Of a DNA stretch of 60,134 nucleotides, positions 1-60,134 are shown piece by piece. The DNA is from Odoribacter splanchnicus (GTDB lineage Bacteria; Bacillota; Clostridia; Lachnospirales; Lachnospiraceae): NCBI GenBank assembly GCA_963623435.1, contig CAVFMG010000001.1, positions 1-60,134 on the forward strand, read 5' to 3'. Below the pieces are notes generated by a model. It saw only the letters and a program-made list of their open reading frames with translations, searched no databases and was not told the origin of the DNA. The first letter of the stretch is position 1; the number at the start of each line of letters is the position of its first letter. The position numbers and the translations under genes were made by a program.

Positions 1-65
1 TACTGAACGGTACGCACGGTGGTGTGAGAGGTCGGGGGACTATTCAAATCCCCCTCCTACTCGAT
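1..65 (+). mobile_element. 3' end (domains V-VI) of a group II intron, probably class C; rest lies upstream of the window
   Basis: ..TACTGAACGGTACGCACGGTGGTGTGAGAGGTCGGGGGA-ctattcaaa-TCCCCCTCCTACTCGAT matches the typical IIC DV 3' half, the DVI hairpin with bulged A and the terminal AT. Confidence 0.85.
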
Positions 66-182
66 TGCCTTTTAAGTGCATTTATAAGAATAGAACCTAT
101 CTATGACTATTGCCTGAGGAATTATGGTATGCTAAAATAATTCGTCGAGAACATGTAATGAACGAAAGAGATCAAATTACAA

Positions 183-881
183 ATGGAAAACAAGGTAAAA
201 GAATTACGTTATGCAATCGTACAGTCCGTACCGGTAATGCTGGGATACCTTTTTCTGGGATTCGCTTTTGGATTGATGTTAAATGATGCCGGTTATGGAT
301 TCTGGTGGGCTTTTTTTATCAGCCTGTTTGTCTATGCGGGCAGTATGCAGTTCGTGCTGGTTACGCTTCTGACAGCGGGAGCAAGTCTGTGGTATACGTT
401 AGTCATGACGCTGTTTGTCAACGGCAGACACATGTTTTACGGGCTTTCTTTTGTGGAAAAATTCAAGAAAATGGGTGTGACTTATCCATATATGATATTC
501 TCGCTTACGGATGAGACCTTTTCTCTGTTATGTGATCTGAAAGTTCCGGAGGGAATGAGCGAGGAACGGGTCAGCTTCTATATATCTATTCTGGATCAGG
601 GCTACTGGATCCTGGGAAGCTGCGTGGGAGCGCTGGCAGGAAGTGTGCTGCCGATCAATACTACGGGAATTGATTTTTCCATGACAGCGCTATTTACAGT
701 TATCGTAGTCAATCAGTGGATGGATACGAAAGAACATAAACCGGCGATCATCGGAGGCGTGGTCGGAGTAATATGTCTGATTTTGCTGGGGGCGGATGCC
801 TTTTTGCTGCCGGCATTGACGACTACAGCAATTATTTTATTAGGAGTTAAGAAAAAATGTTATATTCCATCGGAATCATAG
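183..881 (+). CDS. azlC: AzlC family branched-chain amino acid exporter
   Basis: PVMLGYLFLGFAFG, YAGSMQF, NGRHMFYG and LTDETF motifs; hydrophobic. Confidence 0.92.
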   Translation: MENKVKELRYAIVQSVPVMLGYLFLGFAFGLMLNDAGYGFWWAFFISLFVYAGSMQFVLVTLLTAGASLWYTLVMTLFVNGRHMFYGLSFVEKFKKMGVTYPYMIFSLTDETFSLLCDLKVPEGMSEERVSFYISILDQGYWILGSCVGALAGSVLPINTTGIDFSMTALFTVIVVNQWMDTKEHKPAIIGGVVGVICLILLGADAFLLPALTTTAIILLGVKKKCYIPSES

Positions 882-1177
882 CAGTTGCAGCTGTTGTTAC
901 TTTATTTATAAGAGCGATACCTTTTGTACTGTTCGGAGGGAAGAGAGAAGTTCCGGGGACCGTGACCTACCTGGGAAAAGTACTTCCACCGGCGATTATG
1001 GTTATTCTCGTTGTATACTGTGTGAAGGGTATTGATTTATTTACCGGCAATCATGGAATTCCGGAGCTAGTGTCTGTCGCAGTGGTTGCGGGACTCCATA
1101 TCTGGAAGCGGAATACTTTGTTGAGCATAGCTGCCGGAACAATCCTATACATGATATTAGTGCAAGTAGTATTCTAA
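857..1177 (+). CDS. azlD: AzlD family transporter small subunit
   Basis: RAIPF..YLGKVLPPAIM..LVVYC..RNTLLSI; overlaps azlC. Confidence 0.9.
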   Translation: MLYSIGIIAVAAVVTLFIRAIPFVLFGGKREVPGTVTYLGKVLPPAIMVILVVYCVKGIDLFTGNHGIPELVSVAVVAGLHIWKRNTLLSIAAGTILYMILVQVVF

Positions 1178-1261
1178 ATCAGTGTGAAAGGGCAATTTTT
1201 CGCCCTTTTCACACTATTTTTTTATAAAATTAAATGCTATAATGAGCGCAATAGGAATAGT

Positions 1262-2872
1262 ATGAGGGAGAAACATAAGATAAAAATGGAAAACGAAAAC
1301 AGGGATATAACCAAAGAAACCAAAGAAGAAAAAGAGGAAAATAAAGAATCGACAAAAGAAGAAACCAAACAGGAAGTAAAAGAAGAAGTAAAAGAAGAAG
1401 TAAAAGAAGAAGCAAAAGAAGAAGCAAAAGAAGAAGCAAAAGAAACCAAGGAAGAGTCCAAGGAGAAACCGAAGAAAAGTAAGAAAGGTCTCTGGATCGG
1501 ACTTGGAATCTTAGTAGTACTCCTGATCGCTTACGGAGTTGGAGCTTTTTACTATCATTCCCATTTTCTGTATCAGACATCGGTAAATGATATGGATTGC
1601 AGTAATCTGACGGCAGACGAAGTGGCAGCAATCATGGACAGCCAGTCACAGCAGTATAGCCTGCAGATATTCGGAAGAGATGAAAATGGCGTACAGGAAG
1701 AGATTGGAACGGTGACGGCACCGGAGATCGGAATGAGCTGGGTGGACACACAGGGAGTAGCGCAGGAGCTTTTGAACAGACAGAATGAATTCCTGTGGAT
1801 CGAGATGCTGTGGAGTACACAGAATTATGATGTGGTCCGGGGAGTAGCCTACGACGCGGACAAATTACAGGAACAGCTGGCACAGATGCCGGCGCTGCAG
1901 AAGAAAAATATGATCCAGCCGGAAGATGCCTATATCAGTGACTATTCCGAAAAGACGAAGAACTATGAGATCGTTCCGGAGACACTGGGAACGACATTGG
2001 ATATGAACCAGGTAGAGGATGTGGTATCTGCAGCGATTATGGCGGGAGATGCCACCGTAGATTTGGAAGAGCAGGGATGCTATGCGACCGCGAAAGTAAC
2101 GGCAGAGGATACCGCACTGGTAAAAGCCTGCGACACCATGAATAAATGGGTCAGTGCGCAGATCACCTATGACTGGAACGGAAATAAGGTCGTTGTAGAC
2201 GGAGATACCATTCATGAATGGATCCAGGCGGATGACAAGGATCCACAGTTAGATGAGGAAGCTATTGCAGAATTTGTAGCAGAACAGGCAAAAGAGTACG
2301 ATACCTACGGTAAGAAGAGAAAATTCACCACAGTTCAGGGAATCGAACTGAATCTGCCCAGCGGAGCATACGGTTGGAAGACAGATCGTGACGAAGAGAC
2401 CAAAGAACTGACGGCTTCTATTGAAAAGGGAGAAACTGTTGACAAGGAGCCTGTATACAGCAGTAAGGGTGCCCAAAAGGGAAGCAATGACATCGGTAAT
2501 TCCTATGTGGAGATCGATCTGACGAACCAGCATCTGTATCTATTCAAGGACGGCAATATCGTACTGGAGACAGATTTCGTATCCGGTAATATGAGCAAAG
2601 CCGGCTGTATGACACCTCCCGGTGTATTCGGACTGACTTATAAGACAAAAAATGCGGTATTACGTGGTGCAGATTATGAGACTCCGGTAAATTACTGGAT
2701 GCCTTTTAACGGAAATGTCGGAATGCATGACGCTACCTGGAGAAGAAGCTTCGGAGGTACAATCTATCTGACATCCGGATCCCACGGTTGTATTAATCTG
2801 CCTTTACATATGGCAGCATCCATTTATGAGTATGTATCCACCGGATTCCCGGTAGTATGCTATTATTATTGA
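1262..2872 (+). CDS. Membrane-anchored L,D-transpeptidase (YkuD domain) with peptidoglycan-binding region; start at 1262 or 1286
   Basis: N-terminal charged repeats, one TM helix, C-terminal EIDLTNQHL..TPPG..GMHDA..GSHGCINL catalytic motif. Confidence 0.9.
   Translation: MREKHKIKMENENRDITKETKEEKEENKESTKEETKQEVKEEVKEEVKEEAKEEAKEEAKETKEESKEKPKKSKKGLWIGLGILVVLLIAYGVGAFYYHSHFLYQTSVNDMDCSNLTADEVAAIMDSQSQQYSLQIFGRDENGVQEEIGTVTAPEIGMSWVDTQGVAQELLNRQNEFLWIEMLWSTQNYDVVRGVAYDADKLQEQLAQMPALQKKNMIQPEDAYISDYSEKTKNYEIVPETLGTTLDMNQVEDVVSAAIMAGDATVDLEEQGCYATAKVTAEDTALVKACDTMNKWVSAQITYDWNGNKVVVDGDTIHEWIQADDKDPQLDEEAIAEFVAEQAKEYDTYGKKRKFTTVQGIELNLPSGAYGWKTDRDEETKELTASIEKGETVDKEPVYSSKGAQKGSNDIGNSYVEIDLTNQHLYLFKDGNIVLETDFVSGNMSKAGCMTPPGVFGLTYKTKNAVLRGADYETPVNYWMPFNGNVGMHDATWRRSFGGTIYLTSGSHGCINLPLHMAASIYEYVSTGFPVVCYYY
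1368..1452 (+). repeat. 12-bp coding tandem repeat (AAAGAAGAAGYA; KEEV/KEEA)
   Basis: About 6 consecutive copies in the L,D-transpeptidase N-terminus. Confidence 0.85.
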
Positions 2873-2913
2873 TTCTTTACTGAAGAGGGGACATTTGGAA
2901 GGAAGGCGACCCT

Positions 2914-3483
2914 ATGAAACAGCGTTCGGCAAAGAAGATAAAGAAGTGGAAAGAAAGATTTGAAAGAGAACGACAGTTAAGACAGGAGATCCGGGAAGCA
3001 GCCCCGGATATTCTGTGTTCTAAGAATTTCCGATCCACCAGATCCCATGTGCAGCATGGAAATATGACAGTAAATGATCACAGTATGAATGTGGCGAAAT
3101 ACAGCCTTGCCATCAGTGAGAAGTTGCACATTCCCTGCGAAAAAAGAGAGCTGATCCGCGGGGCATTGTTGCATGATTATTTTCTATATGACTGGCATAT
3201 GCCGGATCATGTCAGCCCTCATAAACTTCATGGATTTTATCATCCCGGAAGGGCGCTTAAGAATGCGCAGAAGGAATATCAGCTGACACCCAGAGAGAGA
3301 GACATTATCAAAAAACATATGTGGCCTCTGACGATCTCCGCCATGCCCATGTGCAGGGAGGCATGGATCGTTACCATGGCGGACAAATGGTGCTCTCTCA
3401 TGGAGACTTTCCATATCCATAAGGGACACGGAGCCCTGATCGAGAAACTTCGAGAGGCTAGAGAAGAGCAGGAGAAAAAATAA
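2914..3483 (+). CDS. HD-domain phosphohydrolase
   Basis: H..S, GALLHDYFLYDW, HG..HP, KHMWP and ADK motifs. Confidence 0.85.
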   Translation: MKQRSAKKIKKWKERFERERQLRQEIREAAPDILCSKNFRSTRSHVQHGNMTVNDHSMNVAKYSLAISEKLHIPCEKRELIRGALLHDYFLYDWHMPDHVSPHKLHGFYHPGRALKNAQKEYQLTPRERDIIKKHMWPLTISAMPMCREAWIVTMADKWCSLMETFHIHKGHGALIEKLREAREEQEKK

Positions 3484-4914
3484 GTGGGCGAATTGTACCG
3501 GAGACTGAAAGCATATAGTGAAACGGATTATTACCCCTATCATATGCCGGGACATAAAAGGCAGGTTTACGGCGAACTGCCGCCGGAGATCATGAATGTT
3601 GATATCACGGAGATCGACGGGTTCGATAATCTCCATGCACCGGAAGAAATCCTGAAAAAATTACAGGAGGAAGCAGCGAAACTGTACGGTGCGGAGGAAA
3701 GCTTCTATCTGGTAAACGGCAGTACCGGCGGGATCCTGGCGGCAATCAGTGCCGCGGTACCGCAGGGCGGACGGATCCTCATGACCAGAGGAGCCCATAA
3801 ATCCGCATATCATGCAGTGTATCTGAGAAATTTAACGGTATCTTATCTGTATCCGGAGATGATGAAGGAGTATGATATTTATGATGCGGTAACTCCGGAG
3901 CAGATTGCCGGGGCGTTAGGAAGCGGCTCTCTTCCGGATGCGGTGTTTTTGGTATCTCCGACATATGAAGGCAGAATTGCGGACATAGAGAAGATCGCGC
4001 AGATCGTGCATGAAAAGGGAATCCCTTTAATCGTAGATGAGGCGCACGGTGCCCATCTGGGGCTGGCGGAAGGATTTGCGAAGAACAGCTGTCAGTGTGG
4101 GGCGGATCTGGTCATCCACAGTGTGCATAAGACGTTACCGGCGCTGACGCAGAGTGCACTGCTTCACGTGAACGGCGATCGGATCGATAGAGACCTGTTG
4201 CGCAGATTTTTACATATTTATCAGTCCAGCAGCCCATCCTATGTTTTAATGGCAGGAATTGACAACGCACTTCAGATGGTAAAGGAGCAGGGTGATTATC
4301 TGTTTACACGGTTCCAGGTAAATTATCTGAGAATGCTGACAGAACTGTCAGAATGTAGGAATTTTACATTTTTACCACTGGATTCCAGGCAGGATATCGG
4401 GAAGCTGATCATAGTATCTGCAAAGGCAGGTTTGTCAGGACAGCAGATTTATGATATTCTATTAGAGAAATATCATTTGCAGCTGGAGATGGCAGCACCG
4501 GGATATTGTCTTGCGATGTTCACCATAGGAGACGGGGAAGAAGCGTATCGGAGAATGACGGAAGCACTGCTTGCCATCGACCGCGATATTACTGCGGGAA
4601 AATGGCAGAGCAAGCAGAAGCAGGAAGGCAGAGAAGAGGAGGAACTCTCTCTTTACCAGCTGCATCCCGAAGTGCGGATGTCCCTTGCACAGGCATGGAA
4701 TGCTGAAAAAGAAGAGATTCCGCTGTCACAGGCAGCAGGAAGGATCGCCGGAGACTTTGTGAATCTGTATCCGCCCGGAATTCCCATATTGGTGCCGGGA
4801 GAGCAGATCGAGACAACGCATTGCAGCCAGCTGGCAAAATACCGGGAGGACGACCTGAATGTTCAGGGAGTGACAGGAGATGCCGAGTATTGCATTACCG
4901 TATTAATAAAATAA
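3484..4914 (+). CDS. PLP-dependent Arg/Lys/Orn decarboxylase family protein (YaaO-like)
   Basis: HMPGHK, DITEI, VNGST, DEAHGAH, SVHKTL and YPPGIP motifs. Confidence 0.9.
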   Translation: MGELYRRLKAYSETDYYPYHMPGHKRQVYGELPPEIMNVDITEIDGFDNLHAPEEILKKLQEEAAKLYGAEESFYLVNGSTGGILAAISAAVPQGGRILMTRGAHKSAYHAVYLRNLTVSYLYPEMMKEYDIYDAVTPEQIAGALGSGSLPDAVFLVSPTYEGRIADIEKIAQIVHEKGIPLIVDEAHGAHLGLAEGFAKNSCQCGADLVIHSVHKTLPALTQSALLHVNGDRIDRDLLRRFLHIYQSSSPSYVLMAGIDNALQMVKEQGDYLFTRFQVNYLRMLTELSECRNFTFLPLDSRQDIGKLIIVSAKAGLSGQQIYDILLEKYHLQLEMAAPGYCLAMFTIGDGEEAYRRMTEALLAIDRDITAGKWQSKQKQEGREEEELSLYQLHPEVRMSLAQAWNAEKEEIPLSQAAGRIAGDFVNLYPPGIPILVPGEQIETTHCSQLAKYREDDLNVQGVTGDAEYCITVLIK

Positions 4915-4941
4915 ATAAACAACAGAAAGGATTTAGCTTGT

Positions 4942-6363
4942 ATGAGAAAAACCAAAATTATCTGTACCATCGGTCCCGCCAGTGAGAGTGAGGAAAAATT
5001 AAGAGAGCTGATGCTCGCCGGAATGAACGTGGCACGTTTTAACTTTTCCCACGGAAGCCATAAGGAGCAGCTGGTAAAATACAACAGAGTACTGAAAGTA
5101 CGTAAGGAACTGGGATTGCCGGTAGCAACTCTGTTAGATACCAAGGGACCTGAGATCCGTCTGCGGGACTTTGAAGGCGGTAAGGTAGAGCTGGTATCCG
5201 GACAGCAGTTTATCCTGACTACGGAAGAGATTATGGGAACCTCCCAGAAAGCTACGATTTCTTATAAAAATCTGAAAAACGATATTAAGGTCGGAACAAC
5301 AATTCTCATTGATGACGGTCTGATCGAGATGACGGTAGAAGAGATCAAGGGAGAGGACATTGTCTGCAGAGTAATAAACGGTGGATTTGTATCCAATCAT
5401 AAAGGCGTGAATGTACCCGGAGCCATTCTGTCCATGCCTTATATCAGTGAAGTGGACCTGGCGGATATTATCTTCGGTGTAGAGCACGGATTTGATTTTA
5501 TCGCGGCTTCCTTTGTCAGAACCAAGGAAGATATTCAGGAAGTACGTAAGATCGTAGAGGATAGAGGCAGCAAGATCAAGATTATTGCTAAGATTGAGAA
5601 CATGCAGGGTATTCAGAACCTGGAAGATATTATTACTGCAGCAGACGGTATCATGGTAGCCCGTGGTGATATGGGTGTTGAGATTCCTCTGGAAGAGGTA
5701 CCAATCCTGCAGAAGAAAATGATCAAGATGGCAGTAGCACAAGGCAAGCACGTAATCACCGCTACCCAGATGCTGGAGTCCATGATCAAAAATCCCCGAC
5801 CCACCAGAGCAGAGGCAACGGATATTGCAAATGCAATTTATGACGGAACCACAGCTATCATGCTGTCCGGAGAGAGTGCAGCCGGATTGTATCCCGTAGA
5901 GGCAGTTAAGACTATGAGCCGCATTGCTGAGAGAGCGGAGCGGGATATTGATTACCGCGGAAGAATGCAGAAAGTTAAGGAAGACAGACAGGAGACTCCT
6001 GATATTACTACGGCAATCTCTTATGCAACCTGCAGTGTAGCTTCCGATCTGAAGGCAGCAGCCATCATCACCGTAACCATGTCCGGATTTACCGCGAATA
6101 TGATCGCACGTTACAAACCTGGCTGTCAGATTATTGGTTGTACTCCGGATGAAAAAGTATACCGCCAGTTAAATCTTCTGTGGGGACTTAATCCTGTGAT
6201 GATTCGGACAGAGCAGACTACGGATGCTTTGTTTGAGGAAGCAGTATTTAAGGCAAAACAGGCAGGCTTGGTAAAGACCGGTGACACAGTTGTCATTACC
6301 GCAGGAGTACCTTTGGGCGTGGTAGGTAAGACCGACATGATCCATGTGGTAGAAGTAGAATAA
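4942..6363 (+). CDS. pyk: Pyruvate kinase
   Basis: RKTKIICTIGPAS, RFNFSHG, DTKGPEIR, IMVARGDMGVE, TATQMLESM. Confidence 0.98.
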   Translation: MRKTKIICTIGPASESEEKLRELMLAGMNVARFNFSHGSHKEQLVKYNRVLKVRKELGLPVATLLDTKGPEIRLRDFEGGKVELVSGQQFILTTEEIMGTSQKATISYKNLKNDIKVGTTILIDDGLIEMTVEEIKGEDIVCRVINGGFVSNHKGVNVPGAILSMPYISEVDLADIIFGVEHGFDFIAASFVRTKEDIQEVRKIVEDRGSKIKIIAKIENMQGIQNLEDIITAADGIMVARGDMGVEIPLEEVPILQKKMIKMAVAQGKHVITATQMLESMIKNPRPTRAEATDIANAIYDGTTAIMLSGESAAGLYPVEAVKTMSRIAERAERDIDYRGRMQKVKEDRQETPDITTAISYATCSVASDLKAAAIITVTMSGFTANMIARYKPGCQIIGCTPDEKVYRQLNLLWGLNPVMIRTEQTTDALFEEAVFKAKQAGLVKTGDTVVITAGVPLGVVGKTDMIHVVEVE

Positions 6364-6424
6364 ATCGAACTGTATGGGCATGGAGCTGTGCCTGAGGCAG
6401 GAACGGGAAAACGAGAATACAGAT

Positions 6425-7015
6425 ATGGGAAAAATCGTATATCTCATGGGGAAAAGTTCCTCAGGGAAAGATACTATTTTTAAAGAACTAATGAAGGAAG
6501 GCACGATGGATCTTAGGACTATCGTGCCTTACACGACAAGACCGATCCGTGCGGGAGAAGAGAACGGCGTAGAATATTTTTTCACGGATGAAGCCGGTTT
6601 TTTGGCACTAAAGGATCAGGGAAAAGTCATTGAGGATAGAGCTTATGATACCGTCTATGGTATCTGGCGGTATTTTACGGTGGATGACGGACAGATCGAT
6701 TTACCTACTCAGAATTATCTCATGATCGGAACGTTGGAAGCTTATGAGAAAATGATTGCTTATTTCGGCGCAGAGGCGATTCTGCCGGTCTATATCGAAC
6801 TGGATGACGGCGTGCGCTTACAGCGTGCACTGGATAGAGAACTCAGGCAGGAGAAACCGAAATACGAGGAAATGTGTCGGAGATTTTTAGCGGACAGCGC
6901 GGATTTCTCGGAAGAGAAGCTGGCGGCAGCAGGCATTCAGGAACGTTTTGAGAATACAGATCTCACGAAATGTCTGAAAGATATTACAAAGTACTTAAAG
7001 GAAGCTGGTATATAG
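6425..7015 (+). CDS. gmk: Guanylate kinase family protein
   Basis: P-loop GKSSSGKDT; YTTRPIRAGEENGVEYFF. Confidence 0.8.
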   Translation: MGKIVYLMGKSSSGKDTIFKELMKEGTMDLRTIVPYTTRPIRAGEENGVEYFFTDEAGFLALKDQGKVIEDRAYDTVYGIWRYFTVDDGQIDLPTQNYLMIGTLEAYEKMIAYFGAEAILPVYIELDDGVRLQRALDRELRQEKPKYEEMCRRFLADSADFSEEKLAAAGIQERFENTDLTKCLKDITKYLKEAGI

Positions 7016-7113
7016 CCGAAATAGTGATAACAGGGAATAAAAATTCTGAGTTACAGATTTGGCACGGAAAATAGTCAGTAATAGACAGAAATCATAGGAA
7101 AAGAGGTGGGCGT

Positions 7114-7554
7114 ATGGAAATGAGAGTCAATCAGATACAGCAGCCGGCTCCGGTGGAGCAGGCACAGAATACCGCGCCCACGGATGGTAGTTTCAAATTC
7201 ATGCTGGCGAGCCATGTGGAAGAGGCAGAGCTCCAGGAGCGGCTGACGAACCTGATGGCGGAGATCACCACAGAGGGCGAGAAACTGGCGAAGCGCCGGG
7301 ATGTGAAAGACATGCGTCACTACCGGGGACTGGTGAAGGAATTCCTGAACGAAGTGGTGACGAGATCCCATTCTTTTTCCAGAGAGAATTTCCTGGATCG
7401 GAGAGGACGGCACCGCGTGTACGGCATTATCCGGCTTGTGGATGAGAATCTGGACCAGCTGGCGCAGGAACTAATGAAGGATGAAAAGGACAACCTGGCG
7501 ATTCTGAACAAGATTGGAGAGATCAGAGGGCTGTTGCTGGATATTTTCACATAA
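7114..7554 (+). CDS. yaaR: YaaR (DUF327) family protein
   Basis: [21 protein letters not shown] signature; position before holB. Confidence 0.88.
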
Positions 7555-7683
7555 TTGTCTATTAGAACCATGTAAATGAAAATAAAGGAAATGCTTGCAT
7601 GATTCGCTTGCATGATTCGAAAGAAGGCATTACGATAAAGACAGAATCAAGAAAATGATAAGATACAGACAGGGGGAATACCA

Positions 7684-8676
7684 ATGGCTACATTTCATGA
7701 CATTATCGGTCAGGAACAGATTAAGGAGCATTTACAGAATGCCATTTCGGCGAAAAAGATTTCCCATGCATATATTATCAACGGCGAAAAATCTTCCGGT
7801 AAGGAATTTATCGCCCGTGTATTTGCCATGACCCTGCAATGTGAAAAAGGCGGAACGGAGCCCTGTCAGGAATGCCATTCCTGTAAGCAGACATTGTCCG
7901 ATAATCAGCCCGATATCATCTATGTTAGTCATGAGAAGCCGAATACCATCAGCGTAGACGATATTCGTGCGCAGATCAATAACGATATTGCCATCAAGCC
8001 CTACAGCAGTCCTTATAAGATCTATATTATGAATGAGGCGGAGAAGATGACGCCCCAGGCGCAGAATGCGATCCTGAAAACGCTGGAGGAGCCGCCCGAG
8101 TACGCAGTGATCATGCTGTTAACTTCCAACGTGAATTCTCTGCTGCCGACGATTCTCAGCCGTTGTGTGGTACTGAACATGAAGCCGGTAGCGGACGATC
8201 TGGTGCGGAATTACCTCATGCATCAGCTGCAGGTGCCGGATTATAAAGCGGAGGTCTGCGTGGCATTTGCCCGTGGTAATATCGGCAAGGCAAAATCCCT
8301 GGCTTCCAGCGAAGATTTCGATAATATTAAAAACGAAGCATTGTCGTTATTAAAATATATTCAGGATATGGATCTCAGTGAGATCACCGCAGCGATCAAG
8401 AAGATCACGGAATATAAGCTGCAGATCAATGATTATCTGGACCTGATTGCGATCTGGTACCGGGATGTGCTCCTGTTCAAGGCAACCAGCGATGTGAACC
8501 ATCTTGTCTTCCGGGATGAGATCAGTGCCATCCGTCGCGTGGCACAGCGCAGCAGCTATGAAGGAATCGAGGAAGTTATCGAAGCCCTGGATAAGGCGAA
8601 GAGACGCCTGGATGCGAATGTTAATTTTGATCTGACCATGGAACTTCTGATGCTGGAGATCAAGGAGAACGGTTAA
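7684..8676 (+). CDS. holB: DNA polymerase III delta' subunit
   Basis: SHAYI, Zn motif C..PCQECHSC, AQNAILKTLEEPP, LLPTILSRC. Confidence 0.95.
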   Translation: MATFHDIIGQEQIKEHLQNAISAKKISHAYIINGEKSSGKEFIARVFAMTLQCEKGGTEPCQECHSCKQTLSDNQPDIIYVSHEKPNTISVDDIRAQINNDIAIKPYSSPYKIYIMNEAEKMTPQAQNAILKTLEEPPEYAVIMLLTSNVNSLLPTILSRCVVLNMKPVADDLVRNYLMHQLQVPDYKAEVCVAFARGNIGKAKSLASSEDFDNIKNEALSLLKYIQDMDLSEITAAIKKITEYKLQINDYLDLIAIWYRDVLLFKATSDVNHLVFRDEISAIRRVAQRSSYEGIEEVIEALDKAKRRLDANVNFDLTMELLMLEIKENG

Positions 8677-8680
8677 GACA

Positions 8681-8723
8681 GAAAATTTCTTATCCCATTC
8701 GTTATATATAACAGAAGCAATTC
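8681..8723 (+). promoter_or_regulatory. Repeated island motif copy 1 (GAAAA-N14-CGTTATATATAACAGAAGCAATTC), putative alternative-sigma promoter
   Basis: Same bipartite motif at 9067, 11845 and 15576; lies before the RBS of ORF 8757. Confidence 0.65.
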
Positions 8724-8756
8724 ACAATATAACAGAATGACAAGGAGGAAGGAATT

Positions 8757-9014
8757 ATGGCTTATTGGAATGACAGTGTAATGGAAAATGGTGTAGAGGT
8801 ACATTATAGCTCAGACTGTGAGTTATATCATCTCACAAATTCCGAAACCGGTGAGTATGACGCTAAGATCGATGTTTATCCCGGTCATATCGAGGATTAT
8901 TCCTCGGAAAACAGTTACTGGGATAAGCATGACCATTATCATACGGACAGTTCGGGGAACAGATCAGAAGTACATGGCATGGAGGAAAGAAACTGGGATA
9001 CCAGGCAAAATTAA
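8757..9014 (+). CDS. Hypothetical acidic His/Tyr-rich 85-aa protein
   Basis: Strong RBS AAGGAGG, upstream motif and own terminator. Confidence 0.75.
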   Translation: MAYWNDSVMENGVEVHYSSDCELYHLTNSETGEYDAKIDVYPGHIEDYSSENSYWDKHDHYHTDSSGNRSEVHGMEERNWDTRQN

Positions 9015-9022
9015 TTGTTGGA

Positions 9023-9056
9023 AAGGATCTGACAGAAATGTCAGATCTTTTTTTTA
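9023..9056 (+). terminator. Intrinsic terminator
   Basis: AAGGATCTGACA-gaaa-TGTCAGATCTTT followed by a T-run. Confidence 0.85.
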
Positions 9057-9066
9057 CGCGTTTTCC

Positions 9067-9103
9067 GAAAAATATTCCGTAGATTCGTTATATATCATAG
9101 AAG
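9067..9103 (+). promoter_or_regulatory. Repeated island motif copy 2 (GAAAAATATTCCGTAGATTCGTTATATATC), pointing antisense into the XRE gene
   Basis: Same 19-nt G-to-CG spacing as the other copies. Confidence 0.5.
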
Positions 9104-9112
9104 ATGAAAAAA

Positions 9113-9430
9113 TTATTTTTCTGTCAGGTACCTGATGAAAGAAGAAACAGCGTGAACCTGTTCATCGTTCAGGGAATCGATGGATTCCAGAACCTGTTTT
9201 CTTGCCAGAGAGATGCCTTGATTAGAAAAGATTTCACCCTGACCGTTTTCCAGCCAGTCTTTATTCACATGAAAGACGTTTTCAATCAGCAGCAGGATCC
9301 GGTCGGGCGGGGTTGCCTTGCCGTGCATTATTTTTGAAAAGTAGCCGGGATCAAGATTTATTTTCATGGCAAACTGACGCTGGGAAATATGTAATTCATC
9401 CAAAAGGATTTTTAATCGTTCACTGATCAT
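9113..9430 (-). CDS. XRE-family HTH transcriptional regulator
   Basis: ERLKIL..ISQRQFAMKINLDPGYFSKI..G..VNKDWLENGQGEIF. Confidence 0.92.
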   Translation of the reverse strand: MISERLKILLDELHISQRQFAMKINLDPGYFSKIMHGKATPPDRILLLIENVFHVNKDWLENGQGEIFSNQGISLARKQVLESIDSLNDEQVHAVSSFIRYLTEK

Positions 9431-9451
9431 GATGCTTACCTCACTGGTGAA

Positions 9452-9543
9452 AGCATATCAAAAAATGTTGCCTATGTCAACACGACGAAAGAAGCACACC
9501 TTGACAAATTGCCATAAGCAATCTATATTATTGCTATAAACAA
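9452..9543. promoter_or_regulatory. Divergent sigmaA promoters with three TTGC-N6-CAA operators
   Basis: Minus strand: TTGACA(9480-9475)-17-TATGCT. Plus strand: TTGACA(9501)-17-TATATT. Operators TTGCCTATGTCAA 9468-9480, TTGCCATAAGCAA 9509-9521, TTGCTATAAACAA 9531-9543. Confidence 0.8.
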
Positions 9544-9559
9544 TACGAAAGAGGGGGAA

Positions 9560-9709
9560 ATGATGACAGAAGCACAACAGGCTTTAATAGAGGATATTGA
9601 GAAGATCAAAGACGATGCCACGATTGAAAAAGTGCGGATTTTCATCATGGGTATTTTGGCACAGCAGAGCATATCGGAAAATCAGTGCAATCCGCAGGGC
9701 GAAAAATAA
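9560..9709 (+). CDS. 49-aa small protein (not in ORF track), resembling the XRE C-terminal helix pair
   Basis: RBS GAGGGGG; MMTEAQQALIEDIEKIKDDATIEKVRIFIMGILAQQSISENQCNPQGEK; first ORF after the promoter. Confidence 0.7.
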   Translation: MMTEAQQALIEDIEKIKDDATIEKVRIFIMGILAQQSISENQCNPQGEK

Positions 9710-9739
9710 ACTGTTCAGAAGAAAGGGAAGGGAAAGCAT

Positions 9740-10324
9740 ATGGGTATCCAAAAAGTATATTATGTTCCGAATTATTTAACAGATGAGGCCTGCTGTGCAT
9801 ATTTCGGAGAAGACTATAACTTCTATGAAGGGAATGCGTTTGACTATTCCAGGTATAAAATCCGGGGATGCGTTGCCGGACAGAATTATGAATACATACA
9901 GAAATTTCCCTACATGGCTGATTGTGAAGATTTTAAGTATCCAAACTGCACTGGATATATTTTGGAAAACAAACAGGATAAAGACTGCTTTGATATCTAT
10001 AAAGTAGACGAAACCAAGGACGGAAGGTATTGTGAACTTGTGGGCGACCTTGTCCCCGGAGAGGCAACAGATTCCAGAGGAATACGGCGGAGAGGATATG
10101 ATATTCATGTCTGGAAACCGGAATATGCGGGATGGGCGTGGGTTGGATTTACAGACGGAATCCCTGCAGTGGGGGCAGCCTATGTTCTTCTGATGCGGGA
10201 GGATGAAATTTTCTGGGATCGAAAATTATACTGTGGAGAAAAGTGTTGGAAGGCCGGAGAGCCCAAACCGTCAGGAACCCCGGAGATAGGCACCAGATTC
10301 CGGTGGAGAGACGACAGATTTTAG
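9740..10324 (+). CDS. Hypothetical Tyr/Cys/Trp-rich protein
   Basis: 194-aa ORF with purine-rich RBS, in operon with the rSAM gene; no family recognised. Confidence 0.75.
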   Translation: MGIQKVYYVPNYLTDEACCAYFGEDYNFYEGNAFDYSRYKIRGCVAGQNYEYIQKFPYMADCEDFKYPNCTGYILENKQDKDCFDIYKVDETKDGRYCELVGDLVPGEATDSRGIRRRGYDIHVWKPEYAGWAWVGFTDGIPAVGAAYVLLMREDEIFWDRKLYCGEKCWKAGEPKPSGTPEIGTRFRWRDDRF

Positions 10325-10357
10325 AGACAGGTAAGCGATTTGTGGGAGGGAATAACC

Positions 10358-11668
10358 TTGAACAGAGAGGACTATTTAATCGATTATATAAAAATGGAGA
10401 AAGACTATTGGGCAATTGATATGGGAGAGCGCCTTTTTGTCTTTCATGCATTGAACGGAGAGCCTTTTATCGTCGAAAAAAGTGATCTTGGAGATGATTA
10501 TAAAAATGTTGAATTCGAAGGGATAGATGATTCCGCCGACAAAAGGAAGAAAATCACAGAGGTTTCGGAGCAATATCAGAAGAATTATTTTGGACCGACA
10601 GGAATTGACCTGTCTGTTTCCGAAGTGTGCAATTTGGGATGCCCTATGTGCTTCCATAATGTGGCATTACATAATACGTGCAAAAGAAATATTACGAAGC
10701 TGATGAGTTTTGAAAAGGCAAAGGAGTGGATCGATTATTACATTGAGTATGCCGATGAACACCGGCTGCCGACTTATACATTCCATATCGGATCCGCCGA
10801 ACCTTTTATAAATAAAGAGAATTTGTGGAAGATCATTTCATATATCCATCAGCAGACAAGCGGGCATCCCACGGATATTTTCCTGAACAGCAATCTTACT
10901 TTAATAGAGGAAGAGGATGTTCTTAAGATCAAAAAATACGGGATCCATATTTTCGTGGGAATAGACGGTCTGCAACAGGCGAACGATTCTACCAGAGTCT
11001 ATAAAGCAGACGGACGGGGAACTTTTGAAGATATTATTCAAAAAGTAAAATTATTGATAGCGAATGGCGTGGAAGTTGGAGTAAATATAACTCTGACAAA
11101 CGATAACTTTGAAAAGGTTGATGCAAAAGAAACCGTTGACTTTTTTGCGGAGCTTGGCATCAAAAGTCTGTTGATAGATACCGATGTTGTAACACATATC
11201 GAATATAATACAAAGGAAATTGTAGATAAATTAATGGATTTCACGATGTATTGTGATGAAAAAAATATGATATCCTACGGTTCCTGGAGGATCCCGTTTA
11301 ACATGCTGACAGCGGAGAACTCTGCGACAGAGCCTAAGTCGTTCTGCGCAGCCAGAACGGGAAAAAATATTGTTGTGACACCATCGAAGGGAATTACCTT
11401 CTGCACCTATTCCAGTAAAATCATGACTCCCGAGACGGATTCTCCGAAGGCAGCCCTGGAATTATATACAGAAGAAGTCAGAAAAATGATGAGTGCTACG
11501 CTGCCGGGAAAAGTGGAAAAGTGCAAGGGCTGTGCATTGGAAGGATTCTGCATGGGAGGATGTATGCTCGCACACGAAAACCATGGAGAGAATAACTACA
11601 TGTGCGATATCTATCTGGAGGCAACCAGACGATTAGTGAGATATTATTATTCAAATTATGAAGAATAG
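10358..11668 (+). CDS. Radical SAM / SPASM-domain peptide or protein maturase (TTG start after GGGAGG)
   Basis: CNLGCPMC (CxxxCxxC), IDG..ND..R..GRGTF, SPASM cysteines FC..FC..CKGCALEGFCMGGC..MC. Confidence 0.92.
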   Translation: MNREDYLIDYIKMEKDYWAIDMGERLFVFHALNGEPFIVEKSDLGDDYKNVEFEGIDDSADKRKKITEVSEQYQKNYFGPTGIDLSVSEVCNLGCPMCFHNVALHNTCKRNITKLMSFEKAKEWIDYYIEYADEHRLPTYTFHIGSAEPFINKENLWKIISYIHQQTSGHPTDIFLNSNLTLIEEEDVLKIKKYGIHIFVGIDGLQQANDSTRVYKADGRGTFEDIIQKVKLLIANGVEVGVNITLTNDNFEKVDAKETVDFFAELGIKSLLIDTDVVTHIEYNTKEIVDKLMDFTMYCDEKNMISYGSWRIPFNMLTAENSATEPKSFCAARTGKNIVVTPSKGITFCTYSSKIMTPETDSPKAALELYTEEVRKMMSATLPGKVEKCKGCALEGFCMGGCMLAHENHGENNYMCDIYLEATRRLVRYYYSNYEE

Positions 11669-11700
11669 TAATAAAAGCATGATGGAAGGAGGAAACATTC

Positions 11701-11784
11701 ATGAAGAAAGTAGTGAAAGTGAAAAAAATCAAACTGAAACCGATCGCGCAGATGTGCGGAGGCAGAACCACCTGCTGCAACTAA
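11701..11784 (+). CDS. Putative RiPP precursor peptide MKKVVKVKKIKLKPIAQMCGGRTTCCN (27 aa, not in ORF track)
   Basis: RBS AAGGAGG 7 nt upstream; Lys-rich leader-like half and Cys-containing core; directly after the rSAM gene and before a terminator. Confidence 0.72.
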   Translation: MKKVVKVKKIKLKPIAQMCGGRTTCCN

Positions 11785-11801
11785 ATAATTCGGACAGTGA
11801 G

Positions 11802-11841
11802 ACCGCGGAGTATATGTTTATATATTCCGCGGTTTTCATTT
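11802..11841 (+). terminator. Intrinsic terminator after the peptide gene
   Basis: ACCGCGGAGTATAT-gttt-ATATATTCCGCGGT followed by TTTCATTT. Confidence 0.8.
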
Positions 11842-11844
11842 CCC

Positions 11845-11887
11845 GAAAAATGATTCCCTCATTCGTTATATATAACAGAAGCAATTC
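11845..11887 (+). promoter_or_regulatory. Repeated island motif copy 3
   Basis: 28 bp (11860-11887) identical to 8696-8723; directly before the RBS of ORF 11909. Confidence 0.65.
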
Positions 11888-11908
11888 CATAACGAGGAGG
11901 ACACAGGG

Positions 11909-13102
11909 ATGAACATTATTACAGAGACGAGAGAAAATATTGAAAACTGGTTTGGCAGAAAGCAGAGAAAAGCATATCGGAGAATGCAGGGGGATAATTA
12001 CCGGGGGTATGTGTATCAGCTGACGCTGCCGGATACCGGTATAGAATGTACCGCAGTGATCCGCCTGACGGATCTGAACATGCTGGTGTATGAGCTGTAT
12101 TCTGGAATCCGTGTACTGGATCCGGTATTGATGGCTCCGGTGGCGCTGTATTGCCAGCAGCGTGTGAAGACCGGATTCGGCGGTATGGAGGCAGAGGAGC
12201 TGAGCGGCTGCATCACGTATTGCGCAGAGACTGTATTCCGGGAAAGCGCGGTCAGTGAAGAGACTTTGGAGCTGTATGAAGAGGAAGCCATCCGCACCAT
12301 CTGTGCCCATTATGAGAACCTGAAAGCACTGGCTTCGGGGAGATTTTTGTCACTGGAAGAGCCGGTGGAGGTCGCTTACGCAGCAGAGAAAAAAGTGGAT
12401 ACGGAGGCAGCAGCCGCAGCAATCAGAATCTACCTGGAATCCGAAAACCATAACATTAGGGCAGAGAACCTGAATGCAGATAATGAGAATAAATTCCTGT
12501 GTGAGATCAGAGTCGGCGGAAAACATCTTCTGGTAAATTATGCGGTCTCCGATTGTGGAATCCTGACGCTGACGGGTTACTACGGAACGTCGCAGATGCC
12601 GGTAAAAAAGGAATACCGGTATGCGGTGGCGGAATATCTGAACAGACAGAATTCCACCAATCTGTATGGCATGCTCCGTGTGGGAACAGAAAATGGAGGC
12701 TGGTCCTGCAGCATCTCCACCAGTCTTTTGGACGAGCCTGCCTCAGGGAGAGTCATTTCGAATATGGAGAGAATCCTGATGGAAAACATGACAGACTGCG
12801 CGACAGCAGTAGAACGGTTATCCGCAGGACTTTTGCCCAGTGATGGAAGCCAGGAAAGAGAGTTAAAGAAGCAGATGGAAATGCTGTCGAGCAAACTGCT
12901 GGGAAATGTATTAGGCAATCTTCCCTTTGGAGACGATACCGATGACGAGGAAAAAATCTGTGAAGTGAGTCCGGATAACGATGCGGAAGACAATGACGCA
13001 GATGCTAATGATACAAATGCTAATGATACAGAGGATGACGTTACCATGGACGACTGGTTAAAGCAGCTCTCCCTTCCGGAGCCTGCGCCGGAGGCAGTCT
13101 GA
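11909..13102 (+). CDS. Protein with two putative YbjN / T3SS-chaperone-like domains and an acidic tail
   Basis: Two similar ~140-aa halves; AVAEYLNRQN..YG pattern is YbjN-like; Asp-rich C-terminus. Confidence 0.5.
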   Translation: MNIITETRENIENWFGRKQRKAYRRMQGDNYRGYVYQLTLPDTGIECTAVIRLTDLNMLVYELYSGIRVLDPVLMAPVALYCQQRVKTGFGGMEAEELSGCITYCAETVFRESAVSEETLELYEEEAIRTICAHYENLKALASGRFLSLEEPVEVAYAAEKKVDTEAAAAAIRIYLESENHNIRAENLNADNENKFLCEIRVGGKHLLVNYAVSDCGILTLTGYYGTSQMPVKKEYRYAVAEYLNRQNSTNLYGMLRVGTENGGWSCSISTSLLDEPASGRVISNMERILMENMTDCATAVERLSAGLLPSDGSQERELKKQMEMLSSKLLGNVLGNLPFGDDTDDEEKICEVSPDNDAEDNDADANDTNANDTEDDVTMDDWLKQLSLPEPAPEAV

Positions 13103-13135
13103 GACCTATGTAAAACAGACGCGGAGGAAAACGTT

Positions 13136-14902
13136 GTGAAGAAGAATACCATGGATTCCATAGAGTACATACAGAATTATGCTTTTGCGGGGGAAATGAG
13201 CCTGTTAGCGTATTACTACACCGTATTTGTCAGCTTACAGGGATGCACAGCTCCACAGTCACTGCTGATTCTCGAAGTGGCACAGCTCTGCGGGCTGGTG
13301 GTGGATCTGCTGCAGGTGTTCCGGATTCCCAAATGTGGCTGGAGCATTTTAACCACTATGTTTTTCCTGCTTGGCGGATATACGTTTGTGACTTATTACC
13401 GAAATAATCCCGCACTGTACCTAAGCGTTCTGGTGGTGGCAGCAGTCGTGGCTATCGGTCATTCAGCGTGGGTGTTCACGCGGAAAAATAACGCAGAGGA
13501 GGAAATGCAGAAACGTTTCCGATTCAGGATGCGAAAAAGCAGCATGGGTGTGAAGGCGGTAGCAGCAGTGGCGGGAATCTTTTTTATCCTGTGTTCCGCT
13601 GCAATAAAATACATTCCCCAGGCGGAAAATGTGTTATACAGAACCGTGTATACAGATGCGGATGCCCTGGATGCCCACATAGAGGAGCTGCAGAACCTGA
13701 AAGCGGAGAACTATGCTATGTTGACTGTCTCTGAGAAGATAAAGCTGCTGCAGGTGGTCGCGGATATCGAAGGGAGATACCTGGGACTGGATACGAGGAT
13801 CACAGTAGGCTGTTCGGATCTGAAGGAAGATGTTCTGGGATATTACAAAGATTCCACAAAAGAGATTCAGATCGACACGGAATATTTGGATTCCGAGTCC
13901 AGAGAGGTAGTCTGTTTGCTGGCTCATGAGATGTATCATGCGGCGCAGCGACAGTATGCGAGAATCTACGATAAACTGTCACAGGATGAAAAAAAGTCTT
14001 ATTTTCTGACAGAAGCAGCAGAATATGCGGAGGAATTAAAGCATTATAAAAGCGGGGAGGAAGGAGGTGCCTATGAATATTTTTCCTATTATTCCCAGAC
14101 ACTGGAGCGTGAGGCAAGAGCCTACGGACTGGTCAGCGCAGAGCAGATTTTCCAGCGTATCGAGGAGGAATATGATGCAGGCGATGCAGAAGCCGTGGAA
14201 CCGGTACGGGTGGAGGAGAATACACTCACGGCGTTACCGCGCAGTGAGACCTATTACGAGGATGGGGAAGTTACGGAGATTGTGAATTATGCATATGATG
14301 ACAATTTCACTTATAAGGACACGATTCATGTGCGGGAAGATAATTCCGTGACAAAAGTGATCCTGGATGCTGACGGGAACGAACTATTGTCACAGGGAAT
14401 GTTCAGCGGGGGGATCCTGACCAGCACTTATACATATGAATATCGGGAGAACACAGACCGTAAGCAGGTGCAATATTGTTATGAAGGAGAGGGAAAAAAT
14501 TTCTCACGCTTAACAGTTGTATTGTATAATAAATATGGTGATGAGATCTATAAACTGGTGCAGGCGGACAGTGACAGAATCTACGAGTATCGTACCAGCT
14601 ATACCTACGATGACCAGGGGCAGTTAAGTACTAAAAAAGTAGCGTATGCAATGGACGGAGAGGCGGCACATATGACCAGAGAAACCGGTTATTCGTACGA
14701 TGAAAATGGAAGAGTGGAAGAGGAAGTCGTGAAGACCTGCATGGGACTGGATACTTCCGACCCTTCCCATACAGATAAGGTTTGGATCCGCTACGAATAT
14801 GATAATCAGGGAAGAGAGATCCGCCGGGAACAGAGAAGCCAGACACCGTCAGAGGCGGTGTGGGTGTGCGAGACCAGTTATGATGAGGAGGAACGGATAT
14901 GA
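13136..14902 (+). CDS. Membrane-anchored zincin-like metallopeptidase with C-terminal YD/RHS-like repeats
   Basis: N-terminal TM helices; LAHEMYHAAQ..EREA; repeated YxYDxxG motifs (YTYDDQG, YSYDENG, YEYDNQG). Confidence 0.7.
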   Translation: MKKNTMDSIEYIQNYAFAGEMSLLAYYYTVFVSLQGCTAPQSLLILEVAQLCGLVVDLLQVFRIPKCGWSILTTMFFLLGGYTFVTYYRNNPALYLSVLVVAAVVAIGHSAWVFTRKNNAEEEMQKRFRFRMRKSSMGVKAVAAVAGIFFILCSAAIKYIPQAENVLYRTVYTDADALDAHIEELQNLKAENYAMLTVSEKIKLLQVVADIEGRYLGLDTRITVGCSDLKEDVLGYYKDSTKEIQIDTEYLDSESREVVCLLAHEMYHAAQRQYARIYDKLSQDEKKSYFLTEAAEYAEELKHYKSGEEGGAYEYFSYYSQTLEREARAYGLVSAEQIFQRIEEEYDAGDAEAVEPVRVEENTLTALPRSETYYEDGEVTEIVNYAYDDNFTYKDTIHVREDNSVTKVILDADGNELLSQGMFSGGILTSTYTYEYRENTDRKQVQYCYEGEGKNFSRLTVVLYNKYGDEIYKLVQADSDRIYEYRTSYTYDDQGQLSTKKVAYAMDGEAAHMTRETGYSYDENGRVEEEVVKTCMGLDTSDPSHTDKVWIRYEYDNQGREIRREQRSQTPSEAVWVCETSYDEEERI

Positions 14903-15606
14903 GAGCACTTGTGATACCGGATGTTCATTTGAAGCCGTATATGTTCGCGGAAGCCGCCGAACGGATGAGAAGGGGCGTTGCGGACCGCGCAGTGTGCCTG
15001 ATGGATATCCCGGATGACTGGGGCAGAGAATATGATCTGGAACTGTATGTACAGACCTTTGACGCGGCAATCTCTTTTGCAAAGGAATTTTCCGATACCC
15101 TGTGGTGCTATGGGAATCATGATCTGTGCTATCTGTGGAATGAGCGGGAATCGGGATACAGCCGGGCAGCCGCCTATACGGTCAGAAATAAACTGGAGGA
15201 ACTAAAAGATGCATTGCCGTCGGAGAACCAGATCCGTTACATACATAGAATCGATGATGTATTGTTCTGCCATGGCGGCATCTTACAGGCATTCGTTGAG
15301 GAAAATGTGGAAAATACAGGCTCCGTGGACGAAACCCTCGCAGAGATAAATGCCATGGGACCGGAGCAGCTATGGTGCAGTGCCAGCCCTATCTGGTACC
15401 GCCCGCAGGACAGCCGGGAGCTTATGTATGGAGAAGGCAGTCTCTTGCAGGTCGTGGGACATACACCGGTGAAGAAAATATATAAGAGCGGCAACGTGAT
15501 CTCCTGTGATGTATTTTCCACCTATCGGGACGGACGCCCCATCGGAACACAGGAATATCCGGTGATCGACACAGTGAAAAAATCTCTTTCCATTCGTTAT
15601 ATATAA
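14899..15606 (+). CDS. Calcineurin-like metallophosphoesterase
   Basis: PDVH, MDIPD, GNHD, CHGG and VGHT motifs; ATGA overlap with the upstream gene. Confidence 0.9.
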   Translation: MRALVIPDVHLKPYMFAEAAERMRRGVADRAVCLMDIPDDWGREYDLELYVQTFDAAISFAKEFSDTLWCYGNHDLCYLWNERESGYSRAAAYTVRNKLEELKDALPSENQIRYIHRIDDVLFCHGGILQAFVEENVENTGSVDETLAEINAMGPEQLWCSASPIWYRPQDSRELMYGEGSLLQVVGHTPVKKIYKSGNVISCDVFSTYRDGRPIGTQEYPVIDTVKKSLSIRYI

Positions 15607-15611
15607 CAGAA
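15576..15611 (+). promoter_or_regulatory. Repeated island motif copy 4
   Basis: GAAAAAATCTCTTTCCATTCGTTATATATAACAGAA before the RBS of ORF 15634. Confidence 0.65.
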
Positions 15612-15633
15612 AACAATATGGGAGGAGAAAAAT

Positions 15634-16641
15634 ATGGAGAGCTATGGAAGAGAATATCCCCTGCAGCTGATCCGGGATTGGGACAAATCTATGGTGGGGC
15701 AGCGGGAGTATAAGGAAGCGTTGGCGAGAAATCTGTATCGTTATGTGGTAAAAGGAGAAGTCCCTTCCTCGATGCTGGTCATGGGACCGACGGGTTCCGG
15801 CAAGACATTCCTGCCGACCTTGTTCAAGAAGTCAAAACTTTGCCCTCCGCAGTTTACCGTATTTATAAAAAATATCTCCTGCCTGACCATGGAAGGGGTA
15901 AAAGGAGAGGATCTGGAGGAAATATTTAAGGAATACAAAACCCTGTGTCAGGCACAGGGAAACCGTGGATATCGTGGCCTGATCTACCTGGATGAGGTGG
16001 ATAAACTGATCACTTCCCAGGAAAGCGCCGTCGAATTTGTGGCAGATCAGGGGCGGATGGTACAGCACCAGCTGATGCAGATCCTGGATGGCGGAGAAAT
16101 GGCAGGGGTGCCGCTTAACAAGATTATGTTTGTATTCGGCGGAGCATTTTATCAGCTTCGTGACAGAAAAAAGGAGACCGAGAACTTTCGTCCCATTGGC
16201 TTTGGAGCGGAAAGCATCCGGAAACCTGTGTTATTAAAGGATAACACCATCAGAGAGAAACTGACAGAGATCGGATTTCAGAGGGAATTCTTAGGACGCA
16301 TCGGACAGATTGTCCAGCTGCAGTCACTGAACGAGGCGGAACTGAAAGCCCTTTTCCTACATCCCACAAAGGGGGTACTCAGCAGGCTGCAGAAAGAATA
16401 CGAGGCAGATGGAATCCGGCTGGAAGTGGAAGATGCCGTGGTAGATGATATCATCCGGTCTGTGGTACAGGAGAATCTCGGAGCCAGATCCCTTCCGAAT
16501 GTCATGGAGCAGCTGTTAAGTGGGGCGTGGATCCGGTGCATTGAGGAAGGTTATGATAAAATTATTATTAATAAAGGAACTTTATGCGGAGAAGGCGTGA
16601 AATTTTCCAAGGAGAATCATTATATAAGTATGAGTGTATGA
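15634..16641 (+). CDS. ClpX-like AAA+ ATPase lacking the N-terminal zinc-binding domain
   Basis: VGQ, GPTGSGKT, IYLDEVDK, VQHQLMQILDG, FVFGGAF, IGF loop, EFLGRI, LGARSL. Confidence 0.85.
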   Translation: MESYGREYPLQLIRDWDKSMVGQREYKEALARNLYRYVVKGEVPSSMLVMGPTGSGKTFLPTLFKKSKLCPPQFTVFIKNISCLTMEGVKGEDLEEIFKEYKTLCQAQGNRGYRGLIYLDEVDKLITSQESAVEFVADQGRMVQHQLMQILDGGEMAGVPLNKIMFVFGGAFYQLRDRKKETENFRPIGFGAESIRKPVLLKDNTIREKLTEIGFQREFLGRIGQIVQLQSLNEAELKALFLHPTKGVLSRLQKEYEADGIRLEVEDAVVDDIIRSVVQENLGARSLPNVMEQLLSGAWIRCIEEGYDKIIINKGTLCGEGVKFSKENHYISMSV

Positions 16642-16659
16642 CAAAATGCTCTGAAAACC

Positions 16660-16689
16660 TTGACATTTCCGCTATTTCGGTATTATCAT
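16660..16689 (+). promoter_or_regulatory. sigmaA promoter of pheST
   Basis: TTGACA at 16660 and TATCAT at 16684. Confidence 0.6.
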
Positions 16690-16696
16690 ATCAAGG

Positions 16697-16994
16697 TAAA
16701 GGCAATGAACGTGCACAGTAAGATTCTATTTTCCTGACAGAGAGGGAAGCCCACCGGCTGAAAAGCTTCCTGAGGTTCAAGCAGAATCGAAATTCCCACG
16801 CGAGCCGCATACCGGAAGAATTCGAGAGCAGAGGTCATGGATTTGGTAGGGTATGACGTTTCCTCACTCGTTACGTGAGTTAAGAGTCTTATCGTGAATG
16901 TAAAGATAATTTTCATTTTTCACATAAGGAATTTGGGTGGTACCGCGGATATAAATTCGTCCCAATGGGGTGAACTTGTATGCGCGGTTTTCTT
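16697..16994 (+). promoter_or_regulatory. T-box riboswitch (Phe)
   Basis: Stem I AGAGA/GCTGAA motifs, specifier TTC at 16793-16795, T-box AATTTGGGTGGTACCGCG 16930-16947, terminator ending GCGGTTTTC. Confidence 0.92.
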
Positions 16995-17061
16995 GTATAT
17001 AAATTTCCCCAGGCACAAGTAAAAATACGTGTGAATCATTCACACAGAAATGAGGAGTAAG

Positions 17062-18105
17062 ATGGCAGATTTAAACGAATTGAATGAAAAAGTCGAACAG
17101 ATCAAAGCCGACATCCGGGAACAGCTGGAGAAGATCGAGAACACCAAGGGTGTCTATGAGTACAAAAAGACCATTCTCGACAAGAACGGCATTATCGGCG
17201 GACTGATGAAGCAGATGGGTTCCGTGCCCAAAGAAGAGAAGGCTGACTTCGGTAAAAAAGTCAACGAACTGAAAAACTGGGCCAGCGAGCATTTCGATGA
17301 GCTGAACACGAAGTTAAAAGAAAAAGAGATGGAGCTGCGCTACGAGAGCGAGAAGATCGATATCTCCATGCCGGCAAAGAGCCGCAAGACCGGTAATCTG
17401 CATCCCGTAACCCAGGTGCGTAACCAGTTGATCGATATCTTCGCATCCATGGGCTTCAGCGTATACGAAGGTACCGAGATCGAGACCGATTATTACAACT
17501 TTACCGCACTGAATACCCCGCAGGATCATCCCGCAAGAGACATGCAGGATACCTTCTACCTGTCTCCGGAATTCCTGTTAAGAACCCAGACCTCCGCAGG
17601 TCAGGTTCATGTTATGGAGAGCCAGAAGCCTCCTATCAAGATCTTAAGTCCCGGTAAAGTATTCCGTTCCGACGATGATGCAACCCACTCTCCCATGTTT
17701 ACCCAGATGGAGGGTCTCGTAGTGGACAAGACCATCACTCTGTGTGACCTGAAGGGTATGCTGGAAGTACTGGTACAGAAGATCTTCGGTGAAGGCACCA
17801 CCACGAGACTGCGTCCCTCTTACTTCCCGTTCACCGAGCCTTCCGTAGAGGTAGATGTCAGCTGCTTCGCCTGCGGTGGCTGTGGCTGCCGTCTGTGCAA
17901 GGGTACCGGCTGGATTGAAGTACTGGGTGCAGGTATTGTAAATAAGAAGGTGCTGGAGAACTGCGGCATTGACTCCGAGGAGTACAGTGGACTGGCATTC
18001 GGTATCGGTATTGAGCGTCTGGCAATGTTAAAGTATGGTATTAACAATATCAAGCTGTTATATCAATCTGATATGCGTGTACTGGATCAGATCAATGATG
18101 ACTAA
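17062..18105 (+). CDS. pheS: Phenylalanine-tRNA ligase alpha subunit
   Basis: [38 protein letters not shown]. Confidence 0.98.
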
Positions 18106-18195
18106 GATCACAGGAATATGATTTTAAAACAGTAACGATGCAAGGAACATTACGAGAGGATGTCGTACAAGACGGCGTCGAAGGAGGTAAAAGAT

Positions 18196-20616
18196 ATGTT
18201 AGTACCACTTAGTTGGTTAAAAGAATATGTGGATATAGATGTAGAAGCCAAAGAACTGGAGGAAAAGTTATTTTCCTGCGGGTTCGAGGTAGAGGAAGCC
18301 TACGAAGTAGGTAAGGATATCAGTGGTGTGGTAGTCGGACTGGTAGAAGAATGTGAGCCGATTCCCGAGACTCACTTACATGTATGCAAGGTAAATGTAG
18401 GTGGTGCAGAGCCCTTACAGATCTGCTGTGGTGCGGACAACGTACACGCAGGCGGTAAATACCCCGTAGCACTGGAAGGTGCACAGGTATACGCTACCGC
18501 AAAAGATCATGTGACCATCGAAGGCACCATGAAGATCAAAAAAGGCAAGCTGCGCGGCTATGAGTCCTGCGGTATGCTGTGTTCCGGTACCGAGCTGGGA
18601 CTGACCGAGGATCTGTATCCCGGTGCGGGCTACAACGGACTGCTGGTACTGCCGGAGGATGCCGAGATCGGTACAGATGTAAAGCCCCTGTTACAGCTGG
18701 ATGACTGGATCTTCGACATTGCCATTACAGCGAACAGACCGGACTGCGAGAGCATCTTCGGTATTGCCAGAGAAGTAGCCGCAATCCTGAACAAACCGGT
18801 GAAGACCCCGGCACTGGATTACACCGAGAGAGGCATTACCAAGGACGGATTTACCGTGACTGTGGACGCTCCGGATCTGTGCCCCAGATATATCGCACAT
18901 TATGTATCTGATGTAAAGATCGGGGAATCCCCCGCATGGATGAAGAGACGTCTGGCACTGGTTGGCATCGGCTCCATTTCCAACGTGGTAGATATCACGA
19001 ACTACATCTTAAAAGAGCTGGGTCAGCCCATGCACGCATTTGATTCTTCTTACATTGAAGGCAATGCCATCCATGTAAGACGTGCCCATGACAAAGAAAA
19101 GATTAAGACCTTGGATGAAAAAGAGTTTGAATTAAATGAAAACAACCTGGTTATCTGCGATGGCGTAAAGCCCGTAGCACTGGCAGGTATCATGGGCGGT
19201 TTAAACTCCGAGATCCGCGATACCACAGAGGCTGTTATCTTCGAGTCCGCAAAATTTGCAAGAGACAATATCCGTAAGAGCTCCAGAGCACTGGGACAGT
19301 CTTCCGATTCCTCCCAGAGATATGCCAAGGGCGTGGATGAGTATGCTACCGTTATGGCAAGCAAGAGAGCACTGCACCTGATCGAGGAGCTGGGCTGTGG
19401 TAAAGTATCTTCTACCCACGTAGAGATCAGCACAGGCAACTCCATCGAGCCTACCGAGATGAAGGCAAGCATCAAGAAAGTAAATGGCGTATTGGGTATC
19501 GAAGTACCTACCGCTGATATCGAGAGAATCTTAAAGTCCCTGAATTTCCAGCCCGTGATTAACGGCGACGAGCTGACCATTCAGGTACCTGCATACCGTG
19601 AAGATATGGAATCTTATCCCGATATCGCAGAAGAAGTCATTCGTATGTACGGTTACGATCATGTAACTCCGACCTTCCTGAAAGCAGCAGCTGTAACCAG
19701 CGGTGGTATGAATACGAAGCAGAAGACCGAGCTTAAGATCAAAAAAGCACTGTGTGCACAGGGCGCATTTGAGGGTGTACATTACTCCTTCTTCTCCCCT
19801 TCCGATCTGAATCTGTTAGGTCTGCCCGAGGATGCGCCGGAGAGACATGCGATTCGCCTGATCAACCCGATCAACGAGGATCTGTCCCTGATGCGTACCA
19901 CTCTGGCACCCCAGATGATCCATGCGATCGCCCGTAACCAGAAGAACGGCTGTCTGGAAGGCAGAGTATATGAGATCGGCAATAAATTCATCCCTAAGGA
20001 TCTGCCTCTGACTGAGTATCCCGATGAGAGAGAGACCATCTGCATCGGTATCTGGGGCAAGGAAGAGAATTTCTTCACCCTGAAGGGTCTGGTAGACACC
20101 GTAGCAGAGACACTGTTCATTGATTTCGAATATGTAGAGGACAAGAAGACCTTCCTGCATCCTTATCGTACTGCGAAGATCCTGTACAACGGCGAAGAGA
20201 TCGGCTACTTAGGACAGCTGACCTATGAGATCCAGAAGGAAGAAGACATGCGTGAATCCGCATACATTGCAGAGATCGACCTGAAAGCCCTGCGTCCTGT
20301 ATACGGCAAGGTTCCCACCTTCACACCGATCTCCAAGTTCGCGAAGGAGGCTAGAGACCTGGCACTGGTAATGAACAAATCCGTTACCTGCGGCGAGGTA
20401 GAGAAGGCAATCGCAGAAGCCAGCAGCTTCGTAGAGTCCGTAGAACTCTTCGATGTCTACGAGGGATTACAGGTAGGTCCTGAGAAGAAGTCCATGGCAT
20501 TCACCGTAACCTTTGCACCGAAGGAGGAAGAATTCACCACAGAGGCAGTGGACGGCTATGTGAAGAAGATTCTGAAGAACCTGAACAACAAGCTGGGTGT
20601 GGAACTCAGATCATAA
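18196..20616 (+). CDS. pheT: Phenylalanine-tRNA ligase beta subunit
   Basis: SWLKEY, SCGMLCS, TANRPD, DIAEEVIRMYGY, C-terminal RDLA..LFDVYEG. Confidence 0.98.
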   Translation: MLVPLSWLKEYVDIDVEAKELEEKLFSCGFEVEEAYEVGKDISGVVVGLVEECEPIPETHLHVCKVNVGGAEPLQICCGADNVHAGGKYPVALEGAQVYATAKDHVTIEGTMKIKKGKLRGYESCGMLCSGTELGLTEDLYPGAGYNGLLVLPEDAEIGTDVKPLLQLDDWIFDIAITANRPDCESIFGIAREVAAILNKPVKTPALDYTERGITKDGFTVTVDAPDLCPRYIAHYVSDVKIGESPAWMKRRLALVGIGSISNVVDITNYILKELGQPMHAFDSSYIEGNAIHVRRAHDKEKIKTLDEKEFELNENNLVICDGVKPVALAGIMGGLNSEIRDTTEAVIFESAKFARDNIRKSSRALGQSSDSSQRYAKGVDEYATVMASKRALHLIEELGCGKVSSTHVEISTGNSIEPTEMKASIKKVNGVLGIEVPTADIERILKSLNFQPVINGDELTIQVPAYREDMESYPDIAEEVIRMYGYDHVTPTFLKAAAVTSGGMNTKQKTELKIKKALCAQGAFEGVHYSFFSPSDLNLLGLPEDAPERHAIRLINPINEDLSLMRTTLAPQMIHAIARNQKNGCLEGRVYEIGNKFIPKDLPLTEYPDERETICIGIWGKEENFFTLKGLVDTVAETLFIDFEYVEDKKTFLHPYRTAKILYNGEEIGYLGQLTYEIQKEEDMRESAYIAEIDLKALRPVYGKVPTFTPISKFAKEARDLALVMNKSVTCGEVEKAIAEASSFVESVELFDVYEGLQVGPEKKSMAFTVTFAPKEEEFTTEAVDGYVKKILKNLNNKLGVELRS

Positions 20617-20620
20617 CGTA

Positions 20621-20763
20621 GTAACTATTCAGAACCCCATTCGCAAAATCGTCTCTACGAGACTTCCTTTTTGCTCATGTGGTTACTTCGCCATATAAAA
20701 CTGCTTATCTGCCTGAATGCAAGCATTCGCAGATTGCAGTTTTGCATGGCTCTGAATAGTTAC
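20621..20763. repeat. Palindromic REP/MITE-like element copy A
   Basis: 13-bp terminal inverted repeats GTAACTATTCAGA / TCTGAATAGTTAC; nested stems with apical GAATGCAAGCATTC. Confidence 0.8.
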
Positions 20764-20771
20764 ATATTCTT

Positions 20772-20800
20772 AAAAAACTCTCCGAAAGGGGAGTTTTTTT
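20772..20800 (+). terminator. Intrinsic terminator of pheST
   Basis: AAAAAACTCTCC-gaaa-GGGGAGTTTTTTT. Confidence 0.88.
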
Positions 20801-20862
20801 GTTGTCTCATTCGTTAAAGAAGTATACAGATAAACAAAGCACCCCAAAGGAGGAAACAAATT

Positions 20863-21579
20863 ATGGCAAGAAAAGATGTCTTAACCAAAAACCATTTAAA
20901 AATCATCTTTGTAGTTGACAGATCCGGTTCTATGTACGGCACCCCCATTACGCAGGTAAATGCAGCAATGGGACCTCTGAAAAAGAAACTCAGCAAGACC
21001 GCCGAGGAGAATAATGTAGAGCTTGAGATCAAAGTCATCGTGTTCAGTGATAATGCCCAGTGCATTGTTGGCACAGAAGATACTTTTGAAAGTATTGAAA
21101 ATTTCAACTGGCAGGATATCACGGCGGATGGCGGGACGAATACTCCCGAAGCCCTGAAAATGGTTAACGCTTCCCTGAAATGTGATGGAGAAGTTGCCCA
21201 TGCTTTGCCGCCTGTGGTGATACTTCTGACCGACGGAGAATGTAATCCGGGTGTACTTCCGGCATATCATGCGGAAATTCAGAAGATGAAGGGCAAGTTA
21301 GCGGGAAATACGGGAAAAGAAAAGGTGATCCGTATCGGAATCGGAGTCGGAAGCTATAACGAAGCTCAGATCGCTGATTTCGCTACTGTCGGGGAAATCA
21401 ACGATAAGACGAGACCGCTGATTTTTCGTGTGGATCACGCAGAGGATCTTGCCGAGGTGATTAACTGGGTGGCTGTAACAAGCCTCTATGCCAGCTTACT
21501 TCCCGGACAGGATGATGCGTTCAACATGGGAGAGGCGGAGGAAGAATGGCTCACTGAGGAGGATATAGAAGAAGCATAG
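20863..21579 (+). CDS. vWA-domain protein (TerY-like)
   Basis: MIDAS DRSGSM, GGTNT, VILLTDG; acidic tail; heads the vWA-PP2C-kinase triad. Confidence 0.88.
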   Translation: MARKDVLTKNHLKIIFVVDRSGSMYGTPITQVNAAMGPLKKKLSKTAEENNVELEIKVIVFSDNAQCIVGTEDTFESIENFNWQDITADGGTNTPEALKMVNASLKCDGEVAHALPPVVILLTDGECNPGVLPAYHAEIQKMKGKLAGNTGKEKVIRIGIGVGSYNEAQIADFATVGEINDKTRPLIFRVDHAEDLAEVINWVAVTSLYASLLPGQDDAFNMGEAEEEWLTEEDIEEA

Positions 21580-21591
21580 GAGGAAATAGAA

Positions 21592-23388
21592 ATGGTATGC
21601 CGTTTAGATCCGAATACTACAACATATTATGCGTCGAAGCAGGGCCGCGCGCATGTCGCAAACAATACCGTCTGCCAGGACTATTCCCTGGCAGACAATA
21701 TCGATAATGATTGTCAGGTCGTATGCGTCGCTGACGGTCATGGCAGTAAGGAGTACATCTACTCTGACGTAGGTGCGAAACTAGCCTGCGAGCTGTTCGT
21801 GGAGATGGTTCGGATCCTGAAGGAGGGCTATGAGAAGGCAGGTGTATCGGACTGGATGGAGCACCTGAAGACTGCGAAGTTTAAGTCTGCTTTTATTCAG
21901 ATGTGGCGGAAAAAGGTTATCGAGGATTACGAACGCAGGGAAGAGAATGTATCAGAAGTGAAGCTCTTGGATCTGAAGATTATTAGAAAATACGGAACGA
22001 CGTTTCTTTTTGCAATTTGTTATCGTGATAAGATCGTTCTCGGGCAGCTGGGGGACGGCGCAATTCTGATGGGCTTTTCCGAGGATGGCACACCGGAAGG
22101 CAACTGGCAGCTGTTCAAACGGCATGGTTTGAAATGCAATTCCATCACCAATTCTATGGCGTCCAATACCGCGGAATATACATTTTTAATCGACAGCTTT
22201 GAGCGTGATAACATTGCTTATCTTCTGCTGTCCACAGACGGTATTTACGACTGCCTGGATCAGGGAGATGCCTTTTTCCAGTATGCACAGGCTCTGATCG
22301 AACAGATTCACGAGACGAAAGCGCTGGACAGACCGTTTCACTTAGATGACGAGACGGATGTGTCCAGGTATACCGGAGATGACTGTTCCATTGCGCTGAT
22401 GCTGTTCGGAGATGCTGCCACGGGAAAACAGACCCTGGAACGGCAGGAACTGGAACAGTTGGGTTACTGGGAAGTTAAATGCGAGCGCTTCTTAAAGAAT
22501 CTGCGGATCTACACAGCCATTGACAGTGAGGGAGAAGAAGTGGAACTGCATGTCACACCTTATGAGGCTGAGGCAAATATTCCGGAAGGAATTTCCGAAA
22601 AAGTGCTGTTACCGAAGGCATTGAAAAAGCTTGAAGCGGCTGGATTTCTGTATGTATACCGGAAATCCGATCTGGACAGAGGCGACAGGCTCAGCATTCT
22701 GTTCGAGCAGGAACGCCAGACAGAGAAGCGGTATTGCCTGCCCGGCAGGAAGGCAGAGGAACCGGAGTATTCCAATAGCTTCTGGCTGAGTGTACTGGAA
22801 GAACTAATGGCGATCCGCAGAACATTAAAGCAGGAGAAGGCAGCAGTGACCGATGAACTGAAGGAATGTCTTATCGTTACACAAAATGATGAGACAAAAA
22901 CAGGAAAAGTATTTCTCCTGGCGGATGGTCTGAAGGACAGAGAACGTCGTAGAACAGATGACAAACTGCATTTAAGGGGAATGGACCGAATCCTTGAAAG
23001 CATCGGCATCGTTGGAGTCATCCGCTGCGGCAACCGGAATATCCCCATCTATCGCAGTGCCTGCCACCGAAGTCAGAGTATTCCGATGTTACACACAGAT
23101 CTACAGGAAGAGGACGCGGAGACAGAGGATGCGGGTACGATAGATACGGGAAGCACGTTGGCAAGGTGCATTTATCGCCAGGACAGAGGATATGGTCTCT
23201 GGAATGGCTCCGGGGTACCATGGAAACTGAAAGAAGGCAAAATCGTACCGGCAGGGAAAACGCTCCGCCTGAATGCGGAGACCGGCAATGAGTTCCGTAT
23301 TCCGACAGATGATGAAGCAGTCCCGGAACTGGGAATCTGGGACTCCTGTGCCACTTACGAGGCGAGACTGTATCAGTGGGAGGAATAG
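21592..23388 (+). CDS. PP2C-family phosphatase with a long C-terminal extension resembling a degenerate kinase
   Basis: QGRAH..CQD, VADGHGS, GTT, QLGDG, LSTDG, GDDCS; about 320 extra residues. Confidence 0.85.
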   Translation: MVCRLDPNTTTYYASKQGRAHVANNTVCQDYSLADNIDNDCQVVCVADGHGSKEYIYSDVGAKLACELFVEMVRILKEGYEKAGVSDWMEHLKTAKFKSAFIQMWRKKVIEDYERREENVSEVKLLDLKIIRKYGTTFLFAICYRDKIVLGQLGDGAILMGFSEDGTPEGNWQLFKRHGLKCNSITNSMASNTAEYTFLIDSFERDNIAYLLLSTDGIYDCLDQGDAFFQYAQALIEQIHETKALDRPFHLDDETDVSRYTGDDCSIALMLFGDAATGKQTLERQELEQLGYWEVKCERFLKNLRIYTAIDSEGEEVELHVTPYEAEANIPEGISEKVLLPKALKKLEAAGFLYVYRKSDLDRGDRLSILFEQERQTEKRYCLPGRKAEEPEYSNSFWLSVLEELMAIRRTLKQEKAAVTDELKECLIVTQNDETKTGKVFLLADGLKDRERRRTDDKLHLRGMDRILESIGIVGVIRCGNRNIPIYRSACHRSQSIPMLHTDLQEEDAETEDAGTIDTGSTLARCIYRQDRGYGLWNGSGVPWKLKEGKIVPAGKTLRLNAETGNEFRIPTDDEAVPELGIWDSCATYEARLYQWEE

Positions 23389-23468
23389 TGTGAAAAATAA
23401 ATTTTTCACACGCAAATTTGTGCCTGCGGCCCAAAGTTTGCAGGTTATGGAAAGGCATGGGGATTAGC

Positions 23469-24851
23469 ATGGAAAAAGAAAAGAAAATGATAATAAAAAA
23501 AGGGGAAATTCTTACTGACGCAAATCGTAGACAATATATTATAGGGGAGCGGTTGGGAACAGGTGGACAGGCACAGGTGCGCCGCGTAGTTTTATCCTCT
23601 ACCGGAGAAGAATTTGCCTGTAAAATCTATAAAGAAGATCCTACGGGCATTCAGAAAAATATTGAACAGCTGATAAACTTAGGTCCTCTCAAAGATAAAG
23701 ACGGAAATGTATTAACGGAAGTGGTATCTCCGAAAATTCTGGTAACACAGGATGGAAAAGAGGGCTTTGGTTACATCATGGATCTGGTGGATCTGGATGA
23801 TTACGCCACCATTCCACAAGCATGGTCAAACCCTGCGAAATGCCCTTCTGTCAAAGCAATCTGCCGGATTATACAGAATCTTGCGAGAGTATTCGAGGCG
23901 ATCCACCGCAGCTATGGCATGTGCTATAAGGATATTAACGAGGGCAACATCTATTTTAATCCGAAAACGGGTGATATCAGGGTAATTGATAACGATAACA
24001 TAGGAATCAAAGACACCACAAGTATTCTCGGGACGCCGGGTTATCGTGCACCGGAGGTGGTGCTGGGAGATTTGCCGGATAACTGTTCGGACCGCTTCTC
24101 CCTGGCTGTTTTTGCCTACCGTCTCCTGTGCGGAGGCTATCCCTTCGACGGTCCCTTTACCAATCACTATTGTAAAGTTCACGGACAGGGAATTGCAACC
24201 GGCGCGGAGAGTGTAGTGTATGGATCGGAGGCTGTATTTACATGGCATCCAACGGATAAACGAAACTCCATAGCCCTTCTTTCGGATGTGAGTGCGAAGG
24301 GACAAACACAGTACTGGATGAATCTCCCTAAGGAGATCAAAGAACTTTTTATGAGCACGTTTGTGACGCATCTGGCAAAGGACAAACGGGAAGGCCGTCC
24401 GGATAACGAAGACTGGATCGAGACCTTCCGCAGGATCGAGCAGACGCTGGTCAAGTGCCCGCATTGCGGAACGGTAACTTTTAGCGACAGCGGACGTTGC
24501 TTTGAATGTGACGGAGATCTCGGAACAGATGTGGCTTACAGACATCATGCGCTGTTTAATGTCCTGCGGGCAGGAGAATCGTCTCTGAAGTTAAAGGTGC
24601 AGCCCGGGGATGTATACACGGTAGGGAAGTTGATGAAAGGGATGCCGGATGACCGTATTTTCCGGATCCTATACAATAAAAAATACGACATGATAGGGAT
24701 CAGTAATCTCTCGACGCTCACCTGGACTGCCATCTACGGTGACGGCAAGCGGCAGAAGGTGGCTCCGGGTAAGACGGTACAGTTAAAAAAAGCAATGCGT
24801 ATCGCAGTGATGCCGAGAACCCTGCAGATCAACGTAGTAGATGCAAAGTAG
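23469..24851 (+). CDS. Ser/Thr protein kinase with Zn ribbon and C-terminal beta domain
   Basis: GTGGQA, ACKIY, YKDINEGN, IDNDN, GTPGYRAPE, DRFSLAV, CPHC..CFEC. Confidence 0.9.
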   Translation: MEKEKKMIIKKGEILTDANRRQYIIGERLGTGGQAQVRRVVLSSTGEEFACKIYKEDPTGIQKNIEQLINLGPLKDKDGNVLTEVVSPKILVTQDGKEGFGYIMDLVDLDDYATIPQAWSNPAKCPSVKAICRIIQNLARVFEAIHRSYGMCYKDINEGNIYFNPKTGDIRVIDNDNIGIKDTTSILGTPGYRAPEVVLGDLPDNCSDRFSLAVFAYRLLCGGYPFDGPFTNHYCKVHGQGIATGAESVVYGSEAVFTWHPTDKRNSIALLSDVSAKGQTQYWMNLPKEIKELFMSTFVTHLAKDKREGRPDNEDWIETFRRIEQTLVKCPHCGTVTFSDSGRCFECDGDLGTDVAYRHHALFNVLRAGESSLKLKVQPGDVYTVGKLMKGMPDDRIFRILYNKKYDMIGISNLSTLTWTAIYGDGKRQKVAPGKTVQLKKAMRIAVMPRTLQINVVDAK

Positions 24852-24864
24852 AGGTGAAGTGTAA

Positions 24865-25596
24865 ATGAATATAGTTGCCTATCGTACCGACCCGATGCAG
24901 TATAAGGTCGAGAAGGTGCAGCGTATGTGCAGAGGAAAGCCGGAAGAAGAGAGATTGCAGATCGTTCATCAATATATCGTGAAACATGTCCATTATGAAA
25001 ATAATCCACAACTGCCGGTGCATGAGGCGGAAGGCTTTTTCACCTATGGAAGGGCAGTATGTGACGGCATTTCCAAGGCGGCAAAGATTCTGTTGAACGC
25101 GGTGGGGATCCCGTCGGAAGTCGTGACCGGAAAGGCGGTGCAGACACTGGGAGATGTGCCGGAGGGACATGCCTGGAACATGGTCTGGATCGCCGGACGC
25201 GCCTATCATATGGACTTTACCTTTGATGCTACGCTGGCGGAGCAGGATGGACGGATGCATTACGATTATTATAAACTCACGGATAGACAGATCGGCAGGG
25301 ATCATGATTTATCGGAGTCTGCGGTAAGTGCATCCACGGTCCACGCTGACTGGTTCCGGGTGCATAAGCTTTACTTTTATCAGGAGAAAAAACTGCGGGA
25401 ATATCTGCGGAGAGAGCTGCAGAATAACAGCAAAACCATAGTATTTAAGCTGCCGTATCCGAAGGATCCCCAGGCGATGTTAGAGGATGCGAAGAAAGTG
25501 GTCCGGGAAGAGATTCAGAGGGCAAATCCTTTCGGGAGACGCTGCCGGATGATGATCAATCCGACCCAGATGGTCGTGACTGTGATTCTATTGTGA
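24865..25596 (+). CDS. Transglutaminase-like (papain-fold) protein, apparently cytoplasmic
   Basis: AVCDGIS, HAWNMV, HMDFTFD Cys-His-Asp triad; no signal peptide seen. Confidence 0.85.
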   Translation: MNIVAYRTDPMQYKVEKVQRMCRGKPEEERLQIVHQYIVKHVHYENNPQLPVHEAEGFFTYGRAVCDGISKAAKILLNAVGIPSEVVTGKAVQTLGDVPEGHAWNMVWIAGRAYHMDFTFDATLAEQDGRMHYDYYKLTDRQIGRDHDLSESAVSASTVHADWFRVHKLYFYQEKKLREYLRRELQNNSKTIVFKLPYPKDPQAMLEDAKKVVREEIQRANPFGRRCRMMINPTQMVVTVILL

Positions 25597-25676
25597 ACAT
25601 TTAGAAACTATTCAGAAAAAAGACAGTTAGTATTTACTATAATGTATAGAAATAGTAAAATACAGAAAGGAACAAC

Positions 25677-26357
25677 ATGAAGAAAATCAGACGGGACAGA
25701 TTTCAACTGATCGTAGGCTGCATACTGCTGTTAGCGGCGGGCTGCGGATGCTATAACCGCTTATTCTACGGGCAGCTCCCTGCGGAAGCAGGAGTCATAT
25801 CCGTACAGGAACAGCAGTCCTGGGCATTGTGGAGCAGCGTGGGAGCGCTGCTTCTGGGACTTGGCTTCTGGGTCGTGCTGCAGAGAGAACAATGTGTCCT
25901 GCCGGCATTGTATCGTGCGGAAGTCGTCCTGATGGCGGTGTTCGTCATGCCTTCCGTGGCAGTTGACAGTATTGCGAAGATCTGTGCACTGTCAGGACTG
26001 CAGGTCACACAGGCGCAGGTGAATGAGATCTACCGGTACAGTATGATCGCCCTTATCTATATGGCAGTTTTTTCCATATATTTTACATGGTTATACAGAG
26101 AACGGGAAGATACCGGGACGGTGAGAGCCATCGTCCGCAGATACCGTAGATTCGGCAGATCAAGAATACAGGCGGCTCCTGTATGTGTGATAATTGCGAC
26201 ACATATCCTGGGAATTCTGGGAACGGTAATGCTGCTGCTTTTAAACATCAGCGCGCCCTGGAATTATCTGTTCCAGGGCGTGGGATTGCTCCTTTTTTAT
26301 TGTGTGACGCGGATATTTATGCCAGCAGACTCTGATGAAACTTTTCATCTTCTTTGA
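25677..26357 (+). CDS. Hypothetical integral membrane protein (about 6 TM)
   Basis: RBS AAAGGA; several hydrophobic segments. Confidence 0.7.
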   Translation: MKKIRRDRFQLIVGCILLLAAGCGCYNRLFYGQLPAEAGVISVQEQQSWALWSSVGALLLGLGFWVVLQREQCVLPALYRAEVVLMAVFVMPSVAVDSIAKICALSGLQVTQAQVNEIYRYSMIALIYMAVFSIYFTWLYREREDTGTVRAIVRRYRRFGRSRIQAAPVCVIIATHILGILGTVMLLLLNISAPWNYLFQGVGLLLFYCVTRIFMPADSDETFHLL

Positions 26358-27231
26358 GAAGATGGATCGCAGAGCGCTTGATCGAACTGATCCTCTTGGT
26401 ATCTGCGCAACTTAAATCAGCGAGAGCCTCTTCTAACGGGAAGCTGTCTAAATTAAGAGAAGGACAACTGTTCCGTATAATGGTGCGCAAAGCTGCCGGG
26501 GAGATCTCCTGCGCGAAGGATTTGATCGCTTTCGGCATTTCACCGCAACCCAGACCCAGGAGAAGGATGCACAATTTCTCAGAGGCTGATAATTTATTTT
26601 TCTGCAGAAGCTGAGCAAGGGCATCACTCTCACACAGATAAGAGCAGGTATTTTCGATCAGCTGTGTGTTGTCACAGAGCAGTTCGCCAAGTGTGAGAGC
26701 ATCCTCATCGGCTACCGGCTCATCCATCGGATTTGTATAGGGAGTCTTCTGAACTTTCAGTACAGTATCTAAGAGATGATTGTTCAGATACATATATAAG
26801 CTGGGCAGCAGAAAGTCCTCTTTTACGTCTAAAAGGACATCAATACGCAGTCTGCCGGCATTTTTACGGGATTTATCGGTAAAACCGGAGAACAGCCAGA
26901 GCCATGTCTCGCTCATGATATCAGCCGGCTCCATGCCCATGGACTGGAGGGATGCCAGAAGAGAGCTTGTATAGGCGGAGAGCTGTGTCCTGGCAAATTT
27001 TTCCTCGGAATCCTGATGGGATAACATGAATCTCATGCCTTCTGTTGCGGGCATTAAAAAAAAGTACAAAGAAGAGGAAAATTTTTCATAAAGGTCAGGG
27101 TTGAATTCCTTTATTTCCATCACGGAAGAAGTACGCTGTTTGCGGATCTTACGCATAATCTCCATCAGATCCTCCTGAACTTTGATTTTCTTTTCGAAAG
27201 CACTGGTTGTATTTTTGATTGTATTTTTCAT
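26317..27231 (-). CDS. Divergent sigma70-family factor (putative)
   Basis: Region-2-like ADIMSETWLWL and YMYLNNHLLD; MDEPVADEDALTLGELL; region-4-like KLSASEKLCILL..KRISSIKRSAIHLLK; RBS AAGGAGG. Confidence 0.6.
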   Translation of the reverse strand: MKNTIKNTTSAFEKKIKVQEDLMEIMRKIRKQRTSSVMEIKEFNPDLYEKFSSSLYFFLMPATEGMRFMLSHQDSEEKFARTQLSAYTSSLLASLQSMGMEPADIMSETWLWLFSGFTDKSRKNAGRLRIDVLLDVKEDFLLPSLYMYLNNHLLDTVLKVQKTPYTNPMDEPVADEDALTLGELLCDNTQLIENTCSYLCESDALAQLLQKNKLSASEKLCILLLGLGCGEMPKAIKSFAQEISPAALRTIIRNSCPSLNLDSFPLEEALADLSCADTKRISSIKRSAIHLLKEDEKFHQSLLA

Positions 27232-27304
27232 AAGTTTGTCCTCCTTGGTTATGAACGGTTGTAGTGGTGTTTTGTTTTGATGGGTTTATATTACGAAATA
27301 GCCG

Positions 27305-27354
27305 GTTGGACCGGAGGCTGGTTGTGAGTTGGATGGAGTTGGATGGAGTTGGAT
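27305..27354. promoter_or_regulatory. 10-bp-periodic direct repeats GAGTTGGAT x3 plus an extra GTTGGA between divergent genes
   Basis: Copies at 27326, 27336 and 27346; GTTGGA at 27305. Confidence 0.6.
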
Positions 27355-27391
27355 ATTTCAGAGAAAAGGCTGCATAGGAGAAAACAGAGTC

Positions 27392-29509
27392 ATGGCATAT
27401 AAAATCCGGACAGAGGGAAGCGTTTATCTGAATAAAGAAAAAGGGATCCGGCTGGAATTTGCACCGGATCCGGAAGAGGCGAAGATCGTCTATGAGCAGA
27501 GGGGTACAGAGGGAAAGCTCTCTGATTTTAAGATTGCCAAGGTGACGAAACAGGTAAGGAAATTCCTCCTGCTATTATTGTCATATCCCGGAAAGCCATT
27601 GGACAACGTAGGTCTTTGCGAGGCACTGGATACGGTACGTGCGAATACGGATGGTGCCTGCAGGGAGAATGCAAGATATGCCAGGAAACTTTTGAATCAA
27701 TGCATTAACGACGATGAGGATGCGAATGAGGGAGTGCCGCAGATCGAAGGGAGTAGAGTAATTGCCGGATATGGTGTCCATACCATCAAACTGCCGGAAG
27801 AAATCGCAGCGGCAAAGACCTGGGTGGATGAGTGTCCGGAGGGGCTTGATCTGGCGAAGAATTACTGGAGACAGTATTCTGTGGTTCGTCCGTATAAAAA
27901 TGTGGGGCGCGGAGGATATCAGGACAATATCACTTTCCATGAGGTGTATCGTATTCCTAAGCTGCAGCCGGATACTTTTGAAGCAGGCAAAACATGGTGG
28001 ATGAGTGAGCTTGTGGGAAAGGGGAACCTGGTCTATGTGGAAGCACCCAACGGCTATGGAAAATCCACGCTGTTACAGGGGATTTTGCTGTCCAGTCTGT
28101 ATGGCTGCCAGAGATTATCAGAGAGTGGTTCTGCGGCGGAAAGCGCTCTGAAAATGTATGAAGAGCTGGCAAAATTCCATAAATTGCCGGAGGGGGCACT
28201 GGTGCTGTTACTACAGGCGGAAGATTTAGACTGTACGGGCGGAGACGGTATCGAATGCCTCTATGCGTCGAATCCGCTGCATAAGACCTACGATTACTCA
28301 CAATTTGAGGAAATTGTGAGTGATTTTAATGCGAAGAGAAAACTGTTTGTATTGATCGACGGTTATGATGAAGCAGAGCCGGAGAAACAGGAGCAGGTGG
28401 TAGAATGGATCGAGCGGGTGAGCGATGCGGAGAGCCAACGGGATACCTGCGGAAAAGCAGTGTTCCTGATTGCAGGACGACCTCTCTACGAAGGGGAAGG
28501 GCAGAATCCTATCCTGGGCAGCAGACTGCAGGTGCAAAGATGGCATCTGGCACCGCTGGACCCTGCGGAAGATGCAGAAGGAATCGAGCAGTTATTGACG
28601 AAGTATGTCGGACAACTGCGGAACCGAAAGCCGGATACCGTGGAGCGGACGAAGGAGCGTATCCGGTCGAACCCTTACCTGCGCAGGCTGCCCGTGACGC
28701 CTTTTATTCTGGTGAAGCTGGTGGAGGATTGCAGCTGTAGTAATCTGGCACCCCATGAGATCATTGACAGAGTCATTGATCAGCTTATGAAACGACAGAA
28801 ACGTTTCGGACTGAAGCAGCAGGAATTGTTTTCCTATAAGCTTCTGCACGAGGAACTGGCATATAAGATGCTGTCCTGTGGGGAAGAAGGGGTGGATTAC
28901 GACTATTTCTGCCGCTACGAGCGCAGCTGTTATGACCGGGTGGATGCCTATTTTTCTAAAAAATGGGGAACGGAACTGAAGACGATTACCCCGGAGGATA
29001 TTTTCACCATCACGGGTCTGTTACAGGAAGATGCCGAAGGCAGAGTTGGATTCTTATGTTCGTATGTATTGATAAGGGAATTTGCCGCGAGGAAGCTGAC
29101 CCGCCTGATGGAAGGGGAAACCTGCGAGGTTTTACTTGCGCAGCTAAACGAGATTCCCTGCGAGTATCGTTATGAGCTTCTGACCATGTCCATGGTGCAG
29201 CTGATGAAAAATGACTGTTATTGTTATGGAGGGTATTTTTTCCATGGCTTGTCTCCGTATGAAAAAGAGGATGCCCTGACGGTGTTTGAAAATTATATGC
29301 TGGATCGTTACGCGCAGAGCAATGATGTATCGGAAAAAGAAGCGATCAGCAAAGCCGTCGCGCTGCTTCTCTCCAATGCTTACGGAAATATTCCTCTGAC
29401 AAACGTTAATAATAGTGCAGGGGAAGAACAGGATATGAAGATGCGAAAGGCACTGCAACAGATCCTACAGGAGACCCCGCCCACGGAAGAAGGGGAGAAT
29501 AGCCTATGA
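27392..29509 (+). CDS. NACHT/STAND NTPase with putative N-terminal winged-helix domain
   Basis: VTKQVRKFLLLLLSYPGKPL (OmpR-like wHTH), Walker A APNGYGKST, Walker B VLIDGYDE, IAGR, TPF. Confidence 0.72.
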   Translation: MAYKIRTEGSVYLNKEKGIRLEFAPDPEEAKIVYEQRGTEGKLSDFKIAKVTKQVRKFLLLLLSYPGKPLDNVGLCEALDTVRANTDGACRENARYARKLLNQCINDDEDANEGVPQIEGSRVIAGYGVHTIKLPEEIAAAKTWVDECPEGLDLAKNYWRQYSVVRPYKNVGRGGYQDNITFHEVYRIPKLQPDTFEAGKTWWMSELVGKGNLVYVEAPNGYGKSTLLQGILLSSLYGCQRLSESGSAAESALKMYEELAKFHKLPEGALVLLLQAEDLDCTGGDGIECLYASNPLHKTYDYSQFEEIVSDFNAKRKLFVLIDGYDEAEPEKQEQVVEWIERVSDAESQRDTCGKAVFLIAGRPLYEGEGQNPILGSRLQVQRWHLAPLDPAEDAEGIEQLLTKYVGQLRNRKPDTVERTKERIRSNPYLRRLPVTPFILVKLVEDCSCSNLAPHEIIDRVIDQLMKRQKRFGLKQQELFSYKLLHEELAYKMLSCGEEGVDYDYFCRYERSCYDRVDAYFSKKWGTELKTITPEDIFTITGLLQEDAEGRVGFLCSYVLIREFAARKLTRLMEGETCEVLLAQLNEIPCEYRYELLTMSMVQLMKNDCYCYGGYFFHGLSPYEKEDALTVFENYMLDRYAQSNDVSEKEAISKAVALLLSNAYGNIPLTNVNNSAGEEQDMKMRKALQQILQETPPTEEGENSL

Positions 29510-31854
29510 GTATGGGATATTATTTGCAGAAGCTGATAGAGAAGTGCAATAAATTTGATATCGATGAGATTCCTGCGGCTGCGGGGCTGGAGTTCGACGA
29601 AGAACTGACGCTGGATCAGATCTATGTGGATTACACGACATTTTTGGGAATGTCGGATCTGCAGAAGACTCTCCTGATGGACAGACTGCCGCTCAGAGAG
29701 GATGAAGTTCCGGTGGTGATGCTGACGGCACCTGCGGGAGGCGGGAAAACAGTGTTACTGAAACGTTGTGCCACTGCGCTTGCAGAGGATAATCTGTTTG
29801 GAACTGCAGCAGCACCGGAAGAGATAGAAGGATCAAGATTATCAGCAATGCCTACATTGCTAGAGGATATTTTCCACAATCGGGTGGTCTCCGGCAGATA
29901 TTTGCCGGTCTGGATCTCGCCGGAAGAGATAGAAGATCTTGAAAATGTGAATCTGCAGGAGATTATGCAGGCAGCAATGACTAAGATCGCTCCGGGGATG
30001 ACATTGCCGGAAGAGGGCAGTTGGACTTATGTGCTCTTGGTGGATGGAATGGAAAAGTTCCGGAATGCAGAACTCAGAGACCGCTTTTTCTATCTTCTGA
30101 TAGAATTTTACAGAGAGCACCGGGATGCCATTTTTCTTATGTCTGCGAGAACGGAAGACTATGAAGATCTCTGCGACGATATCTATCTGAAACCATTAAA
30201 GGCATGGAGAGAGCGTGTTGTTTTTGCGGAGATTAAGATTCCGGGACTGTTTGGGCAATGGGCGTTTGAAGATATTATCAGATTATTTGCATGCAAATGG
30301 CTGCGAATCCTGAATCCGCACGGTGCCAGCAGCTTGAAAGTCATAAAGGATGCAGGGAAAATTGCGGAAGACTTGCGTCGGACAGGGTTGAAAGACTTTT
30401 TAAACACACCGTTTGAGATCACCAACTGGCTCTTACTGTATCTGCGGGATAATTGTCTTCCGGAAAACGAGAGCGCTATCGCAGCCAGAGAAATAGGGTT
30501 ACTGTTGGAGAGAAAACGATCTGACAAATATCACATTCTCGATGTAAAACGGCATCTGGCAAGAATTGCGTATGCGGCATCCAGGCATTCTATGCATTAT
30601 CGTCATCCGATGATGGATTTTAAAGAAATATATAAGACGGATACGATGGACCGAGATTCGCTGCGGGATATTATTTACCGGACGGACTGCGATCTGGGGC
30701 GCTATTTTGAGTACCGACAGGATACTACCGTAGAGGCAATAGATGAGTTCATAAAATATCTGGTGAGTACCGGAATTTTGTGCCGACCGGGAGGAATGAT
30801 GAGCGGGGGATATACTTTCAGCAATTACCGGTATCAGGTATATCTGACGGTCTTCTGCCTGACGCAGAACCTGTTTACACGGGAGGAAAGCCGGGATCCG
30901 GCAATGCACATTATATATTATTCCGGGTTTAAAAAGTGGACCGGAAGCAATGAACTCTGGAGACGGATCATTTTAAGCCTGGCAGAACAGAATACGGAAT
31001 TGCGGAACCATGTGATACAGGCAGCTTTATATGTCGCAGGTTCAAAATATTGGGATGTGTTTCCTCTCGATTGTCTGCTGGATTTGTTGGCTAGATACGG
31101 TATGGCGGTTACGGAGGAAGCATACCGGGACAGCTGCCAGATGCTGTGTATCCGGACGGAGGTCGAAAATGACCTTCATAAGCAGGATGTAGAGGACAGA
31201 CGGAAGCTTCTGTCGGAGAAAATTTACGAAATTTACAGCATCATACACAATAACAGCAGAGAACGGAACGAATATCTGCTAAAGTGTATTACGGAAGGAT
31301 ATGACAGGTGTGCTTCGGAGGAAGAGCGGCAGAAGTTTTCGGAGTATGCAGTACAAGTGTCGGAATTTCTGAAGAATACCCTGGAATTACAGGAAATTGA
31401 CGAGGCGATGGGGATGCATCAGGAGAAATGGGAGAAGATCGAGAAAGCCCTCGAAAGCGACGGCACGGAATTTACCGTCTGCGGGTATCTCTACAAAATA
31501 CTGAAAGAGGAATGCACGAAGGAGGAAAGACAGCTGTTTTTGCAGCAGCTGATCGAACTGGATCTCATACAGACCAGAGAGAAGGAATACACTGCTTTCA
31601 ACGAGAAGGATCTGGAAGATTTAACATGCTGGAGCATCGGCTACAAGGTAGAACAGAAGATGCAGCAGTTGAAAAAGACAAATCCCCCGGAGAACTTCTA
31701 TGCGGAACTGGAGGAATTCCTGTTTGAAAACAGTGAGCTTGACACCGAGAGAGCTCAGAGCATTGCCCTGTATCTCTGTCTGACTTATGAAGAAGAGCCT
31801 GCCTTGGAGGAGCTGGAATCATTTAAAAGGCTGGCAGATAAATTCGGGCTGTAA
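29506..31854 (+). CDS. Second NACHT/STAND NTPase, translationally coupled
   Basis: LDQIYV, APAGGGKT, LLVDGMEK, MSAR, NTPF, LARIAY, YTF..YQVYL; ATGA overlap. Confidence 0.75.
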   Translation: MSMGYYLQKLIEKCNKFDIDEIPAAAGLEFDEELTLDQIYVDYTTFLGMSDLQKTLLMDRLPLREDEVPVVMLTAPAGGGKTVLLKRCATALAEDNLFGTAAAPEEIEGSRLSAMPTLLEDIFHNRVVSGRYLPVWISPEEIEDLENVNLQEIMQAAMTKIAPGMTLPEEGSWTYVLLVDGMEKFRNAELRDRFFYLLIEFYREHRDAIFLMSARTEDYEDLCDDIYLKPLKAWRERVVFAEIKIPGLFGQWAFEDIIRLFACKWLRILNPHGASSLKVIKDAGKIAEDLRRTGLKDFLNTPFEITNWLLLYLRDNCLPENESAIAAREIGLLLERKRSDKYHILDVKRHLARIAYAASRHSMHYRHPMMDFKEIYKTDTMDRDSLRDIIYRTDCDLGRYFEYRQDTTVEAIDEFIKYLVSTGILCRPGGMMSGGYTFSNYRYQVYLTVFCLTQNLFTREESRDPAMHIIYYSGFKKWTGSNELWRRIILSLAEQNTELRNHVIQAALYVAGSKYWDVFPLDCLLDLLARYGMAVTEEAYRDSCQMLCIRTEVENDLHKQDVEDRRKLLSEKIYEIYSIIHNNSRERNEYLLKCITEGYDRCASEEERQKFSEYAVQVSEFLKNTLELQEIDEAMGMHQEKWEKIEKALESDGTEFTVCGYLYKILKEECTKEERQLFLQQLIELDLIQTREKEYTAFNEKDLEDLTCWSIGYKVEQKMQQLKKTNPPENFYAELEEFLFENSELDTERAQSIALYLCLTYEEEPALEELESFKRLADKFGL

Positions 31855-32495
31855 AGAGGTGTCATAACCGGGGTGAAGCCAGGAGCCAGATTATAATAGT
31901 ACTTTTCCATAATCTGAAGGTAATGCGCAGATTTTTCAGCATCAATTCCCAACATCTGTAACTGCATTTTCATATAATATTCCACGACAGTTCGGTGGGG
32001 AATGTCAAAGCCCTCTGCATCGAAGCGACTGACCAGAGCAGGTTTAATGGCCATAATACCCAGGCAATTCAGCTTGGCAAAATTTTTATCTGCATAGATA
32101 TCCGAATGGCGATTCACAATATCCATGATTATTTTACCAATATTATTATGGAACACCGGTTCCGATGACAGGGTAAAATAGAAATTACCAAAGGCTTTGC
32201 ATTCCAAAGCAAGATAAAGCTCTATGGCACTGGACAGAATAAAGAATTCCTCCCGGCTCAGAGTAGGCTCGTATTTTTTTAAAAGGATATCAAAGGAGGA
32301 ACGGATGTCGGAGTAAATGAGCATGGCAATACCGGCCTTATTTTCAAAATAATAATTCATAAGACCGATATTGGTTCCTGTTTTTTCGGAAATTTGGCGT
32401 AAACTGGTCTCGGCATACCCCTGTTCGTAAAATAAAAAACGGGCATTCGTAATGATACGCTGTTTTGTTTCTTCACCTTTTGCTGTACTTGCCAT
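31785..32495 (-). CDS. TetR/AcrR family regulator
   Basis: TKQRII..A..LFYEQGYAETSLRQI..G..G..YYFENK. Confidence 0.9.
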   Translation of the reverse strand: MASTAKGEETKQRIITNARFLFYEQGYAETSLRQISEKTGTNIGLMNYYFENKAGIAMLIYSDIRSSFDILLKKYEPTLSREEFFILSSAIELYLALECKAFGNFYFTLSSEPVFHNNIGKIIMDIVNRHSDIYADKNFAKLNCLGIMAIKPALVSRFDAEGFDIPHRTVVEYYMKMQLQMLGIDAEKSAHYLQIMEKYYYNLAPGFTPVMTPLYSPNLSASLLNDSSSSKAGSSS

Positions 32496-32512
32496 GCGCA
32501 GTCTCCTTGATG

Positions 32513-33526
32513 CTATTTCATCCCATTGATTACACTGACCGGTTTGCCTTCGAGATAGCTTCTGTAGTTTTCAACAGCCAGAGAAGCCTGCCGCAGGCGT
32601 GCTGTCTTCGGAAGCCAGGCAATATGACCGGTAATGGTGGTATTGGGCAGAGTGAGCAGCTCGTTTGGCTTGGTAGGCGGCTCCTCTACCATGGTATCCA
32701 GACCGGCAGCGTACACTTTGCCACTTTTCAGTGCTTCGATCAGAGCATTCTCATCTACCAATTTTCCGCGTGCCGTATTTATTAGAATAACACCATCTTT
32801 CATTTTTGAAAATGCTTTTTGGTCAATTATATTTTCAGTTGAAGCATTTAAAGGTGCATGGAGGGAAATGACGTCAGAGCGGGAGAGAAGTTCGTCAAAG
32901 GATACCTGCTCGATGAAGTCATATTCCGGACCTTCTTTTTTGTGCCGGCTGTAAGCGATTATTTTCATACCGAAGCCACGACCGATCAGGGCTGTGTGAT
33001 AACCTATTTTGCCAAGTCCGAAGATTCCCAGGGTCATATCTCTTAATTCCAGCTGCTTTGTGAGAGCATACATATATTTCGGATGATCCGGCTGTAACCA
33101 GTCAGTTTTCTTAATATAATCGCTGTGCTGCCCTATTTTATGACAAATGTCCATCAGTAATGCAAAAGCAAATTCTGCGATTGTACTGTCTCCGTAGGCG
33201 GTATTCGTAATTGTGACACCGTAGCTGCGGGTCATCTCCCAGTCCAGCTGCTCATAACCATGGGCACCGCCTGCAATGTATTTACAATTAGGATGCGTTT
33301 CAAAAAAGTGTTTGTTAATAAACCGGCTGGTGATCCAGCAGCCCAGGACGGCGTCACAGTCTGCATCAATCATTTCATTAAATTCATCCTCGGTCGGCCA
33401 GCCCTTGGTTCTTTTTATTTCATATTCCACACCGGGAATGGTGTTTAACAGAGCCCACTGGTTTAGCATATCTTCGGTTGTAATATCTGTACTGGTAGGA
33501 TTTCCTAATAGAACATTTACCTTCAT
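32513..33526 (-). CDS. D-isomer-specific 2-hydroxyacid dehydrogenase
   Basis: GLGKIG, SDVISLHAP, INTARG, AGLD..EEP, TGHIAW. Confidence 0.92.
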   Translation of the reverse strand: MKVNVLLGNPTSTDITTEDMLNQWALLNTIPGVEYEIKRTKGWPTEDEFNEMIDADCDAVLGCWITSRFINKHFFETHPNCKYIAGGAHGYEQLDWEMTRSYGVTITNTAYGDSTIAEFAFALLMDICHKIGQHSDYIKKTDWLQPDHPKYMYALTKQLELRDMTLGIFGLGKIGYHTALIGRGFGMKIIAYSRHKKEGPEYDFIEQVSFDELLSRSDVISLHAPLNASTENIIDQKAFSKMKDGVILINTARGKLVDENALIEALKSGKVYAAGLDTMVEEPPTKPNELLTLPNTTITGHIAWLPKTARLRQASLAVENYRSYLEGKPVSVINGMK

Positions 33527-33552
33527 TAATGTAGCCCTCCTTGTTTTCTTTG

Positions 33553-33595
33553 GTAACTATTCTGAGACACGTAAAACTGCGCTCTGGATAGTTAT
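33553..33595. repeat. Degenerate, internally deleted copy of the palindromic element
   Basis: GTAACTATTCTGA..TAAAACTGC..GCTCTGGATAGTTAT. Confidence 0.55.
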
Positions 33596-33667
33596 GTTAA
33601 TTAGAATCTGCACAATTAATTAATGATGTTGTATTCAAAAACTCTGACTAAAGCATCATTAAAGAAA

Positions 33668-33696
33668 AGTATAAATTATACGCGTATAAATGTCAA
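33668..33696 (-). promoter_or_regulatory. sigmaA promoter with palindromic operator TTATACGCGTATAA
   Basis: TTGACA(33696-33691)-17-TATACT; perfect palindrome 33676-33689 in the spacer. Confidence 0.75.
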
Positions 33697-33802
33697 TACG
33701 GCAAAAAAGGTCAAATATATCAAAAAAGCACCAAATGAACATACGGTAGAATAAGCAAAAATATGAATAATGCACAAAAATAGAAATCTACCGATGTTTT
33801 TA

Positions 33803-33831
33803 TTGACAATACAAAATTACACACATATAAT
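33803..33831 (+). promoter_or_regulatory. Consensus sigmaA promoter with related operator TTACACACATATAA
   Basis: TTGACA-17-TATAAT; 33817-33830 matches the palindrome at 11 of 14 positions. Confidence 0.8.
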
Positions 33832-33863
33832 AACCGTAAACTTACAGGAAAGGAGATTACGAT

Positions 33864-35261
33864 GTGAATGCTGAAGAACGAGTAAAGAATATGGGAACAG
33901 CAAAGCTTCTGCCGTTGATCATGGTAATGTCTGTTCCGGCAATCTGTGGAAATGTTGTTAACGCATTATATAATATTGTGGATAGAATTTTCGTAGGCAG
34001 AATTGTCGGAAGCACAGCGTTGGGAGCAGTAGGTGTCATGTTTCCGCTGAATAACATTACGGCTGCACTTACCGTCCTGATGAGTATTGGCGGCGGTGCA
34101 CTGATCTCTCTTTCCTTAGGAAGACAGGAGAAGGACAAGGCTGACAGAGTTTTTACTAATATTATTATTTTTTCATTGATTATTGCAGTTTTAATATCCG
34201 GCAGCTTTTTCTTTTTTGCAGAGCAGTTGATTCAGCTGTGTGGAGCAGATCAGACATCAGCCTTATATGATATGGCTGTCAGCTACCTCAGGATTATAGC
34301 AATCGGTCAGCTCTTCAGTATCCCGAACCTGGCTATGGCAGCCTGCATCAGGGCTGAGGGAGATACCAAATACAGTATGATTGTTACGATGACAGGTGCA
34401 GTGATAAATGGCGGAATGGATGCACTATTTATGCTGGGATTTCACTGGGGAGTGGAAGGAGCAGCATCTGCTACTGTCCTGAGTCAGATCATTAGCTGCG
34501 GATTAAGTCTCAGGTATCATCTCAAGCATATAGGTGTATTAAGATGGCAGGGCTTCAAGGCTTTTGATTACAGGCTGATTCTGAAAGTGATTTCACTGGG
34601 GATTGCACCTGCAGTGTATCAGGGCTTAAGCTTTATGAATAACACACTGGTAAATCATTCCTGCATGAAATATGCCAATGCTGAGTTGGGCGTAGGCGGA
34701 GGTGATATGGCGATTTCAGCCGTATCTGTAATTCATACCGTCGAGAATCTGGCAACTATGTTTATCATGGGAATGAACAATGCAATATCCACAATTATCA
34801 GTTATAATTACGGACTGAAGCAGTATGGAAGAACAAAACAGGCGGCCTTGACCGGGCAGGCTATCGCTACCGGAGTATCAGTCCTGTTATGGTCACTGAT
34901 GATGTTTGTTCCCGGCGCCTTATTCAGGATTTTTAATGATGATCCGGCACTTATCTCCTATGGAGAGATGGCAATGAGGTTAGGCAAGCTGTTCATTTTT
35001 GGATTAGGTTTCCAGACGTTATCATCCATGTATTATTCCGCAATTGGAAAACCCAGACGCGCACTGTTTATCTCCATCAGCAGAAACGGATTATTCTTGA
35101 TACCAGCACTTCTGATTCTTCCAAAGTTCTTGGGGCTGAACGGAGTATTAGTAAGCACCAGCGTTTCCGATGCACTTTCACTGATCGTTGTGTCGATCCT
35201 TTACTGGACGGGCATACATGATTTATCCAAAAAGGAAGAGTTGCAAAGGCAAAACGGCTGA
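33864..35261 (+). CDS. MATE family efflux transporter (MepA-like)
   Basis: ALYNIVDRIFVG, IRAEG, GVEGAASATVLSQ, SYNYG. Confidence 0.92.
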   Translation: MNAEERVKNMGTAKLLPLIMVMSVPAICGNVVNALYNIVDRIFVGRIVGSTALGAVGVMFPLNNITAALTVLMSIGGGALISLSLGRQEKDKADRVFTNIIIFSLIIAVLISGSFFFFAEQLIQLCGADQTSALYDMAVSYLRIIAIGQLFSIPNLAMAACIRAEGDTKYSMIVTMTGAVINGGMDALFMLGFHWGVEGAASATVLSQIISCGLSLRYHLKHIGVLRWQGFKAFDYRLILKVISLGIAPAVYQGLSFMNNTLVNHSCMKYANAELGVGGGDMAISAVSVIHTVENLATMFIMGMNNAISTIISYNYGLKQYGRTKQAALTGQAIATGVSVLLWSLMMFVPGALFRIFNDDPALISYGEMAMRLGKLFIFGLGFQTLSSMYYSAIGKPRRALFISISRNGLFLIPALLILPKFLGLNGVLVSTSVSDALSLIVVSILYWTGIHDLSKKEELQRQNG

Positions 35262-35293
35262 CTGCATAGAGGTACAGAAAATAATATAGAAGA

Positions 35294-35339
35294 GAAACGA
35301 CAGCAACGGTGCTGACAGAACCGTTTGCTGTCGTTTTTT
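35294..35339 (+). terminator. Intrinsic terminator between MATE and oppB
   Basis: AAACGACAGCAACGGT..ACCGTTTGCTGTCGTTTTTT. Confidence 0.75.
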
Positions 35340-35354
35340 ATATGGAGGTGCAAA

Positions 35355-36275
35355 ATGATCAAATACGTTGTGAAAAGGCTTGCGATGGGAATTGTTACTT
35401 TGTTTTTCCTGGTTACGATTACTTTTTTCCTGACCAGACTGATGCCGGGCAGTCCGTTTGAAACGGATAATATATCTCCGACAATGCTTGCTTCACTGGA
35501 AGAACATTACGGACTGGATAAGCCGGTGGAAGAGCAATATGTGATTTACCTGAAGGAGTTGCTTCACGGAAGTCTTGGAATTTCTTACAAGAAAAGTAAT
35601 GTCAGTGTCAATGACCTGATCATAGACGGATTTCCGGTCACCCTAAAGCTGGGATTGATTTCCTTTGGTATTGCGCTGGTGGTTGGTACAGTGATCGGTA
35701 TCTGGATGTCCGTAACCAAATCCGAGGCGGTGAAGGGGTGGATCCTGACGGCTTCGACGGTATTTATCAGTATTCCGGGATTTGTTTTGGCAATTGTCAT
35801 GATGCTGGTATTCGGCTCCAAGCTTAAAGTGCTGCCGGTTCTGTTTGACGGATCCTTCAAGAGCTATATCATGCCGGTTACAGCACTGGCTGTATATCCA
35901 ATCGCAGAGATATCTAGACTGATCCATTCCAGCTATGATGAGGCTATGAATCAGGATTATGTGACGATGGCACGGGCGAAGGGGATCGGTAAAAGGAGAG
36001 TCAGATTCCTGCATGTATTAAAAAATGCGCTTCTCCCGCTGATTACTATCTGCGGACCGATGCTTGCCTTTCAGATTACAGGAAGCTTTGTCGTAGAAAG
36101 TGTTTTTACGATTCCGGGAATCGGCAAGGAATTTGTTAATTCCGTAAATAACAGAGATTATACCGTGATCATGGGACTGACGGTTTTCGTCGGAGCCATC
36201 ATTATAGTAGCCAATTTGCTGAGTGATATTGTCTGTGCAATGGTTGATCCGAGAATTAAGCTTGGAAAGAACTAA
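35355..36275 (+). CDS. oppB: Oligopeptide ABC permease
   Basis: MPGSPF, YGLDKP, EAA loop DYVTMARAKG, VESVFTIPGIG, DPRI. Confidence 0.9.
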   Translation: MIKYVVKRLAMGIVTLFFLVTITFFLTRLMPGSPFETDNISPTMLASLEEHYGLDKPVEEQYVIYLKELLHGSLGISYKKSNVSVNDLIIDGFPVTLKLGLISFGIALVVGTVIGIWMSVTKSEAVKGWILTASTVFISIPGFVLAIVMMLVFGSKLKVLPVLFDGSFKSYIMPVTALAVYPIAEISRLIHSSYDEAMNQDYVTMARAKGIGKRRVRFLHVLKNALLPLITICGPMLAFQITGSFVVESVFTIPGIGKEFVNSVNNRDYTVIMGLTVFVGAIIIVANLLSDIVCAMVDPRIKLGKN

Positions 36276-36286
36276 GGAGGAGAACT

Positions 36287-37198
36287 ATGCTGGCTAAAGC
36301 AGATTATTTCAAACCAATTGATCCTGCATTACAGAATGGAGAATTTATCGCAGTAGCACCGAGAGGCTTTTGGAGGGATGTATGGGACAGATTCAAGGTG
36401 AACAGGCGTGCGCTTGTCGGACTTGTGATACTCATCCTGATTATTCTGGCAGCAGCCATCGGACCGGTTCTTTCCCCGTATCCATATGATGGAATGGGTA
36501 CAGACATCAATAGCGGAATGAGCCTGAAGCATCTCTTTGGAACGGATGCACTTGGAAGAGATTTATTCACCAGATCGTTATATGGCGTCCGGATTTCCCT
36601 AATGGTAGGTTTCCTGACCACATTTATCAATATGCTGCTTGGCATTATTTACGGTGGAATCGCCGGATATGTCGGAGGCAAGGTAGATATGATAATGATG
36701 CGTGTGGTGGACGTGGTTTATGCGGTGCCTTCACTTCTGTATATTATTCTACTGATGCTGATTTTCGGATCTAACGTAGGAAGTATTATGTTGGGTATGT
36801 GTATTTCCGGATGGATCGGTACCTCCCGTATGATGCGTACGCAGGTAATTGCCCTGAAGGAAAGAGAATTTGCACTGGCTGCCTACACTGAAGGAGCTTC
36901 TGCATTTCGAATTCTGTTCAGACATATGTTTACCAACGCTTTGGGTCCCCTGCTGGTGGAGGCAACGATGGCGATTCCGCAGGCGATTTTCCAGGAAGCC
37001 TTCTTAAGCTTTATCGGAATGGGAATTTCCGCTCCGCAGGCCAGTCTTGGAACGCTGGCACAGGATGCCAAGATGTACATGACAGTATATCCTAATCAGA
37101 TGTTTTGTCCGGTGTCCATTATCTGCATCATAATTTTTGCATTGAATTTTATCAGTGAGGGGTTAAGTGAAGCCCTGGATCCGACCAAAAGACACTAG
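36287..37198 (+). CDS. oppC: Oligopeptide ABC permease
   Basis: HLFGTDALGRD, GVRISL, EREF..GAS..RIL, EAFLSFIG. Confidence 0.9.
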   Translation: MLAKADYFKPIDPALQNGEFIAVAPRGFWRDVWDRFKVNRRALVGLVILILIILAAAIGPVLSPYPYDGMGTDINSGMSLKHLFGTDALGRDLFTRSLYGVRISLMVGFLTTFINMLLGIIYGGIAGYVGGKVDMIMMRVVDVVYAVPSLLYIILLMLIFGSNVGSIMLGMCISGWIGTSRMMRTQVIALKEREFALAAYTEGASAFRILFRHMFTNALGPLLVEATMAIPQAIFQEAFLSFIGMGISAPQASLGTLAQDAKMYMTVYPNQMFCPVSIICIIIFALNFISEGLSEALDPTKRH

Positions 37199-37212
37199 AG
37201 GGAGGAATTAAG

Positions 37213-37751
37213 ATGGCACTGCTTGAGATTAAGAACTTATCGGTAGATTTTCAAACCAGAAATGGCGTTGTTCATGCAGTCAGAAATGTAAGCTACAGCC
37301 TTGATACAGGAGAAATGCTTGGTATTGTCGGTGAATCCGGCTCCGGGAAAAGTGTAGGAATGCTGGCACTTATGGGACTTCTGGCAAAAAACGGAAAGGT
37401 CGTATCCGGACAGATGCTTTTGGACGGTCGGGATATCAGTCCGCTGGCAGATGAGTTCAAGGGAAATGCGAAGGCATATGAGAAAGCCATGGAGGATATC
37501 CGTGGAGTGAAGATCGGAATGATTTTTCAGGATCCCATGACTTATTTGAATCCGGTTCTGAAGATCGGAACACAGATTACTGAGGGAATACTGAAGCATG
37601 ACAAATGCTCAAGAGAGGAAGCAAAGGACAGAGCAATTGCTCTAATGAAGCAGGTGGGTATTCCCAGTCCGGAGGATCGTTTTCATCAGTACCCCTTTGA
37701 ATTTTCCGGAGGAATGAGGCAGCGTATAGTTATTGCGATAGCACTTGCATG
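37213..37751 (+). pseudogene. oppD: Truncated oligopeptide ABC ATPase (ends before Walker B)
   Basis: GESGSGKS and YPFEFSGGMRQR..IALAC, then homology is lost; no LIADEPT. Confidence 0.85.
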
Positions 37752-37844
37752 CATTACATCGGACTCCGTAATCCCGCTATCACAAATATTTCCTACAATG
37801 ATAAGGGAGAATCCAATTACCGTTTTGCTGACCTTGCAGAGTAA
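37752..37844 (+). pseudogene. Probable 3' remnant of oppA, in a different frame
   Basis: HYIGLRNPAITNISYNDKGESNYRFADLAE* resembles family-5 SBP C-termini. Confidence 0.5.
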
Positions 37845-37850
37845 ATAGGA

Positions 37851-37910
37851 CCTGTCCCGATATAAGCATAAAGTGGGTTTTATCCCGCTTTCATGCTTAT
37901 ATCGGGCAGG
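37851..37910. other. Long intergenic stem-loop without a T-tail
   Basis: CCTGTCCCGATATAAGCATAAAGTGGG..CCCGCTTTCATGCTTATATCGGGCAGG. Confidence 0.7.
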
Positions 37911-37951
37911 GTGCTATGTATGCAAATATAGAAGAAGGAGAAAAGTTAAAA

Positions 37952-39070
37952 ATGAGTAAAGTAGATTATCTTACAAAACCCGGAATACAGAATATTCCGC
38001 CTTATATTCCCGGAAAAACCTCTGAAAGTGTAAAAGAAAAATATCATCTTGATCATGTTCTTAAGCTGGCGTCCAACGAAAACCAGTATGGCACAGCGCC
38101 CATGGCTGTCGCAGCGATCAAGGAGATGGCAGAGCAGGCGAATATCTATCCGGATCCTTTTTGCAAGGGTCTCAGAACAAAACTCGGACTGCGCTTTGGA
38201 TTTGACGATTCCGGCGATAACGTAATTGTATCTGCCGGTGCGTGCGGTGTACTGGCACTTCTGGGAGAGGTGTTCATCTGCGAGGGTGATGAATATATTA
38301 CCTGTACCCCTACCTTTGATGCATTGAGAGGTGCTGTTAAGAGAAACGGTGGAGTCGTTGTATCCGTTCCGGTGACCGAGGATCAGGTATTTGACCTGGA
38401 TGCCATGGCAGCTAAGGTGACGGACAAGACCAAGATGGTCTATATCTGTAACCCGAACAACCCTACGGGAACGACTGTAGATTCAGCTAAATTAAGAGAA
38501 TTTATCCATAAAATGCCTGACCATGTCATTACGGTTGTGGATGAAGCATATATTGAATTTGCACAGGATCCGGCGGTAGAAAGTATGATTCCCGAAATTG
38601 AGGAAGGTTTAAACCTGATCGTAATTCGTACCTTTTCCAAGATTTACGGTCTCGCAGGAGAGCGTGTAGGCTATACCTTTATGAATAAGGAGCTTCATGG
38701 AATCATGCAGAAGGCTACCAGTGTGTTCGTAGTAGGAAGAACAGCCCTTGCAGGAGCTATGGCGGCACTGGATGACGATGAGTTTATCCGTACGACTGCA
38801 GAAAATATAGCAGAAGGAAGAGCCTATGTGACAGAGGAGCTGGAGAAGCTCGGCTTCAAGGTGTGGCCCTCCAAGGCAAATTTTGTATATGTAGATTCCC
38901 ATCTGGATACGAAGCTTTTGGCAGCGGAGCTGGAGAAAAAGGGTCTGATCATCCGCGGTAATTTCAAATATTCCAGAATCACTATTGGTACGATGGAACA
39001 GAATCGTGAAATGATCCAGATCATAAAACAGGTAGTGGAGGAAGGCACGGTTCCGCCGGTAAATGCCTGA
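37952..39070 (+). CDS. HisC-like PLP aminotransferase (histidinol-phosphate / aromatic)
   Basis: KLASNEN, YPD, CNPNNPTG, VDEAY, RTFSKIYGLAG.RVGY, RITIG. Confidence 0.88.
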   Translation: MSKVDYLTKPGIQNIPPYIPGKTSESVKEKYHLDHVLKLASNENQYGTAPMAVAAIKEMAEQANIYPDPFCKGLRTKLGLRFGFDDSGDNVIVSAGACGVLALLGEVFICEGDEYITCTPTFDALRGAVKRNGGVVVSVPVTEDQVFDLDAMAAKVTDKTKMVYICNPNNPTGTTVDSAKLREFIHKMPDHVITVVDEAYIEFAQDPAVESMIPEIEEGLNLIVIRTFSKIYGLAGERVGYTFMNKELHGIMQKATSVFVVGRTALAGAMAALDDDEFIRTTAENIAEGRAYVTEELEKLGFKVWPSKANFVYVDSHLDTKLLAAELEKKGLIIRGNFKYSRITIGTMEQNREMIQIIKQVVEEGTVPPVNA

Positions 39071-39099
39071 TAATATGCTGTAGATAAGGAGGTATTGGT

Positions 39100-40689
39100 A
39101 TGGTTGGGTTTTCCTGGTTTTTTGGCGGAATGATGGTTCTGTTGGCAATCACCGGAATTTCCATGATGGAATCAGGCTGTGCAAGAGCAAAAAACGCAGC
39201 GAGCATCATGATGGAAGCCATTATAGCTATTACTGTGGCTATTCCCTGTTTCCTGCTGGTCGGAGGCAGAATTGCGGGACTGGATGGAAACAGTGCGGCA
39301 ATGCTGGAGGCAACACTGGCAGCACTTGCATGCAGCATATTGGCAGGAGGAGTTATTGGCAGAATAAAAACGGGAGGATTTTTTATTGTCTGTGCAGCAA
39401 CGGCATTGATTTCCTATCCGCTTTCTGTGCGCGCCTGCCAGATTTTAAAAGATTTTGGATGTTATCAGGATTTTGGAGGCTTTGGAACCGTATTCATGTC
39501 GGGGGCTGTAGCAGCCTATTTTGCATCCAGAGTATTGGGACCGAGAGCAGGGAAGAGCTCGGGTGGTGTTGCAGCCAATGTGGTACCCGGACATAACATT
39601 CCCTTTGCTCTGACAGGAGCACTTCTATTGTGTACCAGTCTCATCGGAATGGCGGGATCAAATGGCTTGCTTGTAGAGATGAATGAAGCTGGCTTGGAGG
39701 GTGCTGCAGAGAACATGGTGATCTGTGGTTCGGCTGCAGGACTTGCAGGAGTTCTGTTCACCTATGTTCGTTATAAAAAACCGGATATTACTATGACAGC
39801 AGGAGCGGTGTCTGCCGGCTTTGTGGCTGCAATTGTCGGTTGCGACAGTGTGCCGTTGGCTGCTATGTGGGTTATCGGTGTCGCTACCGGTTTATGTACT
39901 ATTGTTGGAATTGAGACATTGGAAAGAGGGACCAAAATTGATGATCCTGCAGGAGTTGTAACTATTTTCGGTGCAGGTAGCTTTTTCGGACTGATCGGAA
40001 CCGGTATTTTTAATACACAGACAGGATTAAAAGCGCTTCCGGGTAATCTTCTGGCGATTGTACTGATGCTTGCAATCAACGGAATCGTGATCTGCGTGAC
40101 AGAATGGATCCTGAATAAATGTGGATTTTTGCGCATTTCCATTGAGAAAGAGATGGAAGGGACCGATTTATGCGAATATGGTCTGATGAGCAGCTATTAT
40201 GATTTTCAAATGAATTTGGATACAACGGACTGGACTGATGCATATGTGCATGCAAAATCAGCTGATAAAGAGATAGAAACTGTAAGCAGGGAGCCTTATG
40301 TATATGAACAGGATAAGAATCAGGAGACTCCTCTGACGAAAATCGAAATCATATGCCGTAAGGAAAAGCTGGAGGTACTGAAGACAGCCCTTAATGATAT
40401 CGGAATTATGGGTATGACGGTATCTTCTGTTACCGGCTGCGGTGTTCAGAAGGGATATAATGAGTATTATCGTGGAGTTCCTGTCTCCGTACAGCTGCGG
40501 GCTAAGGTACGCATTGAAGTTGTGGTAGCTAAAATTCCCGTGGAGGAGGTTGTGAACACAGCCAGAAGAGTGCTTTATACCGGACATGTGGGAGACGGTA
40601 AAATATTTATCTATTCGCTCAACGATGTGGTCAGAGTCAGAACCGGTGAAAACGGTTATGCGGCCATGCAGGGAGCATTGTCTGAATAG
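39100..40689 (+). CDS. Divergent ammonium transporter fused to a PII domain
   Basis: ESG..RAKNA, DFGG, LGPR.GK, KPD, IDDP; C-terminal G.G.QKG..YRG, TGHVGDGKIF, RVRTGE. Confidence 0.88.
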   Translation: MVGFSWFFGGMMVLLAITGISMMESGCARAKNAASIMMEAIIAITVAIPCFLLVGGRIAGLDGNSAAMLEATLAALACSILAGGVIGRIKTGGFFIVCAATALISYPLSVRACQILKDFGCYQDFGGFGTVFMSGAVAAYFASRVLGPRAGKSSGGVAANVVPGHNIPFALTGALLLCTSLIGMAGSNGLLVEMNEAGLEGAAENMVICGSAAGLAGVLFTYVRYKKPDITMTAGAVSAGFVAAIVGCDSVPLAAMWVIGVATGLCTIVGIETLERGTKIDDPAGVVTIFGAGSFFGLIGTGIFNTQTGLKALPGNLLAIVLMLAINGIVICVTEWILNKCGFLRISIEKEMEGTDLCEYGLMSSYYDFQMNLDTTDWTDAYVHAKSADKEIETVSREPYVYEQDKNQETPLTKIEIICRKEKLEVLKTALNDIGIMGMTVSSVTGCGVQKGYNEYYRGVPVSVQLRAKVRIEVVVAKIPVEEVVNTARRVLYTGHVGDGKIFIYSLNDVVRVRTGENGYAAMQGALSE

Positions 40690-40704
40690 AAGGAGGTAGT
40701 TTGG

Positions 40705-41694
40705 ATGTACCGGGTAATTGATTTACACTGTGATACCATACCTAATATGTATTCGGATTTCAGGGAAGGGAAGGAAACTTCCCTTCTTTCGAATCACGGG
40801 AAAATTGACTTGAACCGGATGAAAGAGGGAGGATATGTTTGCCAGTGTTTTTCCCTTTTTACCCATCTGGGTGCACTGAAAAAAAGAGGAGAGTCACCCT
40901 TTACGCATGTATCGGCGCTGGCTGATTTCTGGAAAGCACAGATAGCGGAGTATCCTGAGATCATAGGTCAGGTGACAACTGCGGAAGACATTGAAGAGAA
41001 CGTAAGGACTGGAAAGCTTTCCTCCATGATGACAGTAGAAGAGGGCGGAGTATATGAGGGCAAACTGGAAAATCTGTATACGCTATATGACAAGGGCGTC
41101 AGAATGTCCACCCTGACATGGAATTTTGCGAATGAACTGGGTTATCCTAATCCGGCAATCGCACCGGGAAGCCCACGAATTCCGGATATGACCAATGGGC
41201 TTACGGATACCGGGAAGAGCTTTGTGGAGGAAATGGAGAGAATCGGTATCCTGATTGATGTTTCTCATTTAAATGATGCCGGCATACAGGATATTTTCGA
41301 GCTTACGCATGGTCCTGTGATAGCGAGCCACTCCAACGCACGCGCACTTTGTTCACATCTGAGGAATCTATCGGATACTAACATCCGCAAGATCGGAGAG
41401 CGGGGCGGTGTTATCGGCATCAATTATCTTGTGGGCTTCCTGGAGGATGGCGGAAAAATTGGCCGGATTGAAAAAATGGTCGAGCACATGCAATATATTA
41501 AAAATCTTGCGGGAATCGATGCAATAGCACTGGGAAGTGACTTCGATGGCTTCGGAGAGCCCTGCGAGCTGTCCGGCGCCGAGAAAATGCAGCTGCTTGC
41601 CGCAGAGATGGAACGTCAAGGATTTTCCTCCTCGGAAATCGACAAGGTATTTTCTTTAAATGCTTTGAGGGTATTTCGGTCGGTGCTGTCCTGA
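40705..41694 (+). CDS. Membrane dipeptidase family (peptidase M19)
   Basis: DLHCDT, TLTWN, GLT..G, IDVSH, ASHSN, RNL.D, GSDFDG. Confidence 0.92.
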   Translation: MYRVIDLHCDTIPNMYSDFREGKETSLLSNHGKIDLNRMKEGGYVCQCFSLFTHLGALKKRGESPFTHVSALADFWKAQIAEYPEIIGQVTTAEDIEENVRTGKLSSMMTVEEGGVYEGKLENLYTLYDKGVRMSTLTWNFANELGYPNPAIAPGSPRIPDMTNGLTDTGKSFVEEMERIGILIDVSHLNDAGIQDIFELTHGPVIASHSNARALCSHLRNLSDTNIRKIGERGGVIGINYLVGFLEDGGKIGRIEKMVEHMQYIKNLAGIDAIALGSDFDGFGEPCELSGAEKMQLLAAEMERQGFSSSEIDKVFSLNALRVFRSVLS

Positions 41695-41806
41695 GGAAAC
41701 TTAAGTATCATAAGACGCTAATATTAGAGTAGTCATTTTCGAAAAGATATGCTAAAATAGCAGTTGCAGGCGCATTTCGCGCAGGCAGCTGCTATTTAAA
41801 TTTATA

Positions 41807-41913
41807 GTAACTATTCAGAACCCCATTCGCCATATAAATCATATCAAATGTTCTTACGAATGCAAGCATTCGACGTACATATTGACATGATTTACACGGC
41901 TCTGAATAGTTAC
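41807..41913. repeat. Palindromic REP/MITE-like element copy B
   Basis: Same 13-bp terminal inverted repeats and GAATGCAAGCATTC apex as copy A; 26 bp identical at the left end. Confidence 0.8.
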
Positions 41914-41962
41914 AATTTATAAACAATTGAAGATGCCAATGGCATCAGTGAGGTAGATAGAT

Positions 41963-43417
41963 ATGATAAAAGTAATCGGTGTAAGATTTCGTACAGCGGG
42001 CAAAGTATATTTCTTCGATCCGCTGCAGCTGGAGATAAAGAGAGGCGACCACGTGATCGTGGAGACCGCCAGAGGCATAGAGTTCGGCACGGTCGTAGCG
42101 GGAGTGCATGAGGTAGAGGATGACAAGGTGATCCAACCCCTGAAGCCCGTAATGCGGATTGCCGGAGAGAGAGATATCGAGCAGGAGGCTGCCAACAAGG
42201 AAAAGGAGAAGGAAGCCTTCAAGATCTGTAAGGAAAAGATCTTAAAGCACGGTCTGGATATGAAGCTGATCGATGCGGAGTATACCTTTGATAACAATAA
42301 GGTACTGTTCTATTTTACGGCGGATGGACGTATCGACTTCCGTGAACTGGTAAAGGATCTGGCAAGTGTGTTCAAGACCCGTATTGAGCTGCGCCAGATC
42401 GGCGTCCGTGATGAGACTAAGATCCGCGGCGGCATCGGTATCTGCGGACGACCTTTGTGCTGCCACAGCTATCTGTCGGATTTCGTTCCGGTATCCATCA
42501 AGATGGCGAAGGAGCAGAACCTGTCCCTGAATCCCACGAAGATTTCCGGTGTCTGCGGCAGACTGATGTGCTGTCTGAAAAATGAGGAAGACACTTACGA
42601 GGAACTGAATCGCAAGCTGCCCGGTGTGGGAGACTTTGTCCAGACAGCAGACGGACTCCACGGCGAAGTACAGAGCGTTAACGTACTGCGCCAGCTGGTC
42701 AAGGTGCTGGTAGAAGTCGGCGACGAGAAGGAACTGAAGGAGTACGAGGCAGATACTTTACAGTTCAAGAGACGCCGCGGCAAAAAGGGCGGACAGGAAT
42801 TGTCCAAAGAAGAGTTGAAAGAACTGGAGAAGTTAGAACAGGTCGAGGAAAAGGAAGAGACGGAAGAGCGCGCAGAGAAGCGTACGGAGCAGCGCCCAGA
42901 ACGTCCGGACCGCAGAGAACAGAGAGCCGAAGGCGAGAATCGTGGCGGTGATAACCGGAGCGGAGAAAACCGTGGGGAAAACCGCAGACGTGACGGACGC
43001 AGAGACGATAACCACAGAAATAATAACCGTGGTGAAAATAATCGTGGCGGCGAGAATCGCAATGAAAATCGCAGCGAGAATCGGAACAATGAGAATCGCG
43101 GCGATAACCGCAGAGACAATAACCGCAGAGACAATAAACGTGACAATCGTGGTGGTGACAACGGCAACCGTAATGAGAACCGCAGGGATAACAACCGTGG
43201 CGACAGACACCGTGAGAACCGTCTCCAGAACCGCCAGGAGCAGGTAAGAGAGAACGGCAATGCTCAGGGTGCAGAGCAGTCCGGCAATCAGGGACAGGCA
43301 CAGAGAGACAATTCCTTCCGCAGAAGACCGAGACACAGCGGCAGTAGAGACGAAAATAACGCAAATAATGGCAATAACGGTAACGGAAGAAATCCGGAGA
43401 ACACGAATGAAGGTTGA
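41963..43417 (+). CDS. yaaT: YaaT/RicT (PSP1) family protein with a long low-complexity tail
   Basis: RIDFRELVKDLA, GICGRPLCC, KISGVCGRLMCCL; R/N/D/G-rich C-terminus. Confidence 0.93.
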   Translation: MIKVIGVRFRTAGKVYFFDPLQLEIKRGDHVIVETARGIEFGTVVAGVHEVEDDKVIQPLKPVMRIAGERDIEQEAANKEKEKEAFKICKEKILKHGLDMKLIDAEYTFDNNKVLFYFTADGRIDFRELVKDLASVFKTRIELRQIGVRDETKIRGGIGICGRPLCCHSYLSDFVPVSIKMAKEQNLSLNPTKISGVCGRLMCCLKNEEDTYEELNRKLPGVGDFVQTADGLHGEVQSVNVLRQLVKVLVEVGDEKELKEYEADTLQFKRRRGKKGGQELSKEELKELEKLEQVEEKEETEERAEKRTEQRPERPDRREQRAEGENRGGDNRSGENRGENRRRDGRRDDNHRNNNRGENNRGGENRNENRSENRNNENRGDNRRDNNRRDNKRDNRGGDNGNRNENRRDNNRGDRHRENRLQNRQEQVRENGNAQGAEQSGNQGQAQRDNSFRRRPRHSGSRDENNANNGNNGNGRNPENTNEG

Positions 43418-44144
43418 ACTGAAGGAAAAAGAACGAATAGATGACCTTCAGCGGAACGGTTATCAGATCATACAGAATCCGGAGAAATTTTGTTTCGGTA
43501 TGGATGCGGTGCTTCTGACAGGATTTGCCCATGCCAGAGAGAAAGATATTTTACTGGATCTGGGAACAGGCACCGGGATCATCCCGCTCCTGATGGAAGC
43601 AAAATATCATCCTGCGCACCTCACCGGTCTGGAGATCCAGGAGGAGAGCGCGGATATGGCGAGGCGCAGTGTGGCGTTGAACGATTTACAGGTACGCATT
43701 GACATCGTGACAGGAGACATTAAGGAAGCAGACCAGATATTCCCGGCTGCTTCCTTTGACTGTATTACCTGTAATCCTCCCTACATGATCGGACAGCATG
43801 GATTGACGAACCTGGAGGAACCGAAAGCAATCGCCAGACACGAAGTGCTCTGTACGTTGGAGGATGTGGTCAACAGGACGGCAAAGCTGTTAAAGCCCGG
43901 CGGACATTTTTACATGGTACACCGTCCGTTCCGTTTGGCGGAGATCATAACCATGCTGGTAAAATACAAGCTGGAACCGAAGCGGATGCAGCTGGTGTAT
44001 CCGTATATTGATAAAGAGCCGAATATGGTACTCATAGAGGCGGTCAGAGGTGGAAAATCCCGCATGACAGTGGAGAAACCGCTGATCGTATATCAGGCGC
44101 CCGGCGTATATATGCCGGAGATCTATGACATATACGGATATTAA
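43407..44144 (+). CDS. tRNA1(Val) adenine(37)-N6 methyltransferase (YabB-like)
   Basis: FCFGMDAVLL, DLGTGTG, CNPPY, ARHE. Confidence 0.88.
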   Translation: MKVELKEKERIDDLQRNGYQIIQNPEKFCFGMDAVLLTGFAHAREKDILLDLGTGTGIIPLLMEAKYHPAHLTGLEIQEESADMARRSVALNDLQVRIDIVTGDIKEADQIFPAASFDCITCNPPYMIGQHGLTNLEEPKAIARHEVLCTLEDVVNRTAKLLKPGGHFYMVHRPFRLAEIITMLVKYKLEPKRMQLVYPYIDKEPNMVLIEAVRGGKSRMTVEKPLIVYQAPGVYMPEIYDIYGY

Positions 44145-44227
44145 AAAGGGAAGCCTTGAGAGATGGCTTTGTAATGAGGCTTTGACAGATATCTGTGGAT
44201 TACGATTTGGAGAGGAGGCAGGAGCTC

Positions 44228-45073
44228 ATGCCCGGAACTTTATATTTATGTGCCACGCCCATCGGAAATCTGGGGGACATGACACCGCGTGTGGTGGAGA
44301 CCCTGCAGACAGTAGATGTGATCGCGGCGGAGGATACCCGCAACAGTATCAAACTGCTGAATCATTTTGATATTCACACCCCCATGACCAGCTACCATGA
44401 ATACAATAAAATAGAAAAAGCACACCAGCTGGTGGGACAATTATTAAACGGTCAGAACATCGCCCTGATCACCGATGCCGGAACCCCGGCAATTTCCGAT
44501 CCCGGCGAAGTATTGGTGCAGATGTGCCAGAAGCAGAATGTTCCCGTAACCTCTCTGCCCGGTCCGGCAGCCTGCATTACAGCGCTGACCTTGTCCGGAC
44601 TCAGCACCAGAAGATTTTGCTTCGAAGGGTTTCTGCCTGCGGATAAAAAGGAAAAGAAAGCGATTCTGGAAGAACTGAAAACCGAGAGCCGCACCATGAT
44701 TCTCTACGAAGCACCCCATCATCTGATCCGGACGCTGGAGGAACTGTATGCGACACTGGGAGAGCGGCGGATCACGTTGTGCAGAGAGCTGACCAAAAAG
44801 TTCGAGACGGTATTTCCCACGACGCTGGAAAAAGCACTGGAATACTATAAGACAGAGGAACCCCGCGGAGAATATGTACTGGTAGTGGAAGGGAAAAGCC
44901 CGGAAGAGAAGCGACAGGAAGAAATCGCATCCTGGGAATCCATGACCATCGAAGAACATATGGCCTATTATGAAGAGCAGGGAATGGACAACAAATCTGC
45001 CATGAAGCAGGTAGCAAAAGACAGAGGTGTCGGAAAACGGGAGATCTATCAATACCTGCATGGTAACTCCTGA
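44228..45073 (+). CDS. rsmI: 16S rRNA C1402 2'-O-methyltransferase
   Basis: ATPIGNL, AAEDTR, DAGTPAISDPG, RELTK. Confidence 0.95.
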   Translation: MPGTLYLCATPIGNLGDMTPRVVETLQTVDVIAAEDTRNSIKLLNHFDIHTPMTSYHEYNKIEKAHQLVGQLLNGQNIALITDAGTPAISDPGEVLVQMCQKQNVPVTSLPGPAACITALTLSGLSTRRFCFEGFLPADKKEKKAILEELKTESRTMILYEAPHHLIRTLEELYATLGERRITLCRELTKKFETVFPTTLEKALEYYKTEEPRGEYVLVVEGKSPEEKRQEEIASWESMTIEEHMAYYEEQGMDNKSAMKQVAKDRGVGKREIYQYLHGNS

Positions 45074-45173
45074 AACAGTGAAAATACAGGAATAAAACCG
45101 TATAAGGGCAGGTAATAGCATAGGAGGAGCTCGCAGGATATACCTGTAGGATCCTATGCAGAAAAGAGGCAAA

Positions 45174-45347
45174 ATGACGAATTGTGACGCATGTGTCAAC
45201 TATGAATATGATGAAGATTATGAATGCTACAGCTGTATGGTGAATCTGGATGAGGACGAAATGTACCGCTTTTTATCCGGAACGCAGCAGGAATGTCCCT
45301 ATTTCCGTTTGGATGACGAATACGCAGTGGTAAGACATCAGATGTAA
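45174..45347 (+). CDS. Small Cys-rich protein (DUF6472-like)
   Basis: CDAC..YDED..C..LDEDE..CPY..DEY..VR.Q. Confidence 0.65.
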   Translation: MTNCDACVNYEYDEDYECYSCMVNLDEDEMYRFLSGTQQECPYFRLDDEYAVVRHQM

Positions 45348-45547
45348 GGGTAAAATTCACGAAAGCAATGCAAAAAAGTCTACAGAAATGGTAGAGAATG
45401 CTGATTGTGAAAGCAAAATCAGCGTAGTATAATACGGAGTTGCGTGCTGCGAAAGTAGTATGCAGCTTCTTTTGTTTGCGGGAAAATTCATCGTTATAAA
45501 ACGAAAGAAGTGTAATACTAAAGCTAACAGGTAAAGGTGAAAATAGT

Positions 45548-45961
45548 ATGAAGTATGTAAAACAACTTTCCATTATTTTAGGAATCTCTTTTCTGGCGGA
45601 ACTGTTGGAGATTCTGATTCCGCTTCCGATTGCGGCCAGCGTCTACGGGCTGATCATTATGCTGGTGGGACTGATCACGAAGCTGATTCCTCTGGAAAAG
45701 GTGGAGACCGCGGCGGATTTTCTTGTGGATGCTATGTCCATCATGTTCGTGCCCGCGACCGTAGGCATTATGGCGAGTGTGGATGCATTAAAGGAGATGC
45801 TGCTTCCGATCTGCGTGATCACGGTGGTGTCCACGGTACTGATCATGATCGTGACAGGCCGGGTATCCCAGCATATTATCAGAGGACAGAAAACCAAAAG
45901 TGCCGCAGCCGCTGCGGTGGCCGGGAATGAAGCAGTTACGGATGACAAGGAGGAAAGATAA
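45548..45961 (+). CDS. CidA/LrgA family protein
   Basis: PIAASVYGL, MFVPATVG; paired with an lrgB-like gene. Confidence 0.88.
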   Translation: MKYVKQLSIILGISFLAELLEILIPLPIAASVYGLIIMLVGLITKLIPLEKVETAADFLVDAMSIMFVPATVGIMASVDALKEMLLPICVITVVSTVLIMIVTGRVSQHIIRGQKTKSAAAAAVAGNEAVTDDKEER

Positions 45962-46654
45962 ATGAATGAAATATTGAGCCAGTCTATCTTTTTCGGTATT
46001 GCCATTACACTGGTCACTTATGAAATCGGTCTGTGGATCAAACAGAAGACCGGAAAAGCCATCGCCAATCCTCTTCTGATCTCTGTGATCCTGATCGTGG
46101 CAGTATTGTTACTTTTCCATATAGACTATGATACCTATGCGAACGGTGCGCAGTATATCAGTATTTTCCTGACGCCGGCTACGGTCAGTCTGGCAGTGCC
46201 TCTGTACCGCCAGTTAGAGCTGTTAAAGACTTACCCCAAGGCGATTTTCGGTGGCATCATTGCCGGAGTGCTGACTGCCATGGTAAGCATTTTCGCCCTG
46301 AGCCTGATGTTCGGTCTGAATCATGAGCAGTATGTGACACTTCTGCCCAAGTCCATTACCACCGCCATCGGTATGGGGATTTCCGAGAAAATGGGCGGTA
46401 TCGTGACGATTACGGTAGTTGTTATCATTGTGACAGGAATCCTGGGTAACATTCTGGCGGAAACGATCTGCCGTCTGTGTAAGATCGAGGATCCCATAGC
46501 CAAAGGTCTGGCTATCGGTACCAGCGCGCATGCACTGGGAACCGCGAAAGCCATGGAACTGGGTGAAATCGAAGGCGCCATGAGCAGCCTGTCCATCGTG
46601 GTCTGCGGTATTTTGACCGTGATTTCCGTATCCATTTTTGCCAATTTTATTTAA
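45962..46654 (+). CDS. LrgB/CidB family protein
   Basis: NPLL, PATVSLAVPLY, PKSITTAI, GTSAHALGT. Confidence 0.92.
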   Translation: MNEILSQSIFFGIAITLVTYEIGLWIKQKTGKAIANPLLISVILIVAVLLLFHIDYDTYANGAQYISIFLTPATVSLAVPLYRQLELLKTYPKAIFGGIIAGVLTAMVSIFALSLMFGLNHEQYVTLLPKSITTAIGMGISEKMGGIVTITVVVIIVTGILGNILAETICRLCKIEDPIAKGLAIGTSAHALGTAKAMELGEIEGAMSSLSIVVCGILTVISVSIFANFI

Positions 46655-47096
46655 TTTCCACACCTCTGTGTTCCACGGAAGTAGAGAAAACGATCAGCGT
46701 TTTGGTTCGCCCAAAGCGCTGAAGTTCGTTTATGAACTGATCCAGTTCATTTGTACTGTGGAACATACCTTCCAACAGCATGGAATAATCCCCGGTCACA
46801 CAATTACATTCAATAACATTCCGACAATTCTGAATATAAGGATAGAATTCTTTTTTATCTACAGGCGCTACTTCCAGATTGATAAAAGCCCGGATATGAT
46901 AGCCGAGAGCTACGGGATCCACTTCTGCATGATACCCCCGGATATAACCCAGATGCTCCAGATTGTTGATCCTGGCGGAGACGGCAGGGGAGGAGAGAAA
47001 TACTTCCGCGGCAATCTCTTTTAGCGGTGTGCGGGCATTGGTCTGTAACCTCCTTAAAATCTTTCGGTCAATATCATCAATTTCATATGTTTTCAT
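46647..47096 (-). CDS. Lrp/AsnC family regulator
   Basis: DDIDRKIL..LQ.NAR..IA..V.LS.PAV..RI..LE..G.I.GY, VTGDY. Confidence 0.92.
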   Translation of the reverse strand: MKTYEIDDIDRKILRRLQTNARTPLKEIAAEVFLSSPAVSARINNLEHLGYIRGYHAEVDPVALGYHIRAFINLEVAPVDKKEFYPYIQNCRNVIECNCVTGDYSMLLEGMFHSTNELDQFINELQRFGRTKTLIVFSTSVEHRGVEIK

Positions 47097-47390
47097 AAGA
47101 TAACCTCCTGAAAAAATGGTATATGCGATATAACACACATATTGTAAAATATGATAAAACACAATGCTTCAGAATAAATGGATATCGAACTTAATATTAT
47201 TAATCAAAATAAGCCAAAAATATTTAAAAATCAAGTTTTTTGCAAAAGAAAATAAAATCACAAAGCATTTTGAAAATAATATTGACGAAAAAAAGTAAAA
47301 AGAATATGTTTCACTTGTGTGTTGCAACACTACCAAAAAATTTATGACACTACAGGACAACTTCATCGAAGGAAAGGATTTGGTAGAAAA

Positions 47391-48650
47391 ATGGCAGAAC
47401 AGTATGATCCCTATGAAAATGTAGTCAGTGTGATGACAAAAGCTATGGAAGTCGGAAAAATAGATACCAGGATGTTTGAAATCCTGAAGAATCCACAGCG
47501 TGAGACGAAAGTCTATCTTCCGGTGGAGATGGATGACGGAAGCGTAAAAGTATTCGAAGGATACAGAATCCAGCATTCCAATATCCGTGGACCTTTCAAA
47601 GGCGGAATCCGGTATCATCAGAATTGTACGCTGAATGAGGTAAAGGCTCTTGCGACATGGATGTCCCTGAAATGCGCGGTGGCAAATATTCCTTATGGCG
47701 GTGCCAAGGGCGGAATCAAGGTGGACCCGGCGACACTTTCGCAGGGAGAACTTCGGAGACTGACCAGAAGATATACCTTTGCTATTGCGCCCATCATCGG
47801 TGCGGATACGGATATTCCGGCACCGGACGTCAACACCAATGCGCAGACCATGGCGTGGGTGTTGGACACTTACAGCCAGCTGGCCGGAAAGCCCTGTCCC
47901 GGTGTAGTAACCGGCAAACCGGTGGAACTGGGAGGCTCCAGAGGTCGTAATTCTGCCACCGGAAGAGGTGTATATATCAGTACGAAATTATTAATGGAAA
48001 CAGAAGGAAAAGATCTGCAGAAGATTACGGTGGCCATTCAGGGAATGGGAAATGTAGGAAGTAATGCTGCAAGGATTTTTTATCATAGAAATATCAAAGT
48101 GGTTGCGGTCAGCGATGTCTCCGGAGGCTTATATTGCAAGGAAGGCCTGGACATCGATGAAATTTCAAAGTATCTGGAAGGAAAAGGAAAACTTTTAAAG
48201 GACTATGAGGCAGACGGAGTACAGCATATTACCAATACGGAACTTCTTTTATGTGATTGCGATGTGTTGATTCCGGCGGCTCTGGAAAACCAGATTACGG
48301 AAGAAATTGCGGAAAAAGTAAAATGCTCCTATGTAGTGGAGGCAGCCAACGGACCGACCAGTGCTGCGGGAGACGTGATACTGGAGCGAAGAGGAATCCC
48401 GGTGATTCCGGATATTTTTGCCAACTGCGGCGGTGTCATTGTATCTTATTTTGAATGGGTGCAGAATATACAGGAATTGACCTGGGAGAGAGAACAGGTT
48501 AATGAAATGTTGGAAAAACTTATGACAAAATCTTTTGGAGAAATCGTGGAGATTAAAAAGGAATGCGATTGTACTTACCGCATGGCTGCCTATGTACTGG
48601 CGCTTCGGAAGCTGGTATATGCGGAAGAAATCAAGGGAATATTCCCTTAA
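47391..48650 (+). CDS. gdh: Glu/Leu/Phe/Val dehydrogenase, likely glutamate dehydrogenase
   Basis: GPFKGGIRY, GGAKGG, DIPAPDV, VTGKP, QGMGNVG, EAANGP, VSYFEWVQN. Confidence 0.9.
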   Translation: MAEQYDPYENVVSVMTKAMEVGKIDTRMFEILKNPQRETKVYLPVEMDDGSVKVFEGYRIQHSNIRGPFKGGIRYHQNCTLNEVKALATWMSLKCAVANIPYGGAKGGIKVDPATLSQGELRRLTRRYTFAIAPIIGADTDIPAPDVNTNAQTMAWVLDTYSQLAGKPCPGVVTGKPVELGGSRGRNSATGRGVYISTKLLMETEGKDLQKITVAIQGMGNVGSNAARIFYHRNIKVVAVSDVSGGLYCKEGLDIDEISKYLEGKGKLLKDYEADGVQHITNTELLLCDCDVLIPAALENQITEEIAEKVKCSYVVEAANGPTSAAGDVILERRGIPVIPDIFANCGGVIVSYFEWVQNIQELTWEREQVNEMLEKLMTKSFGEIVEIKKECDCTYRMAAYVLALRKLVYAEEIKGIFP

Positions 48651-48663
48651 GGAGGAGATTGTT

Positions 48664-48777
48664 ATGGAAGAAAAAATGGTCGTATGTGTGATTGTCGGAA
48701 AAAGAGTATCACAGAGTAACTGCCAGAACTGTCCAATCAAAGATTGTCGGGGAAAAGATAATAAAAAAGAAGTATAG
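48664..48777 (+). CDS. 37-aa four-cysteine small protein
   Basis: RBS AAGGAGGAG; MEEKMVVCVIVGKRVSQSNCQNCPIKDCRGKDNKKEV. Confidence 0.55.
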   Translation: MEEKMVVCVIVGKRVSQSNCQNCPIKDCRGKDNKKEV

Positions 48778-48801
48778 ATATCACGGATTCAGCGCATACT
48801 A
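48772..48801 (+). promoter_or_regulatory. Putative sigmaG forespore promoter
   Basis: GTATA-N18-CATACTA matches the B. subtilis sigmaG consensus. Confidence 0.6.
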
Positions 48802-48842
48802 ACCTCGCAAATAACAGAAGGAATAAAAAGGAGGTTAGCAGC

Positions 48843-49028
48843 ATGAGTGATATTTCAGAATTAGATCTGCAGAATCTGCGCCATCTGATCGGCGGTTTTG
48901 ACACGACCCACTGCAAAATGCAGGAGTATGCCAAGGAAGCGGAGGACCCGAAGGTAAAACAGTTTTTTGAAAAGGGTGCCCGTAGCGCCATGGAGAACAA
49001 ACAGCAGCTTATGAAGTTTTTGCAGTAA
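48843..49028 (+). CDS. Small spore-associated protein
   Basis: ELDLQNLRHLIG..K..YA..DP; RBS GGAGG; paired with a Coat F-like gene. Confidence 0.65.
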   Translation: MSDISELDLQNLRHLIGGFDTTHCKMQEYAKEAEDPKVKQFFEKGARSAMENKQQLMKFLQ

Positions 49029-49040
49029 GGAGGCAGCAGA

Positions 49041-49295
49041 ATGCAGGAAAAGACAATGGTAGCAGATACTCTGGCAGGGATCAACGGCGAGCTGACCCGC
49101 TATGCGGGAATGATCGCCCAGTCAGAGAATAAAGAGTTAAAACAGACACTGAAGCAGTTCCGTACCGCCTGTGAGCAGTCCCAGGAGGAACTGTACCAGA
49201 TCGCCAGAGAGAAGTCCTATTATGTGCCGGCGGAGAAAGCCACCGCAGAAGAAGTGGCAGATGTGAGAAGCCTGTTCACAAAGGGAACTCTGTAA
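49041..49295 (+). CDS. Coat F-like spore protein
   Basis: EK.MV.D.L..Y..I.Q.EN.EL.Q..YY.P pattern. Confidence 0.7.
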   Translation: MQEKTMVADTLAGINGELTRYAGMIAQSENKELKQTLKQFRTACEQSQEELYQIAREKSYYVPAEKATAEEVADVRSLFTKGTL

Positions 49296-49316
49296 AAATT
49301 AAGATAACGTAATCAG

Positions 49317-49356
49317 ATAAGCCTTTCGGAGAGTTATCTCCGGGAGGCTTATTTTA
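49317..49356 (+). terminator. Intrinsic terminator
   Basis: ATAAGCCTTTCGGAGA..TCTCCGGGAGGCTTATTTT. Confidence 0.8.
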
Positions 49357-49379
49357 GCGTGTCCGATCAGACGCGCTGG

Positions 49380-49409
49380 GCATAGGACATTCCGCCACCC
49401 GCATATAGT
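49380..49409 (+). promoter_or_regulatory. Putative sigmaE promoter of spmAB
   Basis: GCATA..CATATAGT; spmAB is sigmaE-dependent in B. subtilis. Confidence 0.5.
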
Positions 49410-49438
49410 GAAACGAAGAAACATCGGGTGGTGACGTC

Positions 49439-50113
49439 ATGCTTAATTATATCTGGGCAGGGATGATTCTATTAGGAGTGATCTACGGGGTCTGTACGGG
49501 ACAGATGGACGCTCTGACGGGAGGGGCATTAGACAGCGCCAGAGACGCGGTGAGCCTCTGCATTACTATGGCAGGTGTCATGGCGCTGTGGATGGGGCTC
49601 ATGGAGATCGCGCAGGAATCCGGCATGATCACGAAGATGACAAAAGGAATCCGACCCTTCCTGCGGTTCATGTTCCCGAGGCTCCCGGAGGGGCACCCGG
49701 CGGGAGAATACATAGCCACGAACTTGATCGCCAATGTCCTGGGGCTGGGCTGGGCGTGCACCCCGGCGGGACTGAAAGCCATGGAGCAGCTGGCGAAGCT
49801 GGAGGAGCAGAGGCGAGAACAGCGGCAGATAGAGCAGCAGGGAATGCAGTCTGTGAGCAGACTGCTAGGACCAAAGGTAAGGCAGGGGATGGAGGATCGA
49901 CGGTATGGATCAGGAGCTACGGCAGCCAGCAATGAAATGTGTACCTTTTTGATCCTGAATATTTCGTCCTTACAGCTGATCCCGGTAAATATGATTGCTT
50001 ACCGCAGTCAGTACGGCAGTGTTAATCCGGCGGTGATTATTGCTACGGCACTGGTTGCCACGCTATTCAGCACGGTGATAGCTATCATTTATTGTAAATG
50101 GAAAGACAGGTGA
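49439..50113 (+). CDS. spmA: Spore maturation protein A
   Basis: MLNYIW, LWMGLM.IA, ANVLGLGWACTPAGLKAM, NISSLQLIP. Confidence 0.92.
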   Translation: MLNYIWAGMILLGVIYGVCTGQMDALTGGALDSARDAVSLCITMAGVMALWMGLMEIAQESGMITKMTKGIRPFLRFMFPRLPEGHPAGEYIATNLIANVLGLGWACTPAGLKAMEQLAKLEEQRREQRQIEQQGMQSVSRLLGPKVRQGMEDRRYGSGATAASNEMCTFLILNISSLQLIPVNMIAYRSQYGSVNPAVIIATALVATLFSTVIAIIYCKWKDR

Positions 50114-50118
50114 GGATC

Positions 50119-50646
50119 ATGATGAATGCATTGACACACATGTCAGATATTATGATTCCCATGGTGATCTTCTGGATCGTGGGTTACGGAATGGTGTCAG
50201 GGGTGAAGGTCTATGAGACTTTCCTGAAAGGTGCCCAAGAGGGACTGCACATTGTGGTGGAGATCCTGCCGACACTGGTGGGACTGATGATGGCGGTGGG
50301 AATCCTGCGAACATCAGGCTTTTTTGAACTGTTGGGAAAACTGATCGGTCCGGCGACACAGGCGGTGGGACTTCCGGCGCAGCTGATTCCGTTACTTATC
50401 GTAAAAATGTTCTCTTCTTCCGCGGCTACCGGGCTGGTGCTGGATATTTTCAAGACCTGCGGTCCCGACTCCTATGCCGGGATGCTGACTTCGATCCTCA
50501 TGAGCTGCACCGAGACTATTTTTTATACCATGAGTGTGTATTTTCTGGCGGCAAAGGTAACAAAAACCCGCTACACGCTGCCGGGGGCACTGTTGGCAAC
50601 GTTAGCGGGAACGGTGGCAAGTATTTTTCTTGCGAGAAAAATGTAA
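50119..50646 (+). CDS. spmB: Spore maturation protein B
   Basis: VYETF.KGA.EG, SCTETIFYTMSVYF, TRY. Confidence 0.92.
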   Translation: MMNALTHMSDIMIPMVIFWIVGYGMVSGVKVYETFLKGAQEGLHIVVEILPTLVGLMMAVGILRTSGFFELLGKLIGPATQAVGLPAQLIPLLIVKMFSSSAATGLVLDIFKTCGPDSYAGMLTSILMSCTETIFYTMSVYFLAAKVTKTRYTLPGALLATLAGTVASIFLARKM

Positions 50647-51594
50647 TTAAATTAACTGTAAGCTTCGCAAAATGAACAAGTATACCGTCAGCGTGACAGA
50701 GCTTAAAAAGGTGGTGGCTACCACCACACTGGAAGTCAGGGTTCCTTCGTGGTTCATGTTCTTCGCCATGATATAGCAGCTTACGGTGGTGGGAGAACCC
50801 AGCATAATGAGGATCGCCACCAGCTTCTCTCCGGTGAAGCCAAAATGGATGGCAAGCGGCAGGAACAGCGCAGGCCATACTACCAGTTTTAACACGGTTG
50901 CAACTCCGGTGGGGGCTAAAAGCTTTAACGCTTTTCTTCCCTCGAATCCGGCACCGAGACCGATCAGGGCCAGGGGTGTGGCAAGGACTGCAATATTACT
51001 GATGGTCTTGGAGATGATTACGGGATAGCTGATCCGGCAGGCACTGGACAGCATTCCCAGGGCAATACTGATAATGATCGGGTTCGTAACGATTCCTTTT
51101 AAGGATTTCAGCAGGGACTCTTTGTCGAAACCCTTGGCATCCGGCCCGGTGAAGGACAGGATCAGCACAGCGGCGATATTATACAGAGGAACGGTACCCA
51201 CGATCATCAGGGGTGCCATGCCGGAAGTCCCGTAGATGTTCTGTATAAACGCGATTCCCAGGACGGCAGCGCTGCTGCGGTAGCTTGCCTGGACAAGCTC
51301 TCCCAGGCGGGATTTGTTCTTATAGAAAATGCCTGCCACGACCCAGGTGATGACGATGCAGAATAGGGTCACGAAGAAGCAGAACAATACATAGCCGGTA
51401 TCCCAGACGCTGTAAAAGTCTGCGGTGGACATGTCCTTGAACAAAAGTACGGGAAGAGTGATTTTATAATTGAAAGAATTCAAGGTTTTGACAAATGAGT
51501 CGTTGGTAACATGCAACTGCTGTAAAACATAACCGACCACCATGACTAAAAATACGGGGATCGTTGCATTAAGACTGAATAATAGTTGTTCCAT
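50647..51594 (-). CDS. AEC family (malate permease-like) transporter
   Basis: P.F..M..GY, LP.LLF, NPII, TPLAL..LG, K..P, PT. Confidence 0.85.
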   Translation of the reverse strand: MEQLLFSLNATIPVFLVMVVGYVLQQLHVTNDSFVKTLNSFNYKITLPVLLFKDMSTADFYSVWDTGYVLFCFFVTLFCIVITWVVAGIFYKNKSRLGELVQASYRSSAAVLGIAFIQNIYGTSGMAPLMIVGTVPLYNIAAVLILSFTGPDAKGFDKESLLKSLKGIVTNPIIISIALGMLSSACRISYPVIISKTISNIAVLATPLALIGLGAGFEGRKALKLLAPTGVATVLKLVVWPALFLPLAIHFGFTGEKLVAILIMLGSPTTVSCYIMAKNMNHEGTLTSSVVVATTFLSSVTLTVYLFILRSLQLI

Positions 51595-51643
51595 GGGAAT
51601 TTGTATGCCTTTCTGTGATAGGAAGCTTAATATAGGAAGCGAA

Positions 51644-51686
51644 AAGCCCCTCTCCTTTTGCAAGTATAGAAAAGGAGGGGGGCTTT
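51644..51686. terminator. Terminator hairpin downstream of the YhgE-like gene
   Basis: AAAGCCCCTCTCCTTTT..AAAAGGAGGGGGCTTT. Confidence 0.75.
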
Positions 51687-51724
51687 GTCAAGCTACGAAC
51701 CTGTGATGTTATATTTTTGCTGTT

Positions 51725-53998
51725 TTACTTTACAGCACCGATTTTGTAGATAAATTTCACACTGCTGTCCATGCCGTCATTGGAACCGGTGAAAGAATTG
51801 TAATTCTCAGATACGGAAGCGGTGGCTTTCATACGGTCGATGACCTCCTGAAGTTCGTCGGTATCTAATTCAGTCAGCTTGCTGATGCCTTCATCATTGA
51901 ACTGTACGATACCATCCTTTAATTCCTTGGCACCATCCCTGAGCTGGCGGATACCATCAATCAGCTTGTCACTGCCGTCAGAGAGATCGTTCACACCGTT
52001 GGTAAGAGTGCCGGCACCGCTCGCCAGCTCCTTGCTACCGTCCATCAGAGTTGTGGCACCGGTGAAGAGACTGTCACTGCCGGAGACCAGCTTAGCAGCA
52101 CCATCAGCGAGCTGTGTGCTTCCTGCAGCCAGCTTGGCAGCACCGTCATTGGCGGAAGCCACACCGGTGGTGTATGCCAGCAAACCCTGATAGAAAGTGT
52201 TATAACTGTCCAGGGAAGCTTTTGCAGCGGTCAAAGTAGGAACTGCGGAAGCAAACGTACTCATATATTGCGAAGTGGCAGCATCAATTTTTGCTATCGT
52301 TTCTGCATAAGGATTTGTCTGTGCAGAGGACTCGGAACCGTTCGAGGTATTATTGTCAGTGTTGACGTCGGAGGACTCGGAACTGTTCGAGGTATTATTG
52401 TCAGTGTTGATATCAGAGGACTCGGAACCGTTCGCAGTATTATTGTCAGTGTTGACATCAGAGGACTCGGAACCGTTCGCAGTATTATTGTCAGTGTTGA
52501 CATCAGAGGACTCGGAACCGTTCGCAGTATTATTGTCAGTGTTGACATCAGAGGACTCGGAACCGTTCGCAGTATTATTGTCAGTGTTGACATCAGAGGA
52601 CTCGGAACCACCTGTAGTATTATTGTCAACGTTGACATCAGAGGTATCGGAATCACTCGATGTATTATTTGCTGCTGTTGAACTGGTATTAGCAGAATAA
52701 TTTTTCATGGCCTGATACTGCTCTTCGGTTAAATTATTAGCTTTGAGCACAAGTGCACGGGTAGCAGTCTCGTTATTTGAAAGATAAGTAAGCTTCTGGA
52801 TTGCGCTTGTCATTTCCTCAGAGTAATTCTCCTTAGTCAGAGATTGCATAAGTCCCTGGCTGATCAGCGTTTTAACTCCGTCACTGCTGTTTACGGTATT
52901 GATCAGTGTATCAAATACTTGTGCAGCACCTGCATTCAGTGTGGCGCTGTTGGCATTCAGGGTGTTCAGACCGGTACTGAGGTCTGCGGCACCTGACTGC
53001 AGGGATTTTGCACCTGACTGCAGAGATTCGGCTCCGCTTTTAATGGCACCGACACCGTCCCGTAAAGTAACAGTACCGTCAGCTAACTGATAAGCCCCGT
53101 CGCGTAAATCCGCAGAACCATCAGCCAGCTTTTTCACACCATCCGTCAAGTCTCCGGACTTATCATAGAGCTCGCATACACCGTCATAGAGCTCGGAGGA
53201 ACCGTCCATCAGTTGCATAGTGGCATCATCCAGATCATTCATGGCATCCTTCAGATCATCGAGGTCATCCATGTTACTCAGATCTAGCCGGGAGAAAACA
53301 GAGTTGGTGGCAATGCAGTAGGACTCGTTCAGGGTGAAGTCAGTGGCATCTGCCTCAATCTCCAGATAATCATCCAGATCTTCTTCCATATCCAGGTTGG
53401 TGCCCAGTCCGGGGAAGACGATACCGGTGACAACACTGCGATTACCGTCGTTGATGACCTTTCCGGAGGAAACCTGGATATTGCTGAATACATCATTGTC
53501 TACAATCATGCCGGTCATTACGGCAAAGGGAACGTAGATTTTTTCATTTTTCCCGGCAATCTCGCGAGTTTCATACACATTGTTGGTGTAATCGTACCGG
53601 ATTGTTACATGACCACTCTTACCGTTCAGCTCTGCAGGAGAGATCTCATTGCCATCCAGAGTATAAGTGATTTTCACAGAGATGGGAGCCTCCTTGTCGG
53701 AAGTGGTCTGCGTGTAGGAATCCTTTTCTCCCTGATTCTTCAGCCAGTCGCTGACGTATATTTTCTTCTGACTGCCGTCAGCATCCAGGATCACATACAC
53801 AGTTTCATCAATGGAGTCTGCGGTGGTATCCTCTGATTTCCAGATATCGCCAACGGCATCCTGAATCTGTTCCTTGAGTTCGGTTTCTTTTTTCTCAGAG
53901 GTTTTAGCGTATACAGAGACTCCGGTGACGCTTAATGCTACCACTCCGGCCAGACACAGGGCACCGGCTCTCCAGACTTGTTTTTTCATATTTATCAT
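51725..53998 (-). CDS. Secreted YhgE/Pip-like protein with X-X-X-L-X-X-G heptad repeats
   Basis: Signal peptide, DETVYV..DADG, L.GKSG.V.I, many L.DG heptads; follows the MMPL gene. Confidence 0.8.
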   Translation of the reverse strand: MINMKKQVWRAGALCLAGVVALSVTGVSVYAKTSEKKETELKEQIQDAVGDIWKSEDTTADSIDETVYVILDADGSQKKIYVSDWLKNQGEKDSYTQTTSDKEAPISVKITYTLDGNEISPAELNGKSGHVTIRYDYTNNVYETREIAGKNEKIYVPFAVMTGMIVDNDVFSNIQVSSGKVINDGNRSVVTGIVFPGLGTNLDMEEDLDDYLEIEADATDFTLNESYCIATNSVFSRLDLSNMDDLDDLKDAMNDLDDATMQLMDGSSELYDGVCELYDKSGDLTDGVKKLADGSADLRDGAYQLADGTVTLRDGVGAIKSGAESLQSGAKSLQSGAADLSTGLNTLNANSATLNAGAAQVFDTLINTVNSSDGVKTLISQGLMQSLTKENYSEEMTSAIQKLTYLSNNETATRALVLKANNLTEEQYQAMKNYSANTSSTAANNTSSDSDTSDVNVDNNTTGGSESSDVNTDNNTANGSESSDVNTDNNTANGSESSDVNTDNNTANGSESSDVNTDNNTANGSESSDINTDNNTSNSSESSDVNTDNNTSNGSESSAQTNPYAETIAKIDAATSQYMSTFASAVPTLTAAKASLDSYNTFYQGLLAYTTGVASANDGAAKLAAGSTQLADGAAKLVSGSDSLFTGATTLMDGSKELASGAGTLTNGVNDLSDGSDKLIDGIRQLRDGAKELKDGIVQFNDEGISKLTELDTDELQEVIDRMKATASVSENYNSFTGSNDGMDSSVKFIYKIGAVK
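52325..52644 (-). repeat. 45-bp coding tandem repeat, about 7 copies (SSDVNTDNNTANGSE)
   Basis: Unit AGAGGACTCGGAACCGTTCGCAGTATTATTGTCAGTGTTGACATC, head-to-tail with no spacers. Confidence 0.92.
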
Positions 53999-54002
53999 AC
54001 TT

Positions 54003-56114
54003 TTATACCGTCCTTTCTTTCCAAGAGTTAGAAGTATCTGTAGCTTTTTCCTTGTTCCGGAAGCCAATGCTGGTAACACAGATGATTTTGTCGAACAGCA
54101 TGAACATGGCGGGCAGGAACAGGATCACGGCGAACATACTTACAATAGCGCCTCTTGCCATCAGGTCGCAGAGGGAACTGATAATGTCCACATCGGAATA
54201 CAGGGCAACACCGAAGGTGGCGGAGAACAGCCCCATGGCGCTGACGATGATCGAAGGAATGGATACCTTCAGGGCATTGGTAACGGCTTCCCGTTTGTCT
54301 TTGCCCTCATAGCGCTCCTGTTTGTATCTTGTGGTCATCAGAATTGCGTAGTCAACGGTGGCACCCAGCTGGATCGTACTGATACAGATCGGTGCGATAA
54401 AAGGAAGTGACGTTCCTGTCAGGTGGGCAAGCCCCAGGTTGATGAAGATAGACAGCTCGATGACTGCTACCAGGATCAGAGGCAGGGTAATGCTCTTCTC
54501 TACCAGTGCGATGATCACGAAGATTGCCACGATGGAGACGGCATTTACGACCTTGAAGTCCTGATCTGTAGTCTCAATCAGATCTTTCGTACAGGGAGCT
54601 TCACCGATGAGCATGCCCTTGGAATCGTATTTTTTCAAAATAGTGTTCAGTTCATTGATTTGGGCGTTGACCTCGTCGGTAGCGGTCTTGTATTCGGAGT
54701 TGACTAAGAGCAGTTCCCAGTCATCACTCTTCAATACCTCTTTGACGGATTCCGGAAGCATTTCCTCCGGTACAAGAGGTCCTACCACAGATTCCAGCCC
54801 CAGGGCGTATTTGACACCCTCTACACTTTCCATCTCATGGATCATGGCACGTACGTCAGTGTCAGATACATCGGTACTTACCAGTACCATGTGGGTGGCA
54901 CCGACACCGAAGTCTTCCTGCAGTTTACTGTTGGCTATTACGTATGCCATATCCTCGGGAAGCGTTTCACCGAGATCGTAATAGACTTCATTATTTGTTG
55001 CCTTATAAGAGAAATAAGAAGGCAATACCAGCACCAGGAACAGGATCAGGAATACCGGGAACACCTTCGTAATACCGGAGGCAAGTTTGCCCATATCCGG
55101 CAGGAGCGATTTGTGGCTAGTCTTCTGTAATAATTTGTCCAATACAAGGATCATGGAAGGCAGTGTTGTGACACAGCCTATGACACCAAAGATGACACCC
55201 TTTGCCATAACCACGCCAAGATCCAGACCTAAGGTATAACTCATGAAGCACAGGGCGATGAATCCTGCCACGGTGGTAATGGAACTTCCTACTACGGAGG
55301 TCAGGGTATTGTTGATTGCCACTGCCATGGCTTCTTTATTATCCTCGTACATGGTCTTCTGCTCTTCGTAGCTGTGCCAGAGGAAGATGGAGTAATCCAT
55401 GGTAACGGCTAACTGTAAGACTGCGGATAATGCCTTGGTCAGGTAGGAGATCTCTCCAAGGAAATAGTTGGTACCCATATTTAACAGGATAGCCATACCA
55501 ATGCTTATTAGAAAAACAAACGGTGTAATCCAGTTATCCATGAATATCATCATTGCAACACATGCCAATGCTACAGCGATGCCTACATAGATCGGCTCCT
55601 CTTTTTCACAAAGATCCTTCAGGTCGGTGACCATGGCAGACATACCGGATACAAAACACTGTTTTCCGGCTATGCTGCGGATCTCCGAGATGGCCTCCAT
55701 GGTATCATCGGAGGAAGTAGAAGTATCGAAGAAGATGGCTAACATTGTGCTGTCGCCGGAGTTAAAGGCATCATACAGCTTGGAAGGAAGTAATTCCATG
55801 GGTATAGATACATCTGCGAAATCGTCATACCACAGAACGGTATCCACATGGTCTACATGAGAGATATCTTCCCGGAGAGAAGATACATCCTCCGGATCCA
55901 TTCCTTCGATGATTACGAAGGAAAAAGCTCCTTTTCCAAATTCATCCATCAGGATATCCTGTCCTATTACCGTGTCAATATCATTGGGCAGATAAGACAG
56001 CATATCGTAATTGATCCGCGTCATGATCATTCCGATCAGAGAGGGGACCAGTAATGCAATTGCCAGTATTAATATGGGAATACGGCATTTCACAACCCAT
56101 TTTCCAAATTTCAT
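54003..56114 (-). CDS. MMPL/RND family transporter
   Basis: INYDMLSYLP, QLAVTMDYSIFL, QLGATVDYAIL; duplicated halves. Confidence 0.9.
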   Translation of the reverse strand: MKFGKWVVKCRIPILILAIALLVPSLIGMIMTRINYDMLSYLPNDIDTVIGQDILMDEFGKGAFSFVIIEGMDPEDVSSLREDISHVDHVDTVLWYDDFADVSIPMELLPSKLYDAFNSGDSTMLAIFFDTSTSSDDTMEAISEIRSIAGKQCFVSGMSAMVTDLKDLCEKEEPIYVGIAVALACVAMMIFMDNWITPFVFLISIGMAILLNMGTNYFLGEISYLTKALSAVLQLAVTMDYSIFLWHSYEEQKTMYEDNKEAMAVAINNTLTSVVGSSITTVAGFIALCFMSYTLGLDLGVVMAKGVIFGVIGCVTTLPSMILVLDKLLQKTSHKSLLPDMGKLASGITKVFPVFLILFLVLVLPSYFSYKATNNEVYYDLGETLPEDMAYVIANSKLQEDFGVGATHMVLVSTDVSDTDVRAMIHEMESVEGVKYALGLESVVGPLVPEEMLPESVKEVLKSDDWELLLVNSEYKTATDEVNAQINELNTILKKYDSKGMLIGEAPCTKDLIETTDQDFKVVNAVSIVAIFVIIALVEKSITLPLILVAVIELSIFINLGLAHLTGTSLPFIAPICISTIQLGATVDYAILMTTRYKQERYEGKDKREAVTNALKVSIPSIIVSAMGLFSATFGVALYSDVDIISSLCDLMARGAIVSMFAVILFLPAMFMLFDKIICVTSIGFRNKEKATDTSNSWKERTV

Positions 56115-56265
56115 AAGCGGGGCTCCTTTCTTGTCGATTCTTTTTCACTTGGTATTTTATGCAGGGATTCCTTCAATGAAAACAGACAAAAAAGAGCAAT
56201 GCACAAAAATTGCGCATTGCTTAAAAATAATCCAAAATATGTACAAACAGACCTAAATGTCCAAA

Positions 56266-56838
56266 TTAACGTGCCATACGTGTCAGGCTTAATTCTATGT
56301 TTCCCTTCAGAATCTCGCCCATACGCCGGATCAGCGTCTCGGGCTCCTTTTTCATTCCGGTGTTCAGCCAGTCCAAGATCATACCCACCAGTGCAAATTT
56401 GTAGAAGTCTATGATCATTTTCTGATCCGCGGGAAATACTTTTTTGTGAGCGGCATGTTCCACCTGTTCTGTGACTTTGGCAACATACAGCCTCATAACC
56501 TCTCCGGCGATGCTGTAGAGATACTGCTCTACCCGCTCCCTGCTGACGGAATTATAGATATGATAGACGAGGCGCTTGTTCTCCAGGGCGAAATGGGCGC
56601 CGGAGATGAAGCCTTCCTCCCAGGAGTCCACATCCATGTGCTCTGACAGCACCCGCTCCACATCCGCATTCAGAATGTGCTCCAACAGGGCGGTGATGTC
56701 CTGAAAATGATAGTAAAAAGTGTTGCGGCTGATGCCGCAGTCATCGACAATGTCTTTTATAGTGATCTTATCTAACGGTCGCTCGTTCAGCAGCCGGATA
56801 AAGGATTCTTCGATAGCCTTGCTTGTAAACTGTGTCAT
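56266..56838 (-). CDS. TetR/AcrR family regulator
   Basis: KITIKDIVDDCGISRNTFYYHFQDI. Confidence 0.9.
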   Translation of the reverse strand: MTQFTSKAIEESFIRLLNERPLDKITIKDIVDDCGISRNTFYYHFQDITALLEHILNADVERVLSEHMDVDSWEEGFISGAHFALENKRLVYHIYNSVSRERVEQYLYSIAGEVMRLYVAKVTEQVEHAAHKKVFPADQKMIIDFYKFALVGMILDWLNTGMKKEPETLIRRMGEILKGNIELSLTRMAR

Positions 56839-56887
56839 GGGTTCCTCCAACCTGATGATCCGTACACTTCATCTTAGCACAATCCCG

Positions 56888-58771
56888 TTAATTTGTCATT
56901 AACAGCAGGTCTTCCAGCGTGGAAAAATCAGAGGTTCCCTGCTCCAGATAAAAAGTGTGGAACTTCAGGTCGGAATAGGCATTATCCCAGTGGGCTTTTG
57001 CAGCCTCACGGAGCTTTAAGATCTCCAGATAACCGACATAGTATTTCGGATAATTACAGGGCTCTTCCGCAATGTACGTATAGATCGACCGGCAGGCATC
57101 CGGGGAAGTAATGCTGAATTTCCCAAGGAGTTCCGCCACCTGATCGTATCCGGCACCCTCTCCGTGGATCAGAAGATCCAACAGAGTGTACATACATAAC
57201 TGGAGGCTCCGTGTGTGCTTCTCCAGCCGGGCAGCCTGTGCGGCATCGGTCTGACCGGACTGCTCCAAAAGGTCCGCCGCATAATCATAGGAAATAAATT
57301 CCACATACAGCGCCCAGCCCTCCAGATAACCGCCGTACCAGACAAGCTTCCTCGCCGGATTTACTTCCTTATTTAAAAAGGTGCGGTTGCTGTACACCGT
57401 CTGATAGAGGTGCCCGGGGAAACCTTCGTGCGCCAGCGTGGTATAGAGCTCCAGCCCTTTCGGAGAATTGCGCCTATTTATGTAGATGACATTATTGTCG
57501 GAATCTCCTAAAGGTGTGGTCAGGTAAAAAGCCGGGGCGCTGTAGGGCTCCAGACTGGGGACCACATCCTTGACGGTTACGGAAGGCGTGGGACTACTGA
57601 CAGGGAAGTCATTTCTCATACGATTCTGCAGATCCACAAGCATTTCTTCCGGCTCGGTAAAGGGAAAATCCTCGGAAATATCCTCGGAGAGCAGGGTGAT
57701 CAGGGAAGGGGACTGGGCGGTCAGACTGCGGATGGCAGACTGTTCTCCCTGAAACTGTGTGAGCAGCATCTGTACCAGCTCTTTTTCGGAACGGGAGGAA
57801 CCGGTCTCGGAAAAACGCAGGAGGCGGTAGTAGTTTTTGCCGTCTGGCAGCAGGGCGAGGCCCTTCGGGAGGGTGTCATGGGCATCGGCGTTTCTTTCCG
57901 AAGCGACGGTGGTTTCTACGGATGCAGCGGAACCGGAGCCGGTGGAAGCTTCCAGGGAAAGCAGTCCTTCGGACAGGGCGGCATAGGCGGGCTGTACCAC
58001 CGTGGCAAGCAGCCGGTCATTTTCCGTAAAGAACGAAGCGGTCTCTTCAGAAGATAGGATTCCACGGGACTGCAATTCCGCCAGCCGGTCTTCAAAGGTA
58101 GTCTGTAAAAAATGTGTTCCCTGTGTCAGCTCTTTTGATGTGACGATGGTGTCACATTGCTTCCGGACTTTTTCCAGGGAGACATCCGGCATGAGGAATC
58201 CGGCGGCAGCTTTTTCCTGCTCGTAGAGGAGCAGAGAGGCAAAATAGTCATCCACCTGCTCTAAGAGCGCCAGGTAATCGGTCACATCCTGTTTCGTGCG
58301 GAAGGTATATTCCGCCAACAGCACGGGGAGCTGGGACTGCATGCCCGAGGAGGGAGACAGCGGCTCATTATAATAGGGAAACTGCGCCAGCGCCAGGTCA
58401 TTTTCCAGGGAACGCTTTAGGAGAGTGTAAGTGCAGGCATTCTCCGAAGTGAGTTTGTCGTAAGCAATACAACTTAGTTGTTCGAGAAGTTTGGTGCAGT
58501 GTTCCCTGCCGGCTTCGGACTGTCCGGAAGTATAGAGCGGCAATACGGGTTCGTAATCTGTGATACCGAAGGCGGCGGGATCGGCAATGGTGTAGTGCAT
58601 GTTCAGGGTACTGGCAGCCATTTCTTCCCGGAAGAGCCGGGAGGCGAACTGTTCAAAGCGCCGGTCAGCGGAAGAACAGCGGGACAAAAGAGTCATAGCA
58701 CCGGTGAGGGCGCAGAGGAGACCGATACATACAAGTAGCTGGGGAAAAGGGAGAGAAGGACGTTTTCGCAC
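56888..58771 (-). CDS. DUF885 family exported putative metallopeptidase
   Basis: Signal/anchor, APAFY..P, TLAHEGFPGHLYQ, EGWALYVE, YYVGY. Confidence 0.85.
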   Translation of the reverse strand: MRKRPSLPFPQLLVCIGLLCALTGAMTLLSRCSSADRRFEQFASRLFREEMAASTLNMHYTIADPAAFGITDYEPVLPLYTSGQSEAGREHCTKLLEQLSCIAYDKLTSENACTYTLLKRSLENDLALAQFPYYNEPLSPSSGMQSQLPVLLAEYTFRTKQDVTDYLALLEQVDDYFASLLLYEQEKAAAGFLMPDVSLEKVRKQCDTIVTSKELTQGTHFLQTTFEDRLAELQSRGILSSEETASFFTENDRLLATVVQPAYAALSEGLLSLEASTGSGSAASVETTVASERNADAHDTLPKGLALLPDGKNYYRLLRFSETGSSRSEKELVQMLLTQFQGEQSAIRSLTAQSPSLITLLSEDISEDFPFTEPEEMLVDLQNRMRNDFPVSSPTPSVTVKDVVPSLEPYSAPAFYLTTPLGDSDNNVIYINRRNSPKGLELYTTLAHEGFPGHLYQTVYSNRTFLNKEVNPARKLVWYGGYLEGWALYVEFISYDYAADLLEQSGQTDAAQAARLEKHTRSLQLCMYTLLDLLIHGEGAGYDQVAELLGKFSITSPDACRSIYTYIAEEPCNYPKYYVGYLEILKLREAAKAHWDNAYSDLKFHTFYLEQGTSDFSTLEDLLLMTN

Positions 58772-58898
58772 GATGATTACCTGGGACGGAAAGTGTTAGT
58801 AAGAGTATATGTTGGTCTCACACACGATAGACTTGATACGATTTATCTGTGGCGCAGGCGTACAAAACGCCCTTTTAGGAATCATCTGACAAAACAAG

Positions 58899-58978
58899 TT
58901 GTACGTGTACAATTATACACAAATGTATCTAAAATAGCTAAAAGCTGTATTGACTTTGTACGGTCGCCTGATTATACT
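58899..58978 (+). promoter_or_regulatory. Palindrome TTGTACGTGTACAA and sigmaA promoter of the AraR-type gene
   Basis: Palindrome 58899-58912 resembles AraR operators (TGTACGTACA core); TTGACT(58950)-17-TATACT with a TTGTACG half-site in the spacer. Confidence 0.6.
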
Positions 58979-58988
58979 GAAAGTGATT

Positions 58989-60086
58989 ATGGAGACAAAA
59001 TATCAAAACCTGATTAACTACATACAGGAGCAGATCGCGGACGGACAACTGGGTCCGGGGGAGAAGGTTCCCTCGGAGAATCAGCTTGCGGAGAGGTTCC
59101 ACATCAGCAGACAGACGGTGCGTAAGGCAATCGGCACCTTGGAGGAGGACGGACTGGTGCAGAGGATCCGGGGAAGCGGTACCTATGTCAGCTTTGACCG
59201 CCGGAAGAATCTGGAACAGCGCAACAGTATCGCCGTGGTGACCACCTATGTGGACAGCTATATTTTCCCGAAGATCCTGCAGGGGATGCAGAACACTTTG
59301 TTTGAGAGCGGCTTTTCCGTGCAGATCTATTTCACGAACAACACACTGGACCGGGAGAAAAGCATTTTAAATGACCTGTTAAAGCGGGACGATGTGGCTG
59401 GCGTGATCGTGGAAGGCACGAAGAGCGGACTGCCGAATCCTAACCTGAATCTGTATAGACATCTGATGGCGAGAAAGATACCGCTTTTATTTTTTAACAC
59501 CTATTATCCAGAGCTGGAAGCTCCCCATGTGTCCTTAAATGATGCGGACACGGCATATAAGGCGGTGCACTATCTGATCGACAAGGGACATGAGAAGATC
59601 GGAGCTATCCTGAAGCTGGACGACGGTCAGGGAAGGCAGCGTTACCTAGGGTATCTGCGTGCCATGGAAGAAGCCGGACTTATGGTGACGGATTCCCGGA
59701 TGGTGTGGATCGACACGGACGAATCGAAGCAGCTGGGCTTCTGCCTGGACCGGATCCTGAACCGGGTACAGGAATGCACTGCCCTGCTGGCGTACAACGA
59801 TCAGATTGCCTTTCAGCTGATCCGGATGCTGACGGAGCGCCATATCCGGGTGCCGGAGGATGTGTCGGTGATCAGTATCGATGATTCGGATCTGGCGAGA
59901 CACAGCGAGGTGCCCATCACTTCCCTGCCGCATCCCAAGGAGAACCTGGGGAAAAAGGCGGCGGAGACATTGCTGCAGATGATTGCAGGCAAAAAAAAGG
60001 ATCTGACCTATGAATTTGACACCCGTGTGGTAGAGCGGGAATCTGTGACGGAATATAAAAACATTCATAATAAAACAATAAAATGA
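58989..60086 (+). CDS. araR: AraR-type regulator (GntR HTH + LacI-type sensor domain)
   Basis: PSENQL..F.ISRQTVRKA..GSGTYV; YIFP.I; YNDQIA; VPEDVSVISIDDS. Confidence 0.8.
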   Translation: METKYQNLINYIQEQIADGQLGPGEKVPSENQLAERFHISRQTVRKAIGTLEEDGLVQRIRGSGTYVSFDRRKNLEQRNSIAVVTTYVDSYIFPKILQGMQNTLFESGFSVQIYFTNNTLDREKSILNDLLKRDDVAGVIVEGTKSGLPNPNLNLYRHLMARKIPLLFFNTYYPELEAPHVSLNDADTAYKAVHYLIDKGHEKIGAILKLDDGQGRQRYLGYLRAMEEAGLMVTDSRMVWIDTDESKQLGFCLDRILNRVQECTALLAYNDQIAFQLIRMLTERHIRVPEDVSVISIDDSDLARHSEVPITSLPHPKENLGKKAAETLLQMIAGKKKDLTYEFDTRVVERESVTEYKNIHNKTIK

Positions 60087-60134
60087 TGTCGGGGTCAAAA
60101 GCCCCCGACTTTGATGCCTACGGATTGCTCCGTG

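Follow-up and report, generated by a model that had tools for sequence, protein, structure and literature searches.

Described systems closest to the locus

The closest described counterpart of this locus is AfsR, a SARP-NB-ARC-TPR protein of Streptomyces that activates afsS (PMC10936776; bioRxiv 10.64898/2026.09.02.748808). In SARP targets, the repeats are spaced by 11 bp and the 3' repeat lies 8 bp from the -10 element (PMC10936776). AfsR shares with our locus an N-terminal OmpR-type DNA-binding domain on a STAND ATPase (probable here), one-turn direct repeats across the -35/spacer region of an adjacent regulatory gene, and two-step control of downstream genes, predicted here, with a Ser/Thr kinase nearby. 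Here, however, the ATPase is NACHT-type rather than NB-ARC, neither a BTAD nor a TPR sensor is seen, and a second NACHT gene is coupled to the first. There are four repeats instead of two, the place of the small AfsS peptide as target is taken by a full-length sigma70-family protein that has a promoter of its own, and the host is a member of Lachnospiraceae rather than an Actinomycete.

Three further systems share parts of the observed or predicted layout. CASP-sigma of type III-E CRISPR (PMC10028731), DdvS-DdvA (PMC11506125) and CalpS are defence-linked, dedicated alternative sigma factors serving a few private promoters in their own locus, partly before genes of unknown function. They are ECF sigmas freed from an anti-sigma by proteolysis, whereas our locus shows neither an evident anti-sigma nor CRISPR and seems to be controlled at transcription. 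The bNACHT/Avs4 defence proteins (PMC13581612) have the same NACHT-like core (Walker A, with an hhhhDGhDE Walker B in ATPase 1), and our locus resembles them in its fold matches (to Avs4 and NLRP proteins) and in its location in a variable region. In contrast to these, the N-terminal output here is a probable DNA-binding domain and not a nuclease, TIR or SIR2, and neither a TPR/LRR/WD40 sensor nor a match to a PADLOC Avs/NACHT model was found. The TerY-P triad (PMC11090510) has the same vWA, PP2C and Ser/Thr kinase with C-terminal zinc ribbon, in the same order, as an operon here that is extended by transglutaminase-like and membrane genes.

The system is a variation on known logic, assembled from unclassified families and narrow in its distribution. 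To our knowledge, enzymatic effectors are the output of the bacterial NACHT proteins tested so far, and it is proteases that release the described defence sigma factors. If the reading below is true, a NACHT protein switching on its own sigma factor would join both themes and supply a bacterial counterpart of transcription-activating NLRs. We consider an AfsR-like cascade, from NACHT activator to private sigma factor to cargo, the best reading of the locus, at a probability of about 45%. Gene layout, motif, repeats and co-occurrence are read from the sequences compared, as is purifying selection, and the sigma fold, its polymerase binding and the NACHT fold are model predictions.

The sigma-like gene, the NACHT pair and the phased repeats

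The window, the whole 60,134-nt stretch of DNA analysed, was noted in a preliminary description for a sigma-like gene facing a wHTH-NACHT pair across phased repeats. The facing arrangement was borne out: the sigma gene is encoded on the minus strand and points away from two NACHT-like genes, and a triple CCAAC at 10-nt spacing, unique in the genome, lies between them.

26317..27231, minus strand: 304-aa orphan, probable sigma70-family factor; region 2, a 3.2 finger and a putative region 4, no region 3 domain
27286..27295, minus strand: CGTAATATAA, a -10-like box ahead of the sigma gene; the same in 4/4 loci; no GAAAA box
27305..27352, minus strand: CCAAC direct repeats in phase, placed -57, -47, -37 and -14 relative to the -10-like box
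27392..29509, plus strand: NACHT-type STAND ATPase 1; variable N-terminal, probably OmpR-type winged-helix domain (~residues 1-130)
29506..31854, plus strand: NACHT-like ATPase 2; lacks an N-terminal effector and has a helical C-terminus; its start overlaps the ATPase 1 stop

Modelling indicates that the 26317-27231 product is very probably a sigma70-family factor. In the fold search, 27 of 50 VIA rows were sigma factors and 7 more were transcription-complex chains, both halves of the model being covered; the best Z (6.3) was below the tool's level for a clear match, and Foldseek returned no match. Profile comparison with the 10 sigma factors of the host gave a colinear match (E 0.0013, control 0.4). 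None of 18 aligned members passed the Pfam cut-off for Sigma70_r2 or r4, and one atlas neighbour cluster carries PF04542 (0.95). The modelled complex with residues 1-326 of host beta-prime scored 0.79 (best of 3 controls, 0.00), the mark for such scores being reached by 116/157 solved pairs and 2/215 mismatched pairs; since sigma/beta-prime complexes have already been solved, the score shows likeness. The model runs had at least 67% of contacts in common, with partner pLDDT of at least 71, and D104, E108 and L111 were placed on the beta-prime clamp helices, the contact made by a region 2 fold, as far as a model can tell. Residues 200-304, which carry an insertion, gave Z 4.4-5.2 against region 4 structures, tied with non-sigma HTH domains. 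Assignment to the ECF (group 4) sigmas with an anti-sigma was rejected, as the protein is 304 aa rather than ~200 aa, is encoded monocistronically with no co-transcribed gene, and has only a -10 half upstream.

NACHT/STAND ATPases are recognised by a Walker A motif, an hhhhD[GAS]hDE Walker B, a sensor-1 strand and a helical domain. By these definitions, both ATPases belong (APNGYGKST, LIDGYDE and LIAGR in ATPase 1; APAGGGKT, LVDGMEK and FLMSAR in ATPase 2). Pfam NACHT matched 9/9 ATPase 1 members and 5/8 ATPase 2 members, below the cut-off in every case, and the modelled fold resembled Avs4, NLRP2 and NLRP3 (Z 8.3-8.1), with Cdc6/Orc1 tied. TPR, LRR and WD40 families gave no match in either ATPase, whose C-termini are helical (model mean pLDDT 45). 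ATPase 1 probably starts at ATG 27392, not at TTG 27329. The NACHT part of the described pair stood, and the winged helix is a weaker assignment (profile E 0.0036, probability 9%; controls 0.16-0.40). The ATPase 1 N-terminus is predicted as strands followed by three helices (pLDDT 55-74; the fold search excluded this domain). No ATPase 1 member matched Trans_reg_C and 0/9 matched BTAD, just ~80 residues preceding the Walker A strand.

Relatives have the repeats at -47, -37, -26 and -14 from the box. Over four loci, CCAA[CG] recurs at -47, -37, -26 (3/4) and -14, the last repeat starting 14 nt before the box, so that one-turn direct repeats lie just upstream of a putative target -10 element, as in SARP-type promoters. 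The sigma promoter has no -35 box and no sigma-A consensus, which fits a need for an activator. The window and locus L008 share one repeat sequence (wHTH 90% identical, sigma 54%), and L006 and L007 share another (wHTH 51% and sigma 87-93% identical to the window), with NACHT cores 89-93% identical throughout. Repeat sequence therefore tracks the wHTH allele and not the sigma allele, a match that, with two alleles and adjacent DNA, linkage alone could produce. Allele identities range over 48-98% for wHTH and 33-100% for sigma, with the NACHT core at ~90%. From these observations we predict that the winged helix quite likely binds the CCAAC repeats, and somewhat favour the view that this binding activates the sigma gene.

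The NACHT start is 40 nt away from the repeats, which could serve in autoregulation. Lying between two divergent starts and overlapping the sigma promoter spacer, the repeats would also suit a winged helix that represses the shared promoter region, or its own gene only, until a signal arrives, with the sigma factor still reading the motif. Alternatively, a NACHT protein or the membrane protein encoded convergently, whose gene runs 41 nt into the sigma gene, might act as an anti-sigma, no other anti-sigma gene being evident. We judge such control distinctly unlikely, given the bare sigma promoter, the absence of the membrane gene from L008, and the activating role of AfsR and like STAND regulators, which carry their DNA-binding domain at the N-terminus.

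The promoter-like motif and its cargo

The motif (consensus GAAAAW-N10-ATTCGTTATATAT) looks like a two-part promoter. It occurs four times in the window (at 8681, 9067, 11845 and 15576) and not once in any of 100 shuffles of it. The ATTCGTTATATA sequence has 4 occurrences in the 2.83-Mb genome, every one within the window. A matrix trained on the four copies, and hence circular for them, scored these at 37.7-40.4 bits and the next genome site at 20.1.

8681..8723, plus strand: motif copy 1; 13-nt spacer between the GAAAA box and CGTTATATAT; tail AACAGAAG
8757..9014, plus strand: 85-aa orphan, acidic and rich in His; copy 1 cargo
9067..9109, plus strand: motif copy 2; directed antisense at an XRE gene's 3' end, or its own gene was lost
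11845..11887, plus strand: motif copy 3
11909..13102, plus strand: 397-aa protein; possibly two YbjN-like domains, then an acidic tail
13136..14902, plus strand: membrane-anchored zincin-like protein; HEMYH, YD/RHS-like repeats
14899..15606, plus strand: calcineurin-like metallophosphoesterase; PF00149, E 7e-08
15576..15618, plus strand: motif copy 4; overlaps the phosphoesterase 3' end in the window
15634..16641, plus strand: ClpX paralogue led by copy 4

Copies 1, 3 and 4 lie 39-57 nt upstream of a start codon with a ribosome-binding site and lead the 85-aa orphan, the YbjN-like operon and the ClpX paralogue; no sigma-A-type promoter was found upstream of these three units. For them the proposal of a private motif before the cargo held; for the TerY-P-like operon, proposed as a partial case and with a -10 half only, it is weak. 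Both boxes are constant and the spacer variable among 20 distinct copies, a comparison whose core is in part set by the copy-selection filter. Only 4 of 269 genomes of the genus have two or more copies, and single occurrences (7, all intragenic; reversed-control matches were found in 20 genomes) put the frequency elsewhere in the genus at chance level, indicating that a common host sigma does not use the motif. The strict pattern is kept by 10/11 copies in sigma-bearing genomes vs 1/5 in sigma-less ones. We think it likely that the private sigma factor reads these promoters.

A recombination or cassette-boundary repeat that shuffles cargo would account for the tail shared past the -10 half (86% over 43 nt between copies 1 and 3), the 12-bp palindrome within the 43-nt motif and the differing cargo order among strains. 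However, deletion joints lie at varied places downstream of the motif and none inside it, a spacer free to vary between two boxes at constant distance, with a ribosome-binding site further downstream, is the build of a promoter, and no recombinase was noted in the region, making this account very improbable.

The orphan had no match in Pfam, NCBIfam or PADLOC; purifying selection is evident from its sequence (dN/dS 0.22 vs G282) and from that of the ClpX paralogue (0.05-0.06). The YbjN identity claimed earlier stands as an atlas lead (0.84) with no Pfam match; the gene is present in 4/269 genomes. SprT-like and RHS matches of the zincin-like protein were sub-threshold, alongside a YD repeat match. 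The ClpX paralogue retains Walker A/B and the IGF loop, lacks the N-terminal zinc domain, and has the pore loop GVKG vs GYVG/GYIG in the host ClpX copies. It is present in G282 and G284 and not in G146, G022 or G283. A toxin-antitoxin-like pair separates the phosphoesterase from copy 4 in G282 and L044.

The remaining candidate unit lies behind pheT.

20806..20816, plus strand: partial motif consisting of the -10 half, downstream of the pheT terminator (20772-20799); L006 and L007 retain it
20863..24851, plus strand: TerY-P-like triad; vWA 20863-21579, PP2C 21592-23388, Ser/Thr kinase with zinc ribbon 23418-24851
24865-25596, plus strand: transglutaminase-like protein
25677-26357, plus strand: membrane protein, convergent; 41-nt overlap with the sigma gene 3' end

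The three genes form one operon of TerY-P composition, in which PADLOC matched TerY by the vWA alone (E 9e-07); PP2C orthologues occur in 3/269 genomes. The site shares just 11 nt with the motif (CTCATTCGTTA, 2 genome copies), scores -8.8 bits on the motif matrix, and has the T-run of the pheT terminator where a -35 box would be expected. The operon, missing from one of the four sigma-NACHT loci and hence accessory, is a doubtful target of the private sigma. The vWA, PP2C, zinc-ribbon kinase, transglutaminase-like, metallophosphoesterase and ClpX-like proteins all match Pfam or NCBIfam.

Distribution and the proposed relay

Sigma and ATPase 1 occur in the same 4/269 genomes of the genus without exception, head to head in all four, as the suggested co-occurrence would have it. 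Against the cascade, G146 (79% complete) has a divergent sigma and both NACHTs, and motif, cargo and TerY-P were not found there. All carriers fall in one 17-genome clade, so the co-occurrence is not independent, and one island's shared history explains much of it. Intact multi-unit cargo is confined to three genomes with near-identical sigma. The two farthest sigma relatives on long contigs (33-36% identity) could be linked to NACHT relatives indirectly, by contigs of matching size (105150, 7739). The "dispersed" regulon turned out to be two variable slots flanking the host pheST operon and not genome-wide.

The motif proved to be at chance level across the rest of the genus. Abundance without the sigma-like gene, the refuting finding named in the preliminary description, is not clearly seen, though it is touched by the sigma-less relatives G022, G231, G245 and G143, which retain copies, mostly altered or before broken genes, with one before an intact gene. 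G231 (96% complete), with no sigma or NACHT match, has an intact YbjN-like gene (dN/dS 0.21) behind a one-change motif and an intact phosphoesterase; G154 retains the phosphoesterase without a motif. A relic layout keeping motif copies was seen in 24/30 island-related metagenome loci, and 7/7 relic loci reaching past pheT were without the sigma-NACHT block.

Such patterns could arise if the pheST-flanking slots were insertion hotspots that accreted genes without a shared circuit, the sigma-NACHT unit being real with other or lost targets, and the motif being read by a host ECF/SigI-like sigma or by a dimeric regulator on the GTTATATATAAC palindrome. Relatives' slots do carry unrelated ECF/anti-sigma pairs, toxin-antitoxin pairs and transporters, the host has 10 Sigma70_r2 proteins, and motif and sigma occur apart in the genomes just named. 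We nevertheless consider accretion unlikely: the motif is nowhere else in the host genome, 4/5 sigma-less copies depart from the strict pattern, the window's XRE gene was not found at the same locus in G022, G282 or G231, and G000 lacks a close copy of the holB-linked ECF.

In the AfsR-like cascade that we prefer, set in the variable region around pheST, the NACHT pair would be the switch. A cytoplasmic signal would be sensed by ATPase 2, which has no output domain, and by ATPase 1 at its C-terminus; activated ATPase 1 would bind the phased CCAAC repeats through its winged-helix domains and recruit RNA polymerase to the -35-less sigma promoter, as AfsR does at afsS. Because CGTAATATAA resembles the -10 half of the motif, the sigma factor may amplify itself as long as, and no longer than, the activator stays bound; this box (TAATAT) might serve sigma-A as well. 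New sigma would bind core polymerase, read GAAAA-N13-CGTTATAT promoters and switch on the YbjN-like/zincin/phosphoesterase operon together with the orphan and the ClpX paralogue; the TerY-P-like operon would perhaps respond weakly. The output would be proteolysis and dephosphorylation. Of the sensor-sigma-regulon cascade first proposed, the core gained independent support from the sigma-like fold and complex, co-occurrence, repeat geometry and motif rarity, TerY-P membership is weak, the reading as a conflict or stress programme is speculative, and the links are ones we infer.

Phage or another invader is a tentative suggestion for the trigger; no PADLOC model marks sigma, NACHT or cargo core as defence. 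A bolder version, which we consider unlikely, is a paired bacterial NLR whose output would be transcription of a private, self-amplifying sigma, rather than cell death or anti-sigma cleavage, reprogramming the cell against the invader via ClpX paralogue, protease, phosphatases and kinase, with wHTH plus repeat and sigma plus promoter as separately swappable specificity modules. The system is compact, with activator, binding repeats, sigma, promoter consensus and targets all predicted, and its natural alleles allow swaps. It was found in one clade of one genus and is often eroded; an orthogonal sigma-promoter pair could serve in gut Clostridia.

One further unit lies among the motif copies.

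9113..11784, mixed orientation: XRE/radical-SAM cassette; XRE HTH gene 9113-9430 (minus strand), divergent from the rest, namely a 49-aa ORF, a 194-aa orphan, a radical SAM/SPASM enzyme (10340-11668) and a 27-aa Cys-rich peptide (11701-11784)

With its own strong sigma-A-type promoters, it is probably a separate cassette. Motif copy 2 (9067) was rejected as a clean cargo promoter, as it points into the opposite-strand XRE 3' end and the cassette behind it has its own promoters. This copy was missing from the preliminary list.

Motif copies and cargo

We put the whole cascade, in which a NACHT activator would switch on a private sigma factor that would in turn read a motif ahead of the cargo genes, at a probability of roughly 0.45. 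The genome concerned (2.83 Mb, 93% complete; the window is its contig C1) carries the parts in two variable slots, separated by the host pheST operon:

8677-17049, variable slot 1, holB to pheS
20617-31854, variable slot 2, pheT to the TetR gene
8681, 9067, 11845 and 15576 (+), motif copies 1 to 4
26317-27231 (-), sigma-like gene
27392-29509 (+), ATPase 1, with a putative N-terminal wHTH
29506-31854, ATPase 2

The pattern GAAAAW-N10-ATTCGTTATATAT was counted four times in the window and not once in any of 100 shuffles, and ATTCGTTATATA occurs four times genome-wide, every time in this region. A matrix trained on the four copies gave them 37.7–40.4 bits, against 20.1 for the best other site in the genome. 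Copy 1 sits ahead of the orphan, copy 3 ahead of the YbjN-like/zincin/phosphoesterase operon and copy 4 ahead of the ClpX paralogue, as had been proposed. The distance is 39–57 nt and a ribosome-binding site is present in each case; no sigma-A consensus promoter was found near these three. A sigma factor reading the motif would start transcription a few bases 3' of CGTTATAT. Copy 2 points at the end of an XRE gene; the cassette that follows is equipped with sigma-A-type promoters of its own. Among 20 distinct copies (window plus 17 chosen homologous loci) both boxes were constant and the spacer variable, in a comparison whose selection filter itself fixed part of the motif core. The motif could also be a recombination repeat, a reading that we consider highly improbable.

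At the TerY-P site, before the vWA/PP2C/kinase triad, the -10 half stands alone, as an 11-mer with two copies in the genome that is retained in L006 and L007, two other sigma-NACHT loci; the pheT terminator occupies the position of the -35 box. The preliminary description was largely right, with corrections at copy 2, YbjN and the TerY-P operon, and in its term 'dispersed', which here covers just the two slots flanking pheST.

Every island gene tested shows purifying selection, with dN/dS of 0.05–0.5. The ClpX paralogue is without the zinc domain and retains the IGF loop; its pore loop reads GVKG (GYVG and GYIG in the two host copies), so it may deliver other substrates to ClpP. The vWA/PP2C/kinase triad has the make-up by which TerY-P is defined; PMC11090510 describes modules like TerY-P as stand-alone anti-phage systems. 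PADLOC returned TerY for the vWA gene and generic matches for the kinase, and nothing specific to the sigma gene or either NACHT gene; hence only the context makes a defence role plausible. At window 10340-11784 a radical SAM/SPASM enzyme and, behind it, a basic, Cys-rich ORF of 27 aa are likely a RiPP maturase and its precursor, with scores below every NCBIfam cut-off.

The sigma-like protein

None of 18 family members matched a Pfam sigma family, and atlas placement gave unnamed clusters at 0.96 and one Sigma70_r2 cluster at 0.95. Sequence searches against the PDB returned nothing significant (SigW turned up at E 1.1), and Foldseek against the PDB at E 0.001 found no match for the sigma model (mean pLDDT 62) or the ATPase 1 model. 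In the VIA fold search with the sigma model, 27 of 50 rows were sigma factors and seven more were transcription-complex chains; they cover both the N-terminal and the C-terminal halves, with a best Z of 6.3 that is not decisive alone. When its profile was compared with the 10 sigma factors of the host, region 2, the 3.2 finger and the beginning of region 4 aligned at E 0.0013 (control 0.4). A complex model of residues 10-200 with host beta-prime 1-326 scored 0.79 (best control 0.00), a mark attained by 116 of 157 solved pairs and 2 of 215 mismatched ones. At least 67% of contacts were common to the runs, partner pLDDT was at least 71, and D104, E108 and L111 contact the clamp helices in the model. 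Because sigma-clamp complexes have already been solved, this pass speaks for resemblance and not for binding.

The family is tiny. Word search yielded 35 proteins, and profile search of 1.84 billion representatives yielded four true relatives, corresponding to four clusters at 50% identity; a fifth match, a fibronectin-repeat protein, was dropped as false. Relatives on viral contigs numbered 0 in 41 candidate stretches. The sigma gene has dN/dS 0.16–0.28. Its end is overlapped by 41 nt by a membrane protein gene (window 25677-26357) with a weak match to the Bfi1 immunity protein (E 1.4e-4, far below cut-off).

The NACHT pair and the shared promoter region

By the NACHT motif definitions that we assume here, both ATPases retain a Walker A motif and a Walker B motif resembling that of NACHT proteins. 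Pfam NACHT matches were all below cut-off (9/9 members for ATPase 1, 5/8 for ATPase 2). The ATPase 1 model, of low confidence (mean pLDDT 45), matched Avs4, NLRP2 and NLRP3 at Z 8.1–8.3, with Cdc6/Orc1 tied. Against the 12 OmpR-type domains of the host, its N-terminal 130 residues, the variable part of the family, gave E 0.0036 (controls 0.16–0.40) with a probability of 9%. No repeat sensor was detected in the pair. Many of the ATPase 2 cluster members are fragments.

Upstream of the sigma gene, CGTAATATAA is present in 4/4 loci, with CCAA[CG] repeats at -47, -37 and -14 from it in all four, and at -26 in three; the window has a further one at -57. No second phased triple of this kind occurs in the genome. 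The window and L008, a sigma-NACHT locus whose pheT is 98.7% identical to the window's, have a common repeat sequence and a 90% identical wHTH allele, with sigmas only 54% identical. L006 and L007 have a different repeat sequence and a wHTH allele 51% identical to the window's, with sigmas 87–93% identical; the NACHT core is at 89–93% across all four. Judged from sequence, this tracking of the wHTH allele by the repeats is as predicted for a candidate wHTH-repeat binding pair, yet it amounts to a single exchange of adjacent DNA. A sigma regulon under NACHT control of another kind is a reading that we find quite unlikely.

SARP activators bind 11-bp-spaced repeats that overlie a poor -35, with 8 bp between the last one and the -10 element (PMC10936776). 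The closest working likeness would be AfsR-afsS, AfsR being an NLR-related activator of afsS according to passages of bioRxiv 10.64898/2026.09.02.748808; by comparison, the present protein has no BTAD, hence is no SARP, and would act on a sigma of true size. On the output side, CASP-sigma, whose three motif sites lie inside its own locus (passages of PMC10028731), and DdvS (PMC11506125) are similar, but no anti-sigma is evident here. A survey of STAND proteins places transcriptional regulators in separate non-immune clades, its passages used here making no link to sigma factors (PMC13581612). As the preliminary description had it, no account of this sigma-NACHT-motif layout was found in the literature searched, which covered few subscription papers. 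The cascade would be known logic built from families that no library names, narrow in range and directly testable.

Distribution and loss

The expected co-occurrence of sigma and NACHT was borne out among 269 genus genomes: the sigma gene is in four (G000, the window's genome; G146, G282, G284), and ATPase 1 in the same four. The YbjN-like gene is also in four (G000, G282, G284, G231), orthologous PP2C in three (G000, G282, G284; two further matches at 26–29% were excluded as distant), and the ClpX paralogue, of five genomes tested, in G282 and G284 only. A short-pattern scan of 185,579 species genomes gave three further sigma loci, from the other three sigma carriers. All carriers fall inside one 17-genome clade, whose members are 86% or more identical in DNA at the holB end. 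Of its 13 sigma-less members, G022, G179 and G255 bear, behind pheT, a scar left by the end of ATPase 2 (in G007, G245 and G182 the stretch examined ends before passing pheT). The phosphoesterase is retained in G154 and, together with the YbjN-like gene, in G231; G248 has a fragment of the 194-aa gene. A metagenome motif scan gave at least 120 loci. Among the matches listed, 30 were island-related, 24 of them with a relic layout (broken orphan, 194-aa gene fragment), and 7/7 of these relics extending past pheT had the ATPase 2 scar; the other listed loci had no island homology, two having solely an unrelated dehydrogenase match. None of seven viral motif matches was homologous to the island. 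From these relics, scars and partial retention, the module looks old in the clade and repeatedly lost.

The motif pattern occurs in 11/269 genomes (G000 4, G282 4, G284 2, G022 2, seven singletons), its reversed control in 20. Motif use by seven other genus members was dropped, all seven singleton matches being intragenic. The preliminary description would have been contradicted by an abundance of the motif in sigma-less genomes; this was not clearly the case, but copies persist in sigma-less G022, G231, G245 and G143. Such persistence would suit accretion, with the motif read by another factor. The cleanest counter-cases to the cascade are G231 (96% complete), with its target intact and no sigma found, and G146 (79% complete), whose sigma is divergent and in which motif and cargo were not found. 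On the other side, the strict pattern fits 10/11 copies in sigma-bearing genomes and 1/5 in sigma-less ones, a post hoc count among genomes that are kin, not independent. We regard accretion as rather unlikely. Two candidate readers, XRE and the holB-linked ECF sigma, were ruled out by distribution.

That ECF sigma is an ordinary one with a probable anti-sigma, found after holB in several clade members (also G154, G248 and G018) and absent from the window's genome; its promoter-like sequence differs:

L144, 1769-2305
L148, 9025-9561
L188, 9343-9879

In many relatives the holB-pheS slot is filled by a probable toxin-antitoxin pair, absent from the window, which we take to be HTH-nucleotidyltransferase plus HEPN/DUF86-like:

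L147, 1705-2608
L148/L149
L150, 8802-9600
L188, 12867-13340
L044, 5149-5947

Matches to the motif pattern followed by a ribosome-binding site and start codon were seen on six unrelated metagenome contigs (L010, L014, L018, L019, L122, L094); given the very large number of contigs these may have arisen by chance, or they may serve other sigmas of similar specificity as promoters. The DNA of L006 and L007 is this same Lachnospiraceae locus, and their genomes carry a holB 98.5% identical to the window's. A dispersed repeat of ~145 nt with inverted ends lies between pheT and the vWA gene (window 20622-20765), with another at about 23380-23490; related genomes hold dozens of copies each, and only a stub is left in L007. 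Ahead of pheS (window 16660-17050) are a strong sigma-A-type promoter and a long leader, presumably T-box riboswitch-like.
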